Part shown: positions 1 to 64,000 of the stretch, one piece after another
How the letters are laid out: the number at the start of each line of letters is the position of its first letter
How positions within the stretch are numbered: position 1 is the stretch's first letter
Made by a program: the position numbers and the translations under genes
Notes under the pieces: generated by a model
Told to the model about the DNA's origin: nothing
Database searches by the model: none
The model's input: the letters and a program-made list of their open reading frames with translations, nothing else
Source: an uncultured Gammaproteobacteria bacterium
Lineage (GTDB): Bacteria; Patescibacteriota; Patescibacteriia; UBA9934; GWF2-40-263
DNA: 64,000 nt
Direction of reading: 5' to 3'
Assembly: GCA_964399675.1 (NCBI GenBank)
Contig: CAYNRK010000006.1
Location: 1,886-65,885 of the forward strand

Positions 1-1259
1 CTTACTAAAAGTTCCTCTGCTCTCATTGGCTCAGCCATCACATCTTTAACCACTTTTTCCATTCTGGCAGACTGGGAACCTTTGATCAAAACTATATCAC
101 CTTTATTAATTTCTCTATCAAGCCACCGCCCGGCTTCCACAGGATCTTCAAAGTGTTCTGTATGATCCTTAGGAATCCCTGCTTCAATTGCGCCACGGCG
201 AATATCGCGCGACATCTCTCCAACTGTTAGCAACAAATCTGTTCCTGCCTCAGCTGCTCGCATCCCAAGCATTCTGTGCTCCTCCTCTGTGTATTGTCCA
301 AGCTCGGCCATGTGTCCTAAAACAGCAATCCGTTTTGCACTTTCCTCAGGTGAAAATGCATTAAGCACTTCAAGAGCCGCTGCCATAGAAGCCGGTGCTG
401 CGTTATAAGAATCATCCAAAATTAACGAACCTTTAATACCGGGGATCGGCATCATTCTGCCTGGTTCATGTTTCACTTTATTAACCGCACGCGAAATTTT
501 ATCATTTTCAATACCAAAATGTTTTGCAACAGCAATTGCCGCAAGAATGGACTTAACCGCTGCTTTGCCTAAGATATTATGAATCTCAAGATTTATTGTG
601 TTATGTGCTGAAGTTTCTACCGTAACATTAACAGTTGAAAATTGTTCGCCGGGCTCAAATGAAAAGTCCTGTCGAGTTGATAACTGATAATCAACCGCTT
701 TAACATCAGCGCTTGCAGAAAATCCAAACTTCACAATAGGCGCGTGTGCATGTTTTGATGCACCAATAATTCTCTTATCATCGCCATTTAAAACTACAAG
801 TCCATTATCCGGTACATACTCAAGTAGGTGTGCTTTTTCTTCCAACAGTTCATTAACGGAACGAAAGTTCTCAACATGAACAGGAGAAATTTCTGTCATG
901 ACCGCAACGTTTGGCTGAGCGATTTGACCCAGATAACTCATGTCACCGGGATTATCAATTCCATACTCAAGAACAAAAACTTGTGGAACTTTTTTTGGTT
1001 TTAGAAAGAGAACTCTTAACCAGCCAAAAATTGATCTACCGGGCGACTTACAACCCAGAATCGTCAGTGGAACACCAAACTCGTTATTGTAATTTTCAAT
1101 AGTAGTTCCAACTGTAAATTTTTGTGACATAAGCGCCACAATGGCATTTCTGGTTGAAGTCTTGCCAACTGACCCTGTAACAGCAATCACGATTGGCTTA
1201 TGCTCTTGGATCAGTTTTATTGCCTTTTTTCTGATTTGTTCTTGAATGAGTTTTTTCAT
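1..1259 (-). CDS. murF: UDP-MurNAc-tripeptide--D-Ala-D-Ala ligase (MurF-like Mur ligase); the window edge cuts off the C-terminus
   Basis: The reverse-strand ORF starts at the ATG at 1259-1257 (MKKLIQEQIRKK...). It has the P-loop VTGSVGKTST and the LILDDSYNA motif typical of MurF and lies directly downstream of ftsI on the same strand. It is missing from the ORF track because it runs off the window. Confidence 0.7.
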   Translation of the reverse strand, partial: MKKLIQEQIRKKAIKLIQEHKPIVIAVTGSVGKTSTRNAIVALMSQKFTVGTTIENYNNEFGVPLTILGCKSPGRSIFGWLRVLFLKPKKVPQVFVLEYGIDNPGDMSYLGQIAQPNVAVMTEISPVHVENFRSVNELLEEKAHLLEYVPDNGLVVLNGDDKRIIGASKHAHAPIVKFGFSASADVKAVDYQLSTRQDFSFEPGEQFSTVNVTVETSAHNTINLEIHNILGKAAVKSILAAIAVAKHFGIENDKISRAVNKVKHEPGRMMPIPGIKGSLILDDSYNAAPASMAAALEVLNAFSPEESAKRIAVLGHMAELGQYTEEEHRMLGMRAAEAGTDLLLTVGEMSRDIRRGAIEAGIPKDHTEHFEDPVEAGRWLDREINKGDIVLIKGSQSARMEKVVKDVMAEPMRAEELLV

Positions 1260-1294
1260 ATCTTTGAATGATTTGTCATCTCCAAGAATTATTC

Positions 1295-1386
1295 TGTCAT
1301 CTCGACTAAGCGAGCAAAGCGAGCGCACGGAGAGATCTCGCATATTCGAGATCCCTCGGCTCGGCTTTGCCTCGCTCGGGATGACA
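1295..1386. repeat. Family-A palindromic intergenic repeat, copy 1 (about 92 bp, ends TGTCATCTCGAC ... TCGCTCGGGATGACA)
   Basis: It shares ends and a central GAGATCT/AGATCTC core with the copies at 34254-34348 and 35904-35994. It lies between ftsI and murF. Confidence 0.6.
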
Positions 1387-1409
1387 CAATGATACGGTAT
1401 TACAATTTA

Positions 1410-3182
1410 TTATTCTAAATTTCTTACTGGAGGAATCTCAAAGTACTGTAGCAGAAATTCGGCCAAATCCCCAAACAATGGAGCGGCCGTAGATTCTGCC
1501 CATATAACATCTTTTGGATTATCAATTCTTACAATCATTGCAAACTTTGGATTTTCAACAGGACCAAATCCGACAAATGAACCAATTGTGTAATCCTCGC
1601 TATACCCTATTCCGTCTTTTTTCGGCACCTGCGCGGTTCCTGTTTTCCCTGCAATATAATATCCATCAACACCTGCCCGACGCCCATGCCCGCGTTCAAT
1701 CACAGAAACCAACATGGCACCTAACAGACGAGAAGTTTTTGAATCAATAACTTGGGCAATGTCTTTGGAAGAAGTTTTCTCAATTGTTCCATCAGAATGA
1801 CGAACCTCCTCAACAATGTATGGACGTTTAAGCACGCCCCCATTGGCAATCGCGGCAAAGGCTGAAACTATTTGAATTGGTGTTGTTGTGATCCCTTGTC
1901 CAAATGTAGCTGTGGCTGAATAAATCTCTGATTCATTTTCAAGAGAAGAAACATCTCCGGTAAGTTCTTTTTCAAGTTCTATCTCAGTTTTTTTTCCAAA
2001 TCCAAATTTGGAAACATATTCTTTAAACACATCTGTACCCATTTGTCGCATTGAAAAAATCATCCCTGTATTAATTGATTCTTCCAAAACCTTTGTCATA
2101 TCAACCAACCCATAAGATTTACCTTCTGCGTTTCCCAAAGGCTTTGGCCAACCATCAACCATAACGGATCCGGTGTCTTTAAACTGTGTTGTTGGAGTTA
2201 CTGCTTCAACATCAAGCGCAGCTGCCATGGTTATTGGTTTAAAAATTGAACCAGGCTCATAAGCATCAAAAATAGCCGGATTGTTAAATGAATTGATATC
2301 ATCGATTTCAAAATAAGTATTTGGATCAAAATCAGGCGCACCGCACATGGCTAAAATTTTTCCAGAATGCGGTTCCATAATAATGACAGATCCGGAATCC
2401 GCACCGTGTTTTTTAACGGATTTTTCAAGTGTTGAGCAGGCTTTGTATTGAATAGTGCGATCAAGAGTCAATACCAAATCAACACCATCAACAGCAGGTT
2501 CAATAGACCGCTCAGCAACAGCAATAAGTCGCCCGGCAATGTCGCGCTCAGATTGAATAAATCCTGTTGTGCCGGCAAGAAGTTTGTTGAAATATCCCTC
2601 AAGCCCATATTTCCCGGACTTGGAACCATCTTCATTTGAACCCAAAAAACCAATCACATGTCCGCTCATAAAAGGTTCGGGATAGATGCGAGTTTCCTCT
2701 CGAACATAATTTATACCGGGCAAATCTAATTCCAGAAGTTTTGCAAGCAATTCATCTGAGACTTCTCGTTCAATAGGTTCATAAGGATCGTCCTTTTGAT
2801 CTAAACGTTTTTCAAGCGCCTCGATCTTGTCAATATCATAATCAAAAATCTCAGCAAGTGCCTCTGCAGTGTCATCTGCTCGATCAATGTGTCGCGGATC
2901 AGCGTAAACAAAAGCGAGACGCTGGTTGGTTGCAATTGGAACCAACTTTTCGTCTTTAAGATCGTGAATGTAAATGCTGCCGCGTTCAGGATTTAATTCT
3001 TGAAAAATCTCATGTTGTCCGCTTGCAACAGCTTCATAAAAACCATGATCAATTACTTGTAAAATAATTAAACGAATTCCAATTGCACACGCAAACAAAA
3101 GTACGCATATTCGAAATGCTTCAATGCGCCAATCATTTGATTTCGATTGTTTTTTCTTCCAGCTCGGTTCTCTTTTACTCAT
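1410..3182 (-). CDS. ftsI: Peptidoglycan D,D-transpeptidase (FtsI/PBP2-type penicillin-binding protein)
   Basis: It has an N-terminal TM segment and the motifs SIFKP (SxxK), SIN-like and KTGTA. It is 590 aa and sits in a dcw-type position upstream of murF. Confidence 0.8.
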
Positions 3183-4392
3183 ACAAAATATCTAACCCAA
3201 ATCCAAAGAGTGATCCCCTTCCAGTAGGACTTCTCCCGGCAAGCACTTCCTCACCATCTGAAATTCCATCCCCATCTGTATCTGGATTGTTTGGATTAGA
3301 CCTATAAAAAATTTCTAAAATGTCTGTAAGCCCATCTCCATCCGCATCAAAATTTGCCTCAACTTTTTGTACTGGCAAACGCACATTAACTGAAGATATT
3401 ATATTTTGATTTAAACGAGATACGGAAGATTGTGTTAAAGCTTCCGGTAGGTTTGCTAAAATCGTTGCTAAAATATCTTTGAATTTAATAGGTTGTTCTG
3501 GTTTCTTAACAGTGACTGATTTATTAAATTCAGAAAGCTCAACTTTGATATCAATTGGAACAAGATCAGATGATGCTTCTGTTGTAAAAGCACCTGCTGC
3601 TTGAACGCGATACAATAAATGGTCCTCAACACCGATCCACAATCTCATTGTTAACCGTTCCAATTGTGCAGCACGACGATTTACAAAAAGACGTTCAGCA
3701 TCTGTTGGCTCTCTACCTTCTTTTGCTCGAACCAGATCTAACAAAAACGACTGTAATGCTTCTTTATCAAATCGCGCATCCAAAATTCTTACTTTCTTTT
3801 CATCTATTGTTTCTGTTAGACCATCAAACGTAACTAAGAAAATGTCAGCGAATCTTAAAACATAACGAAAACGTTCGATTGCTTTTGGCGTCCAAACAGA
3901 TGTTGATGTTGATGCTTCCATTGGTAAATCAATCCCTGGTAGGATTGATCCCCAGGATCTAAGCTCGCCTGGCTCAAAAACAATCCAGGTTTCTTCTTTT
4001 TCAAATTCCACTCCAGAAATTTCCGGTGCTGGTGCACGATAGGTTAGATAAATCTTTTGGTCTTTTGAACGAATCTCGCCGGAAAGGTCTGTAAAGTTTT
4101 CAGTTCTTGTTAAATGCTTAGCATCAAATGTTGTTTTATGCTCAATCTTGGTTAGATCAGAAATGTAAACATCTGATGTTGTGAAAACGGTTGTAATATC
4201 CCGAACAGCATCTCCTTGACGCGTCCAACCAAACAAAGATTCCTGATGAAAACTTTCAAGCTCAGACATGGCAATCAACATTTTCTTCATCTCCACTTCC
4301 GGATGAAATTCAGAAAACACAACCCAAGATGCAAATGTTACAGATAACACCACTGCCACGCCAATTAAAATAAAAATAAGGCTTTTATGCAT
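3175..4392 (-). CDS. Hypothetical membrane-anchored protein with a C-terminal DxDxDG (thrombospondin-3-like Ca-binding) repeat region
   Basis: I chose the start at ATG 4392 ([17 protein letters not shown]). The ORF-track N-terminal extension to 4482 is encoded by MITE copy 1. The C-terminus reads DADGDGLTD...[12 protein letters not shown]. Confidence 0.5.
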
Positions 4393-4544
4393 GAGACCGT
4401 TGAAATACTCCAGTGCGAGGTCAAAGTGAGGAATTTTTTTCAGAGATCGTTTCAGGATGACGAGGCGATATGGACATATCATTGAGGAATCATAAAACGA
4501 TCTCTGGGAAAAATAACCGCTTTGGAGCCGTGCTGGAGTATTTC
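4393..4544. mobile_element. Family-C MITE-like element, copy 1 (about 152 bp, 21-bp TIR GAGACCGTTGAAATACTCCAG, nested inner 12-bp inverted repeat)
   Basis: It is near-identical to 15517-15677. The terminal inverted repeats and an internal CAGAGATCGTTT...AAACGATCTCTG palindrome are visible. Confidence 0.65.
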
Positions 4545-4587
4545 AACGGTCTCCATAGCCCTATTTTACCTTTTTGTATCGATTTCG

Positions 4588-5040
4588 TTAAATTTCTGAA
4601 ATATCATCTTCTGAGAGAATTTTTCCAAAATACACACCAGCCTCTCCGGTATTCTCATTGCTTATCAAACGCAATGTTTGACCGTCTTTTGATTGATAGT
4701 CTGTAAACAAATAACGATCATCCTCTTCTGTTTCTGAATCGCCTTCAATTGCAGTTACGTTACCTGCATCCTCGTAATTAAATTCGAATTCCTTTCCCTG
4801 ATACAAAATCACATCAGATGGTTCAACCTCGTCGTGAACGCGATCAAAAAGGATAAGTTCCTCGGTATCAGGCGCAACAGAAAGAAGTCCTTCATTATCA
4901 TTGTAAAGCCAAAATATTTTTGTTCCATCATCAAGCGTTACTTCTGCACGGCCCATGTATTGGAACGGTTGATTTAAAACGCTGACTGATTCGCCAAGCT
5001 CTGTTAAAAGAAGTTGTGAAATATTCATAAATTGAATCAC
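4588..5040 (-). CDS. Hypothetical acidic protein (150 aa)
   Basis: It is a clean ORF with host-like AT-rich composition. I recognise no motif. Confidence 0.4.
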   Translation of the reverse strand: MIQFMNISQLLLTELGESVSVLNQPFQYMGRAEVTLDDGTKIFWLYNDNEGLLSVAPDTEELILFDRVHDEVEPSDVILYQGKEFEFNYEDAGNVTAIEGDSETEEDDRYLFTDYQSKDGQTLRLISNENTGEAGVYFGKILSEDDISEI

Positions 5041-5209
5041 CGGAGAAATTCCTCCTTAGTTTTGTATTCTTCGCCGATTATACTCACAAGTTGAAAATAA
5101 GTAAATCCTGTTTTCCCCAAATTTTTTTATTTTCAAATATGTGTAATTTTTTGACTATTTTTAGCCAAAACCACTTATCCTTCCGAAGCTCCAAAGGAGC
5201 GAAGGAGGG

Positions 5210-5238
5210 TTGACAAAAGTGCATTTTTGTGGTATCAT
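5210..5238 (+). promoter_or_regulatory. Sigma70-type promoter TTGACA-17-TATCAT for cassette 1
   Basis: TTGACA is at 5210-5215, the spacer is exactly 17 nt, and TATCAT is at 5233-5238. Confidence 0.5.
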
Positions 5239-5281
5239 TTTGCGTCATCCTGATTTCGATTGGGATACGCTCTGGGCCTTG

Positions 5282-5362
5282 GTCGAGCTCAACTCGACCT
5301 TGTAGCCCACTTTCCAACCGGGTCTTGTCGAGCTCAGCTCGACTCAGTGCCCCTTTCCAACA
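5282..5362 (+). promoter_or_regulatory. Two tandem copies of a hairpin-forming leader unit (GTCGAGCTCARCTCGAC + GCCCmCTTTCCAAC) in the 5' UTR of cassette 1
   Basis: Units are at 5282-5319 and 5327-5364. Each begins with a near-perfect palindrome and the second is followed by the SD AGGAGG at 5362-5367. Confidence 0.45.
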
Positions 5363-5372
5363 GGAGGAGACC

Positions 5373-6170
5373 ATGGGTCTTCGAACCAACGAGCGACTGG
5401 ATGACCTATGCACCACCGGGAGCTTGCTCTGGGAGCACGTCAAGGATCCGAGAGAGCCCGGACGAGACGGCCTGCTCAAGCGCGCGTTCCGTGTCGCGGA
5501 GTACAGGAACGTCGTGATCGAGCTGCCGGCCGGCGCCGTCGTCGAGCTGGTTGACACCGAGTTCGAGGGTGCCGGCACCTACTTCCACACCGAGGTCTTC
5601 GGAGTCAATCTGCACTTCCGGGACGGGCTCAAGCCCACGGCTGGTGAAGTCGTGATCTGCGACGTCCAGATCTACCTCGAGACCTGGGAGCCGGACTGGA
5701 GCGAGTTGAGCGAGGCCGAGCGGCGCAGGAGGCGTGGCTATCGGAACTACAAGTTCAAGCTCAACGCGACCCCGTGTGCCAAGTCGGACGCCCAGGCAAG
5801 GATGCGCTTGCACATCCGTGACGTGAACGCGGATGGCTACACGCGCATGCACAAGGACATCACAGGGGACGGAGAGCGCTTCGCGCACATGTCCCCGGAC
5901 TGGAAGCCGGACGGCTCCAAGCCCTGGGCCAGGAACCAGGACCTCCAGCTCCTGCAGATCCGGACCAAGGCCGGCAAGGGCGGTGGCAGTGGCAAGGCCG
6001 ACAAACCGGAGACCAAGGCCGGCAAGGGCAAGGGCAACGGCAAGGACAAGCCGCCGCAGAGGACCGAAGCCCAGGTCGTGCGTGAGGTCGACGGCGAGGC
6101 CAGGACGTCCATGCGCGACCTCTTGCGCAACGTCGTCCTTCCCACCACGACCACCCCCTCGGGCTCCTGA
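5373..6170 (+). CDS. Hypothetical protein, strongly GC-rich foreign gene (266 aa, Lys/Gly-rich C-terminal tail)
   Basis: ATG at 5373 lies 5 nt after AGGAGG. GC is about 65% by eye against an AT-rich host, with GC3-rich codons. The antisense ORFs here are high-GC artifacts. Confidence 0.6.
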   Translation: MGLRTNERLDDLCTTGSLLWEHVKDPREPGRDGLLKRAFRVAEYRNVVIELPAGAVVELVDTEFEGAGTYFHTEVFGVNLHFRDGLKPTAGEVVICDVQIYLETWEPDWSELSEAERRRRRGYRNYKFKLNATPCAKSDAQARMRLHIRDVNADGYTRMHKDITGDGERFAHMSPDWKPDGSKPWARNQDLQLLQIRTKAGKGGGSGKADKPETKAGKGKGNGKDKPPQRTEAQVVREVDGEARTSMRDLLRNVVLPTTTTPSGS

Positions 6171-6198
6171 GCCGCAAGGCTCTTCCCGCAAGGGATCT

Positions 6199-6247
6199 GA
6201 CGCCGCCAGCAACTCTCGCTGGCGGCGTCTTAATTTTCAAAAATTTT
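6199..6247 (+). terminator. Intrinsic terminator of cassette 1
   Basis: A perfect 12-bp stem GACGCCGCCAGC-aactctc-GCTGGCGGCGTC is followed by TTAATTTTCAAAAATTTT. Confidence 0.6.
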
Positions 6248-6252
6248 CCATC

Positions 6253-6445
6253 AACCTCCGACGAACCCCCAGGCCACCACCAACAGGTACGTTGTATAAT
6301 TTCGCCAGCACGAGCGAAGCGAGTCTGCCGAAATTATACAACGTGACTGTCCCCCATAATTCTCTACGAAGTCTGCCCGCAGCTCAGCTGCGGGCAGACT
6401 TTTCTAACCCCCCCCTTAATCCCCCCTTGAAAAGGGGGGAACTTC
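6253..6445. repeat. Family-B leader-like repeat, copy 1 (orphaned): CCTCCGACGAAC..., a long perfect hairpin ACGTTGTATAATTTCG/CGAAATTATACAACGT, and a G/C-rich distal hairpin
   Basis: It aligns with 44600-44775 and 48171-48400. On the minus strand it reads extended -10 (TTGTATAAT), hairpin, then GGAGG. Confidence 0.6.
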
Positions 6446-6447
6446 GA

Positions 6448-6975
6448 TTAAATCTTATACAAATACAAATTTGGTGAACCTTTGATCTCGTCAACTTTTA
6501 CAGAATCCCATTCAGGAATTGGCCAAACATAACTTACAACTTTGGTGCCCGGCTTTAACTCCTTTTCCAACTTTGGTTTAATTTTTTTGTAAGTTTCAGG
6601 CATTAAAAAAAGATAGACTGCTGTGTAGTCAGAAAGATCATGAGCAAATGCATTTGATAAAACTATTCTTACTTGACTATGTTTTCCAAAAAAATTCTGA
6701 AACTTTCCAATTAAAACTTGCAAAATGGAAAGCTCCACTCCGGTCGAAGCTGCGCCTGTATTTTTTGAAAGATGCCTGCAAACCCTGCCGTTTCCGCAAC
6801 CTAACTCAACAAACCGATCGTCTTTATTAAGTTCTAACAAATTCTCAATACGTTTTAAATCACGTTTCCACGTTGGCACCCATGGCGCTCCTGAAATCCC
6901 AGCGTATGCTGCTGAGATAAGTAGAATCATGAATATAACAAAAAGAAAAGTCCACATAATAAACAAGAATAACAC
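6448..6975 (-). CDS. Class I SAM-dependent methyltransferase with an N-terminal TM anchor
   Basis: It has the motif I VELGCGNG. It is a paralog of 15696-16238 and both end in LYLYKI. Confidence 0.6.
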   Translation of the reverse strand: MLFLFIMWTFLFVIFMILLISAAYAGISGAPWVPTWKRDLKRIENLLELNKDDRFVELGCGNGRVCRHLSKNTGAASTGVELSILQVLIGKFQNFFGKHSQVRIVLSNAFAHDLSDYTAVYLFLMPETYKKIKPKLEKELKPGTKVVSYVWPIPEWDSVKVDEIKGSPNLYLYKI

Positions 6976-7040
6976 AGGTTCACTTGATCGATAAGATCAT
7001 TTCGTTTATCATCTTTATCATTAAACTTAAAAATAAAATC

Positions 7041-7778
7041 ATGAAACCTTTTTTGATATTACAACTAAGACCTGAAAACCCAACATCTGATAATGAATTT
7101 GAGGCAATTGTAAATTTTAGCGGCCTTGATGAATCAGAAACTCATAGAATTAGAATGGAACAAGGTGGTCTGCCAGAAATAAATCTTAATGATTATTCTG
7201 GAATCATTGTTGGAGGCGGGCCATGGAACGTAAGCGATGATCAATCAAAAAAATCTAAAGAACAAAAAAACGCAGAAGTTTGGCTTGATAAATTAATTGA
7301 TGAAGTTATTGAAAAAGATTTTCCATTTCTTGGAGCTTGCTATGGATTTGGTGCGCTGGCCATAAAAAATAACGGCGTGGTAAATAAGGAACAATACACT
7401 GAGGAACCTAGTGCTATTGATATTACACTGACAGATGAAGCAAAAAACGACCCTTTGTTGCAAGGGCTTCCTGAAACATTTCGCGCAATGGTTGGTCACA
7501 AAGAATCTTGTCAAAAACTTCCTGAAAATGCTGTCTGGCTTGCCAGGGCTGAGGCATGTCCTTATGAAATGTTTCGTATTGGAAAAAATATTTACGCAAC
7601 GCAGTTCCATCCTGAACTAGAAACAGAGGGTTTTTGTCTTCGTGTTGAAATTTATAAAAATGCTGGCTATTTTCCACCAGAGGATGCTGAAAAATTAAAA
7701 GAAGAAGCAAGAAAAGAAAACATCATTGTGCCAATGATGCTATTAAAAAAGTTTATTGATACTTATCGATCTGAATAA
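7041..7778 (+). CDS. Class I glutamine amidotransferase-like protein
   Basis: The start is ATG at 7041 (MKPFLIL). It has the GATase1 nucleophile elbow GACYGFGA and a His later (FHPE). Confidence 0.55.
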   Translation: MKPFLILQLRPENPTSDNEFEAIVNFSGLDESETHRIRMEQGGLPEINLNDYSGIIVGGGPWNVSDDQSKKSKEQKNAEVWLDKLIDEVIEKDFPFLGACYGFGALAIKNNGVVNKEQYTEEPSAIDITLTDEAKNDPLLQGLPETFRAMVGHKESCQKLPENAVWLARAEACPYEMFRIGKNIYATQFHPELETEGFCLRVEIYKNAGYFPPEDAEKLKEEARKENIIVPMMLLKKFIDTYRSE

Positions 7779-8179
7779 TTAGAAATAAATCTAAAACAAG
7801 TTCCAATACAAATTGCTATAAGCAAAGAAATAATTGCTCTGACAACAAAAAATCTTACACTAAAATAATCTGCCTCAATAAAAAATCTTGCAGGGCCAAT
7901 AAGAGTCTGACCTGTAATAAACGCAGCAATTATACTCAATGGCATGCCTTTTTTATTAAGGTCTCTTAAAAGCGGAAGGTAAGCTAAAATTGGTCCAGGT
8001 GTTGCAACCCCAACAGCAGAAGCTTCAACAATGTTCTTTTCGTTTTCAACAAAAATTGCCTTTATCTTTTTTCTTGGCAAATAAACGCTAATAATTTGTG
8101 AAACAATAATCGCAATAATAACAACTGGCAAAATGTCAATGAAATTTTCTATTGCAGTTTTAAACAATTCAAAAATCAT
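7763..8179 (-). CDS. Putative permease, C-terminal half (polytopic membrane protein)
   Basis: It is a 138-aa hydrophobic ORF translationally coupled to 8176-8589. Confidence 0.4.
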   Translation of the reverse strand: MIFELFKTAIENFIDILPVVIIAIIVSQIISVYLPRKKIKAIFVENEKNIVEASAVGVATPGPILAYLPLLRDLNKKGMPLSIIAAFITGQTLIGPARFFIEADYFSVRFFVVRAIISLLIAICIGTCFRFISNYSDR

Positions 8180-8589
8180 AAAAACATTTCAAGTAAGAAA
8201 CCACCAAGGGTTATGAAAATCACACTAAGAATCATTCTGGTGCTGTAAAATTTAATTCCAAAATATTTAATTTCCGCAATATCTCTAATAACAGACTCGC
8301 TAATTGTTTCTCCTGCAATCAATGCAAAAACAACTCCAAAAGAAGCCCCCTTTAAAAACAAAGCGTATGCAATTGGATATGTAACATATCTTGGAATTGG
8401 AAGAACTACTCCCAAAAACGCTGCTATTGGAATTGCAATCCAAACACTATTTCCAAGCAATATGTTCAAAGAACCTTCAGGTAAATATATTTCGATAATT
8501 GCCCCAGCAAAAACTGCAACAAAAAATATGGGCAAAATAAAACCCAATTCTTTTATGGACCCTGTTGCAATTGCTTTGACTTTACTCAT
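8176..8589 (-). CDS. Putative permease, N-terminal half (polytopic membrane protein)
   Basis: It is hydrophobic throughout (137 aa). It overlaps the next ORF by 4 nt (ATGA), which suggests a two-part permease or a split gene. Confidence 0.4.
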   Translation of the reverse strand: MSKVKAIATGSIKELGFILPIFFVAVFAGAIIEIYLPEGSLNILLGNSVWIAIPIAAFLGVVLPIPRYVTYPIAYALFLKGASFGVVFALIAGETISESVIRDIAEIKYFGIKFYSTRMILSVIFITLGGFLLEMFL

Positions 8590-8607
8590 TAAACCATTAT
8601 ATCAAAT

Positions 8608-9615
8608 TTAATAATCTAGACCTTCTCTAGCCTTCACCCCTGAATAAAAATAATGATTTCGAAGTTTCATTTCAGTAACAAGATGAGCTGCATCTAAAAA
8701 CTCTTGCGGAGCATTGCGGCCGGTCATAATAAGCTCGGTTGTTTTTGGTTTAAGAGAAAGGATTTCTAACACTTCTTTAACTGACAGCATATTGAGATCT
8801 GTTGTTGAATTGATTTCGTCCATAATCACAAGATCATAATTTTGTTCAAACATTTTTTTGACTTCTTCCAGTCCCCGCCTTGCTTCTGCTTTATCAATGT
8901 CCTGAATTGAAAAATCAAACCTGCCGGTTTTTGGATCAATTCTGTCGCGGCCGGTTGCCAAATAATCAATTTTATTTTTTTCTAAAGCACTGCGCTCTGA
9001 GTAATGCGCTTCCCCACCCTTATCAAAATATACGATCCCAACTTTCTTTCCCGCACCTGTTGCGCGAATTGCTGTTCCCAAACTAGCAGTTGTTTTTCCT
9101 TTTCCATTTCCAGTATAAATTTGAATTAATCCGTAACCTTTGTGGCCTTTTATTGATTCTCCGGAACTTATTAACAAACCTTCACTCTCCTGAATTTTTC
9201 TTGCTGCTCGTGCGGGTTTCTCCTGAATGTCATCAGGTAAAGGCTTGCGAAGATCGATCCAGGTAAATTCATTGTGCTCGTGCGACAACTTAACCTCAAC
9301 ATCCTGAATTGGAAGAACGTAAAAAATTCCAATGATTGGTTCGTTTTCAACATCACCCTTAACTCCCCAAAGATCCACATGAACCGGTCTTGCATTTGTT
9401 GGATCGATTGTAATTCCAGTTTCCTCAAAGACTTCACGTTTCAGACAATCTCCTGGTTTTTCACTTTTGTCCATACGCCCGCCAGGCAATGTCCATTCTT
9501 TTGTCCGCCAATGCACACCTTCCCCACTTTCACGAATAAACAAAACTTTTCCTTGCGGATTCATTAGCAGTACTTTATTAGCAACGTATTTTTTTTCCAT
9601 ATATTTCTTTTGCAA
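8608..9615 (-). CDS. Fusion protein: N-terminal NUDIX hydrolase plus C-terminal cob(I)alamin adenosyltransferase (CobA/CobO/BtuR family)
   Basis: The Nudix box is GGRMDKSEKPGDCLKREVFEETGI. The C-terminal half has the P-loop GNGKGKTTASLG and a VIMDEI...MTGR architecture typical of CobA/CobO. Confidence 0.6.
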   Translation of the reverse strand: MQKKYMEKKYVANKVLLMNPQGKVLFIRESGEGVHWRTKEWTLPGGRMDKSEKPGDCLKREVFEETGITIDPTNARPVHVDLWGVKGDVENEPIIGIFYVLPIQDVEVKLSHEHNEFTWIDLRKPLPDDIQEKPARAARKIQESEGLLISSGESIKGHKGYGLIQIYTGNGKGKTTASLGTAIRATGAGKKVGIVYFDKGGEAHYSERSALEKNKIDYLATGRDRIDPKTGRFDFSIQDIDKAEARRGLEEVKKMFEQNYDLVIMDEINSTTDLNMLSVKEVLEILSLKPKTTELIMTGRNAPQEFLDAAHLVTEMKLRNHYFYSGVKAREGLDY

Positions 9616-9680
9616 AGTGTAGCAAAAAACAAGCTTAAATTAAATCCACAACCACAATCTAATCTTACATACCAAATCAC

Positions 9681-9706
9681 ATTTAAGTGACGGCCGTAAC
9701 TTAAAT
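9681..9706. promoter_or_regulatory. 26-bp near-perfect palindrome ATTTAAGTGACGGCCGTAACTTAAAT about 70 bp upstream of the Nudix-CobO gene
   Basis: It has dyad symmetry and sits in the promoter region. This is a candidate operator. Confidence 0.3.
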
Positions 9707-9890
9707 GAAACTTTTAAAATTTTTTAAATTCAAAATACTCTCCCTTCCATAAACGGTTGGGAGATTTTTGTTGAGTTTTGAAATCCGTGGGCCTGGCGTA
9801 GTGCGTTGTACGGGACCATACGTAATACCTGTGGAGTAAACACAGAAAATAAGATACGCTGGTGATGACATTTTTTAATAATCACAGCGT

Positions 9891-10280
9891 ATGACAATAG
9901 CAATAGATGTTTCAATATTAGAATTATTTCTACCAAAAGGAACCATGGACTGGTTCGATATTGTAGAAAGTAAAAACACAGACAATGAAGTCTGTATTAT
10001 TTTAGAAGAAAAAAATATACCACCGCTTTTACCAGAACAGAAAGATAAAAAAATAACCTCAAAAGGTTTTTACAGCATCACCATTACAGACTTTCCAATA
10101 AGAGGAAAAAGGACGTCGCTCACATTTAGGCGTAGAAGATGGAGGGTTGAAGGCCAACAAGAACTTCTCAAACGAGACATTCAGCTCTGTGCTCCGGGAA
10201 CACAGCTTGAAAAAGAATTTGCTTCTTTTTTAAAAGAACAAAGCGGAGAAGTCCGCCATCTCTTTGACGAGTATTGCTGA
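9891..10280 (+). CDS. IS transposase, N-terminal part (orfA)
   Basis: It is a 129-aa ORF. The downstream ORF overlaps it by 17 nt in the +1 frame. Confidence 0.5.
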   Translation: MTIAIDVSILELFLPKGTMDWFDIVESKNTDNEVCIILEEKNIPPLLPEQKDKKITSKGFYSITITDFPIRGKRTSLTFRRRRWRVEGQQELLKRDIQLCAPGTQLEKEFASFLKEQSGEVRHLFDEYC

Positions 10281-11247
10281 GTGGTGCTGTTTGGAAGCTA
10301 AACTCTTCGAACGTCAGTACAAAGACCACCTGAGTAATTACAAAACATGGAACCAGAAGTCACATGCTGACAAATGGCTACTCTTTGAACAAAACATCAG
10401 CTCACATTTAAGTCTGGATGAGGTGTCCATCTCAAACGGGGAGCTGTATACAATACTCACCAACAAAGCAGCCAAAGGAGGTAAAGGGTCTTTGGTTGTT
10501 ATATGCAAAGGAACCAAAACAGAAGATATTGTTAAGGTTTTTAAACGTATTCCATCAATTGAAAGGCAAAGAGTTCTTGAAGTCACCTTAGACTTCTGTC
10601 CAAGTATGGAAAAGTCTGTAAGGCATGCTTTCCCTAATGCCCGAGTTACAAGCGACCGTTTTCATGTTCAAAAGATTGTTACAGAAGCATTGCAGGATAT
10701 GCGCATTGAACTTCGACATAAAGCACTGAAATCTGAAAACAGAGAAGTTGAAAAAGCACGAAAGAAGTGTAAGAAACAAGGTAAGCAATACAAACAACCT
10801 AAGCTAAAAACATACTCAAACGGAGATACAAAGAAACAACTTTTAGCCAGAAGCAGATATCTTCTTTTCAAACCAAAGAGTAAATGGACAGACAACCAAA
10901 AAGAAAGGGCTGTTATTTTGTTTGAAACATTTCCTGAATTAGAAAGTGCTTACAATCTTTCAATGATGTTTAGGAACGTATATGAACAAGCTAAAACAAA
11001 AAAAGAAGCCAAACGGCTACTTTCAAACTGGTACAGCAAGGTTGAAAAAAAAGACTTCCCACATTTCATCACTACTGCCGAATACATTCAAAACCATGAA
11101 GAGACAATCCTTAACTATTTTCCAAACAGATCTACCAATGCTTCTGCTGAATCTTTCAATGCAAAGCTTAAAGGTTTCAGAGCACTGGTCAGAGGGGTAA
11201 GAGACAAGAAGTTTTTTCTTTATAGGGTTTCTAAGATTTGGGGGTAG
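10264..11247 (+). CDS. IS transposase, DDE catalytic part (ISL3-like, orfB); the transposase is frameshifted and possibly inactive
   Basis: It reads DEVSISNGELYTIL...VTSDRFHVQKIV...NASAESFNAKLK, which resembles the DDE_Tnp_ISL3 pattern. ISL3 transposases are normally one ORF. Confidence 0.55.
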   Translation: MTSIAEWCCLEAKLFERQYKDHLSNYKTWNQKSHADKWLLFEQNISSHLSLDEVSISNGELYTILTNKAAKGGKGSLVVICKGTKTEDIVKVFKRIPSIERQRVLEVTLDFCPSMEKSVRHAFPNARVTSDRFHVQKIVTEALQDMRIELRHKALKSENREVEKARKKCKKQGKQYKQPKLKTYSNGDTKKQLLARSRYLLFKPKSKWTDNQKERAVILFETFPELESAYNLSMMFRNVYEQAKTKKEAKRLLSNWYSKVEKKDFPHFITTAEYIQNHEETILNYFPNRSTNASAESFNAKLKGFRALVRGVRDKKFFLYRVSKIWG

Positions 11248-11396
11248 TCCACAGGAATTGCGTATGATCCGTTGTACGGTTTATCACCCAGTACAATAGG
11301 GGTGCAAATCCCCTCAGGTCCACGGATTTCAGAATTTGACTTAAGCTAAAATTTATGTCACTCTTTTTTTGGTTGATAAGCCGTACAAACACTATT

Positions 11397-11432
11397 GTCA
11401 GAAAACAAAAACCTCCGTTATCGGAGGTTTTT
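11397..11432. terminator. Bidirectional intrinsic terminator (AAAAACCTCCGTTATCGGAGGTTTTTGTT) after nrdJ
   Basis: An 8-bp stem is flanked by an A-run and a T-run, 30 nt past the nrdJ stop. Confidence 0.6.
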
Positions 11433-11459
11433 GTTATTTGATATCGACTTAATTTTTCT

Positions 11460-14400
11460 TTAACTACACCCACTTGTTGCTCCACAGTTCAAACATTTAT
11501 AACACGCTGCATTGCGAACCATTATGGAACCGCATGTATCGCATGCAGGTGCATCGGACTGATTATCAAATGTTTGAGTGTGAGCGCCTTGTTTTTCAAA
11601 TAATTTTGTTTGTTCAACAGCATCGTCTGATTCTTCTATCTTAATCAATGGTGTAATATCTTCAGCTTTTACATCACCAGCCACTTCATCCTCCTCAGCA
11701 ACATTTATACCTAAAGAAAGTTGTGCTTCTCGTGACAAAAACTTAATTGCAATCCAACGGAAAATGTAATCTGTAATAGACTTTGCAATACGAATTTGCG
11801 GATTGTTTGTGTAACCGGATGGCTCAAAGCGCATGTGCACGAACTTGTTAACCAAAACTTCGAGTGGCACACCATATTGCAAACCAATAGAAACAGAAGT
11901 TGCAAAACTATCCATTAACCCTGAAATTACAGATCCTTCTTTTGACATTGTTACAAATATCTCACCAGGCATTCCATCATCATACAAACCAACAGTAATA
12001 TATCCTTCGTAATTTCCAACAGAAAACTTGTGCGTTATAGATTTACGCTCGTCTGAAAGCCGTCTGCGTCGGAGTTTTCGCTCTTGCATAGTCAATTCTC
12101 TAGGCTCCTCCTTTTCGCCCAGGCTAAAGCCTGGGGCTACCTCCTCTTTAACCTCTCGGACATCTCGAACCTCTTTTTTATTAGCAGCCTTTGCATCACT
12201 TTCCTTTGAAGTTGTTAAAGCCTGTTGTCGTTTGGAACCGTCTCTATAAATCGCAATTGCTTTGAGCCCAAGCTTCCATCCTTGCATATACACATCAGCT
12301 ATATCCTGTGGAGTTGCCTCATGTGGCATGTTCACGGTTTTGGAAATTGCGCCGGAAATAAACGGTTGAACAGCAGCCATCATTTTTAAATGCCCATTGT
12401 AATGAATCGTTCGCTCGCCATTAGCTGGCTTAAACGCACAATCAAATACTGGCAAATGCTCCTCTTTTATATGCGGTGCGTGTTCAATTGTGTCTGTTTC
12501 CTCGATATAAGCCAAAATTTCCTTTTGTTCTGTTTCTGTATATCCTAACTTTTGAAGCGCCTCTGGCACAGTACCATTAACCATCTTTAACATTCCACCA
12601 CCAACTAACCATTTATACTTCACAAGCGCAATGTCTGGCTCAATACCTGTTGTATCACAATCCATTAAAAATGAAATAGTGCCTGTTGGAGCCAAAACGG
12701 AAATTTGAGCATTTCTAAGTCCATACTTGCTTCCATGTTCAACAACATTATCCCAAGCCTTTTTCGATTCTGTTAACAAATCCGCTGAAACTCCTTCTGA
12801 AGTCATTTCATAAGCTGCGTCACGATGCATGCGCATAACATCAATGCACGGCTTTTCGTTCTGTTTAAATCCAGTAAAAGCACCAAGCTTTTCTGCAATT
12901 TTAGTAGATTGATAATAACAATGTCCGCTTTGAAGCGAAGTAATTGCCGCTGCCAGATTTCGCCCTTCATCAGAATCATAAGCCAGCCCATCACCCATCA
13001 AAAGCGCCCCTAGGTTTGCATAACCAATTCCAACCGGTCTGTAATCTAAACTGTTTTGTTCAATAGCAGGAGTTGGATAAACAGCATTCCCAATAATTAT
13101 CTCCATAGCTGTGATGATAATTTCATTGGCTTTTTTAAATGCCTCAACATCAAAAACCATTTCACCATTTACTGACTTTCGAAACTTAAGAAGATTAAGC
13201 GAAGCAAGATTACAAGCACTGTCATCAAGGAACATGTATTCAGAACAAGGATTGGATGCATTGATTCGGTCGGTATTTTTACATGTGTGCCAGTCATTAA
13301 TGGTTGTGTCGTATTGCATTCCAGGATCTCCACACAACCAAGCTGCTTCGGCAATCTTGCCCATTAGTTCTTTTGCATTGTATTTTAGACTTGGCTTGCC
13401 GGTTAACACTTCTTTTGTTTCCCATTCATCGCCATTTTCAACAGCTTGCATAAACTCATCATTCACACGAACAGAGTTGTTTGCGTTTTGAAAATAAATG
13501 GAAGAATAAGCTGGACCATCAATCGAACCATCATAACCGGCGTCCATAAGTGTCCAAGCCTTTTTTTCTTCCTCAACCTTGCATGTAATAAATTCTTCAA
13601 TGTCTGGATGATCAATATTAAGAATAACCATTTTGGCAGCTCTTCGTGTTTTTCCACCACTCTTGATCACACCAGCAAATGAATCCAATCCTTTCATAAA
13701 AGACACTGGACCCGAAGCGCGCCCATTGCTTCCACCAAGATATTCTTGTTTTGATCGTAATTTTGAAAGGTTTGATCCAGCACCTGAGCCACCTTTGAAC
13801 AACATGCCTTCTGTAACACACAAATTGAGAATGGATCGCATGTCATCATGAACCGAATTTATAAAACACGCAGAGCATTGTTGAGGTCTTGTTGTCCCAA
13901 CATTAAACCAAACAGGCGAATTAAATGCAGCTTTCTGATTAACTAAAATGTGATGAAGCTCAGCCTCAAACGCGTCTGAGTCTTCCTTTGTTTCAAAATA
14001 TCCATCCTTGCGTCCCCAATTTGAAATCGTTGTTGCAACACGTGAAACTATCTGTTTGACTGAATGTTCACGATCATCTTTTCCAACTGTTCCAAAAAAG
14101 TATTTCGCAACCACAATATTTGTTGCTGTTTGAGACCAGGTTTTTGGTACCTCAACATCTTTTTGTTCAAAAACCAACTCGCCTTTAAAATCAGTGATTG
14201 TTGCATCCCGTGTTTCCCATTCAATCTCATCATATGGATGCACGCCTTCTTTTGTAAAATATCGATCTACTTTAATGCCTTTACCATATTGATCTTCCTT
14301 TGCATTATCGCGAGAACTTGAGCGATAACCTAAATATTTTTTTGAAACATGAATCAAATTGTTATCAACAAATGTTAAATTCACAATCTCTCGCACATCA

Positions 14401-14669
14401 GCAAACGACGGCGTGCTGTGTCCATCAAACTGACGAGTTAGTCTTGTTATAACTTGTGAAACCATTCGATCAGTAAGCAATGAATCTTTTACACCTGCCA
14501 CCAAACAGGCCTCACGAATCGAAACGAATAATTTTTGTTTATCAAAATCTTGCTCAGAACCATCTCGTTTTTTAACACTCTTCACAGATGTCATAAATTC
14601 CCATACAGAATCTGAAATCTTAGCTGTGTCCGTTTGAGTGGTTCGGACTTTGTTGGTGGCTTGATCCAT
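11460..14669 (-). CDS. nrdJ: Class II (adenosylcobalamin-dependent) ribonucleotide reductase with an N-terminal ATP-cone and a C-terminal Cys4 zinc ribbon
   Basis: It is 1069 aa. ATP-cone-like N-terminus (KRDGSEQDFDKQKLF). Class II core blocks (...CNLASLNL...; ...VLAPTGTIS...). It ends CDTCGSIMVRNAACYKCLNCGATSGCS. Confidence 0.8.
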   Translation of the reverse strand: MDQATNKVRTTQTDTAKISDSVWEFMTSVKSVKKRDGSEQDFDKQKLFVSIREACLVAGVKDSLLTDRMVSQVITRLTRQFDGHSTPSFADVREIVNLTFVDNNLIHVSKKYLGYRSSSRDNAKEDQYGKGIKVDRYFTKEGVHPYDEIEWETRDATITDFKGELVFEQKDVEVPKTWSQTATNIVVAKYFFGTVGKDDREHSVKQIVSRVATTISNWGRKDGYFETKEDSDAFEAELHHILVNQKAAFNSPVWFNVGTTRPQQCSACFINSVHDDMRSILNLCVTEGMLFKGGSGAGSNLSKLRSKQEYLGGSNGRASGPVSFMKGLDSFAGVIKSGGKTRRAAKMVILNIDHPDIEEFITCKVEEEKKAWTLMDAGYDGSIDGPAYSSIYFQNANNSVRVNDEFMQAVENGDEWETKEVLTGKPSLKYNAKELMGKIAEAAWLCGDPGMQYDTTINDWHTCKNTDRINASNPCSEYMFLDDSACNLASLNLLKFRKSVNGEMVFDVEAFKKANEIIITAMEIIIGNAVYPTPAIEQNSLDYRPVGIGYANLGALLMGDGLAYDSDEGRNLAAAITSLQSGHCYYQSTKIAEKLGAFTGFKQNEKPCIDVMRMHRDAAYEMTSEGVSADLLTESKKAWDNVVEHGSKYGLRNAQISVLAPTGTISFLMDCDTTGIEPDIALVKYKWLVGGGMLKMVNGTVPEALQKLGYTETEQKEILAYIEETDTIEHAPHIKEEHLPVFDCAFKPANGERTIHYNGHLKMMAAVQPFISGAISKTVNMPHEATPQDIADVYMQGWKLGLKAIAIYRDGSKRQQALTTSKESDAKAANKKEVRDVREVKEEVAPGFSLGEKEEPRELTMQERKLRRRRLSDERKSITHKFSVGNYEGYITVGLYDDGMPGEIFVTMSKEGSVISGLMDSFATSVSIGLQYGVPLEVLVNKFVHMRFEPSGYTNNPQIRIAKSITDYIFRWIAIKFLSREAQLSLGINVAEEDEVAGDVKAEDITPLIKIEESDDAVEQTKLFEKQGAHTQTFDNQSDAPACDTCGSIMVRNAACYKCLNCGATSGCS

Positions 14670-14822
14670 AATGATAATGAAAAGGGTTTCAAAATTTTAT
14701 TTTAAATAATGCATAAGCCGCAAGATCGTAAATTTTGAGTCAACCTAATTTGGGCAGACTAAAAACAATCCCTATGGGATCATTTCTATTACTCCTGGAA
14801 GCCTATATTCCCCTCCCCGCGG

Positions 14823-14872
14823 CGCACCACTACATGTTGTGGTCTAAGTTAATTGTATACCACTATATATTG
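14823..14872. promoter_or_regulatory. Two NrdR-box-like palindromes (CACCACTACATGTTGTGG and ACCACTATATATTGTGTG), centres about 32 bp apart, upstream of nrdJ
   Basis: They match the NrdR box consensus acaCwAtATaTwGtgt and the characteristic tandem spacing of about three helical turns. They lie 155-200 bp upstream of the nrdJ start. Confidence 0.5.
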
Positions 14873-14924
14873 TGTGTCAAAGAAATGGCTTATCCACAGT
14901 TTTTTGCGACACTTGGCACTCGAA

Positions 14925-15503
14925 CTAGAAACCCATGGTCAAATTGATGTTTGGTTTCTCTTGTTGTTTTAGCTCAAAATCCACTGGAATAGCTCGACGC
15001 CCACCCAATCTATCATTGTAAGCCAGCGCCTTATACTTAAGTCCGTATTCATAGACATCACGAGTTGCACGCACGTCTTCTATACAATAATCCTTGATCT
15101 TTTGAATCTCACCTTGCTTCCACCACTCAACAGCCATTAGCCCATGAGCGGTCTTCCCTTTCCCAACCGTTGCCTTGGCAACATCATCAAGCTTTAATCG
15201 AAATCCAAGAGCCTTATGAATTTCCGCCAAAATATCCAGGTTTGGAAAGGTTAGAAAATCACCACTGTAATAATTATTCATGATTGGAAGATCAAAATGG
15301 ATTTGGTTGTATCCGATAATCCGATCAGCGTGTTCTAGCCGTGGCCATAAATCTGGCAGCTCGTGAACTTCAAAAGCTTCAAAAGTATCAGTCTCATAAA
15401 AATAACAGCCGATCACTGATATCTTCAAAGCTTTTAAGTTAAAACCTCCAACATCGTTGAAGGTATTTTGTGTTTCAATATCTAGAACAACCTCTTTTTT
15501 CAT
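14925..15503 (-). CDS. DEDDy-type 3'-5' exonuclease (DnaQ/RNase D-like fold)
   Basis: I chose the start at ATG 15503 (MKKEVVLDIETQ). The Exo I motif is LDIET, Exo II is GYNQIHFDLPI and Exo III is YCIEDVRATRDVY. The ORF-track extension comes from MITE copy 2. Confidence 0.6.
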   Translation of the reverse strand: MKKEVVLDIETQNTFNDVGGFNLKALKISVIGCYFYETDTFEAFEVHELPDLWPRLEHADRIIGYNQIHFDLPIMNNYYSGDFLTFPNLDILAEIHKALGFRLKLDDVAKATVGKGKTAHGLMAVEWWKQGEIQKIKDYCIEDVRATRDVYEYGLKYKALAYNDRLGGRRAIPVDFELKQQEKPNINLTMGF

Positions 15504-15516
15504 AACCACAATATTA

Positions 15517-15677
15517 GAGACTGTTGGAATACTCCAGTGCGAGATCAAAGTGAGAAATTTTTTTCAGAAATAGTTTCAGGACGACGAGACGATATGGACA
15601 TATCGTTGAGGAATCATGAAACTATTTCTGGGAAAAATAGCCGCTTTGGAGCCGTGCTGGAGTATTTCAACGGTCTC
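15517..15677. mobile_element. Family-C MITE-like element, copy 2
   Basis: It is near-identical to 4393-4544, including the TIRs GAGACTGTTGGAATACTCCAG / CTGGAGTATTTCAACGGTCTC. Confidence 0.65.
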
Positions 15678-15695
15678 TAGTATAACATAGGATTT

Positions 15696-16238
15696 TTAAA
15701 TTTTGTAAAGATACAATTTTTCTGATCCAAATTGGACTTTATCAATAAGTTTCAAGGTTGGAAACGTGAATTGACGTGAGACAATTCGTGTTCCTGGGGG
15801 AAAGGTTTTTTTAAAAGTTGGTTCCAGTTTCTTGTTTACTTCATTAAAAAGATAAACAAAAATTACATCAGCTTTTGGAAATTTCTGAGAAAAAATATTC
15901 CCTTGATGAATTTTGACTTGATCTGACACTTTTTGAATTCGGCACTTTATAGAGCCAAGCATGCACAAAAGTTTTAATCGCTCAATCCCCACTCCTTTGG
16001 TTCCATGATATTTTGCTGCATGAATTAAAAACGACCCATCACCACACCCAAGATCTAATATTGTGTCATCTGGATGAATATCTCCAAGCTTGCAAATGGC
16101 ATCTGCCATCTTCCCTTTTGTCTTTACAAACGGAACGGTTTTGTGGCCTTGATAAATCATGTAAACAGCAAGGATCCCAATTGCAAGAGCAAGTAACTCT
16201 ATAAATAAAGCAAGAAGCAAACCAAGTTCAGAATTCAT
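15696..16238 (-). CDS. Membrane-anchored class I SAM-dependent methyltransferase (paralog of 6448-6975)
   Basis: The start is ATG at 16238 (MNSELGLLLALFIELL, TM). It has the motif I LDLGCGDG and the same C-terminal LYLYKI as its paralog. Confidence 0.6.
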   Translation of the reverse strand: MNSELGLLLALFIELLALAIGILAVYMIYQGHKTVPFVKTKGKMADAICKLGDIHPDDTILDLGCGDGSFLIHAAKYHGTKGVGIERLKLLCMLGSIKCRIQKVSDQVKIHQGNIFSQKFPKADVIFVYLFNEVNKKLEPTFKKTFPPGTRIVSRQFTFPTLKLIDKVQFGSEKLYLYKI

Positions 16239-16245
16239 AATTGTT

Positions 16246-17244
16246 CTAAAAAATTTCTTTAGCCGCTTGCCAAAGTCTTGGCTCGCCTGATTTATAAAGT
16301 TTGTACCACCATTCAGCTCCCCAAAGATATGCTTCGCTAAGTCCTGCGTCTTTTGCAAACTGCACATTCGTTTCAAACATTTCTTTATTAAAAGCTTTGT
16401 ACCATTCCTTTATTTCACGATTTTCAATTGACTCAGGGAACCAAGGTTCAGCCTGAAGCTCTGAAACAATAACTTTGTCTACAACATCATTGACAAGACC
16501 GGCGCGGAACAAATAAAACTTTGGGCTGATTGGATAAACAAAATATCCAAAAAAGTCATTCCATGTTTGACGATACATTGAAAGACCTAACACGTCTGCC
16601 AACTTTGCAGAATCGCGCCAAGGACCAATCTCACCACTAACAGTGATTTGAATTGGTCTGTTATCAAGTCTGCGCACCAGATCCACGCGCTCCTGGAGTT
16701 GTTCAGGAGTAATCGTAGGACATTCTCCAAATGGGAAAAAAGGTTCATTTTCCACTTGCCACCTAACAATTGCGGAAGAATCTTTATATCGATTCACTGC
16801 GCGTTCCAAAAACTGCAATACTGCTGCATGTTGTTGTTGTGCACTTAACATTTCCGCCCAGTCCGGAATATAACATTCAGGCCAGCGCGGAACTTTCATT
16901 CCAACCACAATCGTTAAATCAACATCATTCTTTTCAGAATACTTAACTAACCAATCAACTTTTTCCCATGAATACTTCCCCTGCTCACGTTCAACATCTG
17001 ACCAATACAAAGGCAAGCGCACATATGTTACTTCTAACTCATTGATAATTGCTTTGTATGTTTCCTGAACATCTAGTTTGAGCTGTTCTGTATACTTTGT
17101 TGAAAAAGTAACACCAAAAATCGGATCACTGTCAGGAATTTGATTTATCCATTTTGCCCCAAATGTAAAAACAAGAAGCGTCACAGCCCCCATTAAAATA
17201 AGAAACAAGACAAGATGTTTGGAATGTTTTTTGTGGATGTTCAT
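16246..17244 (-). CDS. Membrane-anchored glycoside hydrolase of clan GH-A (GH5-like)
   Basis: It has an N-terminal TM and the RWQVENEP catalytic acid/base motif characteristic of GH5/clan A. Confidence 0.55.
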   Translation of the reverse strand: MNIHKKHSKHLVLFLILMGAVTLLVFTFGAKWINQIPDSDPIFGVTFSTKYTEQLKLDVQETYKAIINELEVTYVRLPLYWSDVEREQGKYSWEKVDWLVKYSEKNDVDLTIVVGMKVPRWPECYIPDWAEMLSAQQQHAAVLQFLERAVNRYKDSSAIVRWQVENEPFFPFGECPTITPEQLQERVDLVRRLDNRPIQITVSGEIGPWRDSAKLADVLGLSMYRQTWNDFFGYFVYPISPKFYLFRAGLVNDVVDKVIVSELQAEPWFPESIENREIKEWYKAFNKEMFETNVQFAKDAGLSEAYLWGAEWWYKLYKSGEPRLWQAAKEIF

Positions 17245-17250
17245 GCTTAA

Positions 17251-18825
17251 TTAAATTTCCTCTCGTTTTTCGCGCAAAAACGCAAGCCAGCTTTCTGTGA
17301 TCTCAATACTGGCCTTAAACGGAGCTTCAATAATGAAGTCAAAAAAGAACAAAAAGATGTTAATTTTTGGAGCACGAATCGAAATCCAACGCCCAACCCG
17401 AACAAGTGGAACAAAGAGAATGTCGGAAATCGTTCCAAAAAATCCTCGTGAAGAATCAAGGACCACGAGTTCTCGTCTTGTATTTCTAATACGTAATCCA
17501 AAGTAAGCCACAAGAGAGAGGAAGAAAATAAAGAAAAAGATGGAAAGTGCGTTGAAATTGATATACAGCAATGCTTGGATCACAAGCCCAATGGTTACAA
17601 GAAACACAACTAAATACAAAAGGTTGAAGATGAAAAACATTGGACCTCGAAAGGCGCGTTTGCGTTTAAACACTAAAGCGAAATCATCAGAAATTCCAAG
17701 AAGTCCGTGGACTTCATCAAGAATATGTTTATTATTTTTCTTTTTTGCGATTCGAACAGTCAGCCCTATTACTGCAAGCAACAGCGGCGGGAATAAAATA
17801 TTTACAAGTAATGGAAAGTAATCAGTGGTGTGCAAAACAAAAAGTTCGTATGGATATTCAACAAGCACAGCCAGGATTGATTTTGTCAACAAAAGGAAAA
17901 AAGCTGCGCGAACCACTGTGCGTCTTAATCGAACACGGTGCGCCTTATACCTTACTCTTGCCGCTTCAGTAATTGCACTATCAAGCGTTGGTTTATCTCC
18001 AACTGCAACTGCTTGTTGAAATGCCTGAGGATTATCTTCAGCAATATCTGCAAGAAGTCGGAAAACAATGGCATGACGACGAACAAATCTATGAATGGCG
18101 TCTGATCCTGAATGGAAAATCTGATCCTCAACAGACTTGATAACTTTTGGAAGATTCATGTGAATCTCTTTAACAACTGAATCGCCTGCTTTTGCTTTTC
18201 GCCAATCCGGATAATAAAGCGTTAAAAGTCTGTAACGAAGAGTGGCTGTGTTTGATTTAAGAACAGTTCTGTGAACAGCAATGTAAAGTTGCAACTCCTG
18301 GTCTTTTTCAGCAATTACATTTGTCTGCCAGGTAATACGCTTTTTAAGTTCTTGATAAGCATAACTTGCAAGTGCTTCATCAGAACATGGTGGCCCAAGT
18401 CGATACTCAAGTTCAGTGGAAATCACATCAAGCAACCAAACATAAGTCTCTTGATCTTCTTTTGACTCTTCTTCAAGTCCTTCAAAAATCGGTTTGTATT
18501 TTTCTAAAATATCAGCAACAACTTCAATTTTACTTGTTGGGATTTTTTTGTTTGGCAAGTACTTTGCCCAAATAAGTTCTTTAAGCAGCTTCTCAGCCAA
18601 GAGCTTTTTATCTTCATCAGCAAGTCGACGCTTTAAAATTCGTTTAATTGCATTGCGGCGCAACAAATGTTCTTCATCATACTCAAGTGTGTTACGAATC
18701 GTTTCATAAACCGAAGCAGCCACTGAAACAGTTTCAGAAACTTTAATAACATCTTCTTCTGTTTTCTGTTCCTCGTGTTGCATCTGGGTAATAGTTGAGA
18801 TCAGATGCTCAAGTACTTTGTTCAT
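17251..18825 (-). CDS. Hypothetical protein with a large cytoplasmic N-terminal domain and a C-terminal multi-TM region (524 aa)
   Basis: It is a long clean ORF. Hydrophobic helices cluster in the last about 200 aa. Confidence 0.45.
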   Translation of the reverse strand: MNKVLEHLISTITQMQHEEQKTEEDVIKVSETVSVAASVYETIRNTLEYDEEHLLRRNAIKRILKRRLADEDKKLLAEKLLKELIWAKYLPNKKIPTSKIEVVADILEKYKPIFEGLEEESKEDQETYVWLLDVISTELEYRLGPPCSDEALASYAYQELKKRITWQTNVIAEKDQELQLYIAVHRTVLKSNTATLRYRLLTLYYPDWRKAKAGDSVVKEIHMNLPKVIKSVEDQIFHSGSDAIHRFVRRHAIVFRLLADIAEDNPQAFQQAVAVGDKPTLDSAITEAARVRYKAHRVRLRRTVVRAAFFLLLTKSILAVLVEYPYELFVLHTTDYFPLLVNILFPPLLLAVIGLTVRIAKKKNNKHILDEVHGLLGISDDFALVFKRKRAFRGPMFFIFNLLYLVVFLVTIGLVIQALLYINFNALSIFFFIFFLSLVAYFGLRIRNTRRELVVLDSSRGFFGTISDILFVPLVRVGRWISIRAPKINIFLFFFDFIIEAPFKASIEITESWLAFLREKREEI

Positions 18826-18840
18826 ATTTTTTCTTAATTG

Positions 18841-19500
18841 CTAAAGTGAGGCTGCTTGCATTTCTTTTTTTATTTGAAGCTGAATTTCTACTTGAGTTTT
18901 ACCTCGTTCTGCCAACTCTTCTGCTCTTTCAAAAATTGTTTTTACAAATCTTGGATCAGTGCCAAGAAGAATGCTCCAATCAAACAAATCGGCCTCACGA
19001 GCCCCTTCTTCATCCTGATGCATAAAATGAATTGTATATTCTTTTTCAGACACAGACCAACCAACAGAAAACATTAATATTCCATCCTGATCGTGTCGAC
19101 GAAGATAGCGACGGTAAACCTCATAATCATCAATTACGTATCTTTCAAGAGAATCAACACTGAGACCTTGCAATGTATCTTGATTCTCGTTTAGCCCTTC
19201 AACTATATCTCTTGCAACAATTGCATTGTCACCAATTGACACTTCCGCCTCTGAGTGAACCGGAAACTCACCTGGTTTAGTGCCGCCGTTAAATTTAACA
19301 ACAAACACTTCCTTGTCTTCATCCCACTCAATCTCAATCTGATGGGTACCAATCTGAATTGTCTCATAAAAATCAGAATCTTCTTCATGACCAAGTTCGT
19401 CATCAACAAATTGTTGATCTTTAACAGCCTGTTCTAAAAGTCTTGCTTCTTCAGGTGACCTGTCTGCTGGTTTACCCGAAGCTTCTCTAAATCTTGGCAT
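18841..19500 (-). CDS. Hypothetical acidic protein, short paralog of 19505-20692
   Basis: The start is ATG at 19500 (MPRFREASGKP). It shares the modules ...QIGTHQIEIEWDEDKEVF... and ...YTIHFMHQDEE... with its neighbour. Confidence 0.45.
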   Translation of the reverse strand: MPRFREASGKPADRSPEEARLLEQAVKDQQFVDDELGHEEDSDFYETIQIGTHQIEIEWDEDKEVFVVKFNGGTKPGEFPVHSEAEVSIGDNAIVARDIVEGLNENQDTLQGLSVDSLERYVIDDYEVYRRYLRRHDQDGILMFSVGWSVSEKEYTIHFMHQDEEGAREADLFDWSILLGTDPRFVKTIFERAEELAERGKTQVEIQLQIKKEMQAASL

Positions 19501-19504
19501 AATA

Positions 19505-20692
19505 TTAAAGCTTAGGAAGCTCTTCTTCGATAATTTTATAAATCTCACCTTGCCCCTTGCCTTGTTCTGAAAGCTCTACAGCCCTGTCAAATGCACGCTT
19601 TGCTTTTTGTGGTCGTTCACCAAGCTTGATATCAGGACTTGTAAATACATAATCTATTTCCAAATCCTGATTTTTTAAAAGAAAGTGGAGAATATATTCA
19701 TCTGTACGAGCACACCAATAAACATTAAGCAATGTTTCTCCATCTTTTTCATATCTCTCAAAATAACGACCATATTGATCTTTGGCTTCTTTAATAAATT
19801 TTTCTAATTGCAATCCGTTTTCACACTCAGGGTCGTCTTCAGTCAAAGCATCACAAACATCCTTCACAACCTCTAAATTGTCGCCTAAATTAACTTTTCG
19901 ATTGGTACTTAAGTCTTTCGTCGTTATTGTTGCCACATATTCACCTCTCTGCTCATCCCATGTTATTTCAATCTCAAAATCTCCAACTTGTAAAAACTCC
20001 TCATATTCTGGATCTGTTTCATGACCAAGCACTGAGTCAACAAAAATCCGATCTATAACTTCAGCTTTTATTTTCAAAACACTTTCAAGTATTTCTGAAA
20101 ACTCATCATTATTACTTATCCATTGAATTCTTTTGGAAAATTCTTCCATTACTGCCCTTGGTACTGTTTCGACCGTTCCATAACTGACTGGAAATATTGC
20201 CTTTGAAAAAATTTCGGTGGTGTTTGAAACCTCACAAAAATACGCCTCCTTTTCATCGTCAAAACCAATTTTAATTTTAACATCATTGTGCTCAACTGTT
20301 TCTGAATAAGAAGCAGGATCTTCTGATTCAATTAATCCAACAAACTCTAAATTAAAATCAATGTCTGAGAGCCCAAGAACATGATCTTCTAACATTTTAA
20401 AAACTTCCAGTGCGGTATCAGGAATACCTCCATACGTTTCTTCAGCTATTTTGAGTGCTTTGATTTCCCTAACACAATAATGAGCAACCTCTTCGGTTTC
20501 AATAGGAATAATCACTGATTCATCCTCAATTCTTTTATCACGTATCTCACAGAAAAACTGACCCCTTCTTGAATCCCAACCAACAGTAAACGTTGCAAAA
20601 AGTGTGTTTATCACTTCTGGTGAAAATTCTTTTCTTTCTTCTTCAGCTTCTTCTGAGCCACGAGAACCCCATTCAGGTCTTGGTGTTGGCAT
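19505..20692 (-). CDS. Hypothetical acidic protein with two internal copies of the module found in 18841-19500
   Basis: The start is ATG at 20692 (MPTPRPEW). Both paralogs start with the identical AATATTATGCC context. Confidence 0.45.
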   Translation of the reverse strand: MPTPRPEWGSRGSEEAEEERKEFSPEVINTLFATFTVGWDSRRGQFFCEIRDKRIEDESVIIPIETEEVAHYCVREIKALKIAEETYGGIPDTALEVFKMLEDHVLGLSDIDFNLEFVGLIESEDPASYSETVEHNDVKIKIGFDDEKEAYFCEVSNTTEIFSKAIFPVSYGTVETVPRAVMEEFSKRIQWISNNDEFSEILESVLKIKAEVIDRIFVDSVLGHETDPEYEEFLQVGDFEIEITWDEQRGEYVATITTKDLSTNRKVNLGDNLEVVKDVCDALTEDDPECENGLQLEKFIKEAKDQYGRYFERYEKDGETLLNVYWCARTDEYILHFLLKNQDLEIDYVFTSPDIKLGERPQKAKRAFDRAVELSEQGKGQGEIYKIIEEELPKL

Positions 20693-20696
20693 AATA

Positions 20697-22055
20697 TTAA
20701 ACAATAAGTGGTAAAGGATGAAGCTCGCTTGGGCGGCCAAGTACAAGATCTTCGATACGGTACACCCCATGCGTTGGTGCTTCAATATAGCCGTTCCAGG
20801 CCATGCGCGCCATGCCCCCTGAGTTTATCCAATCAAATAACCACTCATTTGTATAGCGTGCATCGTTCATTGGAACTCCACCACCAACATAATCAAGCCA
20901 AATACGGTTAAATTCCTCTTGTGAGCCGATTGGCGGGGCCATAACGACCGCAATGCCCAAACCGGTATAAAAAGACAACTCAGACGGTTTTGTCCACAAA
21001 ATATCAGTTGTTTTCAAAATCTCGTTAAAGCCCGAAAAGTATTCAGTGCGGCAATCAAACTCTGGTACAAGCACCCATTCTCCAAGCTCTCTTTTAAGCC
21101 CAGCGTCTTGCACTGCTTTTCGATAAAAACGAGCTGCGTCTTTTCTTACACCAGCAACAAGATTTAATCTGATTTGATGTTGTCGAATTTTTTGTCTTAA
21201 GCTTTTTAAAATCTTAACTCCAAGTTGACGCTGCGCTCCTGCTCCTCCAACACTGTATGTGACTGTTAATGGATGTTCGTTTTTTTTATTTTTGCCTCGA
21301 GCTTTTCCTAATTCACCTTTCAATGTTTTTGAATATCGATCCATAAAAATTCCTTGTGGATCAAGATTGGCTATTCTGCTCATTAAAAGATCCTTAAGTA
21401 CGGTTGACTTTGCTCCACCAATTAATTCTTTTGGCAATGGAAAACCTGTTGCAAAAATATTTTCATCTCGAACACCATACAACTTTAATCTTTCAACCAC
21501 ACGTCCATTGCTGGCTAAATACTTAATACGGCTTGAGTGCGGATGCATGGGTGCCCATGCGCGCGAGATATCAGCATCAGTTGTTAAGCACCAAATGTCT
21601 CCGGGATAATCATAGTAATCTGCAAAAAATGCTGGAATAAAAAAAGTTGTAACAAGCGGTAATGGATTCTCTGCAAGCTTATCAACCAAATGTTGTCCCA
21701 ATCCATTCTTGATCATATGAAAAATCTGCTTGACCTGAATGCTTGGCTTTGACAAATCTCGACGCGGATAAAACTTTGGAATCTGTTGCCAATGATCAAG
21801 TGCTTCAAAGAAAAAATCACCAATCACTGGAATTGGTTTAAGTCTGGAAATTGTTTCATAAATCTCCCGGCTCTGTTGCCAGAGCTTTTTGTCATGTTTT
21901 GGAATGCCTTTGTAATCATTGGCGGAAATAACCTCACCGCCACCAAGACTGCGAAGCGTGTGCGCTGCGCGCGAATGTCCGTATCCCATGTTCACATCAA
22001 CTACATAAGCTTTTTTTTCTCCTTTGTGTTTGTGAGTGTGATTTTTTTTCGGCAT
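20697..22055 (-). CDS. Glycosyltransferase, MGDG-synthase/UgtP-like (GT28-type)
   Basis: The N-terminal motif is VVDVNMGYGHSRAAHTL (G-x-GH). The size and a C-terminal GT-B-like region fit. The start is taken at ATG 22055, abutting the LOG gene. Confidence 0.4.
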   Translation of the reverse strand: MPKKNHTHKHKGEKKAYVVDVNMGYGHSRAAHTLRSLGGGEVISANDYKGIPKHDKKLWQQSREIYETISRLKPIPVIGDFFFEALDHWQQIPKFYPRRDLSKPSIQVKQIFHMIKNGLGQHLVDKLAENPLPLVTTFFIPAFFADYYDYPGDIWCLTTDADISRAWAPMHPHSSRIKYLASNGRVVERLKLYGVRDENIFATGFPLPKELIGGAKSTVLKDLLMSRIANLDPQGIFMDRYSKTLKGELGKARGKNKKNEHPLTVTYSVGGAGAQRQLGVKILKSLRQKIRQHQIRLNLVAGVRKDAARFYRKAVQDAGLKRELGEWVLVPEFDCRTEYFSGFNEILKTTDILWTKPSELSFYTGLGIAVVMAPPIGSQEEFNRIWLDYVGGGVPMNDARYTNEWLFDWINSGGMARMAWNGYIEAPTHGVYRIEDLVLGRPSELHPLPLIV

Positions 22056-22056
22056 A

Positions 22057-22788
22057 CTAAAAAAAGGTTCGCTCTTTTGATTTTGAAATAATCTCAAAAG
22101 CTTCTTCTGCTGTATCAACAATTTTAACAAGCTTTAAATCTTTTGCAGAAACTGTTTTGTATTGTTTTAATTGAACAGTATCAACCCATTTGAATAACCC
22201 TTCCCAAAAATCTTTTCCAACACAAACAATCGGTGTCTTTTGCATCTTCTTTGTTTGTACAAGTGTAATGATTTCAAAAAACTCATCCAATGTTCCAAAA
22301 CCTCCTGGAAAATAAACATATGCTTGCGCAGATGCAGCAAGCATGACTTTTCGAGTAAAGAAATAATGAAAACCACGACCGCGTGTAACAAACTTGTTAA
22401 TTCGCTGCTCAAACGGAAGTTGGATATTAAGACCGATTGATTCTCCTCCTCCCTGTTTTGCCCCCTTGTTTCCTCCTTCCATAATCCCGGGTCCGCCACC
22501 GGTAATAATTGTAAAACCTTTTTCTGCCAAGAGTTTCCCGAGTTTTACTGATTCTTTATACCACCTGTTTGTTGGTTTAAATCTAGCTGAGCCAAAAAAC
22601 GTAACTTCCCGACATGACTCTGACAAAAATTGAAATCCCTCTACAAACTCAGCCATTATTCGAAAAATTCTCCAAGTAATCTCATGAATGTGCGTTGGTT
22701 CTAATTTTTGATCATCTGCTGCAAGCGGCAACCTACAGACGTGATCTTTTGATCCATGAACCGGATCTTTGTGTGATTTTGATGACAT
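22057..22788 (-). CDS. LOG-family protein (cytokinin riboside 5'-monophosphate phosphoribohydrolase-like Rossmann protein)
   Basis: It has the PGGFGTLDEFFE motif and the GGGPGIMEG glycine-rich loop. Confidence 0.65.
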   Translation of the reverse strand: MSSKSHKDPVHGSKDHVCRLPLAADDQKLEPTHIHEITWRIFRIMAEFVEGFQFLSESCREVTFFGSARFKPTNRWYKESVKLGKLLAEKGFTIITGGGPGIMEGGNKGAKQGGGESIGLNIQLPFEQRINKFVTRGRGFHYFFTRKVMLAASAQAYVYFPGGFGTLDEFFEIITLVQTKKMQKTPIVCVGKDFWEGLFKWVDTVQLKQYKTVSAKDLKLVKIVDTAEEAFEIISKSKERTFF

Positions 22789-22807
22789 ATTGGTTTATTT
22801 TAACACA

Positions 22808-23341
22808 CTAAAGCAGATATTGCTTTAAAGCTTTTCTATGTGATTTATGTTGTGGACAAAAGAATTCTACAGCCTTCCAAAAGGTTTTTGAATGATTGAA
22901 GTGAACAGAGTGACAAAGTTCATGAACAATAATATAGTCAGCCAACTCTTTGGGAAGAAGCGAGAGTTTGTAATGAAATCCAAGCGAGCCGCTTGTTGAA
23001 CAACTCCCCCATTGTGCTTTATAGTTTCTTAATTTTATTGACTTGACTTCAAATTGAAACCGCTCTGAATGAGTGCTAATACACTCTTCAATTAATTCCA
23101 AAGTTTGTTCTTTGATTTTTTCTATTGAGATCCCTTGGTGTGTAAGATGAATTTTTTTCTTAAATTTTTGTGATTTAGAAACCTGACGATTAATCCAATC
23201 AATATTCTTGTTAATAAATCGTTTGATTTGTTCTTCTGATGGCGGCCGTCTTTTTGGAACAACCATTTCACATCGCCCATCCCAATGCACAACAATACTA
23301 ATATTTTTAGCACGAGAACTCTGCCTAACCGGAATGTTCAT
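22808..23341 (-). CDS. YgjP-like metal-dependent hydrolase (DUF45/WLM-type zinc metallopeptidase fold)
   Basis: The HELCHSVHFNHSKTFW motif (HExxH...NHS) is present. Confidence 0.6.
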   Translation of the reverse strand: MNIPVRQSSRAKNISIVVHWDGRCEMVVPKRRPPSEEQIKRFINKNIDWINRQVSKSQKFKKKIHLTHQGISIEKIKEQTLELIEECISTHSERFQFEVKSIKLRNYKAQWGSCSTSGSLGFHYKLSLLPKELADYIIVHELCHSVHFNHSKTFWKAVEFFCPQHKSHRKALKQYLL

Positions 23342-23367
23342 AGATGTTAATTATATCAGAAACAGAC

Positions 23368-23458
23368 GTGCCACCAGGAGACTCTCTCCTGGTGGCACTC
23401 TTAACAGGAATTGAAAAAGCACTAAGGGTGTTACCGGGATAGTCCTTCCCGGTAACAC
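23368..23458. other. Two perfect hairpins (GTGCCACCAGGAG-agactctc-TCCTGGTGGCAC at 23368-23398 and GTGTTACCGGGA-tagtcc-TTCCCGGTAACAC at 23428-23458) in the DUF45 5' leader / divergent intergenic
   Basis: The stems are 12-13 bp and perfect. The second is followed by CCCCTTGTTTTG on the plus strand. Confidence 0.5.
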
Positions 23459-23467
23459 CCCCTTGTT

Positions 23468-23496
23468 TTGACAAAAACCAAATTTTTATGTAATTT
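23468..23496 (+). promoter_or_regulatory. Sigma70-type promoter TTGACA-17-TAATTT
   Basis: The -35 is a perfect consensus and the spacer is 17 nt. It is followed by AAAAGGGG and the ATG at 23530. Confidence 0.5.
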
Positions 23497-23529
23497 TCTC
23501 TTGTTCTTCCAGAACAAAAGGGGTACAGG

Positions 23530-23736
23530 ATGTTGGATCTCACGCTTGGACAAACACACCGTCTCCAGCACATGGGCCAGAACGCAGTAATGGCCGCAGT
23601 CGAAGGACTTGGTCTTCAAAGGAGAGATGTTGACCTCCTCTTCATCACAGACCAGCTTCAACAACTTCTCAACGACGCAGTGCTTGGTGTGGTAACGCAA
23701 GCCGTTCGCCAGTCTCTGCCTGACGCTCCGAGGTAG
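23530..23736 (+). CDS. Small hypothetical protein (68 aa) with moderately elevated GC
   Basis: The ORF has its own promoter and a weak SD. Its composition is higher in GC than the flanks and I recognise no motif. Confidence 0.35.
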   Translation: MLDLTLGQTHRLQHMGQNAVMAAVEGLGLQRRDVDLLFITDQLQQLLNDAVLGVVTQAVRQSLPDAPR

Positions 23737-23828
23737 TTCGCCTGAACAACCTCATTTTCTTTTTAACCAACCAGACTAGACAAAAAAAATCAAAATTGTT
23801 ATAGTTCCTGCGCATTAAACTTACACCT

Positions 23829-24077
23829 ATGTCAAAATCCTGCATTATCACAGGCAAAAAGACCCGAACCGGATACAATGTGTCAAAATCCAATCGTCGA
23901 ACAAAGCGGAAACTAAAGCCAAATTTGCAAAAGAAGCGGCTTCTGAATCCTGCAACAGGACGAATGGTCACGGTCATAATCTCAACTTCTGGAATGCGAA
24001 CCCTTAAAAAGTGGGATCGCGAAGGAAAAAAATACGACCTGGCACAAATCAAAAAACAAGGGTCATTGTCAAAGTAA
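23829..24077 (+). CDS. rpmB: 50S ribosomal protein L28
   Basis: MSKSCIITGKKTRTGYNVSKSNRRTKRKLKPNLQKKR... is the classic L28 pattern. Confidence 0.8.
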   Translation: MSKSCIITGKKTRTGYNVSKSNRRTKRKLKPNLQKKRLLNPATGRMVTVIISTSGMRTLKKWDREGKKYDLAQIKKQGSLSK

Positions 24078-24078
24078 A

Positions 24079-24108
24079 ACACCCTCGCTCAGAGGGTGTT
24101 TTCGATTT
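24079..24108. terminator. Bidirectional intrinsic terminator between rpmB and hflX
   Basis: AACACCCTC-gctcag-AGGGTGTT is followed by a T-rich run. Confidence 0.55.
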
Positions 24109-25210
24109 CCTTTACCAATCCTTCCAATCCATCCTTTTTTTCAGCTGAAATCCAAATGTGATCTTGATCAAACAATTTTTCATCAATTCTCTTCATGTCT
24201 TTTTTAGAAATCTGATCAATCTTATTTAAAACTAAAAGCTGTGGCTTTTCATTAATTCCCAACTTTTCCAAAATATCATCCACTACTTTCATTTGTTGAA
24301 ACATATGCTCGTCTGAGGCATCAACAACATGAAGCAAAATATTAGCCTCAACAGACTCGGACAAAGTTGATGCAAACGCTTTTAAAAGTTCAGGTGGAAG
24401 TTGTTTTATAAATCCAATTGTGTCTGAAACAAGACATGTTTTTCTTTTCCCTGGCAAAAATAATTCGCCAACGCGAGTATCAAGCGTTGCAAACAATTCA
24501 TCTGCCACGTATTCCTTGCGTCCAGTAAGTGAATTGAGCAAAGTTGTTTTTCCAGCATTGGTGTACCCAACAATTGCAACTGTTTTTAAATTTCTTCTTG
24601 TTCGAGAATCACGCTGCAGCTTTCGACCCTTTTCATACTTTTCCAATTTCTTTTTGATCTTTCGTTCTTTTTCTTTTAAGTGACGTTTCATTCGCTCAAC
24701 GTTTGTCTCACCAACCCCAACTGTTCCAATTCCACCGGCTTGACGCGAAAGCTCCATTCCCATACCAAAAATTCGTGGGCCCATGTGACGAATACTTGCA
24801 AGTTCAATCTCTAGCTTTGCTTCAGTGGTTTGTGCATGCTTTGCAAAAATTTTTAAAATAAGATCAATCCTGTCCCAAACCTGAATGTTAACTTTTCCAA
24901 GCACTTCTGAGAGCTCATAAACTTGCCTGGGTTTTAAACGATCATTAATAATCAAAAGCGACACCCCCTTTTCCTCTCCTTCTTCTGCAAGCTCGTGCAC
25001 CTTTCCGGTTCCAATAAATGTTCTCGGATGTGGTGCAAAACGTTTCTGCCATTTTTTAACAATCACAATTCCGCCGTAAGTATTTACAAGTTCTTCAAGT
25101 TCAAGCATCCGATCCATTGCATGCTCCTTTAACATGCGTGGATGAATGAGATCGATTAGAATGGCTTTTTGTTCTTTCTTCATGAAAGAATCATAGCATA
25201 AAAGAAACAT
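24089..25210 (-). CDS. hflX: GTPase HflX
   Basis: It has the G1 motif GYTNAGKTTLLN, G3 DTIGFI and G4 NKID, with an N-terminal HflX-type domain. An alternative start is MKKEQK at 25183. Confidence 0.7.
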   Translation of the reverse strand: MFLLCYDSFMKKEQKAILIDLIHPRMLKEHAMDRMLELEELVNTYGGIVIVKKWQKRFAPHPRTFIGTGKVHELAEEGEEKGVSLLIINDRLKPRQVYELSEVLGKVNIQVWDRIDLILKIFAKHAQTTEAKLEIELASIRHMGPRIFGMGMELSRQAGGIGTVGVGETNVERMKRHLKEKERKIKKKLEKYEKGRKLQRDSRTRRNLKTVAIVGYTNAGKTTLLNSLTGRKEYVADELFATLDTRVGELFLPGKRKTCLVSDTIGFIKQLPPELLKAFASTLSESVEANILLHVVDASDEHMFQQMKVVDDILEKLGINEKPQLLVLNKIDQISKKDMKRIDEKLFDQDHIWISAEKKDGLEGLVKEIENTL

Positions 25211-25263
25211 CCGCCGTCGCTCCGTTGGAGCTATGGCGGACAGGCCCGACCAGAAGGCCAGGC

Positions 25264-25638
25264 TTAGAAAGAGTCGGGGTTGGCGAGAATTCTGAGATTC
25301 CCCAAAAGAGGAGTATAGAGCTGTCGGACTGAATCTGGTTCCAAAGTCCGATGCACTTCACCTACGCACACCATCTCGAGAAGGTTCACTCTTCCCGAGC
25401 TGTCACGGACCAAGGTTGCTGCTGTGTCGTAGTCCTTGCGTTCCACAAGGTAGCGCAGTGCGTACCAGACAAAGCTGATCTCGCCAAGCAGCAGAACCCT
25501 GTGCGCAGGCTCGAGCCTTGGGGCTTTGCTTTTCGATGCGGCGAGAAGCGAGTGGTCGAGAACCTGTCCAGGTTCCTTTTCCAGGATTTGCATCACGTCT
25601 CGAAGGGTTTCTGCTGTGACCTTATCTTGATGACTCAT
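25264..25638 (-). CDS. Hypothetical protein (124 aa), GC-elevated cassette 3
   Basis: ATG at 25638 lies 5 nt after GGAG. It has its own promoter and terminator. GC is about 54% by eye against about 38% in the flanks. Confidence 0.5.
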   Translation of the reverse strand: MSHQDKVTAETLRDVMQILEKEPGQVLDHSLLAASKSKAPRLEPAHRVLLLGEISFVWYALRYLVERKDYDTAATLVRDSSGRVNLLEMVCVGEVHRTLEPDSVRQLYTPLLGNLRILANPDSF

Positions 25639-25668
25639 CACAACTCCGGTTGCATTCAACAAGAAAAG

Positions 25669-25697
25669 AGGTTACATGAAAAATCTCTTTGTGTCAA
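25669..25697 (-). promoter_or_regulatory. Promoter TTGACA-17-TAACCT (minus strand) for cassette 3
   Basis: The reverse complement of 25692-25697 is TTGACA. The spacer is exactly 17 nt and the -10 is TAACCT. Confidence 0.45.
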
Positions 25698-25699
25698 TC

Positions 25700-25732
25700 A
25701 AAAAACCCAGAACTTGAGTCTGGGCTTTTTTT
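25700..25732. terminator. Bidirectional intrinsic terminator downstream of hupB
   Basis: AAAAAACCCAGAACTTGAGTCTGGGCTTTTTTT. Confidence 0.6.
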
Positions 25733-25774
25733 CCGATTGCGAGTTTTCCACAGCCGGATTTGAATTTTCTCTAT

Positions 25775-26056
25775 CTAGAGCACTGCTTCCTTAGCAGCCT
25801 TTGCTACTCGGAATTTGACGACCGTTTTTGCTGGAATGTGAATTGATTCACCGGTCATGGGGTTTCGTCCCATGCGGGCAGCTCGGTCCTTTTTGACGAG
25901 CTTTCCAAGCCCTGGGAGTGGAAATTCCCCATTATTTACTACTTCTCGGTAGGCAAGCTCAACGAACTTGTCCCAATGCTCTGAGGCTTCCTTCTTTGAA
26001 ACCCCCAACATTTCAGCCAAAGCATTCACGAATTGGCTTTTGGTCAATTTTGGCAT
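25775..26056 (-). CDS. hup: DNA-binding protein HU
   Basis: It is 93 aa and reads MPKLTKSQFVNALAE...GRNPMTGESIHIPAKTVVKFRV, the HU/IHF fold signature. Confidence 0.8.
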   Translation of the reverse strand: MPKLTKSQFVNALAEMLGVSKKEASEHWDKFVELAYREVVNNGEFPLPGLGKLVKKDRAARMGRNPMTGESIHIPAKTVVKFRVAKAAKEAVL

Positions 26057-26123
26057 AATTGTGGAAAACTTAGGAATTACGATGATTATATTAACATAAC
26101 CCTTATTTTTTGGGAATATGCAA

Positions 26124-26519
26124 TTATCTTTGTTGTGTAAAGTATTCTCTAGCCTTTTTTAAATCACCAACAATGATTGTTGCCATTTCTTCTTCACCGG
26201 GAAACGGAATTAACTCACGAACCTTGTCTAATAAAACTACGTTCAGATTTTTCCCTGTTAACTCAATGTTTTTATCAAGTAAATGAACTTCCATTTTCAA
26301 ACGATAGCCAGAACGCCCATCATTTATACAAACAAGAGATGGATGCATAATCCCATCAACTTCTGTTTCTCCTACATAAACCCCAAGAGCTGGAATTATC
26401 ACGCCTTGCTCTACGGCAATGTTTGCTGTTGGACATCCAAGTTTTGTAGCCCTTCCTTCTCCTTTTTCAACTCTGCCACTAAATGAAATTTGTTGCATAT
26501 TATTTGTAAAAACGAACAT
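26124..26519 (-). CDS. Riboflavin kinase domain protein (standalone RibF C-terminal domain)
   Basis: GRVEKGEGRATKLGCPTANI matches the RFK G-x-V-x-x-G-x-x-x-G...PTAN motif. Confidence 0.6.
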   Translation of the reverse strand: MFVFTNNMQQISFSGRVEKGEGRATKLGCPTANIAVEQGVIIPALGVYVGETEVDGIMHPSLVCINDGRSGYRLKMEVHLLDKNIELTGKNLNVVLLDKVRELIPFPGEEEMATIIVGDLKKAREYFTQQR

Positions 26520-26558
26520 CTACCAGCGTATCTGATATTTCTATATGCTGCAACTATT

Positions 26559-27167
26559 TCAATGGTCTCTCATTATTTCCTTAACATGCCCGATTGCCTT
26601 AATTACAATTTTGTTCATGTCCTCATAACTAAGCTGTTTGATTGCACGAGAAATTGGAATCCACTTTGCATCTTTAACATGCTGAGTTGGATCAGGTGAA
26701 AGCTTTGCGTTTTCCAATGTATCAAACAAAAAGTAATGGATGTCTTTATGGATAAGGGTTCCTCTCTTTTCAAATTGATCACGAAACCAAATATCAATAG
26801 TGCCTAGGTCTTCTAAAAACCGAATCTCTTGAAGCCCAAGCTCTTCCAATGTTTCACGCGCAGCAGCTTCCTCTATGTCCTCGCCTTTTTCAACATGACC
26901 TTTTGGAAATGTCCACTTTCCATAACTATCCTGCATCATTGCAAACCAAACTCGTCTACCCTTTCTTTTAAACACAACACCACCAGCTGAAACTTCTTTT
27001 TCTGCTTGCTGTTTTTTGGTTGAAGATCGAGTCGTTTTCTTTTTTGTCTTTGTGTCAACTGATTTTCTATTAACTTTAGATCGATGACTTACTCTAGTCG
27101 ACTTCCTCTGTTTCGTACGTCCCGAGGATGACTTCGATCGCTGTGTTTTTTTGCGGGTCAATGCCAT
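26559..27167 (-). CDS. NUDIX hydrolase with a basic N-terminal extension
   Basis: The Nudix box is GHVEKGEDIEEAAARETLEELG. The start is uncertain. ATG at 27167 would overlap ctpA by about 74 nt, so a later non-ATG start is possible. Confidence 0.55.
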   Translation of the reverse strand: MALTRKKTQRSKSSSGRTKQRKSTRVSHRSKVNRKSVDTKTKKKTTRSSTKKQQAEKEVSAGGVVFKRKGRRVWFAMMQDSYGKWTFPKGHVEKGEDIEEAAARETLEELGLQEIRFLEDLGTIDIWFRDQFEKRGTLIHKDIHYFLFDTLENAKLSPDPTQHVKDAKWIPISRAIKQLSYEDMNKIVIKAIGHVKEIMRDH

Positions 27168-28356
27168 TTTGATAGTTTTCAATAGTAAATGGTATTTCAA
27201 TGTCAGGATCAATTCCTGTTTCATTGATGCTTCGACCTTTTGGTGTGTACCAGGTTGCAATCGTGAGTTTTACAGCTGATCCATCTTTGAGCATTCTATA
27301 ATCTTGTACTGATCCTTTTCCAAATGTTGTTACTCCAATAAGCTCGGCTAAATCATAATCTTGAAGAGCTCCTGCAACGATTTCTGATCCGGAAGCACTT
27401 CCATTGTTAACAAGTACAATCGTCTTAATGTCGCTAAGACGAGGGGCTGTTGCTCCCTTAAATGATTTGGCACTGGTTTTTGCGCGCTCAATCACAACCG
27501 GCTGATACCCAACCCAAGCGGACGCAATATCAATTGCAGCCGTAAGCAGTCCGCCGGGATTACTTCTTAGATCCAAAACAATTCCTTTAACATTCTGTGC
27601 AAGCGCCTCTTGCACTGCTTCATTAAACAAAGGCACAGTGTCATCGTTAAACGTAGTGATGTCTATTTCCATTATGTTATTCTCGTCTATCTCCCATTTC
27701 ACACTATCTATCACAATAGTGTCACGAATGATTGTGAGCTCAAATAATGAATCCAAACCATTTCTGCTAACTGACAAAACAACGCGCGTTCCTTTTTCTC
27801 CACGTATTTTTGTGACAGCTTCTTCAATTGACATTCCACTGGTCTCAGCCCCATCTATGAGAACAATCCAATCTCCAGGCAGTGCGCCAGCACGTTCTGC
27901 CGGTGAGTTTTTAAGTGGTGCAACAATCTGCAACTTTTCATCCTTGATTCCAATCTCTGCTCCAATACCTTCAAAAGAGCCGTTTAGATTTGCCAAAAAT
28001 TTACCGGACTGTTCAGGGTCAAGAAAAACAGAGTAAGGGTCATCAAGGCCGGAAAGCATTCCTTTTAGCGCGCCATAATAGAGGTCTTTGTCTGAAACCG
28101 GTTGATCATAAAATTTTTCTTTTACAAGATTCCACACATCCCAAAATATATCGAAATCAACATCATTTGCACGCGAAGTAATTAATGAACTTTTATTAAT
28201 AATCTGCCCTTCACCATCTGGCACAATTTCACGCACAGCTTTTTGCTTTCCAATAAAAATTCCCAAACTAAATGCGGCTATCACAAGCAATGCACATAGA
28301 AGAATAACTATCGGTCGTGGAAGCCTTGGTTTTTGTTTTATAAATCGTGAGTTCAT
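27094..28356 (-). CDS. ctpA: Carboxyl-terminal processing protease (S41 family) with a PDZ domain
   Basis: There is a PDZ (GDWIVLIDG), an S41 catalytic block VNNGSASGSEIVAGALQD and LRSNPGG. Confidence 0.75.
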   Translation of the reverse strand: MNSRFIKQKPRLPRPIVILLCALLVIAAFSLGIFIGKQKAVREIVPDGEGQIINKSSLITSRANDVDFDIFWDVWNLVKEKFYDQPVSDKDLYYGALKGMLSGLDDPYSVFLDPEQSGKFLANLNGSFEGIGAEIGIKDEKLQIVAPLKNSPAERAGALPGDWIVLIDGAETSGMSIEEAVTKIRGEKGTRVVLSVSRNGLDSLFELTIIRDTIVIDSVKWEIDENNIMEIDITTFNDDTVPLFNEAVQEALAQNVKGIVLDLRSNPGGLLTAAIDIASAWVGYQPVVIERAKTSAKSFKGATAPRLSDIKTIVLVNNGSASGSEIVAGALQDYDLAELIGVTTFGKGSVQDYRMLKDGSAVKLTIATWYTPKGRSINETGIDPDIEIPFTIENYQNGIDPQKNTAIEVILGTYETEEVD

Positions 28357-28423
28357 ACCGCATAGGATACCGATTATGAAAACCCTTGTCGAGCTTACCT
28401 AAGTATGCGTACAATATCGCCAT

Positions 28424-29755
28424 ATGCCCAAACATTGGCGACACATTATCTTTTTCCTCTTTGTTCTTGCTTTTTTTATTTCCGCACCGCTTATTGTTTT
28501 ATACACGGCCGGATATCGTTATCATTTTGGAACAAACCAAATCGTACAAACAGGCGTGTTATCAGTTGCTTCTGTACCCCGTTCATCAAATGTAATAATT
28601 GACGGTCAAACAACATCTGAAAAAACACCTGTTGTGTTTGATGATATTTTCCCAGGAGAACATGTTGTTCAAATAGAAAAAGCCGGCTATACAGCCTGGC
28701 AAAAAACAGTTCGTGTAGAAAGCAGAAAGACATCGTTTGCAACAGACGCTGTTCTGTTCTTAAATCAAGTACCCATTAAACAAAATGACCAATCGATTAT
28801 TAAAGGCTCAGTAAATCCAAATCAAACAAGTCTTGCTTATCTTGTAAAAACCAAAACATTCTTGGAACTTCGGGTAATGGAAAATCCCGATCAAGAAGCA
28901 AGGCTGCTTTTAAGAGTGTCTTATGATCCGCATGCAAAGTATGTTCTTGATTGGTCAAAAAATGGTAACCATTTGCTTTTTGATGTTCAGCGCGGACCTT
29001 TACATGAACTTACGCTTATATCACTTATCACCGGCTCGGTTACTGAAGTAAATATTAGTGAGCGTATTTCCAGTTATTGGTGGGATGTGGGAGCAGACGA
29101 AATGCTTTATGTGCGTGGACGTTTTTCTTTGTTTACCTTAAATGCAAACGCAGGCGAACAAACCAGACTGGCACATAATTACATGGCAAGAACATATAAT
29201 GGAAATGAACTCGTGGTTACGCCTTCAAAAAATCAAACAACTGTTTCATTGTCTCAACCGGATGGCAGTTCTAAAATTCTGGCGTACATTCCATTTGGGG
29301 AATATGCTTTTGAAACCGTTCGTGAAGAACTTGTGTTGCTCAGTGAGAAACAAAGTAAAAAAATTGTTCTTTTAAATCCAAAAGATCAGCAGCCAATTCT
29401 TTTTCAAGCAGATGCTAATTTATGGAAGTGGAATAATGAACAAGAACTTCTTGTCTACACTGATGGTTTTGAAATTCAAGTGTTTGATACAAAATCTAAC
29501 AAAAATTATACAGTCACAAGGTCTAGCTCTCGTTTTGACTTTGTCACATGGCACCCTGACCACAACATTCTTTTTGTTGAACAAGACAATACGTTATTTA
29601 CAACCGAATATTTTGGTTCGGAAAAAAATCAAACCCACCTTACTGATGGATTTGATCTTGAACACATTTGGTTTTCAAAAAACAATGATGATTTATTTTT
29701 TGTAACAGTTGAGAATGATCAGCAAGCAATTTATACTCGACACTTACAAAAATAA
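28424..29755 (+). CDS. Membrane-anchored PEGA-domain protein with a C-terminal beta-propeller-like region
   Basis: It has an N-terminal TM. The PEGA-like segment is SNVIIDGQTTSEKTPVVFDDIFPGEHVVQIEKAGYTAWQ. Confidence 0.5.
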   Translation: MPKHWRHIIFFLFVLAFFISAPLIVLYTAGYRYHFGTNQIVQTGVLSVASVPRSSNVIIDGQTTSEKTPVVFDDIFPGEHVVQIEKAGYTAWQKTVRVESRKTSFATDAVLFLNQVPIKQNDQSIIKGSVNPNQTSLAYLVKTKTFLELRVMENPDQEARLLLRVSYDPHAKYVLDWSKNGNHLLFDVQRGPLHELTLISLITGSVTEVNISERISSYWWDVGADEMLYVRGRFSLFTLNANAGEQTRLAHNYMARTYNGNELVVTPSKNQTTVSLSQPDGSSKILAYIPFGEYAFETVREELVLLSEKQSKKIVLLNPKDQQPILFQADANLWKWNNEQELLVYTDGFEIQVFDTKSNKNYTVTRSSSRFDFVTWHPDHNILFVEQDNTLFTTEYFGSEKNQTHLTDGFDLEHIWFSKNNDDLFFVTVENDQQAIYTRHLQK

Positions 29756-29773
29756 TCTTACTGCGCTTTCAGT

Positions 29774-30856
29774 CTATAACTCAACAAAGCTATTGTCTCC
29801 TAAAATGAGTCGATGGCCGGTTTTTGGATGACTCCGACGGTAATCAACCAATGAAGCGTTGAGCCCAATAAGACTATTAACTATCCGACGTGTTGTATCA
29901 ATAGTTGCGCCATCAAAAACAATGGAATGTTCAACTTCTGTGTGTGTGATTGTGACGTTGTTTCCAATGGCTGAGTAAGGGCCAATATAACTTGAAGTTA
30001 CAACACAATTCTCTCCAATTACAACCGGACCGCGAATAAGTGTGTCCGGACTTATTGTTGAACCTTTCCCAATGCTTACCAAACCTTGAACTTGCGCATT
30101 CTCTGGCACATTGCAATCAACACAAAAATCTTCACGACTCAGATCATCCATGATAAGTGCGTTCCCTTCAATCAGAGCGTCCGGTGTTCCAGTATCTTTC
30201 CACCAACCTGTAATCTCTTCATGTCCGGTTTTTCCATTTCGAATATACCAAGTGATAATATCAGTGATCTCGTACTCACCTCGTCCTGAGGGCTGTAATG
30301 TTTTAAAAGCTTCAAAAAACTTTTCATCAAATAAATAAATACCTGTTACAGCATACGGTGATGGGGGGTCTTTTGGTTTTTCAACAGTGCGTCTGAGTGT
30401 TCCGTCGTTATCAAACTCAGCAACTCCAAATCTTTGAGGGTCTTTTACATGGGACAGTGCAATCATGCAATCAAGATCCTCATTTTGAAATCGGTCAACA
30501 AATCGATTAATACTTCCGAGAATTATATTATCTCCCAAGAAAAACAAAAATCTTTCTCCTCGCAAATGTTCTTCAGCGTTTGCTACAACGTGTGCCAGAC
30601 CTTTGGCACCGCCGCGTTGTTCAACATATTTAATTTGAGCTCCAAATTCAGATCCGTTTCCAAACGCCTCGTACATCATTTCAATCTCACCTGGATTCAC
30701 ATTGATAATAAGATCTTTGATTCCAGCATTTGTAATTTTCTTAATGACATACCAAAGCATTGGCTTATTTGCCATTGGAATCAGGTGCTTGTTTCTAGTC
30801 CATGTGATGGGGCGAAGTCTTGTTGCATGCCCACCTGCTGCAATAAGTGCTTTCAT
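29774..30856 (-). CDS. rmlA: Glucose-1-phosphate thymidylyltransferase, long form (nucleotidyltransferase + left-handed beta-helix)
   Basis: It reads MKALIAAGGHATRLRPIT...KHLIP (the sugar-nucleotidyl transferase signature). It is 360 aa with C-terminal hexapeptide-like repeats. Confidence 0.7.
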   Translation of the reverse strand: MKALIAAGGHATRLRPITWTRNKHLIPMANKPMLWYVIKKITNAGIKDLIINVNPGEIEMMYEAFGNGSEFGAQIKYVEQRGGAKGLAHVVANAEEHLRGERFLFFLGDNIILGSINRFVDRFQNEDLDCMIALSHVKDPQRFGVAEFDNDGTLRRTVEKPKDPPSPYAVTGIYLFDEKFFEAFKTLQPSGRGEYEITDIITWYIRNGKTGHEEITGWWKDTGTPDALIEGNALIMDDLSREDFCVDCNVPENAQVQGLVSIGKGSTISPDTLIRGPVVIGENCVVTSSYIGPYSAIGNNVTITHTEVEHSIVFDGATIDTTRRIVNSLIGLNASLVDYRRSHPKTGHRLILGDNSFVEL

Positions 30857-30952
30857 AAAATATAAGTCAAAATTACATTGGCCACTTTACGCCTTTGAAA
30901 AACAAGCGTCAATAAGTTGCTTGACGAACTTTGGGGTTCATAAAAAGACACC

Positions 30953-30981
30953 TTGACGCAATCAAGAAAATAAATTACTCT
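30953..30981 (+). promoter_or_regulatory. Candidate promoter TTGACG-17-TACTCT for cassette 4
   Basis: The -35 is near-consensus and the spacer is 17 nt. A second TTGACG lies at 30921. Confidence 0.3.
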
Positions 30982-31019
30982 TCTTTTCTGACGGACTGGC
31001 TGTCACCACGGAGGAACTC

Positions 31020-31634
31020 ATGACTGTCTGGATCTCGCTCGAAGAAGCAAGAAAAAGGCTTGGCGATGACGTTGTCATCTGCCTGGAGCCCGAAGGAGTG
31101 CCTGACATCGAGGATGAAGGGAGACCTGAAAGAAAGAGCCTGGCTGACAAGCTTCCTGGGCTCTGGGTGTTCGATCCGAGAACGGGTCGGATCCAGCGCG
31201 GAGACGGCAAGTTCCACGCAGCCGGAGTGGTCAAGCACCCGGGCGGCTGGAACCTGGCCGCGGTCATCGAGGAGCCGAGCGTGGAACCGCCCGAAGAGGG
31301 TCCACACGTAGTCGGTCACGTGATCGTGGAGGTCAACCCGCGTGGGTTCGTGCGCAGACGGCTGGGCAAAGGCCTCAGCGGCGCGATCCACGAGCTCATG
31401 CCAAGCTCGATCAGCAAGGGCGAAGGTGCTGGTGAGGAGGAAGAACCGGTCGGCTACTTCGAGGCCAACTGCCAGCGCATCTGCGGCTCGATCGCGGTGT
31501 ATCTGCGTGAGGTCGACTTCCCGGACGACGAAGGCATGACTCCGGAGAGGTTCCGGAAGTGCTCCGAGGACGGACGTTCGCTCAGCGCGCTCGCAGTCGC
31601 TGGTCTGCTGCACGGGAGCCCTGTCACGGGCTAG
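31020..31634 (+). CDS. Hypothetical protein (204 aa), GC-rich cassette 4
   Basis: ATG lies 5 nt after GGAGGA. Codons are GC3-rich (about 65% GC by eye). The antisense 221-aa ORF is a GC artifact. Confidence 0.55.
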   Translation: MTVWISLEEARKRLGDDVVICLEPEGVPDIEDEGRPERKSLADKLPGLWVFDPRTGRIQRGDGKFHAAGVVKHPGGWNLAAVIEEPSVEPPEEGPHVVGHVIVEVNPRGFVRRRLGKGLSGAIHELMPSSISKGEGAGEEEEPVGYFEANCQRICGSIAVYLREVDFPDDEGMTPERFRKCSEDGRSLSALAVAGLLHGSPVTG

Positions 31635-31663
31635 AAACACTCGACACTCAACATCTCTCTCCT

Positions 31664-31691
31664 ACGGGCTTCCCCAGCCCGTTTTCATTTT
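31664..31691 (+). terminator. Intrinsic terminator of cassette 4
   Basis: ACGGGC-ttcccca-GCCCGT is followed by TTTCATTTT. Confidence 0.5.
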
Positions 31692-31815
31692 GAAAATTGA
31701 ACCAGGTGCATAAGCATCAAAAATAACTGTCACCAAATAGATCCATAATTTACATTACAAAAGAAGCTGGCGAGCAAAGAATTCTGTGCACAAACAAAAA
31801 CAACCCTTTCGGAAC

Positions 31816-31837
31816 AATCCTAACGATCGTTAGGATT
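31816..31837. promoter_or_regulatory. Perfect 22-bp palindrome AATCCTAACGATCGTTAGGATT abutting the stop codon of the wHTH/Cas2-like gene
   Basis: It is exactly self-complementary. A near-identical copy lies at the gene's start (32365-32386). Confidence 0.6.
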
Positions 31838-31838
31838 G

Positions 31839-32357
31839 TTAGAGAATTTTTCCCTCCACCACCTTCGCCCATTCTCCAATTCCAATCTCATCAAGGAGCT
31901 GCCTCATCTCATCGGTAACAGCCTTTCTTGTTCCCCAAATACTTTTTTGAATTTGTACAAAACCAGCTTTCTTTAAATATTTACGAAAAAGATCACGAGT
32001 TTTTCGAACATCTTCTGGAATGTCAAAGATGATCAGACAGTATTCATCATCAAAGAGTTCGTTTTGTTCTAAAAGAATTCTGTCTTTCAATGACTGTACT
32101 AGACCCTTTTTTGTTAATTGAAACTCAATACGGTCGCCTTTTTCTAGTATTTCAATTAGACCCCTTTCAATGAGTTGATACTCAAGCTCGAGATGATTTA
32201 TCTTCGCTTTTCTTTTCCTATAAAAATCAAATTCCCGAGCCATTGCTCTGACACCAGTACCTGAACACGGGTAGGAATAAGGATGCGATTTTTCCAATCT
32301 TTGTATTCTGTTAGTCAACTTTTGAAGTTGATATCGAGTATTTGGAATTTTAGACAT
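31839..32357 (-). CDS. Putative transcriptional regulator: N-terminal winged-helix-like region plus a C-terminal Cas2/VapD-like domain (paralog of 49589-50134)
   Basis: The ATG start is at 32357 (MSKIPNT). The C-terminal pattern YCLIIFDIPEDVRKTRDLFRKYLKKAGFVQIQKSIWGT resembles the Cas2 beta1-alpha1 core. Its composition is AT-rich like the host. Cognate palindromes lie at both ends. Confidence 0.45.
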   Translation of the reverse strand: MSKIPNTRYQLQKLTNRIQRLEKSHPYSYPCSGTGVRAMAREFDFYRKRKAKINHLELEYQLIERGLIEILEKGDRIEFQLTKKGLVQSLKDRILLEQNELFDDEYCLIIFDIPEDVRKTRDLFRKYLKKAGFVQIQKSIWGTRKAVTDEMRQLLDEIGIGEWAKVVEGKIL

Positions 32358-32364
32358 AAGCAAA

Positions 32365-32386
32365 AATCCTAACGATCGTTATGATT
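32365..32386. promoter_or_regulatory. Second copy of the 22-bp palindrome (AATCCTAACGATCGTTATGATT), 8 bp upstream of the regulator start codon
   Basis: It differs by one base from 31816-31837. It overlaps the expected RBS/promoter and is a likely autoregulatory operator. Confidence 0.55.
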
Positions 32387-32530
32387 TCTCTGAAACAGTG
32401 TGGGAAGAGCTAAACGAAAAACTCCCCACCACTACTAATGGAAGGGAGTATTTATTATAATTACATATTAGCAATTTTTTTTGAATCTGTCAATGTGTAT
32501 GACAACTAATTTTCATAAAAAAACAAAATT

Positions 32531-32567
32531 CAGATAACAAGAAAACCACCAGGACAATACCTTGGTG
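32531..32567 (-). terminator. Intrinsic terminator of cassette 5 (minus strand)
   Basis: The stem CCACCAAGG/CCTGGTGG is followed by TTTTCTTGTT on the minus strand. Confidence 0.45.
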
Positions 32568-32581
32568 GCCGTACGTCTTGC

Positions 32582-33307
32582 TCAGACGAGCAAGGACATG
32601 ACTGCGCGCATGTGACCGCTGAGAAAGCCAGCTGCCCTTGCTTCGCGCAGGACACTGCGAGTGATCCAGGCGAAGTTCTCGGGCTGACCGGTCTTTTTGA
32701 CTTCTTGGTTGACCAGACCCTCATCAGCCACACGAATGTGTCCGTACTTGTTGACCTTTTCGAAGTGTCGACCCCCGTCTTCGACTGCGTCCTCCCAGGC
32801 AATATGCGACGCCCATCCCACCTTCTGTGGAGATAGAACCAGGTCAGCAAACGGAACAGGCTTGATGGGCCGACCTCCACGATCCAGCTCCCCTTGCAGT
32901 GCCTTGCGATGATGATCCAGATTGGATTGTGAGAACTGCACTGGTGGGGCAACAAGGACTCGTGTGTTGCGACCTTGGGGCACTTCGATTCCAATGTTGC
33001 CTGGCTCAGCAAGCATGCGCACAAGGATCCTGTTGGGCTCGTGCACGATCAAGGCAACGAACCCCTTTCCAACCGTGAAAAGCATGGGCTGCTTCCAGCT
33101 CGCAACCTCTCGACCGGCCGCACCGGCGATCCTTACACCACGCACGCTGTAGAAGCGTCCATCAGGACGCATGAGCCCGGCGTCGGAAACCTTCCAGTCT
33201 GGCCTGAGCCACGAAATGGAGCATTCTTCCGACGCCATTGCCAGCGCATCCGCACGCTTATGAGCGAAAGTGAAAAAAGACGGCATATTGGTAAAGGTCT
33301 TAACCAT
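32582..33307 (-). CDS. Hypothetical protein (241 aa), GC-rich cassette 5
   Basis: ATG at 33307 lies 8 nt after AAGGAGA. GC is about 62% by eye. It is inserted within the dTDP-sugar gene cluster. Confidence 0.55.
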   Translation of the reverse strand: MVKTFTNMPSFFTFAHKRADALAMASEECSISWLRPDWKVSDAGLMRPDGRFYSVRGVRIAGAAGREVASWKQPMLFTVGKGFVALIVHEPNRILVRMLAEPGNIGIEVPQGRNTRVLVAPPVQFSQSNLDHHRKALQGELDRGGRPIKPVPFADLVLSPQKVGWASHIAWEDAVEDGGRHFEKVNKYGHIRVADEGLVNQEVKKTGQPENFAWITRSVLREARAAGFLSGHMRAVMSLLV

Positions 33308-33333
33308 GATCACTGTCTCCTTGCTGAAAAGAA

Positions 33334-33362
33334 AAATTAGCAGTCTTTATCAAAATTGTCAA
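33334..33362 (-). promoter_or_regulatory. Promoter TTGACA-17-TAATTT (minus strand) for cassette 5
   Basis: The reverse complement of 33357-33362 is TTGACA. The spacer is 17 nt and the -10 TAATTT is identical to the -10 at 23491. Confidence 0.5.
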
Positions 33363-33363
33363 T

Positions 33364-33391
33364 CAAAAAAGAGCCGTTCGGCTCTTTTTTA
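33364..33391. terminator. Bidirectional intrinsic terminator after rmlD
   Basis: AAAAAAGAGCCGTTCGGCTCTTTTTT. Confidence 0.6.
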
Positions 33392-33401
33392 TTTATTTAT
33401 T

Positions 33402-34259
33402 TTATTCTCCCCTTTTTGCTTTTGCGTACTTTTCTAATGTGTCTCTTAATGCCTCTTGTACAGATCTCATTGCTATTCCAAATTCTCCCAATCGCGTGCT
33501 TTTCAAAAAGTTGTTTGACCGTCCTTTCTTTGCCAACCCTTGTTTTACTAAATCATCATTTGAAATCCATTCACACGAATGATTCTGATCCACTAATTCC
33601 TTATACAATCCAAGCAGCTCTCTGTGTCTCATGGTTCCTGGATTAGTAACATGGAAAATTCCTTCGGCTCGTTTGCTAAGAAGCTGATAAAAAACATCAA
33701 CCATATCATCAACAATTGAAACTGAATTTTCAACATCAATTACTTTTTCAAAACCCGCGAGCTTATCAATCAAATTTCCTGAAGATGGCTTCCAATCTAT
33801 TGGCATACGAATTCGTCCGATCCCAACATTAGGAAGTGTTGAAAGAACCAAGTCAGCTGCAAACTTTGCTCGTGAATAAACAGGACGCGGGTTTCCAAAA
33901 TCATCCTCGCGCCATGCATTATCTTCGTGCGGCGAGTGTCCATAAAAAATACATCCGGAACCAATGTGCAGCAAATACTTCCCTGTCTCTGCACACGCTT
34001 GCGCAAGCATAATAGGAAGCACAGTGTTTCCTTCAATCGTTTCCAGTTGATGATCTTCACACCAGTCCACGTTTGGTTTTCCTTTTACACCAGCCGCATT
34101 AAAAACAACATCCGGCTGCGTTCTGTTAATTTCATCAATTGCGTCCTGCACGCTCTTTACGTTCACGGGCGAAATAAAAGCTTCATCCCCCCAAGCCTCC
34201 TTACAACGATTACCAATGTAACCGTTTCCAAAAATCAAAATTTTCATAGTTTTTGTCAT
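33402..34259 (-). CDS. rmlD: dTDP-4-dehydrorhamnose reductase-like NAD(P)-dependent reductase
   Basis: The start is ATG at 34259 (MTKTMKILIFG) or 34247. It has an N-terminal Rossmann fold and the YSRAK (YxxxK) motif. It is adjacent to rmlB. The ORF-track N-terminal extension reads through repeat A2. Confidence 0.6.
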   Translation of the reverse strand: MTKTMKILIFGNGYIGNRCKEAWGDEAFISPVNVKSVQDAIDEINRTQPDVVFNAAGVKGKPNVDWCEDHQLETIEGNTVLPIMLAQACAETGKYLLHIGSGCIFYGHSPHEDNAWREDDFGNPRPVYSRAKFAADLVLSTLPNVGIGRIRMPIDWKPSSGNLIDKLAGFEKVIDVENSVSIVDDMVDVFYQLLSKRAEGIFHVTNPGTMRHRELLGLYKELVDQNHSCEWISNDDLVKQGLAKKGRSNNFLKSTRLGEFGIAMRSVQEALRDTLEKYAKAKRGE

Positions 34260-34348
34260 TTCGAGCGAGCTAGGTGAGCCGAGAAATCTCGCATTCCAGA
34301 TCTCTCCGCTCCCCACGATCCTTCGGATCGGGGTCGGTCGAGATGACA
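34254..34348. repeat. Family-A palindromic repeat, copy 2 (fills the rmlB-stop/rmlD-start gap exactly)
   Basis: The ends are TGTCATTTCGAGCGA ... TCGGTCGAGATGACA. Confidence 0.6.
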
Positions 34349-34353
34349 TGCTG

Positions 34354-35358
34354 TTATCTTAAATTATATTGCTGTTTGTAATAATCTTTATAAGCACCTG
34401 AACGGCATCTATCAATCCACTCTTGATTGTCTTTTAACCATTGCACTGTTTGACCCAATCCTTCATCAAAATTTACTTTTGGTTCCCAGCCAAGTTCTGT
34501 TCTTAACTTCTGACTGTTTAATGCATATCGTCGATCATGCCCGGCCCGATCTTTTACATATTCAATATGAGATTCATCTCGTCCTGTAAGTCCAATCATC
34601 TTTCTTACAATATCCAGGTTTGGCACGCGATACCCTGTTCCAATGTTATAAGCTTCGCCAAGGTTGCCTTTTTGCGCAATCAAGTCAATTGCCCTGCAAT
34701 GATCTTCTGTAAAAATCCATTCACGGATTTGCATTCCATCTCCATAAACAGGAACGATTTTACCATTAAATAAATTGGATGTAAACAATGGGATCAGCTT
34801 TTCAGGAAATTGATATGGGCCATAAAAATTAACAGAGTGAGTGATAATAACCGGAGTTCCATAAGTTATTGCATAAGCGTGGCACATATGATCAGCCGCA
34901 GCTTTTGAAGCCGAGTATGGGCTTCTTGGCTCAAATGGCGAACCCTCTTCTGACTCCCCTTCCATAACAGCGCCATAAACTTCGTCTGTTGAAATGTGAA
35001 CCATACGAGGAATGTTGTGTTTGCGAACACCCTCAAGCAATGTGTAAACGCCATAGATATTTGTATCAACAAATGCACGAGGTTCTAAAATTGATCGATC
35101 AACATGAGTCTCAGCAGCATAGTTGATAATCAGATCAACGCCTTTTGATAAAACCTGGTCCACATCATTTTCGTTTGCAATATCACCTTTTACAAATTGA
35201 TAACGCTTGTCGTTTTCAATCTCTTTGAGATTTTCAAGATTTCCAGCGTAAGTTAGTTTGTCAAAGTTAACAACTTCAACATCGTCATATTTTTTTAACA
35301 AATAGTGGATCATGTTTGTTCCCATGAATCCAGCTCCTCCGGTGATCAATATTTTCAT
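34354..35358 (-). CDS. rmlB: dTDP-glucose 4,6-dehydratase
   Basis: It reads MKILITGGAGFMGTN..., has the YSASKAAADH catalytic YxxxK and is 334 aa. Confidence 0.8.
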   Translation of the reverse strand: MKILITGGAGFMGTNMIHYLLKKYDDVEVVNFDKLTYAGNLENLKEIENDKRYQFVKGDIANENDVDQVLSKGVDLIINYAAETHVDRSILEPRAFVDTNIYGVYTLLEGVRKHNIPRMVHISTDEVYGAVMEGESEEGSPFEPRSPYSASKAAADHMCHAYAITYGTPVIITHSVNFYGPYQFPEKLIPLFTSNLFNGKIVPVYGDGMQIREWIFTEDHCRAIDLIAQKGNLGEAYNIGTGYRVPNLDIVRKMIGLTGRDESHIEYVKDRAGHDRRYALNSQKLRTELGWEPKVNFDEGLGQTVQWLKDNQEWIDRCRSGAYKDYYKQQYNLR

Positions 35359-35894
35359 ATGTTCAAATGTTTTTTAACCAAATACCAGGATGAGATCACT
35401 GTTCCGTCCCAAATATCTCCACTCTGAATTGCTTCATCGATTTGTTCTGCTGTCATTTCAATAATATCTATCTCTTCATTGTCTTCTAATTTTTGTTTTG
35501 CTGGCTCAAGATCTGTTGCCAAATAAACTATTCCCCGTTCTTTTGAAATAGATGGAGCTGATGCTTTCCACCCGATTCTAACGATTTTATTTGGCTTATA
35601 CCCAGCCTCTTCAATGCACTCTCTTACAAATGCCTCATCTGGAGTTTCGTCTTTTTCAATCCCACCAGCTGGAATAGCAACAGAAATCTTGTCAAACAAA
35701 TATCTATATTCTTTAAGCATTATAAAGTTGCCGTTTTCTTTTTGAAGAAAACCTTCAACATACTCTGTGCCGTATGCATTTGCATGATAGTAATATGTTC
35801 GTTTCTGACCATCAACCTCATAATCATCAACTAAAAATCGTATGTGATCGTTTTCAATCACTGGTTCTGTTTTAATTGTTTTCCATTTTTTCAT
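35355..35894 (-). CDS. NUDIX hydrolase (ADP-sugar/NDP-sugar pyrophosphatase-like)
   Basis: The Nudix box is GGIEKDETPDEAFVRECIEEAGY. The start is ATG at 35894. The earlier ATG at 35909 lies inside repeat A3. Confidence 0.6.
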   Translation of the reverse strand: MKKWKTIKTEPVIENDHIRFLVDDYEVDGQKRTYYYHANAYGTEYVEGFLQKENGNFIMLKEYRYLFDKISVAIPAGGIEKDETPDEAFVRECIEEAGYKPNKIVRIGWKASAPSISKERGIVYLATDLEPAKQKLEDNEEIDIIEMTAEQIDEAIQSGDIWDGTVISSWYLVKKHLNI

Positions 35895-35903
35895 ATTCAC
35901 TTC

Positions 35904-35994
35904 TGTCATCCCGAGCGACCCCGGCGCAGCCGGGGGAGCCGAAGGATCTCGAATTTGAGATTTCTCCGCTCGCTAGTGCTCGGTCGAAATGACA
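35904..35994. repeat. Family-A palindromic repeat, copy 3 (overlaps the last codons of the HIT gene)
   Basis: The ends are TGTCATCCCGAGCGA ... GCTCGGTCGAAATGACA, in reverse-complement orientation relative to copy 1. Confidence 0.6.
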
Positions 35995-36389
35995 GATCTA
36001 ATCTGATTAGCGATTTTTTCAAGCTCCTCTGGATCCCCTTGTTTTTGCGGCCACATTTTCAATCCATCATCTTTGAATCTAGGAACAATGTGAACGTGTG
36101 TGTGAAAAACCGATTGCCCAGCTGCCTCGCCAATGTTTGAAGTAACATTTAGTCCGTCAGCATTTGTGATTTTTTGAATTATTGGACCCAACTTTCTAAC
36201 AGTTGCAAAAACATGGTTCATGTCCTCTTCTGAAGATTCAAACATATTTGCTTTTTCGTTTTTTGGAACAACAAGCACATGACCATTGTGCACTGGAAAC
36301 GCATCCAAAAACGCAACCGTGTACTCGTCCTCATAAATGATCTGTGCGGGAATTTCTTTATTTATAATTTTTGTGAAAATAGATGACAT
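35973..36389 (-). CDS. HIT-family hydrolase (histidine triad protein)
   Basis: The HTHVHIVPR histidine triad is present. Confidence 0.7.
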   Translation of the reverse strand: MSSIFTKIINKEIPAQIIYEDEYTVAFLDAFPVHNGHVLVVPKNEKANMFESSEEDMNHVFATVRKLGPIIQKITNADGLNVTSNIGEAAGQSVFHTHVHIVPRFKDDGLKMWPQKQGDPEELEKIANQIRSVISTEH

Positions 36390-36398
36390 ATTTATATT

Positions 36399-36516
36399 TG
36401 GATCGCTTCTGGATCGCTACCCGGTAGTCTGGATCGCTACCCGGTAGTCTGGATCGCTACCCGGTAGCGGTTTAAGCCTTTAAAAATGGGCCCAGACCGC
36501 TATCGGGTAGCGATTC
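36399..36516. repeat. Three perfect tandem copies of the 20-bp unit TGGATCGCTACCCGGTAGTC (the last copy ends in CG) plus one inverted partner (CTATCGGGTAGCGATT); each unit contains the near-palindrome GCTACCCGGTAGC
   Basis: I read the direct repeats at 36410-36469, the partial unit at 36400 and the inverted copy at 36500-36516. The array lies in the HIT gene's upstream region. Confidence 0.6.
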
Positions 36517-36518
36517 TT

Positions 36519-36884
36519 TTATTTTGATCTTAAAAGTCCAAGAAAAAATAATGGAATGATGAGCCCCAAAAGACTCACGAAAAATCGATTTGTACCAAGC
36601 CCCTCACCAGTAAGCCAGATTATCATAGATAAAAATATTCCAAAAGCAACAGCAACCAGCAATTGAATCTTTGGCCGATCTTGATAAGTTCTGACCGAAA
36701 TTGACCACCAGTAGCCAAACACCAAACTAAAAAACAGAAAAATATGCACTGAAAAATATCTTGCAACAAAGCCGGATCGTATTGTGTCAAAAAGCCAAAA
36801 AGTAACATAAGAAACCAGGCTTGTTAAAAATCCTGTTTTTGCAATCTGCGCCTGCCACTTTCCTTTTTTTAAAAACATATTCAA
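36519..36884 (-). CDS. Small polytopic membrane protein (121 aa)
   Basis: The ORF is hydrophobic and overlaps the upstream gene by 4 nt. Confidence 0.4.
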   Translation of the reverse strand: MNMFLKKGKWQAQIAKTGFLTSLVSYVTFWLFDTIRSGFVARYFSVHIFLFFSLVFGYWWSISVRTYQDRPKIQLLVAVAFGIFLSMIIWLTGEGLGTNRFFVSLLGLIIPLFFLGLLRSK

Positions 36885-38299
36885 TCTTTAAGAAATCTCA
36901 TTATATCTAAAAATCTAAATGGGCTCCGTTTCCAAATAACGTTTATCTCTTTTATTTGCAAGCTTGCGCCAAGTTCTGCAATTCCAGGAGTTGAAAAAGT
37001 AATCTTCCAACTTTTTTTATCCATTAAGAGCTCGTCTTTTTTAAAACTTGCTTTTGCAACATTCCAATCTCCACGTTGTTCTGGTTTTTTGTACTGAGCA
37101 AAAATATAATCAACTTCAAGTGCATCCAAATCTGTATTGTAGAGCAAGCGAACAGGATCAGGATTAAAATATTGATCTGAGGAAAACGATATCATGCCAT
37201 CAATAAAAATTTCCGTGTTTGATTTTGGAACTGTTATTGGGACCACTCCAAAATGCGGAATGCTCGCGCGATACAAAACATACGGTTCATTCATTTCCAC
37301 AAACTCACCAGCAAGCTTAATGACCTGCACTCCTTCAGCGTTTCTTGTTTGAAAAGAAGGATGCTTTCCATTTGTCCAAAAACTCACAGACCTTGCAGGC
37401 TCACGATACCCAACTTCATCTCCCAAATAAACTCGATTCAAAAATGCAATATGTTGCTGTGTGGTTTTTATGTTTCTGACAAAAATATCTCGATTTATAT
37501 TTAGCACAACTTTATAAACTCCTTCTGACAATCCTTCTCTTTCAAGTGTTATCCGCCTGAGTTCTGACGGCTTTGCATTTGCACTTATATTACCGTCATC
37601 TTTTTCTTTTGCATCTGTTACAGGCTGGCCGTCTTCATTAAACACAACAATCGATACTGGATCTTGTCCATCTTCCCGATTCATATCCATGTATTCAAAA
37701 ACAAAATTCAGCTTTTCGTTTTTAATGTAAGTTTTAAATTCGTGATGACCGCGAAGTGTTGCAGCAATGGTTTGGGTTTTAAACGTAGGTTGATACTGTA
37801 AATCTCGATAGGGCTGTTCCAACTCTGCTCGATAGGTTGCGATTGTTTTTCTGGATGATGAATCTGACAAAAATTCATCAATCGATTCAAATTGCTTTTC
37901 TCTTTGCAAAAGAACCTGTCCATCTGATTCGATTCGATCCCAATTTGATTCATCAATAATCTTGTTTTCAAGCGAAGTAAAAGTGTATGCTTCGGGTTTT
38001 GTTGATGCAAGTCCGCCAAGTTCAATAATTGGCACGCTGTTGTTTTTATAGACGATCTCAAGTTCTATCTCATCAAAGTCGCGGTGCGGGTGCAAAAAGA
38101 AAAAAACCGGATCATCAATAATTGTATTACCATTTTCAACTCGACTATCCGGAAGCAACTGATCAACAAAAGCGGATCTGTCTGTTACATCATGTTTTGT
38201 CACAAACTCACCGCTTATTACCAACTCCTTATTAAACAACCAACCAAGAACCGCAAGCGGAATGATTATGATTATAAATTGTACGAGTTTAACCTTCAT
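36881..38299 (-). CDS. Hypothetical membrane-anchored extracytoplasmic protein (472 aa)
   Basis: It has an N-terminal TM and is in an operon with GT-C and CDP-alcohol phosphatidyltransferase genes. Confidence 0.45.
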   Translation of the reverse strand: MKVKLVQFIIIIIPLAVLGWLFNKELVISGEFVTKHDVTDRSAFVDQLLPDSRVENGNTIIDDPVFFFLHPHRDFDEIELEIVYKNNSVPIIELGGLASTKPEAYTFTSLENKIIDESNWDRIESDGQVLLQREKQFESIDEFLSDSSSRKTIATYRAELEQPYRDLQYQPTFKTQTIAATLRGHHEFKTYIKNEKLNFVFEYMDMNREDGQDPVSIVVFNEDGQPVTDAKEKDDGNISANAKPSELRRITLEREGLSEGVYKVVLNINRDIFVRNIKTTQQHIAFLNRVYLGDEVGYREPARSVSFWTNGKHPSFQTRNAEGVQVIKLAGEFVEMNEPYVLYRASIPHFGVVPITVPKSNTEIFIDGMISFSSDQYFNPDPVRLLYNTDLDALEVDYIFAQYKKPEQRGDWNVAKASFKKDELLMDKKSWKITFSTPGIAELGASLQIKEINVIWKRSPFRFLDIMRFLKD

Positions 38300-39870
38300 T
38301 TCTTAAATAGTTTATAAAGGGATTCTTTATCAAATGTTTTTTCTTTTTTGATTTGTAATCCAAGCTTTTTTAATTTTCTTTGATTCAAGTACTCCAAATC
38401 TTCGTCTGGAAAAGTTATTCCATAATAATAAAGTGAATGTGATTCAACAATAGCCGGCATAAGAGAATAGGTTTGATCTGATCGAAGTGGATACAAAACA
38501 TTTCTGTATGGGAAAAAGAGTTTGTCTGATCGATCAACAATAATTATTGAATCATTGGGTGTTTGTGCAAGAATCTCATTACGAATCTCTTTTGATGCTT
38601 GGAGTGTTTTTGAAACACGAATCAATCCATCTTGCCCAGCAGAAAACGTTGCAAAAACATTTAAGCAAAAAACCGCTGCAAGAATGGCGATAAGAACCGG
38701 TGTGTGGAAAGTTTTTCTTTGAGCTTGTTGAGAAATCCAAACAAGCGCATATGCAATAAATGGAATTGAGAAGATATAAAGTGGAAGCCAGTAACGGACA
38801 TAAGAATTTGCAATGGTGATTTGGGTTGGATCAGGATTATCAAAAAAGACCCAGCTTCCATAAAACAAAACCAACCAAACACACGCAGCTGTTCCAATCA
38901 AGAAAAATAACCATCGATGAACACGTTTCTTTTTTTCCTTTTGTTGCAAAAAAACTGAAACACCCACAAGAGCCAAAAGAGACAGCCACCAAAAAAGCAC
39001 AAAGCCATAATTTCTAAAATGTTGTTTGGCTATGCGAGGGTGAAGCCCGAACGGGAATAAACTCGAGCTTTGGTCAACAAGTTCTTCTGTTGTGCTTGCT
39101 ACCGAATCCTCAATAGTGTAGCCGCTATTGAAAATCCCGTTAAAGGTTACTTGATTGAAAAAAAGAATAATGGCAACACCCAAAACTAAACCAATGATTG
39201 CTTGCGTAACATTTTTTCGATTCCAATACTTGTAAAACAGCAAAGCTATTATGAACGTTGCAGGAAGCACCCATAATGCTTCTGAAGTTCTGACAAAAAT
39301 AGACAAACCAATAAACAGTCCGCCCAGAAAGAAATTCTTTCTATGTTCAACAAAGAAAAAATAGAGGGCAATCACGAGCAAGCAGACAAACAAAACATTA
39401 TGCATTAACCCGCGGGCACTGTAATACCAAATCGCAGGATGAAACAAAAAAAGAAGTGAGCTTACAAATGCAACATCTTTTTTAAACCAAACCTCCATTA
39501 ATCGATAAAAAAGCCATGCTGTTGCAATAACAATAAGCGGCGTTAAGATAGCAAGAATAGATGATCCGAAAATTGAAGCTATAACACCATATAAAACAGG
39601 TAGCCCCAAAAAACTTCCCGGCAACAACTTCCCTTCATATGAGACAACACTGCGAGGACGAATTGCGTTATCAAAATATTCGTTAATGGGTGAAGAGGCC
39701 TGAAGCGATCCGGTCTCTGCAAATTGTTTTGCAAAAAAAGCATTGGCGGTTTCATCCGGAGAAATGTAGATGTTTCCATTTTGCGCAAGAATTAAAGAGC
39801 TGATAAAAAATACAACCGCACAAGCGGCAAAAATCCATATTCTTTGTTTGTTCATTTTTTTAAGCACCAT
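38296..39870 (-). CDS. GT-C fold membrane glycosyltransferase (ArnT/PMT-like)
   Basis: It has 11 or more predicted TM helices. An N-terminal SPDET (DE-type) loop motif is present and the layout is ArnT-like. Confidence 0.5.
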   Translation of the reverse strand: MVLKKMNKQRIWIFAACAVVFFISSLILAQNGNIYISPDETANAFFAKQFAETGSLQASSPINEYFDNAIRPRSVVSYEGKLLPGSFLGLPVLYGVIASIFGSSILAILTPLIVIATAWLFYRLMEVWFKKDVAFVSSLLFLFHPAIWYYSARGLMHNVLFVCLLVIALYFFFVEHRKNFFLGGLFIGLSIFVRTSEALWVLPATFIIALLFYKYWNRKNVTQAIIGLVLGVAIILFFNQVTFNGIFNSGYTIEDSVASTTEELVDQSSSLFPFGLHPRIAKQHFRNYGFVLFWWLSLLALVGVSVFLQQKEKKKRVHRWLFFLIGTAACVWLVLFYGSWVFFDNPDPTQITIANSYVRYWLPLYIFSIPFIAYALVWISQQAQRKTFHTPVLIAILAAVFCLNVFATFSAGQDGLIRVSKTLQASKEIRNEILAQTPNDSIIIVDRSDKLFFPYRNVLYPLRSDQTYSLMPAIVESHSLYYYGITFPDEDLEYLNQRKLKKLGLQIKKEKTFDKESLYKLFKK

Positions 39871-40438
39871 AAGTGAACAAACTAATTACTGCCATCACAA
39901 CAGCAATCGATAGCGTGCCGATCGAAATTGGAATAAATAAATCAAGTCCAGCCCACAGCGCAATAAGCAGAAGACACACGCCAAGGACTTGCAAAAACAT
40001 TTTTGTTTTTCCAAAAACATTTGCGCTGATTTTTTTTCCTTCCAATCGTTGAAAGTATGCACCAAGAATAATCAATGACTCAACAATAATTATCACTAAA
40101 CCAAAAATTACGTTTACATACTTAGTGACAACAATAAGTACAACCAGTCCAATAAATAATTTGTCAGCGATTGGGTCATACAATGTACCCCAATCTGTAA
40201 TCTGTTTTCTAAGACGCGCAAGCGAACCATCAATCGCGTCTGTAAACGCGATTAGAATAAAAATCGGTATTCCAATTCCAAACTGTTCGGTCATCAAAAA
40301 CCACATCACTATTGGCACGCACAGCATGCGAAATATAGTGATCATGTTTGGCGTAATGAATTTTGGAATCAGCGGAATGATCGTATACCGCATGATGTGA
40401 TCATGCGGATAGAGCTTGTATGGATCTCGCTGCTTCAT
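39860..40438 (-). CDS. CDP-alcohol phosphatidyltransferase family protein
   Basis: The signature D-x2-DG-x2-AR...G-x3-D-x3-D is present as DAIDGSLARL...GTLYDPIADK. Confidence 0.65.
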   Translation of the reverse strand: MKQRDPYKLYPHDHIMRYTIIPLIPKFITPNMITIFRMLCVPIVMWFLMTEQFGIGIPIFILIAFTDAIDGSLARLRKQITDWGTLYDPIADKLFIGLVVLIVVTKYVNVIFGLVIIIVESLIILGAYFQRLEGKKISANVFGKTKMFLQVLGVCLLLIALWAGLDLFIPISIGTLSIAVVMAVISLFTYGA

Positions 40439-40471
40439 ACTGTGCTACAATAATTAACGAAATATTCTTTT

Positions 40472-42583
40472 ATGCGAGTTCTCTCTTCAGCCTACTTTAC
40501 CACTTCCTCTGTGCTTTTCCTAGCGCTTTTTGTTTTAAATACTTTTGTTTGGAAAAATCCATGGGCGGGTATTATTCTGTTGATTTTTTTCTTTATTAGG
40601 TACGGTTCGCTTGTTGGAAAACAATTAAGCCCGGATGAACCCTCTGCGCACTGGTGGCTTGGATCATTTATAATTTTGTCATGCGTAAGCATTTTTGGAT
40701 CTTTGGCATATTATATTTGGAGCATGCCTGCTGCCCTATTCCAAATTCTTGCAATTCTCATTATCGGATTTGCGCATTTAAAAACCAAACACCATATAAA
40801 AAATCCGTTCCGTCATGTTCATAAACTTTTTAAAATAAAAGAGCACAAACTCCCTCAAGCAACATTGATATCCTCGGCCATTATTTTATTTCTGGTCTTT
40901 TTTATTTTACTTTACCTTGGAGATCACCAAATCGTTGATGCAGTACGATCACAATGGGAACGCATGGACTCTTCTCTTTTCTTGCTAATGGGATTGAGTC
41001 TGTTTTTGTTATTTGGCCTACTAATGCGAGGCAAAGAAAAATCAATGGTTCTTGTGTTGGTGTCTGTTGTTTTGTTTGCTTTTGTTTCTGTTGCTGCAAT
41101 AGCTTTTCCAATCGGTTTTGGATTTGACACATTTATTCATGAAGCAACGGTTACTCACATTGCAGAATTTGGCACAATCAGCCCAAAGCCATTTTATTAT
41201 ATTGGCCAATATTCAATTGTACTTTTTTTGCATCACGCATTTTCCTTACCACTTGAAATCATCAATACTTATCTTGTTCCGGTATTAACCGCCTTATTTC
41301 TCCCATCTGTTTGGTTCTTTGCTGCTGCGCACATGCTTAAGAAAAAACAAGATGCAATGGCAACGCTCATGGGGCTGTTCCTTTTACCGCTTTCGCTTTT
41401 TATAATTTCAACACCTCAAGCGCTTGCCAACCTTTGGATCTTGCTCACAATCCTTATGAGCATTCCGATCTTGTTGGGCAAACCTGTTCTTAAAAGGCTG
41501 TGGCTTATTGTTCCGGTATTAAGCGCGCTGTTCATCCACCCAATCGCCGGGATTCCGATTGTCTTGTATGTTACATTATTATTTTTACATCCTGAAGATC
41601 AGCCCACGCAATGGAAACAAAAAGCTAAAACATTATTCTGGCTTATTGCAGCTTTGGCAGCAATAGTTTTACCACTCAGCTTTCTTGTAAACTCAGTCCT
41701 TGCCGGAAACGGACCTTCTCTTGATCTGTCTGGATTTAGCTTTTCTAGTATTTTGAATCTTAATATCTTTTTTGAAAATCGATTTAATCCAATTCTTGAT
41801 TTTGTTTATTTGTATGGTTTTAATGCATCGCTCATTCTCTTTTTGATTGCCGGCTTTGCATGGTTTGAATATAAAAAAGATCTGCCTCAACGATTTTCCA
41901 TAACACTAATTATGGCAGCTGCGCTGTTGGTGAACTTCATTCTGATGAAAACAATTGTAGACTTTTCATTTTTGATTGATTACGAACGCCTTAACTATGC
42001 AAACCGTTTGGTGCCCTTGATGATCTTTTTCCTTGTGCCGTATCTGCTTCTTGGATTTGGACATTTTGTAATGAACATTCGATCGCGTCCAATAGCGATC
42101 AAAGCGTTTTCAATTGTGCTCTTAGCAACAATTGGCACAAGTGCGTTTTATCTTGCTTATCCACGTCGCGATGCATATGCAACAAGTCATGGATTCAATG
42201 TTGGCCAGGCTGATATTAAAACGGTTCATGAAATTGAAAACTGGTCTAATAATGAACCATATCTTGTTCTTGCCAATCAATCTGTTTCTGCAGCAGCAAT
42301 ATCGGAAATTGATTTTCGTTACTATAACAATCTGTTTTTCTATCCAATACCAACCGGCGGTGATCTTTATCAAAAATTTTTGAGCATGAATGATCATCCT
42401 ACACGCGACATAGCAAAAGAAGCTCTGAAGCTTGTGCCAATGCACGGAGATGTAAATATGCTTTACTATGTTGTAAACACCTACTGGTGGCAAGCGCCCA
42501 GAATAATTGAAACAGCAAAAACAACCGCCAATGAATGGCGGTCGGTTGATAATGTTGTTTTTATCTTCCGTTACGATTTTTAA
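40472..42583 (+). CDS. Large polytopic membrane protein (703 aa), possibly a GT-C-like glycosyltransferase or polymerase
   Basis: It has many TM helices over the first about 560 aa and a soluble C-terminal domain. Confidence 0.4.
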   Translation: MRVLSSAYFTTSSVLFLALFVLNTFVWKNPWAGIILLIFFFIRYGSLVGKQLSPDEPSAHWWLGSFIILSCVSIFGSLAYYIWSMPAALFQILAILIIGFAHLKTKHHIKNPFRHVHKLFKIKEHKLPQATLISSAIILFLVFFILLYLGDHQIVDAVRSQWERMDSSLFLLMGLSLFLLFGLLMRGKEKSMVLVLVSVVLFAFVSVAAIAFPIGFGFDTFIHEATVTHIAEFGTISPKPFYYIGQYSIVLFLHHAFSLPLEIINTYLVPVLTALFLPSVWFFAAAHMLKKKQDAMATLMGLFLLPLSLFIISTPQALANLWILLTILMSIPILLGKPVLKRLWLIVPVLSALFIHPIAGIPIVLYVTLLFLHPEDQPTQWKQKAKTLFWLIAALAAIVLPLSFLVNSVLAGNGPSLDLSGFSFSSILNLNIFFENRFNPILDFVYLYGFNASLILFLIAGFAWFEYKKDLPQRFSITLIMAAALLVNFILMKTIVDFSFLIDYERLNYANRLVPLMIFFLVPYLLLGFGHFVMNIRSRPIAIKAFSIVLLATIGTSAFYLAYPRRDAYATSHGFNVGQADIKTVHEIENWSNNEPYLVLANQSVSAAAISEIDFRYYNNLFFYPIPTGGDLYQKFLSMNDHPTRDIAKEALKLVPMHGDVNMLYYVVNTYWWQAPRIIETAKTTANEWRSVDNVVFIFRYDF

Positions 42584-42587
42584 GTAG

Positions 42588-42636
42588 CAAGACTATTTTC
42601 CGACGATCGTCGGAAAATAGTCTTGTTTTTGTTTTG
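42588..42636 (+). terminator. Intrinsic terminator with a perfect 17-bp stem (CAAGACTATTTTCCGACGA/TCGTCGGAAAATAGTCTTG)
   Basis: It is followed by TTTTTGTTTTG. Confidence 0.65.
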
Positions 42637-42671
42637 CAAAAGCTCGGCCACGTCGCTCAAGAGCGACGTGG

Positions 42672-42700
42672 TTGACAATTTGAGGTTTTCAAGACATAAT
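42672..42700 (+). promoter_or_regulatory. Promoter TTGACA-17-CATAAT for cassette 6, preceded by the hairpin CCACGTCGCTC-aaga-GCGACGTGG
   Basis: The -35 is a perfect consensus, the spacer is 17 nt, and the hairpin abuts the -35. Confidence 0.45.
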
Positions 42701-42745
42701 CAATCGTCACAAAAACGTGGCAAAAGTGAGAAAGGAGGGCTTGTT

Positions 42746-43345
42746 GTGAGCCAGTTCTTTTCAGTGGCCGCGAACGTTTTGATCGTCGTGGTCATGGTGA
42801 TCTACTTCAAACAGGTTGTGAAAGGGGTTTCAGTCCCGAACCCATCGGCCTGGCTTATCTGGATCATCATTGGGCTCATGAATATGGTGAGCTACTTCCT
42901 GGTCGTGCGCGGTGATCTGTGGCAATCGTTGATCACCATTGTTACCTTCGCAGGTTTCATATTCATCTTTGTTTATGCCACAGTGAAAGGAAAATTCGCC
43001 GGCTTTAGCAAAGCGGACATGTTCTATTTCATCCCGGCTCTTGTGGTCGGAGTGATATGGCAGACAACCGGCAATGCAGATCTTGCAAACATCAGTTTGC
43101 AAATCGTGTACCTCCTCTCTTACCTCCCGATCGTACACGGACTACTCAGTCATAGACTCCGCGAAAAGTCACTGCCCTGGAATCTGGCGTCGATATCCTA
43201 CTGCCTGATGATTCTGGCCATTGTGACCGCTGACTCCTGGCGCTGGATTGCGCTCGTCCATCCAATTGCCAATGGAATCGTCGGAAACGGCAGCGTTATC
43301 CTGGCCATCCATCTGCAAGCACGAAAAACTCGGAAGGCAAAGTAA
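42746..43345 (+). CDS. Hypothetical 6-TM membrane protein (199 aa), GC-elevated cassette 6
   Basis: The GTG start lies 7 nt after AAGGAGG. GC is about 52% by eye. Confidence 0.45.
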   Translation: MSQFFSVAANVLIVVVMVIYFKQVVKGVSVPNPSAWLIWIIIGLMNMVSYFLVVRGDLWQSLITIVTFAGFIFIFVYATVKGKFAGFSKADMFYFIPALVVGVIWQTTGNADLANISLQIVYLLSYLPIVHGLLSHRLREKSLPWNLASISYCLMILAIVTADSWRWIALVHPIANGIVGNGSVILAIHLQARKTRKAK

Positions 43346-43396
43346 GCCGCCCGTCAGCCTCGTTGGAGAATCAAATCTCCCACGGGGTGTTTCTTT

Positions 43397-44599
43397 TTAA
43401 AGAGGAAACAACTTTTCCAACTCGTCCACGTACTTTTTAACTGAATGCTTTTCAGCTTCCTTTTGAATCTTTTCTGTCCAATCCCAATACTTTTCTTTAT
43501 TATCAATCAAATCTTGAATCTTGCGCACAAGGTTTTTTTTATTTCCCGGTTCAAACAACCAACCGTTCTCCCCGTCTTTTACAAGCTCAGGAATACCTCC
43601 GATGCTTGCGGCAAGCACAGGCACACCAACACAGAAACTTTCATAAATAATCGTTGGTGAATTTTCATAACAGATTGATGGCAAAACCATTACGTCAGAG
43701 AAGGCAAGAAGTTTATTTAGATTGCCCATTGAAACAAAACCATGTCGATGAATACGAGAATCACGTCTACACCATTCATTTACATATTCTTCCAGTGATC
43801 CTGTTCCTGCAATATATAACTCAACTTCATCGCCAAAATCATTCATTGCTTCTAAAAGGAGAGTGATCCCCTTGTGCATTTCAAGCTGTCCAACAAACAC
43901 CAACCGCACCGGACCTGGAATTCGCTCTTTTCTCATTGCTTGTATTTTGAGCGAAACTGGATTTGGAATAACTTTAACATCAACTTTTTTGAACATGCCC
44001 CTTTCTTTATAAAACTGTGCCAAAAACCTTGAGGGTGAAATAAAAACATTTGGCAAGCCAAAGACTTTCTCAATCGTGCGCTCATACCAAGTCCGAAACA
44101 ACGATTCATTTAGCCAAGTTTTTTCATTTCCATACATAAGCAATCCGCTTGGCACTGAAAGTTGAACATCATGAAGAGTGTGAATGTGAAAAATTTTCTT
44201 TTTCTGAATGGTCTTGGATATTTTCAAACCAATCCCCTTTAAATTGTGAGTGATAATAATATCTGGCTTTTCCTTTTCAATTACTAATTTCATTGCTTTG
44301 GCAGGCAACGGACTAAAAAGATCAATCAAATGCCACAGTGCTCGAACTAAAAATGGCTTATTGCCCTCTGTTAAATGATAAAGATTCAGAGGATAAAACC
44401 TATAAACATCTTCTATTTGTCTTTCAGTAATCTGTGGAAAAAGACTTGAAATACCACTGTACTTTTTTGTACTAAGCACAAACACTTTGTGACCACGGCT
44501 ATACAACTCATCAGCAATTCTTTGTGCAACAAGCTCGGCCCCGCCCCTGACCATTGGTGGATATAGATTTGAAACAATACCAATTTTCATATTTTTCAT
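43397..44599 (-). CDS. Glycosyltransferase family 4 (GT-B, group 1)
   Basis: The start is ATG at 44599 (MKNMKIGIV). The C-terminal E-x7-E block is ENSPTIIYESFCVGVPVLAA. The ORF-track extension covers repeat B2. Confidence 0.65.
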   Translation of the reverse strand: MKNMKIGIVSNLYPPMVRGGAELVAQRIADELYSRGHKVFVLSTKKYSGISSLFPQITERQIEDVYRFYPLNLYHLTEGNKPFLVRALWHLIDLFSPLPAKAMKLVIEKEKPDIIITHNLKGIGLKISKTIQKKKIFHIHTLHDVQLSVPSGLLMYGNEKTWLNESLFRTWYERTIEKVFGLPNVFISPSRFLAQFYKERGMFKKVDVKVIPNPVSLKIQAMRKERIPGPVRLVFVGQLEMHKGITLLLEAMNDFGDEVELYIAGTGSLEEYVNEWCRRDSRIHRHGFVSMGNLNKLLAFSDVMVLPSICYENSPTIIYESFCVGVPVLAASIGGIPELVKDGENGWLFEPGNKKNLVRKIQDLIDNKEKYWDWTEKIQKEAEKHSVKKYVDELEKLFPL

Positions 44600-44775
44600 A
44601 ATCCTCCGACGAACCATCAGGTTATCATCAACAGGTACGTTGGATAATTTCGCCAGCACGAGCGATAGCGAGTCTGCCGAAATTATACAACGTGACTGTC
44701 CTTCAAAGTTCTCTACGGAGATTGCTTCGCCCCTTTTCACGAAAGGGGGCTCGCAACGACGCAGGGGGCAATGAC
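44600..44775. repeat. Family-B leader-like repeat, copy 2 (immediately upstream of the GT4 start codon)
   Basis: It reads AATCCTCCGACGAAC...ACGTTGGATAATTTCG...CGAAATTATACAACGT...GCCCCTTTTCACGAAAGGGGGC. Confidence 0.6.
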
Positions 44776-44781
44776 GCAAAG

Positions 44782-45948
44782 CTAATAAGATCGATTGCTC
44801 TGTTGAGACAAGACTGAACAATAAGTTTGTTCAAGCTTGGTAATCAAAGGATCCCAGTGAAATTCTGCTTCTGCTCTGGCGCGTGCTGATGCGCCGAGTC
44901 GCTTTCGCAAATCTGTTTGTTCAAGCAAAAGCAAAATCGCTTTTTTAAGCTCCTCTTCATCACCTGCCGGAACAAGCAACCCCGTATTCCCATCTTGCAC
45001 CACTGTTCTTACTCCTGGCAAGTCTGAGGCAATTGTTGGAATCCCACTTGCTGCAGCTTCGAGTGCAACCAAACCAAATGCTTCAGCACGTTGCGTTGAT
45101 GGAAAAACATGAATGTCTGAACCACTGTAATACTTAGGCAAATCCTTATCTGAAACATTACCAACAAAAACAACGTGATCAAAAAGACCCAACTTCTCCG
45201 CTGTTGCTGCATAGCTTTGCTGAAGGCTTCCGGAACCAACAATCAACAATTTCCAATCATAAGATTTTAAACTGGAAAGTGTTTGCAAAAGAATTGGTAG
45301 GCCTTTGAAGTGATGTGCAGGATCAAGACCGCCAACAAATAAAAGAACTGGAGTTGTTTTTTTAATATTATGACTTTCTTTTATAAAAACATTGTCGCTT
45401 GGACGAAATCGTTCCAAATCAATTCCAAACGGATGAATCTCTAATCGATCCATAGCGCCATGTACATCTGCAAGCGCGGACGATTCTGCATAATCTTTTG
45501 TGCTGGCAAGTATACGATCCACACGCCCAATTAACCATGGAAACAAAAGTCGTCTATGCATTCCAAAAACCGCACCCTTAACACCGGAAGCAACTGCATC
45601 CATATGATACGAGAGAACTAATCCTTGATCCTTTCGCATGGCCTTTCGCACAACAACCGGTTCAGCACCTCCAAAAAACGGATAGTGAAGATGAACCAAA
45701 TCAAAACCTGACAAGCGTTTGTAAAGCGATGGCATTACCCCAGCATTTCCAACATGAATCAAACTTGGAATACGATGGATATGTTTTGGATCCTCAACCT
45801 CCTGTTTTTTCGTTGTAAAAACATGGACATTATATCCTCTGTCTCTTAGACGCTCTGTGTACTCAAACGCAACATTCCCCATCCCACCCCGATATGGTGG
45901 ATAAGTACAAACAACTTGAGCGATTTTGATTTGTTTTTGTTCTACCAC
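44782..45948 (-). CDS. Glycosyltransferase family 4
   Basis: It reads QRAEAFGLVALEAAASGIPTIASDLPG and has GT-B architecture. Confidence 0.65.
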   Translation of the reverse strand: MVEQKQIKIAQVVCTYPPYRGGMGNVAFEYTERLRDRGYNVHVFTTKKQEVEDPKHIHRIPSLIHVGNAGVMPSLYKRLSGFDLVHLHYPFFGGAEPVVVRKAMRKDQGLVLSYHMDAVASGVKGAVFGMHRRLLFPWLIGRVDRILASTKDYAESSALADVHGAMDRLEIHPFGIDLERFRPSDNVFIKESHNIKKTTPVLLFVGGLDPAHHFKGLPILLQTLSSLKSYDWKLLIVGSGSLQQSYAATAEKLGLFDHVVFVGNVSDKDLPKYYSGSDIHVFPSTQRAEAFGLVALEAAASGIPTIASDLPGVRTVVQDGNTGLLVPAGDEEELKKAILLLLEQTDLRKRLGASARARAEAEFHWDPLITKLEQTYCSVLSQQSNRSY

Positions 45949-46994
45949 ACAATAAATTGTTTTAATATCGACCAGATGATTTGAAGCACGGGGTTTCCAA
46001 TTTCCTCAACAACTTTACTTGATGTTTCTTGATGATCAATCTTTCCTGTAAAAATTGACACAATCTTTTCATCACTAACTTTTCTAATAATTTTTGAGCG
46101 CTTACGAGACTTAAACACGTAAACCCAAGTGCTTGGTTTTAGAAATTGAAAATAAACAAATAACTTTTCTTTGATCCAACCGCCTTTTATTGCAAAAAAC
46201 AAAAGCGCAATTTCCATTACAAACAAGAATGGCAAAAGAACCAAAATCGTTCCGCACTTAAGATGCGAAAAATGAACTAAAATTCTATTTCGTTCCATCC
46301 AATAAAACTTTGTAATGGATCGCTTGAATTCATAATCATGAAAAGCAATCGATTTCATTGATAGAACGTTTTTGAATCCAGCCAAACGAATTCTCCAACC
46401 AAGTTCCAAATCCTCGTGATAGAGAAACAAAAACGGATCAAGAAGACCAACTTGTTTTAAAACTGTTGCTCTGTACAAAACCGCTGCTCCACTTGCGTAT
46501 GCAATTTCTTCCCCGTCTTTGCGATCAACATCAGACACTTTTGCACCGTTGTCTCTGACAAAACCAAAACCCAAAAAATGAACCATGCCACCTGTTGAGT
46601 TTAAAACATTTTCTTGCCTCCAAAGTTTCATTACTGACTGAACTGATCCAATCTCTTTATCTGACTCAGCAAGTGCAACTGCTTCTTTAATTGCTTGGGG
46701 TTCAAGTTTTAAATCATTATTGTGAAGATAAATATAATCAGCACCCTCAAGAAGTGCGTGTTCGGTTCCCAAATTATTTCCACCAGCAAATCCCAGATTC
46801 TTTCCACTTGGAAAAAATGTAATACCATCCATTTTTCTTAAAACCTCTTGCGACCCATCTTTTGAATCATTATCAACCACAATAATTTCCAACCTGTCTT
46901 TTGGATAGTCAAGATTGTCTAAAGCAGAAAAAACCTCTTTAAGGTATTTTTTTCCATTATAAGATAGGTAAATTATCGCAACTTTTGGAAGCAT
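45942..46994 (-). CDS. Glycosyltransferase family 2 with a C-terminal membrane region
   Basis: It has an N-terminal GT-A domain with VDNDSKDGS (DxD) and TM helices in the C-terminal third. Confidence 0.6.
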   Translation of the reverse strand: MLPKVAIIYLSYNGKKYLKEVFSALDNLDYPKDRLEIIVVDNDSKDGSQEVLRKMDGITFFPSGKNLGFAGGNNLGTEHALLEGADYIYLHNNDLKLEPQAIKEAVALAESDKEIGSVQSVMKLWRQENVLNSTGGMVHFLGFGFVRDNGAKVSDVDRKDGEEIAYASGAAVLYRATVLKQVGLLDPFLFLYHEDLELGWRIRLAGFKNVLSMKSIAFHDYEFKRSITKFYWMERNRILVHFSHLKCGTILVLLPFLFVMEIALLFFAIKGGWIKEKLFVYFQFLKPSTWVYVFKSRKRSKIIRKVSDEKIVSIFTGKIDHQETSSKVVEEIGNPVLQIIWSILKQFIVW

Positions 46995-46995
46995 A

Positions 46996-47160
46996 GATTT
47001 TTAATTGAAATAGATTCGAAATGCGGAAATAGATTGAAATATGTAGAAATATGTGGAAATAAGGTTGTGTTCAATCTATTTCTACTTATTTCAATTAGTT
47101 TCCATTTATTTCTATCTATTTCCGTACTCTGAATTCGTTTCCACCTATTTCTACTTATAA
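46996..47160. repeat. Array of helically phased GAAATA(G/T) direct repeats followed by mirrored TATTTC repeats (a long imperfect inverted repeat) upstream of the GT2 gene
   Basis: There are about 6 forward and about 7 reverse copies at about 10-11-bp spacing. The left half is the approximate reverse complement of the right half. Confidence 0.5.
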
Positions 47161-47492
47161 ATCTCCTCATCAACCTCCTCAATCGCCAATTTTCTCACTA
47201 ATTTTGTAATCTCCTGTTCAATAGCCTCCATTTTAACAAACATCCGAAACACCAAAAAGAACAAACCAATAATTGAAAGGTAAATAATCAGATCAGCTCC
47301 TCGACCAACACCAACCAATCGAGCCAGCACATCAGAAGTCTGTGGCAAAAGCGTTACAACAGAAGCTGCAATCCAAAAAACAACCCAAAACAAAAGCCAG
47401 GCTATTGTAAGCCCTCCCTTTTTGAATTGCGTAATTGTCCTTGTTATGGCAAAGAGCGCAAACGCAACAATTAATCCTTGAATGATTGACAT
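47151..47492 (-). CDS. Small membrane protein, DUF2304-like partner of the GT2 polyprenyl-phosphate glycosyltransferase
   Basis: It is 113 aa with 3 TM helices and lies immediately downstream of the DPM1-like GT2 with 1-nt spacing, as is typical for this pairing. Confidence 0.45.
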   Translation of the reverse strand: MSIIQGLIVAFALFAITRTITQFKKGGLTIAWLLFWVVFWIAASVVTLLPQTSDVLARLVGVGRGADLIIYLSIIGLFFLVFRMFVKMEAIEQEITKLVRKLAIEEVDEEIYK

Positions 47493-47493
47493 A

Positions 47494-48159
47494 TCACATC
47501 ATGATTCTACGCAAGACTAATTTTACAAGAGTTTTAATTCCAACAAAAAATCCCTGACCTTTTGAAAGTGAGTACTCAGTGTAGATTGCTTTTATTGGAA
47601 CTTCTTTTAGAACAAGTTTGTTGCGCTTAGTTTCAGCAATAATTTCTGAGGAAACTTCCATGCGATTTGTTTGCAGCTCAATCTTTGAAAGCGCAAACTC
47701 TGTAAACGCACGATATCCGGATTGACTATCAGACACCCAGGCACCAAACAAAACAAAAGTTGTTAAGTTCCCAAGAATCTGAGCAACCTGTCTGTACCAT
47801 GGCATTCCAACTCTGGTTTTCATTCTTGTTCCAATCACAACATCCGCCCCTTTTTCTATTGCATGTACAAACTTGTTTATCTCTGATGGATCGTGTTGGC
47901 CATCAGCATCCAATGTGACAACAACCTCAGCATTTCGTTTTTTTGCCATTTCAAAACCAGTACCAATCGCTGCACCCAACCCCCTATTTATCACATGACT
48001 AACAACAACAGCACCTTGCACACGAGCAATCTGCGCAGTCCGATCAGTTGACCCATCATCCACCACCACAACCTCATCAACAAAATCCCGCGTTCCTTTC
48101 AGAACCTCGGCAATCGTTGTTTCTTCATTGTAAGCAGGAATAACTGCAATAATTTTCAT
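47494..48159 (-). CDS. GT2 polyprenyl-phosphate glycosyltransferase (DPM1/GtrB-like)
   Basis: It reads MKIIAVIPAYNEE...VVVVDDGSTDRT and is 221 aa. Confidence 0.65.
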   Translation of the reverse strand: MKIIAVIPAYNEETTIAEVLKGTRDFVDEVVVVDDGSTDRTAQIARVQGAVVVSHVINRGLGAAIGTGFEMAKKRNAEVVVTLDADGQHDPSEINKFVHAIEKGADVVIGTRMKTRVGMPWYRQVAQILGNLTTFVLFGAWVSDSQSGYRAFTEFALSKIELQTNRMEVSSEIIAETKRNKLVLKEVPIKAIYTEYSLSKGQGFFVGIKTLVKLVLRRIMM

Positions 48160-48170
48160 AGATTGATCTT

Positions 48171-48400
48171 AATCCTCCGACGAACTCTCAGTATCTCCAC
48201 AACAGGTACGTTGTATATAATTTCGCCAGCACGGAACAAAGTGAGTACTGCCGAAATTATATACAACGTGACTGTCCCCCATAATTCTTTACGAAGATTG
48301 CTTCGCTTCGCTCGCAATGACACAAGGTGCAGGACACGAGGGAATTCTTTACGGAGATTGCTTCGCCCCGTTTCACGAAAGGGGGCTCGCAACGACGCAT
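48171..48400. repeat. Family-B leader-like repeat, copy 3 (with an internal duplication), immediately upstream of the GT2 start
   Basis: The perfect hairpin arms are ACGTTGTATATAATTTCG / CGAAATTATATACAACGT. The 2-nt TA insertion is present in both arms. Confidence 0.6.
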
Positions 48401-48458
48401 GGAAAAGTAGCAAAGACGCAGAGGGAGAGCGAGGACGCAGTGTGATTAGGCAGTATGA

Positions 48459-49475
48459 TTAAATCGACGTCAGCAGAATCTTATTTGCTTTCATATATTC
48501 AATAGTCTTCTTCAACCCATCTTCAAGCCTCACAAGCGGGAACCACCCCAAATCTTTGGCCTTGTTAATCCTTGGAAGCGACAGCTCTGATAAAAACTCA
48601 AAATCCTCACCCTTAACAATCTTTGACGAGCTTGTGGTCATTTGAATTATCATCTGAGCAACTTCATTAAGAGACAGGTCAATATCACTTCCTAAGTTTA
48701 CTGGGCCTGGATATTCCAGGGCGTTCATAAGCCGTGCAATTCCATCAACAATATCACTTACATAAGCGAGTGATGTACGGAAATCTTTTCCACCATTTAG
48801 AACCAGATCCTTTCCATCCAGGGCGTTTAAAATAAAATCCGGAATCATATGACCATCAAAAAGAGGCATGCGCGGTCCATAGGTTCTAAAGATGCGAGCT
48901 ATACGAATATCAATTGCGTGCACTTGTCTGTATGTCTCAAACATTGTTTCAGAAAATCTCTTGCCTTCGTCATAACACGCTCGAACTGACAAGTGATCCA
49001 CGATCCCTTTTGCATCTTCTTGAACATGTGCTTTTGTATCTGTTCGTGCTCCATAAACAACAGAACTTGATGCAAGCAAAATCTTTGCGCGATACTTTTT
49101 TGCAAGCTCTAAAACATGATAATTCCCAAGAGAGTTTGAAAGTAATGTTTGAACTTTAAACTCATTAAACTTTTTAATTGATGTTGGGCATGCAAAATGA
49201 TAGATCTCTTGAATACCTTGAAACGGAAGTTTGAATGCAGCAAGTTCTGAATGGCTTTCAAGATCAAACACCTCATTAACATCTAATCTAATGAATCGAA
49301 AGTCTGGGTGTTGTAAAAGACCACTGATATTACTGTGATCGCTGGTTGAAAAATTATCAACGCAAATCACACGATGACCCTCTTTGAGCAAATGCTCACA
49401 CAAATGGGATCCAATAAAACCAGCCCCACCGGTAACAAGTATGTTATTTTTTTCAAATGTAAGTGCTTGTGGCAT
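48459..49475 (-). CDS. NAD-dependent epimerase/dehydratase (UDP-glucuronate decarboxylase/UXS-like)
   Basis: It has VTGGAGFIGSHLCEHL and the YDEGKR (YxxxK) motif, and is 338 aa. Confidence 0.6.
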   Translation of the reverse strand: MPQALTFEKNNILVTGGAGFIGSHLCEHLLKEGHRVICVDNFSTSDHSNISGLLQHPDFRFIRLDVNEVFDLESHSELAAFKLPFQGIQEIYHFACPTSIKKFNEFKVQTLLSNSLGNYHVLELAKKYRAKILLASSSVVYGARTDTKAHVQEDAKGIVDHLSVRACYDEGKRFSETMFETYRQVHAIDIRIARIFRTYGPRMPLFDGHMIPDFILNALDGKDLVLNGGKDFRTSLAYVSDIVDGIARLMNALEYPGPVNLGSDIDLSLNEVAQMIIQMTTSSSKIVKGEDFEFLSELSLPRINKAKDLGWFPLVRLEDGLKKTIEYMKANKILLTSI

Positions 49476-49564
49476 ATGTTCAATTATAGCAGGGGCTGGG
49501 CACTGGGCGCTAGGGGCTGGGCACCCGGACGAGCGTCCGTTACCTCACACACTCCTTACGGCGT

Positions 49565-49596
49565 ACATTATTTCCGCATATGAGAATTTTATGTCC
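49565..49596. promoter_or_regulatory. Degenerate copy of the 30-bp palindrome ACATTATTTYC-n8-GAAAATAATGT at the 3' end of the second wHTH/Cas2-like gene
   Basis: It reads ACATTATTTCCGCATATGAGAATTTTATGTCC. Confidence 0.4.
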
Positions 49597-50134
49597 ATTC
49601 ATTTCCAACAATGACTTTCACCCACTTGTCTATTCCAAGCAATTGAGAAATCGCAACTAGCTCATCTGCAACATCTTTATTCGTTGACAAAACACTTAAC
49701 TGAAATTTTTTAAATCCCACTGAGTAAAGAAAGTGACGCCAGCTGTCTCGAGCCTTGGATGCACCGTTTGGGAAATCAAACATTACAAAACAAACCTGAT
49801 CATTTGGAAGCTCGATATCTTTTGTTCGAACTAGTTGTTTAAGATGTTGAACCAATGCATGCGAGGAAATCTCCACCAACATCTTGTTGCCAACTTTCTT
49901 TGACTCAATCCATTTTTTCTCTTGAAGATCTTTTATTACCCGTCTTTTTTCACGGTCGGCCTGAATCTGTTCCCACACTTCATCAGGCAACCTTGTCGAA
50001 TGCATGTATCGAGGACCAGCATAAGGTGGAACAAAAGTAACTACTTTTCCCATTAAATCTAAACCTCCAAGTAGTAACTCGATAACTTCTTCCTTTACTG
50101 TTTTCGATTCATTATCAATCCTAGGTCTTGCCAT
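49589..50134 (-). CDS. Putative regulator, wHTH + Cas2/VapD-like C-terminal domain (paralog of 31839-32357)
   Basis: Its C-terminal VCFVMFDFPNGASKARDSWRHFLYSVGFKKFQLSVL parallels LIIFDIPEDVRKTRDLFRKYLKKAGFVQIQKSIW in the paralog. Confidence 0.45.
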   Translation of the reverse strand: MARPRIDNESKTVKEEVIELLLGGLDLMGKVVTFVPPYAGPRYMHSTRLPDEVWEQIQADREKRRVIKDLQEKKWIESKKVGNKMLVEISSHALVQHLKQLVRTKDIELPNDQVCFVMFDFPNGASKARDSWRHFLYSVGFKKFQLSVLSTNKDVADELVAISQLLGIDKWVKVIVGNEWT

Positions 50135-50138
50135 ATGT

Positions 50139-50169
50139 ACATTATTTTCTCATATGGGAAAATAATGTA
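50139..50169. promoter_or_regulatory. 30-bp palindrome ACATTATTTTC-tcatatgg-GAAAATAATGT between the regulator start and the NUDIX gene
   Basis: The 11-bp arms are perfect. It lies 5 bp upstream of the regulator ATG. Confidence 0.55.
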
Positions 50170-50185
50170 CAAGAGTTTTTGATCA

Positions 50186-50647
50186 TTATTTCAGATATCC
50201 CAACTTTTTAAAAAGTTTAATTGATGGCGGAGTCAATTTTAATTTTTTAAGCTCATCGATTTGAGTCCAGCTATGAGTTACCAGATCGTCTTCTAGTTTA
50301 ATCTCAATCTCGTCTGCATTTTTGTCATTAATCACGATCTTGAATACATTAAAAACCATCTCACAGACCACATCCTCACCAGTACCCTTAAGGGTCTTTT
50401 CACATTCACCTCGACCAGAATCATCGACTAATTCAATCTCATACAACGAGATATCGATTCCGGTTTCTTCTTTTACTTCACGAATCAAAGCAGACTCTTT
50501 GTCTTCACCTTGATCAATACCTCCACCGGGGATATGCCAACTATCAGAATAGACACCTCCTTTATTAGGATCTTTCATTCCCTGAAACAGCTTTCCGTCT
50601 TTTGAAAAAATAAGTGCTGCTACAATATCTCTTTTAATTCGTTTCAT
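50186..50647 (-). CDS. NUDIX hydrolase
   Basis: The Nudix box is GGGIDQGEDKESALIREVKEETGI. Confidence 0.65.
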   Translation of the reverse strand: MKRIKRDIVAALIFSKDGKLFQGMKDPNKGGVYSDSWHIPGGGIDQGEDKESALIREVKEETGIDISLYEIELVDDSGRGECEKTLKGTGEDVVCEMVFNVFKIVINDKNADEIEIKLEDDLVTHSWTQIDELKKLKLTPPSIKLFKKLGYLK

Positions 50648-50677
50648 AATTTTCTGAATAGCTTATTGATCTGTGTG

Positions 50678-50708
50678 CATTGTTTTCTCATATGGGAAAA
50701 TAATGTCC
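50678..50708. promoter_or_regulatory. Second near-perfect copy of the 30-bp palindrome (CATTGTTTTCTCATATGGGAAAATAATGTCC) upstream of the NUDIX gene
   Basis: It shares the same core as 50139-50169. Confidence 0.5.
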
Positions 50709-50748
50709 ACAGTTCAGGCTATCTTTGACGGGTTGTCTTTGGATTAAT

Positions 50749-52824
50749 TCAAAGCCCCCAGGAAGCTGAGTTTATCCCGTTTCTGTCAGACTTGTTATTG
50801 GCAAAAAAAGTTCCAATCAGTTTAGCGTAACCATTGTAAACACGAATATGTGGGCCGCCCCCTGGTCCGGCAGCTGTAACAATTGAAGCTCCGGGCCATT
50901 CGCTTAGATTTCCAACTGACAAACGAACTCCACCACGAAAATTTTTATCATAGGCAAAAAAAGTCCCCAGCCATGTTCCCTGTCCATCATAAATCTGAAC
51001 CTGTGGACCGCCGCCGTTATCCGTTCCAGTTACAATCTCATCATCACCATCTCCATCCAAATCCCCGCTTGCCACAAAAATCCCTTTATCATAAGTCTTT
51101 GCGTAAGCATAAAATTCACTTATCAGTTCTGCATCAATAGAGTACACGTGCACCAAAGGTTCCATTTCTGAACCATGGCCAATAATAATCTCATCTTTTC
51201 CATTTCCATCAACATCTCCAAGAGCCACTCGCGTACTCAGCTCCCTGTTGTCTTCGGTACTAAATACAAACGATGAAACCAATGCACCTTGCCAGGTCAA
51301 TACTTTTACTCCACCACCTATTGCACCATCCGTGCTCACTGCAATCTCTTCTTTTCCATTTCCATTTACATCCCCGGTTGCAACAAAAAAACCATTATAC
51401 TCTTCCTCTTCATAAGCAAAAAAACTATTTAGTTCTTTTCCAATTAAACTAAAAATCTTGACTTGTGCTTTTGCCTGTGACGGAACAGTAATAATTTCTT
51501 CAACTCCATCCCCAGTCACATCTCCCATTGCCAAACGCACACCTGTTTGCAAATCTTCATACGCATCAAACTCATACAAAAACTCTCCAGAATTAGTGTG
51601 CACACGAATCATTGAACTATCTTGTTCAGACGATACGGCAATAAGATGAGATGATTGAGTAGTGCCAGGACTTACTAATTTTTTTTCGTCCTCATCAGCG
51701 AACGCGTCTGATATCTCCATTGCTTTTGCAATATTTAATCTGCCAGCCCCAAGCTGTCCGGAAAACTGAGGAGTTAAATTAATTGGATCAACAGAGAGCT
51801 GCAAAACAGTCTTTATATCTTTTGGTGTAAGCGAGGGATGATACCCCTTAAGAAGTGCGGCTGCCCCTGAAATAAGCGGTGCTGCCACAGATGTTCCTGA
51901 CCAACCGTTTTGATAAAAACCATCTGCAAAAAGCAACAAAGACTCATCTTGATAAACCGTACTGAATATTTCCTCACCAGGCGCTGAAATATCTGTGCAC
52001 TCATTGCCATAATTTGAAAATGAAGATTTGCTTGTTTGACGAGTGGTCGAGGCAACACCAATGATCCAATCATGCTCTGCCAGCTCACCATAACAAACCG
52101 GATAAATTGGTGTTGAGTTAATATTAGTCCCAGGTTCGTCGGCGTTTCCAACCGCTGCTACAACAACGATTCCGGCATCATATGCATCTTGTAATGCTAA
52201 ACGTAAATGCGGATCTGAATCAAAACCAGTAAAACTCAAGTTGATTACATGTGCACCGTTTTCCATTGCATATTGCACTCCTTTAGCAGCTTGCAGCGAA
52301 TTGCCCACACCTTCATCATCCAAAATTCTCACAGACATAAGCTGCACATTCCAATTTACTCCCGCGATTCCCAAGTTGTTATTACCTTTTGCACCGATCA
52401 AACCAGCGATTATTGTTCCATGAGAAATTGCTTTCTCATCAAAACTTTGACCAAAGTCTGGTGTGGCATGTTCATTGTCCTCAATAAAATTCCAACCATT
52501 CACATCGTCAACATATCCATTTTTATCATTATCAATTCCATCTCCTGCAACCTCGTCTTCATTAATCCAAATATTATCAATAAGGTCTGGGTGATCCATA
52601 TCGATCCCGGTATCAAGAACTGCAACAACAACACCTGAATCCCCTGTTGCTATATCCCAGGCTGCCGGTGCATCAATCTCATTCAGATACCACTGATTTT
52701 CAAAAAGCGAATCGTTTGGAGTTAATGCAGAAACAGGTATTGCCAAAACAAAAAGCAGACAAATAATTATGCCCTTTAAAAAAACTTTTTGTAATTGCAT
52801 ATCTGCGATGTTTTTAAAAATCAT
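50749..52824 (-). CDS. Secreted subtilisin-like serine protease (S8) with C-terminal FG-GAP repeats
   Basis: The catalytic triad blocks are VAVLDTGID, HGTIIAGLI and GTSVAAPLISGAAA. The repeats read GDVTGDGVEEII, GDVNGNGKEEIAV and GDLDGDGDDEIV. Confidence 0.75.
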   Translation of the reverse strand: MIFKNIADMQLQKVFLKGIIICLLFVLAIPVSALTPNDSLFENQWYLNEIDAPAAWDIATGDSGVVVAVLDTGIDMDHPDLIDNIWINEDEVAGDGIDNDKNGYVDDVNGWNFIEDNEHATPDFGQSFDEKAISHGTIIAGLIGAKGNNNLGIAGVNWNVQLMSVRILDDEGVGNSLQAAKGVQYAMENGAHVINLSFTGFDSDPHLRLALQDAYDAGIVVVAAVGNADEPGTNINSTPIYPVCYGELAEHDWIIGVASTTRQTSKSSFSNYGNECTDISAPGEEIFSTVYQDESLLLFADGFYQNGWSGTSVAAPLISGAAALLKGYHPSLTPKDIKTVLQLSVDPINLTPQFSGQLGAGRLNIAKAMEISDAFADEDEKKLVSPGTTQSSHLIAVSSEQDSSMIRVHTNSGEFLYEFDAYEDLQTGVRLAMGDVTGDGVEEIITVPSQAKAQVKIFSLIGKELNSFFAYEEEEYNGFFVATGDVNGNGKEEIAVSTDGAIGGGVKVLTWQGALVSSFVFSTEDNRELSTRVALGDVDGNGKDEIIIGHGSEMEPLVHVYSIDAELISEFYAYAKTYDKGIFVASGDLDGDGDDEIVTGTDNGGGPQVQIYDGQGTWLGTFFAYDKNFRGGVRLSVGNLSEWPGASIVTAAGPGGGPHIRVYNGYAKLIGTFFANNKSDRNGINSASWGL

Positions 52825-54837
52825 CTACGGATTCCAAATTGCAATTGTTCCCCCAAAACGATTTAAAGAATCAAATGCGAAAAAGCCTCCAATGGCATTT
52901 CCTTGCGTGTTAAATACACGAACATGTGGACCTCCTGATTGAAATGGAATTGTAAAAATTTCCTCATGTCCATTTTGATCTATGTCAGCAATACCAACTT
53001 GTACACCTCCTTTAAAATTTGCATCATAAGCAAGAAATGATCGCTGATATTTTCCAAACTGATCAAAAATCATGACCACTGGTTCACTATACTGACCTGC
53101 TGAGACAATAATCTCATTATCTCCATCCATATCAATGTCTCCAATAGAAGTTGCAAATCCGCGCATTGTTTCATTACCTAATTCAAACTCTCGAACATAT
53201 CTACCATTTCCATCAAAAATTCGTACTCGTTGATCCGTGCCCGAGCCAAGGCTCATTACAAGTTCTGATTCAACATCATCGTCAACATTCCCAACTGAAA
53301 CATGTATTGCGTGCGGTGTGCGACCAAAAGGGAAAAAAGAGCCTTTTAGTTGTCCGCGGTTATTAAAAATTCTCACCTGACCATTTCCACCCTGATCAGA
53401 AGTAACAATAATTTCATCTATTCCATCTCCATTAACATCACCTGAGGCTACAAAAATTCCAAGTCTGTCCCCAGGATCCAGGGCAAAAAACTGTCCAAGA
53501 ACTTTTCCATTAAGATCAAAAATCCTCACCTGCGGACCACCGCCCGGACCGGCCCCTGTAATCATTTCCTCCACGCCATTACCATTTATATCTCCCATTG
53601 CCAACCTGACGCCACCATGAAACTCCGGATGATACGCATAGAAAACACTTTTTATTTCGCCTGCTCCATTAACTCGTTTTACAACAGGATCCGAGCCGCG
53701 ACCCTGAGAAACAACAAAAGATCCTGATGGTGTGACCGAGCGTGCTCGTCCATAAGTTGCCCCGCCACCAGTAAACCCAGCAGCAAACTCAATCGCCCTT
53801 TTAACATTTAATCTCCCGGCGCCTAAACTTATGCGTGCATTAACAGAAGTTTCTTTTACCGGATCAACAGCTAGTTTCAAAATGGATCGAACTTGATTTG
53901 GTGTAAGTGATGGATACAAAGAACGAAGTTGTGCAGCTGCAGCAGCAACCATTGGTGCTGCAACCGAAGTTCCTTCCCATGGCGAACCATACGCAGTGGA
54001 AAGCAACAAAACAGCCGGGTCGTGATACACCGCACCAAAAACATTTGTTCCGGGCGCGGAAAGATCAACGCAGTGTGTTCCAAAATTTGAAAACGATGCT
54101 TTTTTATCTTTCTTGTTAGTGGCTGCAACTCCTATTATAACATTCTTTTCAAGATGCTGATCCATGCACGCAGGATAAATTAGGTCAATGTCTGTATTTA
54201 AATTTCCGTTTCCAATGGCCGAGACTATGACCACACCTTGTTCATGTGCCCACTCAATCGTTTGAAGTAAACGTTCGTCAAGTTCTGTTGTTGTAAAACT
54301 CAAATTAATCACGTCCGCTCCGTTGTTAACAGCGTACTCAATAGCACTGCGAACACTCAATGTACTACCCGCCCCATTTTCATCCAGAATACGAAGCGGC
54401 ATGATTCGAACGTTTTGAGCAATCCCAGCAATACCAACATCGTTTGAAGTTTGTGCGGCAATGATTCCTGAAATAAGAGTACCGTGAGAAATAACAGAAT
54501 CTTTCAATGGGTTTTCAATATTTGGTGAAGGATCAGGATCAGAATCAACAAAATCCCAACCAAACGCATCATCTTCAAAACCATTCCGATCATTATCAAT
54601 TCCATCCCCATTAATTTCATCTTCGTTTCTCCAATATCTTCCAATCAAATCTTCGTGATCCAAATCAAACCCAGCATCCAAAACAGCCACAATCGCTTGG
54701 TGCGAACCCAAAGCATGATCTGTGGCTTTTATCTGGTCGAGATACCACTGTTCAGATAAAAACAAATCAGTCGCAGCAATTGCCTGCGCTGGGTTAAGCA
54801 AAAAAGTCAAAATGAGAAAAAAATAAAATACCCTCAT
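52825..54837 (-). CDS. Secreted subtilisin-like serine protease (S8) with C-terminal FG-GAP repeats (paralog)
   Basis: The blocks are VAVLDAGFD, HGTLISGII and GTSVAAPMVAAAAA. There are multiple GD-x-NGDG-x-EII repeats. Confidence 0.75.
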   Translation of the reverse strand: MRVFYFFLILTFLLNPAQAIAATDLFLSEQWYLDQIKATDHALGSHQAIVAVLDAGFDLDHEDLIGRYWRNEDEINGDGIDNDRNGFEDDAFGWDFVDSDPDPSPNIENPLKDSVISHGTLISGIIAAQTSNDVGIAGIAQNVRIMPLRILDENGAGSTLSVRSAIEYAVNNGADVINLSFTTTELDERLLQTIEWAHEQGVVIVSAIGNGNLNTDIDLIYPACMDQHLEKNVIIGVAATNKKDKKASFSNFGTHCVDLSAPGTNVFGAVYHDPAVLLLSTAYGSPWEGTSVAAPMVAAAAAQLRSLYPSLTPNQVRSILKLAVDPVKETSVNARISLGAGRLNVKRAIEFAAGFTGGGATYGRARSVTPSGSFVVSQGRGSDPVVKRVNGAGEIKSVFYAYHPEFHGGVRLAMGDINGNGVEEMITGAGPGGGPQVRIFDLNGKVLGQFFALDPGDRLGIFVASGDVNGDGIDEIIVTSDQGGNGQVRIFNNRGQLKGSFFPFGRTPHAIHVSVGNVDDDVESELVMSLGSGTDQRVRIFDGNGRYVREFELGNETMRGFATSIGDIDMDGDNEIIVSAGQYSEPVVMIFDQFGKYQRSFLAYDANFKGGVQVGIADIDQNGHEEIFTIPFQSGGPHVRVFNTQGNAIGGFFAFDSLNRFGGTIAIWNP

Positions 54838-54871
54838 AACGAAGGCATTTTAACAAAATTGAGCAAAATGT

Positions 54872-56401
54872 CTAAAAATTATCATTTAAACTAAGCACTG
54901 ATGCTTTTGCATCATCAACCACATAATCATCTGCAGATTCAATTGACTCACCAAAACTATAGTTTCCATAAAACGCGTCCGGAATGTCATCGATTTGTTT
55001 GTTCCAATCTGTGCCATATAAATCTATTGCAATTTCTTCTGAAGCAATTGCACGAAGCTGCCCGCCCTTTGAAACCGTATACACAGTTGGCACACTTAAA
55101 AACTTAACCATTTTTGTACCTGGATGATAAGTAACATTCTTTCCAAGTGTAAGTGAAGCCATAAAATCTGTTGAAACTTCTACAACTGAATCAAAATTCT
55201 CATACCAAGTGAAGTAAATTTTTTCATTTGGAAACGCATGACGCTTTCCATCACTTGAGTAAAAGTAAACTGCCCGACACGGATCGGTTTCATCGCTTGC
55301 AACAGAACAATATGTTTTTATAAGTTGCCCTGGAAGTGCTTCTGGAATTTCTGTTTCAGTCTCGGTCTCTATTTCCTCTTCTGGATCAGGAATCACTTCT
55401 ATCACTTCTGGCACATATTTATATACAAGTGATGTTACATCATAATCAGAACCCGCTGCCCAAATCTGGCCGTCTGCATCATGAAACACATCGTAAAAAA
55501 TATAGTTGGTGTCGGAATAAGTATCAACATCCCAAGTCACACCACCATCCAATGAAACAACCAGAATTTTTTCACCGGCTATTGCGATGTTTTGACCAAA
55601 CGACTCAACAGCCAATAAATTTTCATTTCCAATTCCTGAAATTGAAATTGACGACCATGTCAATCCCCGGTCTGAAGTCTTTAGTACAGAACCCTGGCTT
55701 CCAACTGAAAATCCAACTGAATCGTCAAGAAAAGAAATGCTGTTCAAATTCTCATACGTTCCACTTATAATTTCAGCCCAACTCATAGAGTTCGATGTAA
55801 AAAATATTTTTCCATCATCTCCAACAACCCAACCATCTCCGTTGTCTTTTACAAAGACATCATTAAGATCCACAGAACTGCTGGTAGAAGTTAAAGACCA
55901 CGTCTTACTTGTTTCAACATAATAGTAAACTGTTCCGTCTGCTCCAACAAAGAAACCCACTGTGCCATTTACGTCAATTGCGTTTATGTCTTGGGTTGTT
56001 AAAAGCGATATGTTCTGCCATGTCAAACCATTATCAACTGAGCTTAATGCAGAACCATCCTCACCAACGGCAAGAATCTTTCCGTCTGGCAATAATCCAA
56101 AATCAAAATAAAATTTCGTTGATTCACTTACTCCTTCGTTCCAATTCTGACCATCTTCTGAATAAATTGTTTTTCCAGAATTACCGGTTCCTAAATAATT
56201 TGAACCGCTTTGAAAAAACGCTCGCATGCTTTGAATGTCGCCTTCTGATTGAGACACCCAGTCGCCGGCGGCGTGAGCTGAAAGCGAACCGAGAAACAAA
56301 AGAACAAAAGAACAAAAGAAAAATAATATAGGGTAGCCCCAGGCTTTAGCCTGGGTGTGATTGTTTTGCATATTAATAAAAGTATAACACATTTCCTTCA
56401 T
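54872..56401 (-). CDS. Secreted BNR/Asp-box beta-propeller protein with a C-terminal about 150-aa domain shared with the neighbouring giant protein
   Basis: The Asp-boxes are SVDNGLTWQ, SDRGLTWS and SLDGGVTWD. Its C-terminal YFYSSDGKRHAFPNEKIYFTWYENF... matches the N-terminus of 56608-60405. Confidence 0.55.
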   Translation of the reverse strand: MKEMCYTFINMQNNHTQAKAWGYPILFFFCSFVLLFLGSLSAHAAGDWVSQSEGDIQSMRAFFQSGSNYLGTGNSGKTIYSEDGQNWNEGVSESTKFYFDFGLLPDGKILAVGEDGSALSSVDNGLTWQNISLLTTQDINAIDVNGTVGFFVGADGTVYYYVETSKTWSLTSTSSSVDLNDVFVKDNGDGWVVGDDGKIFFTSNSMSWAEIISGTYENLNSISFLDDSVGFSVGSQGSVLKTSDRGLTWSSISISGIGNENLLAVESFGQNIAIAGEKILVVSLDGGVTWDVDTYSDTNYIFYDVFHDADGQIWAAGSDYDVTSLVYKYVPEVIEVIPDPEEEIETETETEIPEALPGQLIKTYCSVASDETDPCRAVYFYSSDGKRHAFPNEKIYFTWYENFDSVVEVSTDFMASLTLGKNVTYHPGTKMVKFLSVPTVYTVSKGGQLRAIASEEIAIDLYGTDWNKQIDDIPDAFYGNYSFGESIESADDYVVDDAKASVLSLNDNF

Positions 56402-56440
56402 TGCTAACCCCCTCTAACTCCCCCTTGAAAAGGGGGAGAA

Positions 56441-56474
56441 TTTTCAAACCAAAATCCGCATCATAGATGCGGAT
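56441..56474 (-). terminator. Intrinsic terminator of the giant surface-protein gene
   Basis: The perfect stem ATCCGCATC-tat-GATGCGGAT is followed by TTTTGGTTTG on the minus strand. Confidence 0.55.
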
Positions 56475-56607
56475 AATGGCTCCTTAAGATCCCAGTTTCG
56501 GTAAGCCTAGGATCGCGGCATCAGCGTTGATCCGAATCGCTTGTGAAACGTGTGGACGGTTAAAGATTTGAGATGTTCCTGGGCGAACCAGTACTAATCA
56601 TGATCGA

Positions 56608-59600
56608 CTATTTAGTCCAGGTTTCAGCACCAAGAGGAAGGTTCTTAACTTTGTAGCTTGAGAACCAGTCACCTCCATCGGTGTCACCTGAGTAGTCTGC
56701 CATATTATCTTGGTGGGTCGAACTTGAGAAGTCAGACCAGATAATATTCTTGAGCACTGCGTCTGCATCAGCTGTTTCTGAACAGTCGTTTGAAGACTCA
56801 GCGAGCAACTGATCAATAGTTGCCACTTCTGTGTCATCGTTCAAACAAACAAGTGTTGTAAGATTTGTGTTACTTGTATCACCTGTCAGATACATTGAGA
56901 AGTAGTCTGTGTTGTTTGAAGATGATGCGTCAGTTACGTTGAATCCTTGTGGTGTTCCACGGACAACATAAGTAACAGTCTCACCAGCACTGATAACCTC
57001 TTCAGTGGCCCATGAGATAAATAGGTCTTCGTCACCCTCAAGCAATCCGCTTGTAGACTCGACCGTATTTGCATCCTCTTCTTGCAACAGAACGCTATCT
57101 GTAATATCAGATCCATTCTTATACAACTTCATGGATTCGACCTCAAGTGTGTCTCCAGCACCACCACCATCAGTCCAACTAACTGTAAAGTTCACTTGCT
57201 TAAGAGCAATAGAACCTTGTGAGTCGGCTGTTACGGTGAACTTGTAAAGATCAGTTGCCTGGCCGTTTACAAGAGTGCTGTTTGTTAGATCAACATGTGA
57301 GAATGTTGGAAGACTCTTCCATACACGAATCTCATTACCATCACGGTCTGTTGCAGCAGCTGATTGCTGTACACCCTGACCGTTGGCGTAGGTTACTGAG
57401 TCAAGTGTAAGTGCTGAGTTTGCAGCAACTGATGCACCACCGGATCCAATGGTTCCAAACAATAGTTTACCGGTTAGAACCTTATAGGAGTTGGTTGGCA
57501 CTTCAATACTTAGACCTGAGATAAGAGCTGCACCGTTTGCAACACTGTCCCCGCTAGTCTGGTTAAAGACTGCTGTTCCAAGCAATTCGTCTCCATCATA
57601 TAGACGTGCCTCTGTTGGCACACCTACAGCACCAGAAGCAACTGAGAGTTGAACTTTGCTGATTGTGAAGGAGTCGTTTGTTGCTGTAAATCGGTACTTA
57701 GCAGCTGTTACTTCTTGTCCACCAGCAGTTGCAAATGCAACTGGTGAAGAACCGTCAAGAGATGTTGCAAAGGTACCAGAACTCATATAAGTGATGGTCT
57801 GACCTTCTTTGTCTGATCCACTTACAGAAGCAGCGGCCTCAGATGTTGTTCCGCTTACATCAAGCTCTGCTTTCAATGTGTCCGCACCGTCAGTTCCGTC
57901 GGCTGCGTCATCTCCTACGTCAGCGTAAGCATCAACGTAGATTGTTTCACCTTTAGCAAGTAGGTAGTTGATTGACCAACTGTTTGCTGTTGTAACAGTC
58001 CCCTTAATTGTTGAGGTTGTCTGATCTCCAGCAGGACCATACTTAATGTAAAGGTTTGTGTAGTCAGCAGTTGCAAGTGCTGCACCTGCGTCATCGTCAG
58101 CATCAAAGTCAACGTTGATTGTGTTGAGGTTGATGTCTTCTGTTGTTCCAGCGTATACAGTCCATGAACCTACCTTGTACTCAACAAGAGGGTCTACAAC
58201 TGTTTGGTTAGCATAAGCTGTGTTCTTAGCAACAGTAAGGGCTCCTTGCTTAATTGTAAGCTGGTTAGCACTTACAGCTGCAGCAGGTCGACTTACGTAA
58301 TCTCCGGTTGTCATTCTATATACGTTGTTTGTAGCTGCGTGTGCAGGAATAGAAGCGGTAATCTTATCCTCTGCATCAGCAGTTGCTGTAATACTATCTG
58401 TTCCGTCGTTGTCGTAAACGTCAGCGCGGACTTCAAGTGTTACTGGTGTTCCTGGGTACACAACAAGGGATGAACCAAATGTGTACTCAGTGTATGCAGT
58501 TGCTTGAGAGTCCTCATTCAGTGTTGATGTGCTTCCGACTTGTGTGCCATCAGCATAAACAGCACCGTTTCGAAGACTTCCAATATCGTCGTCTGCAGCA
58601 TCATTAGTGTCAACAGCAGTGAATGTAAAGCGCAAGCTTTCGATCTTCAAATTCTCACCAAAAGCTTTTACTTCATACTTACCAAGTGTTGCACCGGATG
58701 CGGTGTTTGTTATGTCTCCAGATGGAGATGTTGACATCTTTGTGAACGTCAATGTTCCACTGTTTACTGTTTGTGCACCAGCTGAACGTGCGCTAAATGT
58801 TGTACTGTTAGCCAAAACTAGATCAGCTTGACCATAGTCTTCGTCAACAAATACAGCGTCAGCTGCATCACGCAATGTCATGGTGATTGTACGACCAGAT
58901 CCACCAGTGACGTCTGCTAGTACTTTTACTACATGGTTTCCAGTATTCAATCTAACTGGATCGGCTGATAAATCAAAGGTGACATAGCCATCGCCATTTT
59001 GTTGTGCAACAGCTGAACCTTTCATTACACCAGCAACATACAAACGGAAGTTTCCAACATCAGCTTTAGCAATAGAGCCGATGTTTCGGAATCGAAGTGT
59101 GTGCAATAAAGCTTCGTTTGTTGTCACACTTACTGTGTTCTGCCATACATTCAAGTCAGCTTGTGCATCAACACTTGCCGCTGATGGGGTTGTGCTTGAA
59201 GCAAAAGAAATTGAAGTAAATGTACTTGGAGCAGAAGCAATTGTGTGTGTTGCGCCTGAAATTGGGAATGAACCTGCTGCAGCGTATGAACCGGAGAATC
59301 CGATATCAGATGCTGCTGCGAGTTGTACACCAACTGTTTGGCCAGATGTGCTTGCTGCAATGTTTGATCGAACAGAAACTGTCAAGGTTGATCCTGCTGG
59401 GACTGTAAAGAGTCCTGCTGAATCATTCCAAGTAGCTCTTCCACTTGATAGTGTTGCTGAATCACTTGTTCGGACCCAACCTTCAAACAAATACATGTTA
59501 GAAGTTGTACTATCTGATGAAACACCTGTTCGGTTTACTGCAAAACTTGTTACTACGACGTCAGCACTTGTTGAGTTTGTGAAGTCATAAGAAGCAAGAT

Positions 59601-60405
59601 GTGCAAGACCTTGGCTTTCAAGCAATGTTGAAGCTGATGGTGAGCTTGCTGAGAGACCGACTGAAACGTCTTGTGACTCTGCATAAGTTGTTGTCTCAAC
59701 CATTTGAGCTGCGTCAGTCAAGTTTGACTCCTTAGCTGCAAGGTCGGTTCCTGAAGTAAGTCCTGAAAGGCTAACTCCAGTTCCTGAGAGGACGAATCCG
59801 CTCTGGTATCCGTTTGCTGACATACCAGCGCTTGACACTTTACGTGCTGAACCGTCGGTAATCAGGTAATTGTCGGTTCCATCTGACCAAAGCATTCCTT
59901 CGTATCCGTCAGAAGCGTCAGTCAATGAATCTCCAACCGTGTAGTCTACGAAGAATACATCTGGAACATCATCGATGAACGTGTTCCAACTGTCTCCGGC
60001 AAGGCCGACTGCAGTTGCCTCATCCTCAACCCAATGGATTGATCCGTCTGAGGAAGTTGCATAAACCTTGTCATCACTCGAAATTTTAACCCATCGTGCA
60101 CCAGGTCGGTAAACAATGTTTCCTGCGAGTGTGATGTCTGCGAGCTCTTCGTCTGTAATAGTTACAACGCCACTAAAGTCGCTGTACCATGTGAAGAACG
60201 TCTTTTCGTTTGGAAAAGAATATCGTTGACCATCTGAACCGTAGTAATAAACAGTTGAAAGGGTCTCACCCTTAATCAAGTCGCCGAATGAAGCGGCTGC
60301 AGCTTGTTGTGGGATGAATGCTGTGAGCCCAACAGTCCAAAAGACCATTGCTGCACCAACAGCGAGAACGACTGTATTCTTTGCCAATCGTAATGAATTA
60401 CTCAT
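56608..60405 (-). CDS. Giant secreted Ser/Thr/Ala-rich surface protein (1265 aa; S-layer or adhesin-like with repeated beta-sandwich-like segments)
   Basis: It has a signal peptide/TM (MSNSLRLAKNTVVLAVGAAMVFWTV) and low-complexity T/S/A/G/V-rich repeats. Its N-terminal domain is homologous to the C-terminus of the upstream BNR protein. Confidence 0.6.
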   Translation of the reverse strand: MSNSLRLAKNTVVLAVGAAMVFWTVGLTAFIPQQAAAASFGDLIKGETLSTVYYYGSDGQRYSFPNEKTFFTWYSDFSGVVTITDEELADITLAGNIVYRPGARWVKISSDDKVYATSSDGSIHWVEDEATAVGLAGDSWNTFIDDVPDVFFVDYTVGDSLTDASDGYEGMLWSDGTDNYLITDGSARKVSSAGMSANGYQSGFVLSGTGVSLSGLTSGTDLAAKESNLTDAAQMVETTTYAESQDVSVGLSASSPSASTLLESQGLAHLASYDFTNSTSADVVVTSFAVNRTGVSSDSTTSNMYLFEGWVRTSDSATLSSGRATWNDSAGLFTVPAGSTLTVSVRSNIAASTSGQTVGVQLAAASDIGFSGSYAAAGSFPISGATHTIASAPSTFTSISFASSTTPSAASVDAQADLNVWQNTVSVTTNEALLHTLRFRNIGSIAKADVGNFRLYVAGVMKGSAVAQQNGDGYVTFDLSADPVRLNTGNHVVKVLADVTGGSGRTITMTLRDAADAVFVDEDYGQADLVLANSTTFSARSAGAQTVNSGTLTFTKMSTSPSGDITNTASGATLGKYEVKAFGENLKIESLRFTFTAVDTNDAADDDIGSLRNGAVYADGTQVGSTSTLNEDSQATAYTEYTFGSSLVVYPGTPVTLEVRADVYDNDGTDSITATADAEDKITASIPAHAATNNVYRMTTGDYVSRPAAAVSANQLTIKQGALTVAKNTAYANQTVVDPLVEYKVGSWTVYAGTTEDINLNTINVDFDADDDAGAALATADYTNLYIKYGPAGDQTTSTIKGTVTTANSWSINYLLAKGETIYVDAYADVGDDAADGTDGADTLKAELDVSGTTSEAAASVSGSDKEGQTITYMSSGTFATSLDGSSPVAFATAGGQEVTAAKYRFTATNDSFTISKVQLSVASGAVGVPTEARLYDGDELLGTAVFNQTSGDSVANGAALISGLSIEVPTNSYKVLTGKLLFGTIGSGGASVAANSALTLDSVTYANGQGVQQSAAATDRDGNEIRVWKSLPTFSHVDLTNSTLVNGQATDLYKFTVTADSQGSIALKQVNFTVSWTDGGGAGDTLEVESMKLYKNGSDITDSVLLQEEDANTVESTSGLLEGDEDLFISWATEEVISAGETVTYVVRGTPQGFNVTDASSSNNTDYFSMYLTGDTSNTNLTTLVCLNDDTEVATIDQLLAESSNDCSETADADAVLKNIIWSDFSSSTHQDNMADYSGDTDGGDWFSSYKVKNLPLGAETWTK

Positions 60406-60552
60406 AATTTGTTTTTTCCTTTTTCCCGTATAGGGATTAGTTTCAAATTAGTAGACAGCGACGCAAAACGCCTCGACCTTTTTAGCTAACTACGAATTAA
60501 TAAGGTGACCTCTCCATTACAATTTAATGAAGAAGTGAAGAAAGCATCGTTC

Positions 60553-61413
60553 TTATTGAACGAGACTCATTTCAAGTTCTTTTAACACTTGGAACGCGCG
60601 TCTGTAAGCACTCTCTTTTTGTAATGCTTTTGCAAGCTCAATTTTCTTTGTTTGTTCTGTGCTTAACTTAATCTCATCATAAGCTGCAAGCTGCTTATTA
60701 AATTCCGTTTCAAGCTCCTTTGCTGAATCTTCGTCTTGTGAAACTTCATGTGTTGTAATAATAACTTCTACTGCCTGCTCTTTTGTGTTATCAATAATCT
60801 CCTGAACTTCTGCCACCTCTTCCTCTGTAAGACCGGCTGAAGCCTGAACTGTTGTTTTATAAACCTCGGTTTTGCGACCTACCACTTTTGCAAGTTCAGC
60901 ATTTTCTCCACCCATCTCCTCTTTAATATTAACTACATTTTGTTTAAACTTTGAAACAGCAAGCTGAATGGCTTGAACACGATCTGATCGTGTGGATGCT
61001 GAAAGCGTAACCATTTCTTCAAGACGACGATTAGCAAATTCGATTTGAAGCTCTGTATTTTGTTCTGGTGTAAGAGCGATTGCTAATCTTACACGCTCCA
61101 TACTTAGTTTAACCGGATACAGCCTTTCACCCGGAAGAGCTTGATAGGAAGCGTTGACTGCTGAAAACCAACCAGTGAACAAAAGAACGAACACAGCAAG
61201 ACTTGCTGCCATTGGCTTAAGTGCTGCGTGTGCAAATTGCCAAATATAATATTCGGTATAATCTCTAAATCCGTAAGAAGTCTTTTCGTTGTTTTTTGGA
61301 AAATCAAAATCTCCCGCAAACTTGTTCCACATCTTTGCAGTATCAATACCACCACCAAGTTCTGGTGCATCTTTCATTGACTCTAGTAGTTTTGTAAATT
61401 CATGATCTTTCAT
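60553..61413 (-). CDS. Putative anti-sigma factor (single TM, coiled-coil extracytoplasmic domain)
   Basis: It overlaps the ECF sigma gene by 14 nt (ATGA coupling) and has a TM at about aa 60-80. Confidence 0.45.
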   Translation of the reverse strand: MKDHEFTKLLESMKDAPELGGGIDTAKMWNKFAGDFDFPKNNEKTSYGFRDYTEYYIWQFAHAALKPMAASLAVFVLLFTGWFSAVNASYQALPGERLYPVKLSMERVRLAIALTPEQNTELQIEFANRRLEEMVTLSASTRSDRVQAIQLAVSKFKQNVVNIKEEMGGENAELAKVVGRKTEVYKTTVQASAGLTEEEVAEVQEIIDNTKEQAVEVIITTHEVSQDEDSAKELETEFNKQLAAYDEIKLSTEQTKKIELAKALQKESAYRRAFQVLKELEMSLVQ

Positions 61414-61948
61414 AAAGATCTTTGAGTTTTTTGAATGCTCTGTGCAACATCACTGCTGTTGCATTGTCTGTCTTTCCAATGTGTTGGGCAATATCTTTAA
61501 CGCGATAACCATCTAAATGTCTCATTACAATTACCTCTTGTTCTTCTTCTGGAAGCTTTTTAATGAGTTTGAGCATGAACCCTGCGTCTACCTGATCCAT
61601 TATTCTCTCAGCAGTGACTTTAGACGGAATTGGTAAAGGTTCTCCGGTTTCGTACTCAATTGAAGTTATTTCAACTTTTGAATGTTTTCTGTAGTGCTCA
61701 GCAACAGTGTTTCTGGCGATTGTGTAAAGAAGTCCGGAAAAATGTTTTACCTCTGTGCGAGTGATGTAATTCCATGTCTGAATGAGCACCTCAGAATAAC
61801 AGTCTTCTGCATCGTGTGTTCTACGTAATCTCATCGACAAAAAACGCATGAGTGCGCTGCTATGCTTATCAACCAAGCTGGCAAATGCTGACTTGTCGTT
61901 GAAAGCTCTAATTCTCAGCAATAGAAATTGTTCTCTCTTGTCAGACAC
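61400..61948 (-). CDS. ECF-type RNA polymerase sigma-70 factor
   Basis: It has region 2 (YSEVLIQTWNYI) and region 4 HTH (VKDIAQHIGKTDNATAVMLHRAFKKL). It is 182 aa with a GTG start. Confidence 0.65.
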   Translation of the reverse strand: MSDKREQFLLLRIRAFNDKSAFASLVDKHSSALMRFLSMRLRRTHDAEDCYSEVLIQTWNYITRTEVKHFSGLLYTIARNTVAEHYRKHSKVEITSIEYETGEPLPIPSKVTAERIMDQVDAGFMLKLIKKLPEEEQEVIVMRHLDGYRVKDIAQHIGKTDNATAVMLHRAFKKLKDLYERS

Positions 61949-62148
61949 AGTGTTGAAGTTAATGAAAAAGTATTACAGAACGAAGGAAGAATACGCTAAC
62001 CTAAGATAAAAATCAAGGGCAACACATGACAAACTTGACAAACTACTATTTTTTGGCTACACTAGTGTGGACAAACAACATTATCCACACAGTGTCACCT
62101 GGTGACAGTAACCAGGTTACACCTTTAACACCTCATTACAATACATTT

Positions 62149-62439
62149 ATGAAACCAGTTATTCGACTTTCTGTCTCTGAAGCAGCCAAACTGTTTGGTG
62201 TAAGCCAAAGAACGGTTCGTCGTGCAATCAAAGACCAAGAAATCACGTATGTGGTAGTTCAGGGTCGATACAAAATCAACTTTGAATCACTTCTCCGTTG
62301 GTCACAGCGCACAACAACCATTCGAAACAAAAGAGACAAACATGGGATTGGTCAGTTTGTAAACCAGTGGAACATGAAAAACAAACTATTCTCACCAAAC
62401 CCAAAAAGTATTGATCAAGCCGGGGAGGAAGCAAATTAA
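62149..62439 (+). CDS. Small HTH DNA-binding protein (excisionase/MerR-like helix-turn-helix)
   Basis: The start is ATG at 62149 (MKPVIRLSVSEAAKLFGVSQRTVRRAIKDQEI). The upstream part of the ORF-track ORF contains a TTGACA-17-TACACT promoter-like sequence instead. Confidence 0.5.
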   Translation: MKPVIRLSVSEAAKLFGVSQRTVRRAIKDQEITYVVVQGRYKINFESLLRWSQRTTTIRNKRDKHGIGQFVNQWNMKNKLFSPNPKSIDQAGEEAN

Positions 62440-62444
62440 TTTCT

Positions 62445-64000
62445 ATGAAGCGCTCTCTGATCATTTTTCTGGTCAGCGTCATTCTGTACGGGCTTATTCC
62501 GGGACAAACACTTGCTTTTACAGATGACAAAGAGTTCGTTCGAACAGCGAACTATTTTTTGTTATCTGGAAAACATTTAGAGGGCGAAACGCGCGTTCAA
62601 ACACTTGCTTCATTTGACTTACTTGTAATCCCTGTTGAAGCTCAAATTTATAACAAACCATTTTTTACTCACGCGCGTCAGCTCAATCCAGATATTATCA
62701 TTCTACCTTATATTGCAACTGTGAGTTGGAACGATCTTTATTGGAACGATCCTCTTCACCAAAAACTTTACAAAGGCATAACAAATGACATGTGGCTAAA
62801 AAACGGATCTGGAAAACAAACATCTGTCTGGTCAAATACACGCGCCCTTAATCTAAACACCAAATGGAAAACTCACCTTGCCCACTTTGTAAAAAATAGT
62901 GTTCTGTCCTCTGGGCTTTGGGATGGTGTTTTTTATGATGAGGTTCAAGACTCAATTAGCTGGCTGGGATCGGTTGATGTTAACAAAGATGGTAACAATG
63001 ATTCACGATCTCAAGCAGACTCGCTTTGGGCAAAAAATTATAAGGAACTATTTTCAATTACACGAAGCTTACTTGGTGACAATGAAATTATTGTGATTAA
63101 CGGAAGCTCAAACAAAGAATTTGCTCCGTACTTAAACGGACGCATGTTTGAAACTTTTTCATCTAATAATTCCAAAATGTCTGACTGGAGCGAGCAAGCC
63201 GGCGAGTACCTTGAACTGGAAAAAGACGCTGGATTTGAACCAATCAATATCCTCAACGTAAACACAGGAAATACTGGAAACAAAAATGATTATCAAAAAG
63301 TTCGATTCGGAATCACCACCACTCTTTTGGGAGATGGTTATTTCTCTTTTGATCACGGAACACAAAGCCATGCTCAAACCTGGACCTATGACGAGTTCAC
63401 GGCCCATCTAGGGGCCCCAAAAACCTCTCTACACAACACAGTAAATCCTCAAAATGGAACTCTTGCAGCTTCCCTTCTCTATCGCGACTTTGAGCAAGGC
63501 AAGGTTTTGGTTAACGCCACAAACTCAACACAACAAGTTCTTCTTGACGGTGAGTATGAAAAAATCCACGGCACACAGGATCCGTTTGTAAATGATGGTT
63601 CGATTATCTCAGAAGTTACACTTAGCCCAAAGGATGGGATTATTCTTTTGCGTCCAATTGAAAAAATCACCAACTCTACATTTTTGAATGGTTCATTTGC
63701 ACGAATTTTCTCAAAGGACGGGGATACAAAGCGAACCGGTTTCTTTGCGTATGAAAGCTCTCAGCATGGTGGAACACAAGTAAACATGTTTGATCTTGAT
63801 CTTGATGGTAAACTAGAAATGGTAGTTGCTGGAAAAACATGGGTTGAGATTTATGATGACAACGGCGATTTACACGCACGCTTTGCTCCATATACCGAAA
63901 CCTACGACCAAGGTATAAATATATCTGTTGGTGATATTGAAAGTGATGGGTCTATTGAGATTGTAACTGGAACAGAAAATGGTGGCGGCCCGCAAGTTCG
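62445..64000 (+). CDS. Secreted protein with a putative glycoside-hydrolase-like (TIM-barrel-type) domain and C-terminal FG-GAP repeats (partial at the window end)
   Basis: ATG at 62445 follows GGGGAGGAA. There is a signal peptide (MKRSLIIFLVSVILYG) and the terminal repeats read DLDLDGKLEMVVAG and GDIESDGSIEIVTGTENGGGPQV. It is not in the ORF track because it has no stop inside the window. Confidence 0.5.
   Translation, partial: MKRSLIIFLVSVILYGLIPGQTLAFTDDKEFVRTANYFLLSGKHLEGETRVQTLASFDLLVIPVEAQIYNKPFFTHARQLNPDIIILPYIATVSWNDLYWNDPLHQKLYKGITNDMWLKNGSGKQTSVWSNTRALNLNTKWKTHLAHFVKNSVLSSGLWDGVFYDEVQDSISWLGSVDVNKDGNNDSRSQADSLWAKNYKELFSITRSLLGDNEIIVINGSSNKEFAPYLNGRMFETFSSNNSKMSDWSEQAGEYLELEKDAGFEPINILNVNTGNTGNKNDYQKVRFGITTTLLGDGYFSFDHGTQSHAQTWTYDEFTAHLGAPKTSLHNTVNPQNGTLAASLLYRDFEQGKVLVNATNSTQQVLLDGEYEKIHGTQDPFVNDGSIISEVTLSPKDGIILLRPIEKITNSTFLNGSFARIFSKDGDTKRTGFFAYESSQHGGTQVNMFDLDLDGKLEMVVAGKTWVEIYDDNGDLHARFAPYTETYDQGINISVGDIESDGSIEIVTGTENGGGPQV

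Follow-up and report, generated by a model that had tools for sequence, protein, structure and literature searches.

Ssn nucleases bind their hairpin motif only as single-stranded DNA and show no binding to RNA; cutting, which takes place a few bases upstream, requires the three bases on the 5' side of the palindrome, and binding requires the C on its 3' side (Chenal et al., 2025; PMC11893778). In Neisseria these enzymes restrict incoming transforming DNA, and the published search string for the motif (SRM) is HGTCWYN(0-2)YYVSBRHN(0-5)WNVSBRGN(0-2)RNCYNB (PMC11893778). SRM/NTS units (NTS, Neisseria Transformation Sequence; nuclease SsnA) are directional, with an HGTC tag, a palindrome starting AT and a C directly 3'; they bracket a ~94-aa single-domain GIY-YIG gene and are widely spread phylogenetically, and their gene-less copies, close to genes or between them, number in the hundreds. 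The CGTC-tagged REP superfamily (CGTC-1 to CGTC-4, including Neisseria dRS3 and Rickettsia RPE-4 and RPE-6) yielded no associated enzyme in the study that described it, and no Y1 transposase flanked by CGTC-type repeats was found there (Di Nocera et al., 2013; PMC3733652). Its members have uninterrupted stems of 8-9 bp, loops of 4-5 nt and a CCA tail. In the GTAG REP, BIME and REPIN-RAYT systems, hairpins with a 5' tetranucleotide tag are abundant as inverted doublets, target sites are not duplicated and a single unit-flanked gene, encoding an HUH/Y1 enzyme, is the presumed source; the GTAG REP sequences are lineage-specific and not conserved across phyla. Correia elements, Neisseria MITEs of ~100-150 bp, are palindromic, lie inside operons and form RNA hairpins; their terminal inverted repeats are true ones of 26 bp, and the target TA is duplicated.

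We analysed a stretch of 64,000 nucleotides (the window) from a Patescibacteria (Uhrbacteria-like) genome, in which a preliminary description had reported three palindromes of ~92 bases between genes of the same direction. The palindromes are real, their coordinates are exact, and the names and common direction of the flanking genes hold. Each palindrome is a dimer made of two inverted copies of a single hairpin unit, with the tags facing outward:

1295..1386, dimer c1, between PBP/FtsI (1410-3182, minus) and a Mur ligase gene (ATG at 1259, minus)
1295..1338 (+), c1 plus-strand unit, TGTC-ATCTC-GA...GA-GAGAT-CT
1349..1386 (-), c1 minus-strand unit, TGTC-ATCCC-GA-GC-GA-GGCAAAGCC-GA-GC(C)-GA-GGGAT-CT
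34254..34348, dimer c2, between RmlB-like (34354-35358) and RmlD-like (33402-34247) genes, both minus
34254..34289 (+), c2 plus-strand unit, stem ATTTC/GAAAT
34298..34348 (-), c2 minus-strand unit, stem ATCTC/GAGAT, inserted inner hairpin CCCCGATCCGAAGGATCGTGGGG
35904..35994, dimer c3, between HIT (35973-36389) and NUDIX (35355-35894) genes, both minus
35904..35949 (+), c3 plus-strand unit, stem ATCCC/AGGAT, inner hairpin CCCCGGCGCAGCCGGGG
35958..35994 (-), c3 minus-strand unit, stem ATTTC/GAAAT

The unit can be written 5'-T-GTC-ATYYC-GA-[variable stem-loop]-GA-GRRAT-CT-3'. On the 5' side GTC forms a tag that is not paired; the stem after it has 5 bp, A-T and T-A first, and leads through a tandem G.A internal loop to an inner stem-loop whose length is free to vary. 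A C directly follows the stem at its 3' end. The paired core is thus 5 bp + G.A/A.G + at least 2 bp, and the inner part is either a GNA triloop or a long inserted hairpin. All six window units (36-51 nt) start TGTC-AT and end GRRAT-C-T. Alignment of the three copies shows inverted repeats of 11-15 nt at the ends (TGTCATYYCGA(S)CGA / TCG(S)TCGRRATGACA) and a central dyad (GAGRRATCTCG / CGAGATYYCTC) around heterogeneous interiors; overall the copies are only ~65% alike, so no recent burst of copying has taken place. The string TGTCATYYCGA has six exact matches in the window, each of them an end of c1, c2 or c3, compared with 0.24 expected by shuffling (six reached in 0 of 100 shuffles), so chance palindromes are excluded. 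A fourth palindrome is located 475 nt outside the window, again between co-directional genes, and further copies exist in other genomes. A partial head-like motif, TGTCATCTCCA, is located at 1274..1284 (+), at a distance of 10 nt from c1, perhaps as a relic, perhaps by chance.

What had been called terminal inverted repeats are two 5' halves, each belonging to its own hairpin unit. Within the unit, YY and RR are complementary in 6/6 window units (CC/GG, TT/AA, CT/AG), whereas in none of the three copies do the end-to-end pairs match. In a set of 106 dimers found in other genomes, Watson-Crick complementarity of YY:RR holds within units in 99 and 98 cases and between units in 69 and 67; 37 of these are heterodimers, and here within-unit pairing is retained in 32 and 34. 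For 62 distinct 27-mers, 97.9% of cells are paired (84.3% after shuffling) and 77 cells carry a double change (21 after shuffling), a result matched by 0/500 shuffles. G2, T3 and C4 were fixed by the pattern used to extract the 62 units, so their invariance is not independent evidence. These data argue that the conserved structure is the individual unit, not the long end-to-end hairpin. Contrary to the unit fold, the predicted minimum-energy fold is that long hairpin, and isolated unit hairpins are weak (-2.4 to -12.3 kcal/mol with nearest-neighbour DNA parameters, no better than shuffles); covariation is the sole basis on which we propose the unit fold.

The units share the HGTC tag, the AT start of the palindrome, the directly 3' C and the directionality of SRM/NTS. 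They differ in a stem broken by the conserved tandem G.A loop, an inner stem-loop that can be long, a CT rather than CC tail and a patescibacterial host. The published SRM string has no match in the window, and our canonical 27-mer also fails it because of the G.A loop. With the CGTC REPs they have in common an unpaired CGTC/TGTC tag, a stem whose first pairs are A-T and T-A, a short tail at the 3' end, a predominance of inverted dimers with outward tags and variable spacers, a location between unidirectional or convergent ORFs, and occasional in-frame intragenic copies (encoding SVISTEH here, VIPAKAGI there). They depart from that superfamily in their interrupted stems, GNA triloops or long inserts, and CTN tail. 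We assign the window elements to a G.A-loop variant of the CGTC/TGTC-tagged REP superfamily and Ssn-related motifs. They add a variant to an established repeat class and do not form a kind of their own; the published SRM motif misses this variant.

In a genome scan the unit was carried by more than 20 phyla, in at least 120 stretches, with isolates and CPR lineages included, and convergent +/- unit pairs predominate in other genomes. Among relatives, empty and occupied sites at ATGA-overlapped gene junctions are cleanly seen. The orthologue of the c2 site in one relative (L125, RmlB|RmlD) and that of the c3 site in another (L128, HIT|NUDIX) are ATGA overlaps with no element present. Conversely, L128 has an in-frame 30-nt solo unit at NUDIX|RmlB, a junction without any such unit in the window and in L125, and the Uhrbacteria relative L243 has a solo TGTC unit at FtsI|MurF, the junction occupied by c1. 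Direct repeats of at least 4 nt were found at just 1 of 113 elements. The copies have inserted, with no duplication of the target, at junctions where relatives retain ATGA overlaps.

The earlier likening to REP and BIME stands, given paired REP-type hairpins in unidirectional gaps, and that to Correia elements is not supported, since target-site duplication is absent. Mobilization as Correia-like MITEs by a DDE transposase, for example that of the ISL3 copy in the window (gene at 9891-11247), would suit terminal inverted repeats on an intergenic element of ~92 bp. It is the most improbable of the explanations considered here: besides the missing TA duplication, the elements have no long true terminal inverted repeats, the ISL3 ends (9813-9838 / 11245-11270) are unrelated to TGTCAT, solo 27-nt units insert alone, and covariation lies within units, not between ends.

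The claim that each palindrome fills its gap exactly does not apply to c1, which leaves 23 nt after the FtsI stop and 35 nt before the MurF ATG (1259). A stretch of 5 nt separates c2 from the RmlB stop, and one of 6 nt separates it from the RmlD ATG (34247). The HIT stop codon TAG (35973-35975, minus) falls inside c3, which encodes the last 7 HIT residues (SVISTEH) and ends 9 nt before the NUDIX ATG (35894). Spurious N-terminal extensions from ATGs in the repeats are borne out. The ORF at 33402-34349 starts at the A/TG of the TGTCAT end of c2 and that at 35355-35909 within ATGACA of c3, and a public gene call places the MurF start inside c1, at a central-loop ATG.

A primary function at the RNA level, in which mRNA hairpins shield upstream cistrons from 3' exonucleases, give processing sites or uncouple translation, corresponds to the mRNA-level reading of the preliminary description. 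Each of the four copies has genes of one direction on both sides and must be transcribed, and the RNA folding proposed in the preliminary description gave strong folds for c1-c3 on both strands (-45.6 to -51.1 kcal/mol, z -4.3 to -6.3; as DNA, -22 to -29 kcal/mol). Dimers in other genomes also favour unidirectional (36) and convergent (27) over divergent (7) gaps, against a background of 440/136/105. The conserved features, however, are strand-specific (the GTC tag; G.A, not C.U, loops) and yet present on both strands through the inverted layout. The orientation of c1 relative to transcription is opposite to that of c2 and c3, the c1 mRNA strand has a C.A mismatch in place of G.U, and the elements have no Rfam match even at E = 1. 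The characterized partner family, moreover, does not bind RNA (PMC11893778). We consider an RNA-level primary function unlikely; RNA hairpin effects are possible as a by-product, because the elements are transcribed inside operons.

In other genomes the units bracket a GIY-YIG gene, as SRM/NTS do. Examples are L047, L124 and L243. In Flavivirga the units lie on both sides of the gene, and in L047 an element immediately precedes a GIY-YIG gene of 96 aa. When 80 metagenome loci of the GIY-YIG family (~95 aa) were compared, a tagged unit is found within 400 nt upstream at 51/80, downstream at 52/80 and on both sides at 41/80. In the 100 nt next to the gene, 40 plus-strand units occur on the upstream side and 45 minus-strand units on the downstream side, so the tags face outward in the geometry of the window dimers. 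Close to the gene there are 5.6 units per kb, compared with 0.23 per kb beyond 1 kb. The G.A type accounts for 72 of the 130 units near GIY-YIG genes; at 10/80 loci the units match the published SRM string, a near-exact Neisseria NTS among them, which ties the protein family to Ssn. In the Uhrbacteria relative L243, inverted G.A-type hairpins (2 + 2), which carry no GTC tag, surround a GIY-YIG gene of 88 aa (profile E = 1e-19). The associated proteins, putative members of the Ssn nuclease family (cd10448), are single-domain (P0001, 96 aa; the L243 protein, 88 aa), PF01541 covers nearly the full length of both, and the nearest solved structures are 1zg2 and 1ywl, labelled UPF0213.

The same observations bear on mobilization as REPINs by a RAYT (Y1 HUH) transposase, with which the paired REP-like hairpins, the lack of target-site duplication and the features of ssDNA-type recognition would agree. 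We regard it as very improbable: the tag is TGTC, not GTAG, the gene bracketed by units is GIY-YIG, no Y1 gene is among the window annotations, and the study of Di Nocera et al. turned up no CGTC-type repeats around a Y1 transposase (PMC3733652). The spread of the present units across phyla also sets them apart from GTAG REPs.

The window copies are probably gene-less inverted pairs of the REP-type unit that brackets Ssn-family GIY-YIG genes elsewhere, with a putative role in ssDNA recognition. Since the units bracket the gene in other bacteria in the same geometry, the window copies would be the gene-less form of that cassette, related to it as REPINs are to REPtrons, and the strand-specific conserved tag, together with the tight association with an Ssn-type gene, suggests recognition as folded single-stranded DNA. 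We envisage that the hairpins would form while the DNA is single-stranded, during replication or DNA uptake, and that a cognate Ssn-type nuclease, its gene lying in another part of the genome, would bind or nick them. Through the inverted layout, either strand would offer one G.A-type site when exposed. Nuclease-triggered copying might give rise to new copies, and the RNA hairpins in operon transcripts would be a side effect. We know of no mechanism by which a GIY-YIG nuclease copies repeats.

Neither a GIY-YIG gene in general nor ssn in particular was seen in the window plus ~20 kb of extra flank on the same contigs (~84 kb of the host genome), and the nuclease partner may have been lost from it. 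The copies could then be decayed remnants of the same repeat class, neutral leftovers at gene junctions where insertion was tolerated, an account that the ~65% similarity with heterogeneous interiors would fit, as would a strain at 99.95% identity that shows no presence/absence change of copies. We think decay possible, though doubtful, as the missing gene concerns only ~84 kb of genome and all six units have kept their GTC tag and 3' C, the CGA/GAG loop and full YY:RR complementarity despite divergent interiors, which speaks for continued constraint.

Beyond the reading as gene-less pairs of an Ssn-associated unit, we tentatively raise a broader proposal. G.A-loop TGTC hairpins could be the main Ssn-associated repeat class in bacteria as a whole, one for the most part missed by the published search string, with units of ~27-30 nt and their dimers moved in trans by GIY-YIG Ssn nucleases, and with copies in streamlined Patescibacteria surviving mainly at ATGA-coupled junctions. 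If so, a transposition-like mechanism based on a GIY-YIG nuclease would exist that leaves no target duplication, and copies at ATGA-coupled junctions would sometimes rewrite protein C-termini.

At least three solo units of a related subtype are also present within the window:

48295..48322 (-), solo unit, TGTCATTGCGAGCGAAGCGAAGCAATCT
48355..48397 (-), solo unit, CGTC-GTTGC-GA-[CCCCC..GGGG hairpin]-..GCAAT-CT
44719..44776 (-), solo unit of the same subtype, preceded by a partial head, CGTCATTGCCCCCTG

The subtype of the unit at 48295..48322 also flanks GIY-YIG genes elsewhere (L149 and L150).

The three ∼92-base palindromes of the window (c1, c2 and c3) were confirmed at their positions, and the neighbouring genes, all on the minus strand, carry the names given in the preliminary description. 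Further copies exist, both in a fourth dimer beyond the window and as the same dimer pattern in other genomes.

Dimers in the window and its right flank
1295–1386: dimer c1, at the FtsI/MurF junction
34254–34348: dimer c2, at the RmlB/RmlD junction
35904–35994: dimer c3, at the HIT/NUDIX junction
12450–12528 of flank L213 (475 nt past the window's right end): fourth dimer, in a gap of 92 nt that has a GHL15-domain gene on one side and the next co-directional gene on the other, with a stop 5 nt before it and a start 8 nt after it

These are not chance palindromes. TGTCATYYCGA, an 11-mer, is present six times without mismatch, always at element ends; the expectation from shuffled sequence is 0.24, and 0/100 shuffles reach six. 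The elements had been described as filling their gaps exactly, even overlapping stop and start codons, which is true in part. c2 is 5 nt downstream of the RmlB stop and 6 nt upstream of the RmlD ATG (34247), and c3, which ends 9 nt from the NUDIX ATG (35894), includes the stop of HIT together with the codons for its final seven residues, whereas c1 is separated from its neighbours by spacers of 23 nt and 35 nt. The N-terminal extensions in the ORF track are indeed artefacts, their ATGs arising at or within the elements. Aligned, c1–c3 share the ends TGTCATYYCGA(S)CGA and an inner dyad GAGRRATCTCG / CGAGATYYCTC; their interiors are variable and mean column identity is 65%. The suspected folding was borne out on both strands, which fold far better than shuffles (RNA −45.6 to −51.1 kcal/mol, z −4.3 to −6.3; as DNA −22 to −29 kcal/mol). 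A strain with 99.95% identity to the window (L209) shows no polymorphism at c1–c3; it lacks ∼48 nt at window ∼32505–32552, an indel that adjoins the small palindrome TGTCATACACATTGACA.

Judged from base-pairing patterns, the element consists of two inverted copies of one unit, T GTC / ATYYC GA (variable stem-loop) GA GRRAT / C T, and is not a single long hairpin bounded by terminal inverted repeats. The minimum-energy fold is predicted to be the long end-to-end hairpin rather than isolated unit hairpins, and nearest-neighbour energies of single units are no better than those of shuffles, so energy offers no argument for the unit structure; the predicted unit fold rests on covariation. YY and RR are complementary inside each of the six window units (CC/GG, TT/AA, CT/AG), and each of c1, c2 and c3 is mismatched end to end at these positions. 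Parsing of 106 dimers from other genomes, extracted with a pattern that left YY:RR pairing free, gave the following counts.

Complementary YY:RR pairs in 106 dimers
Within the left unit: 99/106
Within the right unit: 98/106
Between units, outer: 69/106
Between units, inner: 67/106

Of the 37 heterodimers, 32 and 34 retain complementarity inside the unit. Among 62 distinct 27-nt units, 97.9% of cells are paired (84.3% when shuffled), both sides have changed in 77 cells versus 21 (a value reached by 0/500 shuffles), and pairing collapses when partner columns are shifted. The inner stem covaries too (GC, CG and AU pairs). Between the stems, CGA/GAG, the would-be tandem G.A pairs, is near-invariant; GAG is present in 95/106 cases and was not imposed by the pattern. 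The unit sequence by itself speaks against K-turn and hammerhead readings, as it appears to hold neither a 3-nt bulge nor a CUGA core.

A scan for the dimer pattern in one genome per species returned at least 120 stretches. The matches listed come, among other taxa, from Acidobacteriota, Gemmatimonadota, Nitrospirota, Chloroflexota, Planctomycetota, Verrucomicrobia, Clostridia, Coriobacteriia, Leptospirales, Rickettsiales, Bdellovibrionota, many Proteobacteria, Luteimonas and Reyranella, from Bacteroidota isolates (Spirosoma, Flavobacterium, Hymenobacter, Pontibacter) and from the CPR lineages Peribacteria and Saccharibacteria. Among these listed matches, inter-unit spacers range from 0 to about 50 nt, and dimers prefer unidirectional and convergent gaps to divergent ones (36/27/7 cases against a background of 440/136/105). 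The earlier likening to REP/BIME sequences is apt, the window elements being paired REP-type hairpins in unidirectional gene gaps. The comparison with MITEs and Correia elements fails, because target-site duplications are absent (direct repeats of ≥ 4 nt at 1/113 elements) and pairing is within units, not between ends. We found no target motif beyond a preference for T just outside each end, at position −1. Rfam gave no match at the gathering threshold for the window and eight loci, and none at E ≤ 1 on 34150–36100; the exact element sequence was not found in the literature, and blastn against PLSDB plasmids gave no real match. Only 28 stretches were found in IMG/VR viral contigs and none of them carries a GIY-YIG gene, so phages are not an obvious vector.

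Two published systems bear on these repeats. The CGTC-tagged REP superfamily (Di Nocera et al., 2013; PMC3733652), which includes Neisseria dRS3 and Rickettsia RPE-4 and RPE-6, often has TGTC as its tag, with stems that start AT and short tails; its members are mostly inverted dimers between unidirectional or convergent ORFs, with some in-frame intragenic copies, and no associated transposase was found. In Neisseria, the nuclease SsnA (94 aa, a single GIY-YIG domain) has its site in the Neisseria Transformation Sequence (NTS) CGTCATTCCCGCGMAVGCGGGAATCYRG and belongs to a system that restricts transforming DNA (Chenal et al., 2025; PMC11893778). SsnA binds the hairpin as ssDNA only and cuts a few nucleotides upstream; cutting requires three bases 5′ of the palindrome and binding a C 3′ of it, and the enzyme is inactive on the reverse strand, dsDNA and RNA. 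Such Ssn-related motifs (SRMs) typically flank ssn genes (PMC11893778). Like SRMs, the window units carry the tag, begin their stem with AT and have a C on its 3′ side, but they fail the published degenerate string, because of their G.A loop and long inserts.

Elsewhere these repeats do lie beside GIY-YIG genes. In one of the 120 listed loci (L047, Flavobacteriales) the element immediately precedes a GIY-YIG gene of 96 aa, and the homologue of that gene in Flavivirga rizhaonensis has related units on either side. Metagenome contigs were scanned with an alignment of this family (A2) and 80 loci were kept. A tagged hairpin lies within 400 nt upstream of the gene in 51/80, downstream in 52/80 and on both sides in 41/80. 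The peak is sharp (40 plus-strand units ≤ 100 nt upstream, 45 minus-strand units ≤ 100 nt downstream), with 5.6 units per kb at distances up to 150 nt from the gene versus 0.23 per kb beyond 1 kb. The brackets have their tags outward, the geometry of the window dimers, in which a short spacer takes the gene's place. Repeats at 10/80 loci fit the published SRM string, and several of them are near-exact NTS, so that this protein family can, operationally, be equated with the Ssn family. The G.A type, whose stem carries the tandem G.A internal loop, makes up 72/130 units near GIY-YIG genes and appears to be a class of Ssn-family repeats missed by the SRM string, and the published motif under-counts the system (10/80 loci, versus 51–52/80 by tagged hairpin).

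In the best-supported reading, c1–c3 belong to a G.A-loop variant of the Ssn-associated hairpin repeat tagged TGTC/CGTC, as inverted dimers that lack the gene. They would act as folded ssDNA, as putative sites for a GIY-YIG nuclease, and reached the operon junctions by insertion. A role of the hairpins in the mRNA, as first proposed, would be a rival and less likely reading. This ties a hitherto unexplained repeat of a candidate-phyla-radiation genome to the recently characterized Ssn/SRM system. Patescibacteria depend on DNA uptake, so a role in ssDNA restriction, if present, would be biologically relevant there.

A profile search of all ORFs found no GIY-YIG ORF in the window plus about 20 kb of extra flank (L212, L213), and a search of the CPR loci found none except in L243, a Candidatus Uhrbacteria relative. 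The 88-aa protein encoded there matches the family profile over its full length (E = 1e-19; PF01541, E = 5e-12), and in the interval 7400–8050 the gene has two upstream and two downstream inverted G.A-type hairpins, ATTGCCT-GA-...-GA-AGGCAGT, with no GTC tag and a different 5′ flank. The loop of the FtsI/MurF TGTC unit of L243 (11768–11841) encloses a copy of this hairpin. The system therefore exists in this clade, and we infer that an Ssn-type system is present in the source genome. No Y1 or IS110 genes are annotated in the window plus about 20 kb of flank, where the only transposase is that of one insertion sequence.

9813–11270: ISL3-family insertion sequence, with a 129-aa ORF, a 327-aa DDE_Tnp_ISL3 ORF and 26-nt imperfect terminal inverted repeats

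ISL3 was considered as mobilizer and rejected, its ends being unrelated to the elements.

FtsI homologues (about 70% identity) put the organism near Candidatus Uhrbacteria, Patescibacteria. Two relatives, L125 and L128, are syntenic with the window region.

Junctions in the window and two relatives
RmlB/RmlD: window, c2 dimer; L125, ATGA overlap, no element; L128, not covered
HIT/NUDIX: window, c3 dimer; L125, no element; L128, ATGA overlap, no element
NUDIX/RmlB: window, ATATGA overlap, no element; L125, overlapping stop/start TTATGA, no element; L128, solo unit, 30-nt in-frame insert

In L128, a Patescibacteria relative, the solo (lone) 27-nt unit CGTCATCCCGAGCGAAGCGAGGGATCT at 1350–1376 makes a clean 30-nt in-frame insertion at the NUDIX C-terminus, which reads ...YLNS-RHPERSEGS-I(stop) versus ...HLN-I(stop) in the window, RHPERSEGS being added. 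At FtsI/MurF, the site of c1, L243 has a solo G.A-type TGTC unit and L242 an unrelated small hairpin. Because sites empty in one genome are filled in another and the reverse, this comparison is clean evidence that units and dimers insert independently and without duplication, which bears on how CGTC-type REPs spread. The insertions here fall where neighbouring genes are translationally coupled, and some of them take the place of C-terminal codons and stops; such insertions matter for gene calling, through spurious N-terminal extensions and altered C-termini.

The window holds other repeats and one unusual interval.

Other features of the window
6255–6350, 44603–44699, 48174–48275: minus strand, second repeat family, ∼70-nt hairpin ACAGTCACGTTGTATAATTTCGGCAG...CTGGCGAAATTATACAACGTACCTGT
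4393–4553, 15511–15683: third repeat family, ∼160-nt nested palindromes, outer arms 45–51 nt and 73–76% complementary
36453–36514: palindrome with 26-nt arms, ATCGCTACCCGGTAGCGGTTTAAGCC...
47007–47158: AT-rich block of GAAATAG-type inverted and tandem repeats

In the second family, which has no Rfam match, the hairpin is followed by a conserved GTTCGTCGGAGG and then a start codon, resembling a shared 5′ leader; two of its three copies have a solo TGTC/CGTC unit immediately upstream. The interval 30860–33400 looks like acquired DNA: it places about 2.5 kb between RmlD and an NTP-transferase gene, which overlap directly in L125, and contains GC-rich islands (31000–31650, 63–70% GC; 32550–33250, 52–64% GC; genome ∼39% GC), a 204-aa ORF without Pfam match, a Hexose_dehydrat fragment and a PaaX_M-like ORF.

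Follow-up and report, generated by a model that had tools for sequence, protein, structure and literature searches.

Two copies of a 161-bp MITE-like palindrome lie just upstream of the start codons of two genes in a Candidatus Uhrbacteria-like genome

Gene content of the two loci

The analyzed 64-kb stretch of DNA (the window) belongs to a Candidatus Uhrbacteria-like genome (CPR/Patescibacteria) and contains two copies of a palindromic element, located 11 kb apart within conserved housekeeping synteny. Copy A occupies positions 4393-4553 and copy B positions 15517-15677. Both copies have the same orientation, designated + for reference only; the genes flanking them are encoded on the minus strand.

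Downstream of copy A lies a gene encoding a TSP3-repeat membrane protein of 405 aa (3175-4392, minus strand), while a DUF4178 gene (4588-5028, minus strand) is found upstream, its stop codon 34 nt from the element. The true ATG of the membrane protein gene (4390-4392, minus strand) directly adjoins copy A (0 nt), and homologues of the protein (395-413 aa) begin at the same Met. A further 30 element-derived codons (4393-4482, minus strand) were miscalled onto this gene, giving a predicted product of 435 aa, and it is this form, extended by gene callers, that is carried in public protein collections. If copy A and one ATG are taken out, the gene again encodes an N-terminus like that of its homologues, MHKS. 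A second ATG is present on the promoter side of copy A (4554-4556, minus strand) and forms, with the ATG of the membrane protein gene, a 3-bp direct repeat that is a candidate target-site duplication. The upstream ATG opens a 25-codon ORF (4479-4556, minus strand), predicted to be translated, which stops at the apex of the hairpin described below.

The gene downstream of copy B encodes an RNase H-like 3′-5′ exonuclease (PF13482/PF10108; 192 aa; 14925-15503, minus strand), and the upstream gene encodes a methyltransferase (15696-16238, minus strand), whose stop codon is 18 nt from the element. The true ATG of the exonuclease gene, at 15503, lies 13 nt from copy B, a position on which about 120 homologues, nearly all of 192 aa, agree. 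Copy B is bordered by TA on both its gene side (15515-15516) and its promoter side (15678-15679). An earlier sequence-only reading of this DNA placed both copies directly against a true ATG, which holds for copy A but not for copy B. The same reading described similar element-encoded N-termini at the two genes; these extensions are read from different frames of the element (frame -2 from ATG 4482, 30 aa, at locus A; frame -0 from TTG 15548, about 10 element-derived aa, at locus B) and are not similar.

Structure of the element

Alignment of the two copies confirmed their near-identity, with 148 of 161 positions (92%) shared and no indels (blastn E=1e-63). The element measures 161 bp in each copy, rather than about 155 bp as originally estimated, and copy A ends at 4553, not at 4544. 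The 21-bp terminal inverted repeats (TIRs) and the nested inner palindrome that had been recognized in the sequence-only reading were both recovered. In copy A, the left TIR, GAGACCGTTGAAATACTCCAG (4393-4413, plus strand), and the right TIR (4533-4553, minus strand) are perfectly complementary. The left TIR of copy B (15517-15537, plus strand) matches this sequence at 19 of 21 positions (mismatches C6T and A11G), and its right TIR (15657-15677, minus strand) is the same as the copy A consensus. This 21-nt sequence occurs four times in the window and was absent from 100 shuffled sequences.

The complete 161-bp unit forms a long imperfect palindrome. Its inner palindrome spans 4433-4514 in copy A (arms 4433-4458 and 4489-4514, centre GATAT-GGAC-ATATC) and 15557-15638 in copy B (arms 15557-15596 and 15599-15638). 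The element has no coding capacity: every one of the six frames is interrupted by stop codons, the longest uninterrupted run measuring 31 codons. No Rfam 15 family matched at its gathering score anywhere in the window, and searching in E-value mode yielded only miRNA-precursor models, whose 18-22 bits fell short of thresholds of 50-95, i.e. generic hairpin noise. Readings of the element as an attC site, a retron or a REP/RAYT sequence were dropped on anatomical grounds. The same 64-kb stretch also contains a second family of hairpin repeats, another palindrome of 135 bp, and an ISL3 element.

Empty sites in related genomes

Both gene arrangements are retained in relatives, with much shorter spacers. 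At locus A, where the gene order is DUF4178, TSP3 gene, PBP2 and Mur ligase, the spacer amounts to 38-45 nt in two relatives (L086 and L087) and to 195 nt here. At locus B (methyltransferase, exonuclease, RNR) it is 15 or 39 nt in relatives L097-L101, compared with 192 nt here. The relatives with empty sites belong to other species (aa identity about 50-80%) and do not represent strains of this population. Since synteny is kept and the spacers are short, the comparison shows that both copies are insertions. They arose independently at unrelated sites, in short spacers between co-directional genes. The genes flanking the two copies are unrelated, in agreement with the initial view that the copies are not parts of a larger segmental duplication. 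Another candidate empty site, in L079, was rejected: its exonuclease gene shows 80% nt identity, but the upstream gene is different. In L079 a TGCTATAAT box is located 10 nt ahead of the exonuclease ATG. All contigs that carry the loci are clonal, and the population accordingly shows no polymorphism for presence or absence of the element. Assemblies break inside the 161-bp element.

Inspection of the flanks, suggested in the sequence-only reading, revealed no consistent target-site duplication. The direct repeats, ATG/ATG (3 bp) at copy A and TA/TA (2 bp) at copy B, share no common length and could have arisen by chance in AT-rich DNA.

The two directly oriented copies bracket genes for a B12-dependent class II RNR and a CobO/BtuR-type cobalamin adenosyltransferase as well as the ISL3 insertion sequence (IS), and the motifs GTTGAAA and TTTCAAC in their ends loosely resemble integron core sites. 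On this reading the copies would mark sites of recombination, or would form the two ends of a mobile unit of 11 kb (4393-15677), such as a composite transposon or attC-like cassette boundaries. The gene order of relatives makes this extremely improbable: the synteny of a methyltransferase gene (6448-6975) and DUF4178 with the TSP3-PBP2-Mur ligase genes crosses copy A, and that of the methyltransferase gene with the exonuclease and RNR genes crosses copy B. As synteny runs through both copies, neither of them bounds acquired DNA. Integron attC sites have RYYYAAC as their 5′ motif and GTTRRRY as their 3′ motif, and form a cassette array beside intI. In the present element the heptamers are in reverse order (GTTGAAA 5′, TTTCAAC 3′), with GTTGAAA breaking GTTRRRY at its last base, and no integrase was found among the annotated ORFs.

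Distribution of the element and search for a transposase

Only two copies are present in the window and about 13 kb of walked flanks (about 78 kb in all). Walks off the window ends (about 3 kb and about 10 kb) and a search for further genomic sites of the ISL3 transposase revealed no new copy, and an nhmmer profile of the two copies, run against 101 fetched loci (0.8 Mb), detected nothing beyond the two loci. An exact TIR scan with ACYGTTGRAATACTCCAG across 185,579 species-representative genomes (596 Gb) produced 69 single matches, none with the element; they are scattered over unrelated phyla, and their number equals the chance expectation of about 69 (596 Gb x 2 strands x 4 variants / 4^18, by arithmetic). 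Five TIR matches of 23-24 nt in Proteobacteria were discarded as a conserved coding motif. JGI metagenomes, scanned with the 21-nt TIR, contained four single-arm matches and no element, viral contigs had no TIR match, and the element itself had no blastn counterpart among plasmids or phages. When its six-frame translation was compared with 5.8 billion protein clusters, the sole match was the window's own 435-aa protein. The element is of a known general kind, but its sequence family was not found elsewhere in the collections searched. Its designation as a family is tentative, with two copies in the window and the approximately 13 kb of flanks and no relative in the collections.

An autonomous IS with matching TIRs was not found in the window or in the genome, metagenome and viral collections, where absence does not equal absence in nature. 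The earlier statement that the window holds no cognate transposase is accurate as regards matching ends. It overlooks an ISL3 family transposase gene, situated between the two copies (9891-11247), which has different inverted repeats and belongs to an ISL3 family IS (about 9776-11334) that is single-copy in collections. Derivation of the element from this IS was rejected: only the heptamer TTGAAAT/CTGAAAT near the tip is common to both, the rest of the 60-90-bp inverted repeats being unrelated. ISL3 elements generate 8-bp duplications; no 8-bp duplication flanks either copy, the adjacent sequences (TTATGCAT vs CATAGCCC, and CAATATTA vs TAGTATAA) being unrelated.

Promoter context of the insertions

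Shine-Dalgarno (SD) motifs are rare in the window, and 6 of its 14 minus-strand extended -10 motifs are followed, 6-9 nt later, by the ATG of a long ORF. We infer that many genes here are of leaderless style, with extended -10 boxes 6-9 nt ahead of the ATG. At locus A, a promoter-like TTAACG-17-TAAAAT (4563-4591, minus strand) precedes the upstream ATG by 6 nt; TAAAATAG(G)GG of this promoter site also occurs in relative L086. At locus B, an extended -10 motif, TGTTATACT (15679-15687, minus strand), ends 1 nt before copy B, and a second -10-like hexamer, TAATAT (15511-15516, minus strand), directly follows the copy, 7 nt before the ATG. Both copies are therefore placed between a -10 box and the downstream start codon, 1-9 nt past the box. 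An insertion preference for promoter DNA, one of two options offered in the first reading, is suggested by this location just past a typically spaced -10 box at both sites, with n=2 only.

The other option was that the element delivers a promoter, outward-facing parts in its ends driving the two downstream genes. The element does lie directly 5′ of both, and a TTGACC (copy A) or TTGATC (copy B) hexamer is located 29 nt from its gene-proximal end. TTGACC, however, has no -10 partner at 16-18 nt, and a consensus scan for promoter-like hexamers found no sigma-70-like pair inside either copy on either strand. The conserved extended -10 motif TGnTAnAAT, the style used by this genome, is likewise absent from the element, and the native -10 boxes remain intact outside it at both sites. 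We consider promoter delivery very unlikely; rather than donating a promoter, the element probably has a mild regulatory effect or is simply tolerated.

Predicted RNA folding and compensatory changes

Given their position between the -10 box and the ATG, the copies are probably transcribed as hairpin leaders. Each copy folds as a single hairpin (z = -10 to -13 vs shuffles). The predicted energies are -89.2 (A) and -88.4 (B) kcal/mol for the plus strand, and -72.5 (A) and -63.5 (B) kcal/mol for the gene strand. The predicted hairpin is self-contained and the gene's AUG stays single-stranded. In the inner palindrome of copy B, two base pairs are changed on both sides relative to copy A (G-C to A-T and C-G to A-T), and with changes on both arms the inner palindrome is still perfect. 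Two such compensatory double substitutions have a simulated probability of about 0.005-0.026. They hint at a structural constraint that a purely selfish relic would not need. The remaining substitutions are mostly structure-neutral on one strand or the other: those in the TIR of copy B produce A-C mismatches on the gene strand, with the loss of two pairs, and G-U pairs on the plus strand. Among variable pairs, the wobble asymmetry is 3 vs 2, which is not significant.

These observations bear on the view that the element, whatever its origin, is a cis-regulatory RNA hairpin selected by the host, in which the 5′ leader stem controls both downstream genes through RNase III processing, an effect on mRNA stability, or translational coupling with a short upstream ORF. 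RNA-level control of this type has been shown for Correia and ERIC elements. The two copies share their position class (-10 box to ATG) and gene-relative orientation, the inner stem remains perfect owing to the compensatory doubles, the majority of the other substitutions are neutral to the structure on one strand or the other, and the fold leaves the AUG free. The retention of rnc, encoding RNase III, in at least 90% of CPR genomes (PMC12641178) is also in line with this view. On the other hand, shared orientation has p=0.5 at n=2, the two downstream genes are functionally unrelated, the element is absent at both loci in relatives, and in copy B two TIR pairs are replaced by A-C mismatches on the gene strand. 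Moreover, compensatory-looking changes in palindromes can arise without selection, through template switching or intrastrand repair (quasipalindrome correction). Host selection of the hairpin seems to us unlikely.

The much greater stability of the plus-strand fold, together with the G-U pairs formed on that strand by the TIR changes of copy B, would suit a small structured RNA transcribed antisense to the flanking genes, and a weak promoter-like ATAACA-16-TAAAAT is present on the plus strand at 4344-4371. Copy B has no comparable upstream promoter on that strand, no terminator follows either copy, the Rfam signal is generic noise, and the wobble asymmetry lacks significance. The perfect 21-bp termini and the empty sites in relatives are better suited to mobile DNA, and there is accordingly very little probability that an RNA of this kind is encoded here.

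Proposed origin and effect of the element

In our judgment the element is likely to be a remnant of a non-autonomous DNA transposon, i.e. a non-coding, MITE-like palindrome of 161 bp with 21-bp TIRs. It would have been moved in trans by a DDE-type transposase recognizing the GAGACC... ends; the mobilizing enzyme would be encoded outside the window and has perhaps been lost. With the leaderless style of spacing, in which the ATG follows the extended -10 box by 6-9 nt, transcription from the native promoters should begin at the element or just inside it, which would place the whole palindrome at the 5′ end of the mRNA. In that position it may form a self-contained hairpin of -63 to -72 kcal/mol, looped out so that the AUG stays unpaired. 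The duplicated ATG at copy A would in addition open the 25-codon ORF ending at the hairpin apex.

A broader proposal is that the two copies represent an undescribed class of mobile palindromes in CPR/Patescibacteria, which target the few base pairs separating the extended -10 box of leaderless genes from their AUG (the region of the open transcription bubble), are tolerated or used since the RNA hairpin loops out, and are kept by compensatory change. We regard this as speculative and improbable. If it is true, leaderless genes would become hairpin-leadered, and their expression would come to depend on either RNase III or a short upstream ORF. Should more copies show the same landing site, they would provide a natural test of how leaderless genes cope with a sudden structured leader of 160 nt. 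The small genomes of the candidate phyla radiation are generally regarded as poor in mobile DNA, and we found no description of MITEs in the literature on CPR, Patescibacteria or Parcubacteria.

Comparison with known elements

Several of the features generally used to recognize MITEs are present in this element: a size of 161 bp (below about 600 bp), lack of coding capacity, TIRs, and empty sites in relatives. MITEs usually have a high copy number, whereas about 78 kb yielded just two copies here.

Members of the IS1031, IS427 and ISL2 groups of the IS5 superfamily have ends starting with GAG and 2-3 bp flanking repeats, according to ISfinder descriptions. By those descriptions, MITEs derived from these groups and the present element would be alike in both respects. 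Neither a transposase of IS5 type nor a complete IS bearing these TIRs was detected, however, and the ATG and TA flanks are no clear match to a TNA-type target.

The ERIC/IRU sequences and other transcribed palindromic intergenic repeats of enterobacteria are, like this element, imperfect palindromes of 120-160 bp situated in transcribed operon spacers, where any action would be expected at the RNA level. There is no sequence similarity between the two. ERIC sequences lack sharp, perfect TIRs and their mobility is unclear, whereas the present element is bounded by perfect 21-bp repeats and its empty sites are clear.

Correia elements (CREE/NEMIS) of Neisseria are about 100-155 bp long imperfect palindromes with long TIRs, found in spacers near gene starts. 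They have a characteristic 26-bp TIR and a TA duplication, occur in hundreds of copies, and form hairpins that are RNase III substrates. The element described here differs in its host (CPR, not Neisseria), in the two copies seen and in the ATG, not TA, that flanks copy A. It has no sequence similarity to Correia elements (GAGACCGTTGAAATACTCCAG is unlike the Correia TIR), no promoter-like ends and no evidence of an IHF site. The two nevertheless resemble each other in size class, long TIRs, palindromic organization, location in gene-start spacers and, at copy B, the TA flank, and co-transcription into hairpin RNA is likely for the present element too.

Structure of the palindromic element

Reading and alignment of the sequence revealed a 161-bp unit that occurs twice in the window in the same orientation, at positions 4393-4553 (copy A) and 15517-15677 (copy B). 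The copies are identical at 148 of 161 positions, with 0 gaps (blastn E=1e-63), and their likeness ends sharply at either edge, the flanks being unrelated. A previous sequence-only reading had ended copy A at 4544 and estimated the element at about 155 bp; both values have been corrected accordingly. The element is bounded by a 21-nt terminal inverted repeat (TIR), GAGACCGTTGAAATACTCCAG, perfect in copy A and mismatched at two positions of the left arm in copy B. Four TIR matches were found in the window versus none in 100 shuffles. Within the termini there is a second, perfect palindrome (CAGAGATCGTTT...AAACGATCTCTG in copy A and CAGAAATAGTTT...AAACTATTTCTG in copy B), and the centre of the element is GATAT-GGAC-ATATC. 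The whole unit folds as one hairpin, with gene (-) strand energies of -72.5 (A) and -63.5 (B) kcal/mol (z about -10 to -13). The + strand folds (-89.2 and -88.4 kcal/mol) are better by ~17-25 kcal/mol, while the wobble asymmetry among the variable pairs is only 3 to 2, which does not single out either strand. Stop codons are present in all six frames of the element, and no match to it was found among the Rfam families.

Of the 13 differences between the copies, four form two base-pair double changes (G-C to A-T and C-G to A-T), which leave the inner palindrome perfect. When 13 random substitutions were simulated, at least two such pairs arose in 0.5% of trials when all substitutions were equally likely and in 2.6% when the observed transition bias was applied. 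The double changes may result from selection, either on a hairpin (of RNA or single-stranded DNA) or on a symmetric protein-binding site. Quasipalindromes tend to be corrected by template switching, and this process could also have produced them.

Other repeats were also distinguished in the window. Members of a second family (6243-6376, 44591-44766 and 48162-48402; ~130-240 bp, 61-88% identity between copies) share a conserved hairpin core, ACAGGTACGTTGTATAATTTCGCCAG / CTGCCGAAATTATACAACGTGACTGT, and CCTCC (GGAGG on the - strand) adjoins ATG at one edge; the contigs of several samples break at the copy 6243-6376. A 135-bp imperfect palindrome (47007-47141), with 57-nt arms that are 72% complementary and GAAATAG/GAAATAT-like words, occupies the spacer separating two genes of a glycosyltransferase region. 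A G+C-rich 48-bp tandem duplication (GACCAAGGCCGGCAAGGGC...; 5963-6058) lies within an ORF where the G+C content is locally raised.

Host and flanking genes

Identical contigs are present in a dozen metagenome samples. In one sample (L083, Logan SRR9166041_29213, positions 1-154) the contig begins within copy B, an assembly break due to a 38-nt stretch identical in both copies. The window has a G+C content of ~40%, and homologues of the flanking proteins carry the names Candidatus Uhrbacteria or Patescibacteria, so the DNA was assigned to a CPR bacterium. Two ORFs on the minority (+) strand, 40472-42583 (703 aa) and 42623-43345 (240 aa), gave no Pfam match at E<=1e-5.

The gene downstream of copy A, called at 3175-4482 (-), encodes a membrane protein with TSP3 repeats. 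Alignments with seven homologues (~50% identity) begin at the Met at 4392, and the true protein therefore comprises 405 aa; in the 435-aa form found in public collections (P0001) the first 30 codons are derived from the element. Copy B precedes a gene for an RNase H-like 3'-5' exonuclease, whose start is set at 15503 by ~120 homologues, nearly all of 192 aa. Both copies had been thought to abut the true ATG, which holds for copy A, while copy B lies 13 nt away. The similar element-encoded N-termini proposed for the two proteins were not confirmed: the spurious extensions are unlike each other, each being read from a different frame of the element.

Insertion into conserved gene spacers

The related locus L086 shares the gene order found around copy A (methyltransferase ... 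DUF4178, TSP3 protein, PBP2, Mur ligase). The DUF4178-to-TSP3 spacer measures 45 nt in L086 and 38 nt in L087, versus 195 nt (34 + 161 + 0) in the window. Around copy B, the genes run glycosyl hydrolase ... methyltransferase, exonuclease, class II RNR, as they also do in L097-L099 (among them GCA_001790985.1, Candidatus Uhrbacteria) and L100/L101; the methyltransferase and exonuclease genes are 15 or 39 nt apart in these relatives and 192 nt (18 + 161 + 13) apart in the window. Element-like sequence is absent from all these syntenic loci. Judging from this comparison, both copies are simple insertions, since synteny runs unbroken across each. The same synteny rules out that they bound an acquired segment of 11 kb.

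On the gene strand, copy A has ATG on either side (...TAAAATAGGGCT ATG [element] ATG CAT AAA...), and excision of the element with one ATG yields MHKS..., an N-terminus found in homologues. This arrangement is consistent with a 3-bp target duplication, and the TA on either side of copy B with a 2-bp one. No single duplication length suits both copies, and in such AT-rich DNA both matches could be due to chance. GAG ends combined with 2-3-bp repeats are reminiscent of some IS5-family groups.

Promoter context of the insertion sites

Shine-Dalgarno motifs are rare in the window, and at many genes an extended -10 box, TGnTAnAAT, precedes the ATG by 6-9 nt. This motif occurs 19 times. Fourteen of the occurrences are on the coding (-) strand, and at six of these the ATG of an ORF of 137-670 aa comes 6-9 nt later (e.g. 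at 56389, 54855, 49491, 23358, 22805 and 8604). By established promoter geometry, the genome looks largely leaderless or near-leaderless in its mRNA style.

At copy B, one of the 19 TGnTAnAAT motifs, TGTTATACT (15687-15679), stops 1 nt short of the element, and a second -10-like hexamer, TAATAT, directly follows it, 7 nt before the ATG; in relatives the same exonuclease ATG is preceded at 9-10 nt by TGCTATAAT or TACAAT. Upstream of copy A, a consensus scan identified TTAACG-17-TAAAAT, then 6 nt, then the promoter-side ATG, and TAAAATAG(G)GG is common to the window and L086. As far as these motifs indicate, each copy separates a -10 box from the start codon. The suggested insertion preference for promoter DNA is thus plausible, on n=2 events. 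Promoter delivery by the element, the other explanation offered for its position, was not upheld: scanning and inspection found no usable hexamer pair and no TGnTAnAAT inside it, and at both sites the native -10 box persists intact beyond the element.

Transcription starting at or just within the element would give an mRNA that begins with a 160-nt hairpin. When this leader is folded together with the opening 50 nt of gene A, the stem is predicted to be followed by an unpaired AUG; as the hairpin is also self-contained, the insertion may simply loop out. At copy A, a 25-codon ORF would run from the promoter-side AUG to the apex of the hairpin, and its translation could aid unwinding of the stem. 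The obvious candidate for cutting the 21-bp perfect stem would be RNase III, which is kept in at least 90% of CPR genomes (PMC12641178).

Copy number and search for a mobile partner

No third copy was detected in the window at low stringency, in ~13 kb past its ends, or by profile search in any of the 101 loci fetched for comparison; the source genome is evidently absent from the scanned DNA collections. A TIR scan of species-representative genomes gave 69 single matches, equal to chance expectation by our arithmetic and none with the element, and JGI metagenomes gave four single-arm matches. Viral contigs, plasmids and phages contained no match to the element, and its six-frame translation retrieved only the window's own mis-called protein from 5.8 billion protein clusters. 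TIR look-alikes of 23-24 nt in several Proteobacteria (L010, L044, L045, L049, L053) represent one conserved, ATPase-like coding motif unrelated to the element.

The sole transposase gene in the window is located between the copies and belongs to the ISL3 family; the other larger ORFs lack transposase and integrase domains. The insertion sequence (9776-11334) contains ORFs at 9891-10280 (129 aa) and 10264/10291-11247 (327/318 aa, PF01610), unusually long inverted repeats (9776-9838 versus 11245-11334) and a further hairpin (11272-11388). It is single-copy, with one genomic place on record in the collections. Its inverted repeats have only a heptamer in common with the element ends, and no 8-bp repeat flanks copies A and B; derivation of the element from ISL3 was rejected on these grounds.

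Comparison with known systems

The element resembles MITEs in its small size and non-coding nature, its TIRs and the empty sites in relatives; the unequal flanking repeats and the two copies seen speak neither for nor against the likeness, and an autonomous partner has so far not been found. The element was rejected as an attC site because its core-like heptamers stand in the wrong order, no integrase was found among the annotated ORFs and the surroundings show housekeeping synteny. The literature searched contained no description of such elements in the CPR lineage.

In anatomy and position the element is like the Correia elements of Neisseria and, more loosely, ERIC: both of these are palindromic units of 100-160 bp located in transcribed spacers near gene starts. 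However, its sequence, its host, the number of copies seen and one of its two flanks set the element apart from both, and membership in either family was rejected for these reasons. The element is a real object of an ordinary kind whose sequence family is new; its points of note are the compensatory changes and the fact that, in a leaderless-style genome, both copies are set between -10 box and AUG.

Follow-up and report, generated by a model that had tools for sequence, protein, structure and literature searches.

Six single-gene units of high GC content lie within a stretch of 64,000 nucleotides (the window) from a Candidatus Uhrbacteria chromosome. Each of these cassettes is an autonomous unit of promoter, Shine-Dalgarno (SD) sequence, coding sequence (CDS), and terminator, with a composition unlike that of its tightly packed, mostly SD-less neighbors. 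An earlier note on this DNA interpreted them as phage morons. We lean slightly towards a different reading, in which they are native, fast-evolving, autonomously transcribed accessory genes that may be kept GC-rich by a persistent fixation bias favoring G/C.

Anatomy of the Cassettes

The six open reading frames (ORFs) located by the earlier note were all present. Cassette 1 occupies 5210-6239 of the plus strand from promoter to terminator. Its promoter (5210-5238) consists of a perfect TTGACA, a 17-nt spacer, and TATCAT, with an extended TG before the -10 hexamer, and is followed by a GC-rich, structured leader of 134 nt (5239-5372; z = -3.1) that contains two similar hairpins. The CDS (5373-6170; 265 aa, GC 0.65, GC3 0.88, with a Lys/Gly-rich tail) has the SD AGGAGGAG, and the terminator at 6199-6229 is followed by a T-run. 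Cassette 2, also on the plus strand, extends from its promoter through a weak stem (23468-23764); it has a perfect TTGACA, a 17-nt spacer, and TAATTT (23468-23496), an SD-like GGGG upstream of a 68-aa ORF (23530-23736; GC 0.54), and only the weak stem and a T-run as terminator. Cassette 3 (25209-25697, minus strand, promoter to terminator) lies immediately after the HU terminator and comprises a promoter with a perfect TTGACA, a 17-nt spacer, and TAACCT (25697-25669), the SD GGAG, a CDS of 124 aa (25638-25264; GC 0.53), and a terminator at about 25241-25209 that is followed by a T-run and abuts the start of HflX.

Cassette 4 (30953-31692, plus strand, promoter to terminator) carries TTGACG, a 17-nt spacer, and TACTCT (30953-30981), the SD GGAGGA, a CDS of 204 aa (31020-31634; GC 0.63, GC3 0.74), and a terminator at 31664-31682 with a T-run behind it. 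Cassette 5 (32540-33362, minus strand, promoter to terminator) immediately follows the terminator that closes the RmlD-like gene upstream of it; a promoter with a perfect TTGACA, a 17-nt spacer, and TAATTT (33362-33334) and the SD AAGGAG serve a CDS of 241 aa (33307-32582; GC 0.57) with a single Hexose_dehydrat/EvaA-like domain, and the terminator (32568-32546) again precedes a T-run. Cassette 6 (42672-43398, plus strand, promoter to terminator) has a perfect TTGACA, a 17-nt spacer, and CATAAT (42672-42700), the SD AAGGAGGG, a CDS with a GTG start encoding 199 aa with about six hydrophobic helices (42746-43345; GC 0.50, GC3 0.64), and a terminator at 43358-43387, then a T-run.

Direct reading bore out the earlier description of these signals: five of the six -35 elements are perfect TTGACA at an exact 17-nt spacing, with TTGACG at the same spacing in cassette 4; all six units have an SD; and a clear terminator follows five of them, that of 23530-23736 being weak. 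The host genes, described as tightly packed with weak or no SD, proved to be separated by a median intergenic gap of 16.5 nt, and even a 4-mer SD was present in 9 of 51 host ORFs (starts taken as the longest ORF) vs. all six cassettes. Because independent JGI, ENA, and Logan assemblies reproduce the cassette junctions at 99.1-100% identity, these are not an assembly artifact.

Chromosomal Context and Promoter Type

The neighboring genes encode chromosomal housekeeping functions of Candidatus Uhrbacteria (Patescibacteria, CPR), including PBP2, class II ribonucleotide reductase (RNR), HflX, L28, HU, CtpA, and glycosyltransferases, and the possibility that the window itself is a phage was rejected on account of these surroundings. 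A phage database search gave no match, no PHROG family of note was hit, and no relative was found among viral contigs. Like the morons of lambdoid phages, the cassettes are units of one gene, each with a promoter and an intrinsic terminator of its own and a composition distinct from its neighbors, and cassettes 3 and 6 also resemble morons in being present or absent between otherwise collinear genomes. Unlike morons, however, they sit in a CPR chromosome among housekeeping genes with no phage or prophage, three of them are syntenic orthologs conserved across genera, and their compositional offset appears inherited and persistent and so does not mark them as recent arrivals. The moron interpretation gave way before this context, the syntenic orthologs of cassettes 1, 4, and 5, and the GC excess common to those orthologs.

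The motif TTGACA-N17-TANNNT occurs seven times in the window vs. 1.07 expected, a count reached in 0 of 100 shuffles. Four occurrences sit at cassettes, and the remaining three include the promoters of native genes, namely RNR (14852-14880) and the PaaX_M gene (32465-32493); the cassette promoters are therefore of the host's own type. In cassettes 2, 3, and 5, the -10 hexamer agrees with TATAAT in just three of its six positions. The motif is retained by the orthologs of cassettes 1 and 5 in other genomes.

Composition and Expression

Computed GC, GC3, and codon usage made all six ORFs strong outliers against 51 host genes; the earlier note had estimated their GC by eye. The GC of cassettes 1-6 is 0.653, 0.541, 0.531, 0.631, 0.566, and 0.502 (z = +4.1 to +9.5) vs. 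a host value of 0.386 (sd 0.028), GC3 is 0.88, 0.54, 0.58, 0.74, 0.61, and 0.64 vs. 0.31 (sd 0.05), and z ranges from -3.9 to -7.9 for a CAI-like index trained on the host genes. The excess extends over all three codon positions and the UTRs. Of the 458 ORFs in a survey of 27 other low-GC Uhrbacteria loci, 33 were also GC-elevated. These ORFs are short, and most belong to no Pfam family; 36% have a consensus promoter vs. 6% (p = 1e-6), their flanking gaps are 66 nt vs. 11 nt, and 58% lie on the minority strand vs. 16%, with strand calls for GC-rich ORFs being error-prone.

The cassettes could be the most strongly expressed monocistronic genes, in which selection on translation or on mRNA level or stability favors G/C in the transcript. 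Their consensus promoters and SDs, the match between the GC-rich domain and the predicted transcript extent, the promoter enrichment across the group, and the raised GC3 of the native highly expressed genes HU (0.49) and L28 (0.43) all agree with this, and GC-rich gene versions reportedly lead to higher expression (Raghavan, Kelkar and Ochman, PNAS 2012). However, the cassette codons are G/C-ending throughout (GAG, AAG, CAG, CCG, GGC), whereas HU and L28, a small sample, prefer A-ending codons (GAA, CAA, CCA, TCA, CGA), which argues that the GC excess does not stem from translational selection. The RNR and PaaX_M genes have equally good promoters, yet their GC3 is an ordinary 0.29-0.30, and mRNA folding measured against synonymous shuffles is no stronger than in host genes (z = -1.7 vs. 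-1.2). Highly expressed proteins normally evolve slowly, whereas the cassette proteins evolve three to four times faster than their neighbors at non-synonymous positions. We consider an expression-driven origin of the composition distinctly unlikely.

A local mutational bias, by which strongly transcribed units running head-on into replication would acquire an altered mutation or repair spectrum, was suggested by gene orientation: four of six cassettes lie on the minority strand vs. 6 of 51 host genes (p = 0.007), the surveyed loci show the same tendency, and the orthologs of cassettes 1 and 4 keep the orientation opposite to their neighbors. Cassettes 3 and 5, however, are co-oriented with their neighbors, and no cassette has a better-documented persistent excess than cassette 5; third positions are not substituted at a raised rate; the coding strand lacks the depletion of C expected from deamination; and the direction of replication is deduced solely from gene-strand bias and GC skew. 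Such conflict is a very improbable cause.

Cassettes with Syntenic Orthologs

The ortholog of cassette 1 in L067 (15518-16159; 33% identity, E 3e-33) has the same build and lies between the same two neighbors in the same relative orientation. Several assemblies annotate an antisense 268-aa ORF at cassette 1; the L067 ortholog supports the plus strand. Cassette 4 is absent in L100 and has syntenic orthologs in L097 (10840-11394; 57% identity, GC 0.68 vs. a genome value of 0.51) and L098 (11692-12249; 54% identity, GC 0.50 vs. 0.39) with the same promoter, SD, and terminator build. The identities agree with the species tree (0.63 for the L097-L098 pair vs. 0.55-0.58 to the window).

Cassette 5 has orthologs in at least 10 Uhrbacteria-like contigs, and every one of them lies between the RmlD-like gene and an NTP-transferase in a conserved deoxysugar cluster; all are GC-elevated, and all retain a TTGACA/T promoter, an SD, and a terminator. 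Their pairwise identity correlates with that of the flanks (r = 0.84), and in one young clade the third positions change at the same rate as the flanks, whereas positions 1 and 2 change three to four times faster. Among close family members, 13 of 14 genes are richer in GC than the rest of their contig, which does not hold for 23 distant members belonging to other taxa. Within the family, GC3 is above the median of the background in all 13 genomes compared and follows background GC3 (r = 0.84), with a logit offset of 0.4-1.7 above genome GC. The L097 and L098 lineages have drifted apart in background GC3 by about 0.25, and the orthologs of cassettes 4 and 5 in both keep the offset. Over a genome GC range of 0.35-0.57, the orthologs of cassettes 1, 4, and 5 are GC-elevated. 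As judged from these comparisons, cassettes 1, 4, and 5 appear to be long-established genes that descend vertically, evolve fast, and stay in fixed syntenic slots.

These results bear on recent horizontal acquisition, according to which moron-like islets arrived from GC-rich donors with brought or captured promoters and terminators and have yet to lose their GC. Such an origin would account for the strongly atypical GC, GC3, and codon usage, and the cassettes share with acquired ORFan genes and genomic islets a short length, mostly no known family, rapid evolution, and patchy distribution. The GC-elevated ORFs of relatives are likewise mostly without assigned function, and the Pfam-less ones would look like an imported accessory gene pool. 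Acquired or ORFan genes and mobile DNA usually have more AT than their host, whereas the cassettes have more GC; mobility genes, tRNA targets, and flanking repeats are all absent from them, and no integrase or transposase was found at their junctions. Homolog searches found no donor lineage and no homolog outside Uhrbacteria-like contigs. The AT-rich promoters belong to the host type, and the shift in composition coincides with the predicted start of the transcript. In the case of cassettes 1, 4, and 5, whose divergence tracks that of the flanks, recent import fails because fixed-position orthologs in genomes of very different GC, even GC-rich ones, keep the excess. Acquisition as an explanation for the whole set is possible but rather unlikely.

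Cassettes 2, 3, and 6

The earlier view of the cassettes as acquired genes did not hold for the three conserved in their slots. A weaker version of it stands for cassettes 3 and 6, and probably for cassette 2, none of which occupies the corresponding slot in any relative examined. HflX comes straight after HU, and cassette 3 is missing, in L067, L012/L097, L021, L022, L098, L104, L110, and L115; cassette 3 belongs to a small family of 104-126-aa homologs, and its residues 36-74 or so match repeat units in long proteins. The slot of cassette 6, between the genes for a 703-aa protein and a GT4 enzyme, is empty in L097, L098, and L100. The sole homolog of cassette 6, P0026 in L177 (59% identity), lies between different genes, has the same build, and shows the same GC excess (GC 0.54, GC3 0.74 vs. 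flanks of 0.41-0.44). Since the slots are empty in every relative examined, cassettes 3 and 6 appear to be lineage-specific insertions, gained as whole promoter-to-terminator units, and cassette 2, whose slot between L28 and the next gene measures about 135 bp in L012/L097, is probably a similar gain. The coding status of cassette 2 is doubtful, because its GC1 (0.75) exceeds its GC3 (0.54) and no homolog was found. With no syntenic ortholog for these three, ordinary horizontal transfer would be sufficient.

Predicted Function of Cassette 5

Cassette 5 is the only one of the six for which a function can be placed. It matches Pfam PF03559 with 67.5 bits vs. a cut-off of 25, and its family profile matches EvaA (PDB 4j7g; E 8e-23). 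It also shares the context of NDP-hexose 2,3-dehydratases, lying beside an NTP-transferase, a 4,6-dehydratase-like gene, and the RmlD-like gene, but has one domain of about 240 aa vs. the tandem two-domain enzyme of about 470 aa. Cassette 5 is predicted to encode a half-size NDP-hexose 2,3-dehydratase-like protein in a conserved nucleotide-sugar/glycosyltransferase cluster; cassette 6, a predicted membrane protein, borders this cluster.

Origin of the GC Excess

Under the favored reading of native accessory genes, an upstream terminator would insulate each unit from the surrounding operons, the organism's own sigma-70-type promoter (TTGACA, 17 nt, TAnnnT) would drive transcription, and a strong SD, which most native genes lack, would support translation before the intrinsic terminator closes the unit. 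A persistent fixation bias may then have acted towards G/C at these loci, most likely in the form of GC-biased gene conversion or repair where accessory loci are prone to recombination, with selection for GC-rich transcripts as a close alternative. A precedent exists in recombining bacterial genes, in which GC3 is raised within a genome through translationally non-optimal GC-ending codons and the affected genes, like the cassettes, evolve quickly (Lassalle et al. 2015, PMC4450053). Unlike in that precedent, the offsets here are confined to single transcription units, and recombination at them is something we infer. The published effect is reportedly far smaller than the cassette offsets (e.g., GC3 +0.57 in cassette 1).

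The available strains are clonal and show no SNPs in any cassette. Polarized substitutions, in tests that were underpowered and disagreed with one another, numbered 39 S>W vs. 39 W>S in one version and 37 S>W vs. 25 W>S at all positions with more taxa (p = 0.34 against the flank process), the slight S>W excess of the latter being in the direction of acquisition. The gene conversion model does not cover the association of the cassettes with consensus promoters, with SDs, or with the minority strand, and an expression-linked cause explains more naturally why strong promoters, SDs, and transcript boundaries go with them. A GC-rich, structured mRNA would need a strong SD where ordinary genes initiate without one. 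On the comparative evidence, the GC excess of the cassettes appears to be a long-lived property of a gene class, which follows genome GC at a positive offset.

Genomic setting of the six cassettes

The large open reading frames (ORFs) of the window encode PBP2, a class II RNR, HflX, a CtpA-type S41 protease, an NTP-transferase, several glycosyltransferases and subtilases, with smaller genes for L28, HU, flavokinase and a NUDIX protein in between. In approximately 55 MAGs assigned to Candidatus Uhrbacteria or Patescibacteria the RNR shares 62-77% identity with that of the window, and the 15-20 genes around it are collinear with Uhrbacteria MAG chromosomes. As megablast of phage records with the window gave no match, these relatives and this collinearity identify the window as a chromosome segment, of about 38.6% GC, from an uncultured Uhrbacterium of the CPR. 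Independent JGI, ENA and Logan assemblies reproduce the sequence at 99.1-100% identity, and the cassette junctions are therefore real.

The earlier note had compared the six GC-rich single-gene cassettes to phage morons, which lie between conserved phage genes. Such a setting was not found: the cassettes neighbour genes for PBP2, a MurE-like protein, class II RNR, HflX, L28, HU, CtpA and sugar or glycosyltransferase functions, in an order shared with Uhrbacteria and matched by no phage record. A PHROGs search of the cassettes returned two matches, both at chance level, and scans of viral contigs with cassettes 1, 3, 4 and 6 found nothing. No tRNA genes occur in the window, no integrase- or transposase-type Pfam domains adjoin the cassettes, and a window repeat search detected neither a repeat family flanking them nor shared attC-like sites. 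Integron cassettes are promoterless ORFs with attC, arrayed beside an integrase, whereas the window units carry their own promoters, are scattered over 38 kb and have no common 3' repeat; an integron origin was rejected. A marker gene or engineered construct was also rejected, as the translations match no resistance or reporter genes and identical junctions recur in many environmental assemblies. PADLOC, searched for defence systems, and NCBIfam gave nothing on the cassettes, nor did Rfam at gathering level, with chance-level matches only around cassette 1. No donor lineage of matching composition was detected in searches of limited sensitivity, which covered the large protein databases for cassettes 1, 3, 5 and 6; homologues were only Uhrbacteria-like or unassigned metagenomic sequences. 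A first genome scan with the PEGA protein as query and a first metagenome scan with the cassette 1 alignment both returned nothing.

Composition and anatomy of the units

The six ORFs were confirmed as compositional outliers, with GC of 0.50-0.65 against 0.386±0.028 for host genes, GC3 (third-codon-position GC) of 0.54-0.88 against 0.31±0.05, and host-trained codon index z-scores of -3.9 to -7.9. All six thus have the atypical base composition and codon usage of a transferred islet. The promoter assignments also held: in five cassettes a perfect TTGACA is separated by 17 nt from a -10 of the form TAnnnT or CATAAT, and cassette 4 has TTGACG-17-TACTCT. The window contains 7 matches to TTGACA-N17-TANNNT where 1.07 would be expected; four of these lie at cassettes. 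A Shine-Dalgarno (SD) sequence precedes all six cassettes, whereas even a 4-mer SD precedes only 9 of 51 host ORFs, and host genes are indeed tightly packed (median gap 16.5 nt). Intrinsic terminators are clear in five cassettes and weak in cassette 2, so that the description of single ORFs with their own promoter and terminator stands, apart from this one weak end. A CAACTCG motif noticed in several UTRs and terminators was discarded, being not enriched (8 observed, 6.1 expected).

At the cassettes, the predicted transcript coincides with the GC-rich domain. GC rises from 0.20-0.34 in the promoter to 0.44-0.61 in the 5'UTR, 0.50-0.65 in the coding sequence and 0.56-0.71 in the 3'UTR and terminator, and the 100 nt beyond are at 0.20-0.36, except past cassette 1, where a repeat element follows. 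The native RNR promoter has the same motif (11 of 12 consensus matches), as does the region upstream of the PaaX_M gene; the cassette promoters are therefore of the host's own type. The GC3 of these two native genes is ordinary (0.29-0.30). Four of the six cassettes lie on the minority strand, compared with 6 of 51 host genes (p = 0.007).

Cassettes 1, 4 and 5 as conserved residents

Comparison with related genomes indicates that cassettes 1, 4 and 5 are conserved, vertically inherited residents rather than insertions. Cassette 1 (5373-6170, plus strand) had no relative among 5.8 billion proteins in a word-indexed search; tblastn detected a homologue in Uhrbacteria bin41o (L067; 33% identity, E 3e-33). 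This gene has the same two neighbours and, as in the window, the strand opposite to them. It is preceded by a TTGACA-17-TATATT promoter, a leader of approximately 100 nt and an SD and followed by a terminator, and its GC of 0.43 (GC3 0.37) exceeds a background of 0.33 (GC3 0.22). Cassette 4 (31020-31634, plus strand) has orthologues adjoining the NTP-transferase gene in L097 (57% identity; GC 0.68 vs. 0.51) and L098 (54%; 0.50 vs. 0.39), with identities congruent with the species tree. The closest relatives of cassette 5 (32582-33307, minus strand) are Uhrbacteria genes of 38-52% identity, always in the slot that separates an RmlD-like gene from the NTP-transferase in a conserved nucleotide-sugar cluster, and in every case with a TTGACA/T promoter, a 16-17-nt spacer, an SD and a terminator.

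Several local features accompany these loci. Two nearly identical units make up part of the cassette 1 leader (5239-5372), each with a GTCGAGCTCARCTCGAC hairpin and then CCxCTTTCCAAC. None of 200 shuffles folds as well as this leader (z = -3.1), which may be a cis-regulatory element. The L067 orthologue too has a long hairpin-bearing leader. In two other Uhrbacteria the cassette 1 slot holds unrelated opposite-strand ORFs of elevated GC (L039:15092-16225, 377 aa; L042:15219-16046, 275 aa), and the slot behaves as a hotspot for such genes. Just past the cassette 4 terminator lie 37 nt (31689-31725) that match a stretch within the PBP2 gene (2238-2274) at 92% identity, perhaps as filler DNA or as a gene fragment left at an old junction. 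In the cassette 5 orthologues of L098 (10001 upstream), L100, L102 and L104, the -35 TTGACA lies inside the loop and stem of the upstream terminator hairpin (GGGTTGACACCC, then a T-run), so that terminator and promoter overlap.

Cassettes 3, 6 and probably 2 as lineage-specific gains

Judging from locus comparison, cassettes 3 and 6 are lineage-specific gains, and the same probably holds for cassette 2. In nine fetched loci HflX directly follows HU (with the HU terminator, where the spacer was read); the window has a complete promoter-CDS-terminator unit, cassette 3 (25264-25638, minus strand), between the HU terminator and the HflX start. Its family is small, with proteins of 104-126 aa. The slot of cassette 6 (42746-43345, plus strand) contains no gene in three relatives (L097, L098 and L100). 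The sole homologue of this cassette, in L177 (59% identity), has other neighbours; its 5'UTR is recognisably related, and it shares the build and the GC excess of cassette 6. For cassette 2 (23530-23736, plus strand) no homologue was found; the corresponding slot is approximately 135 bp in L012 and L097, GC1 atypically exceeds GC3, and its coding status is doubtful. The absence from relatives at the same junction that marks a moron was therefore seen for cassettes 3 and 6 and probably for cassette 2, and not for the other three, each of which has an orthologue in the syntenic slot. Plain horizontal transfer is enough to explain cassettes 3 and 6, and possibly cassette 2. The note had identified a real phenomenon and described its anatomy correctly, but its explanation by morons or fresh import has no support for the half of the set formed by cassettes 1, 4 and 5, and the genome is no phage.

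The HU terminator/HflX spacer of two relatives has another kind of insert (L098:17400-17520 and L104:14300-14420), which is GC-rich, approximately 110 nt long and carries a long stem (CCGTGTTGTACCATG...CATGGTGCAACACGG). It is absent from the window and the other relatives, and could be a small structured RNA.

Predicted functions

Only cassette 5 has an assignable function. It contains a PF03559 (NDP-hexose 2,3-dehydratase) domain (67.5 bits, cut-off 25), and its family profile matches EvaA (4j7g) at 7.8e-23. EvaA has 471 aa and is active as two tandem domains, whereas the cassette 5 protein is a single domain of 241 aa; on these profile matches it can be placed as a putative EvaA-like half-enzyme in a deoxysugar pathway. 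Cassette 6, which borders a glycosyltransferase cluster, encodes about six hydrophobic helices that by eye form two PQ-loop-like halves, although Pfam gives no support for this. Cassettes 1, 3 and 4 had no match in Pfam, NCBIfam, PHROGs or PADLOC, and the family profiles of cassettes 1 and 4 had none among PDB sequences. Structure predictions for cassette 4 (single sequence, pLDDT 36) and cassette 6 (three sequences, pLDDT 48) were too poor for use.

Persistence of the GC excess

Cassette 5 orthologues exceed the rest of their contig in GC in 13 of 14 close family members, even in GC-rich hosts (e.g., 0.69 vs. 0.57); distant family members from other organisms (n = 23) have essentially no offset. 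When set against the median of neighbouring ORFs, the GC3 of the gene is higher in all 13 genomes (logit offset 0.39-1.70), and it follows background GC3 (r = 0.84). If the excess were the relic of an import, amelioration should have removed it from old orthologues, which is not what was seen. Background GC3 differs by approximately 0.25 between L097 and L098, so that synonymous sites have largely been rewritten since their split, yet the orthologues of both cassettes 4 and 5 keep their offset in both genomes; that of a single ancient import should have faded during this divergence. Independent re-imports would need GC-richer donors each time, yet the phylogeny is congruent. The comparative pattern indicates that the GC excess is heritable with the gene, across genomes that have drifted by 20 GC points.

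Pair by pair, cassette 5 identity tracks flank identity (r = 0.84) at a much lower level (e.g., 0.80 vs. 0.96-0.98). In the youngest clade its third positions change at the rate of the flanks, and positions 1 and 2 change 3-4 times faster; the substitution pattern points to a weakly constrained protein, and hypermutation or import does not fit. The available strains of the window species are clonal contigs. Underpowered counts of polarised singletons gave 39 S>W and 39 W>S (S, G/C; W, A/T) with three ingroup taxa, and 37 and 25 with five taxa, not distinguishable from the flank process (p = 0.34). As these counts give no decisive answer, the claim of persistence is based on the comparative pattern.

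Possible causes of the GC excess

Once other causes are discounted, what remains is a fixation bias toward G/C that would keep the cassette loci GC-rich. We consider it somewhat more probable than the alternatives together that such a persistent bias acts on these loci. Translational selection of the native type is unlikely: highly expressed genes under such selection share the codons of ribosomal proteins and HU and evolve slowly, whereas the cassettes do neither. HU and L28, a small reference of 174 codons, prefer A-ending codons (GAA, CAA, CCA, TCA and CGA), and the cassettes prefer G- or C-ending codons across the board. Measured against synonymous shuffles, cassette mRNAs have structure z-scores no different from host mRNAs, and a deamination-type transcription signature is absent, C being the commonest third base on the cassette coding strand.

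Recombination at accessory, fast-evolving loci, which are plausible targets, could lead to biased gene conversion (gBGC). In recombining bacterial genes gBGC raises GC3 via non-optimal GC-ending codons (PMC4450053), and the cassettes likewise raise GC3 via GC-ending codons that are non-optimal by the standard of HU and L28. The cassette offsets, however, seem far larger than the effect reported for gBGC. Selection for GC-rich transcripts would fit the tie of the GC excess to promoters, SDs and transcript boundaries, but other strongly promoted genes have ordinary composition and the cassette proteins evolve fast.

GC-elevated genes elsewhere in Uhrbacteria

Among 458 ORFs in 27 other low-GC Uhrbacteria loci, 33 were GC-elevated. 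A TTGAC[AT]-16/18-TAnnnT promoter precedes 36% of these, compared with 6% of the others (p = 1e-6), and their flanking gaps are wider (66 vs. 11 nt). They lie on the minority strand in 58% of cases against 16%, with strand calls that are error-prone in GC-rich DNA. Their median length is 178 aa vs. 268 aa (first tally, window included), and only about a quarter have a Pfam family; these families (GNAT, cation efflux, sigma-70 region 4, Usp and others) are mutually unrelated. Tentatively, and with less confidence than for the fixation bias itself, we propose that in Uhrbacteria, and perhaps other CPR bacteria, small, fast-evolving genes with an SD and autonomous transcription might form a class found throughout the genome. 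This class would take in approximately 7% of ORFs, often head-on to operons, and each of its genes would be kept as a stable GC island by a gene-specific process that favours G/C, either transcript selection or, at hotspots, biased gene conversion or repair.

Other repeats and elements

A GC-rich intergenic element of 150-250 nt occurs in three copies (6225-6440, 44573-44790 and 48144-48425, read on the minus strand). Each copy has, in this order, a G+C-rich hairpin, TGTATAAT within a 20-nt inverted repeat (ACGTTGTATAATTTCGGCAG ... CTGGCGAAATTATACAACGT), GGAGG and an ATG. The minus-strand genes that begin directly after copies 2 and 3 are the GT4 gene and 47494-48159, and the element therefore resembles a promoter/operator or 5' leader common to several genes. 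Only a 4-codon ORF follows copy 1, which meets the cassette 1 terminator head-on. Many assemblies break here. Other Uhrbacteria loci did not contain the element, and Rfam has no family for it.

A 161-nt direct repeat of 92% identity (4393-4553 and 15517-15677) spans the 5' ends of two minus-strand genes that otherwise differ (3175-4482 and 14925-15548), together with the sequence upstream of each. It may be a promoter and signal-peptide region that both genes share, or a gene-conversion tract. A perfect tandem repeat of 3 x 20 nt (36408-36467; TCTGGATCGCTACCCGGTAG) separates the HIT-family gene from its neighbour, within the intergenic spacer. A 36-nt palindrome (TGTACATTATTTTCTCATATGGGAAAATAATGTACA) occurs three times between consecutive small minus-strand genes (49562-49597, 50136-50171 and 50674-50709); these sites could be terminator-like or operator-like. 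Two tandem, paralogous subtilase/FG-GAP repeat proteins with internal repeats of approximately 150 nt period are encoded at 50749-52824 and 52825-54837. An ISL3-family transposase was observed in a strain variant of the window species (L092:1-738, JGI Ga0117917_1000253), approximately 0.7 kb beyond the NUDIX/CobA-like gene (8608-9615); L092 matches the window only to about 11.0 kb, and the region thus differs between strains.

Significance

A pattern less ordinary than that of morons emerges, namely stand-alone, SD-led, fast-evolving Uhrbacteria genes with a heritable GC excess, and the analysis describes how promoters, SDs and terminators are organised in an uncultured phylum. The fast-evolving cassette genes, some of them in a surface-glycan cluster, are candidates for host or phage interaction. 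Atypical GC of a single gene is routinely read as horizontal transfer, and of the six cassettes that look "foreign" by this measure, at least three are vertically inherited genes conserved in synteny. If the pattern is genome-wide, it would offer a tractable natural system for what raises GC against AT-biased mutation pressure (gBGC or transcript selection) and would call for caution in composition-based calls of horizontal transfer in CPR genomes; a single-gene GC anomaly in these genomes would then be no marker of horizontal transfer.
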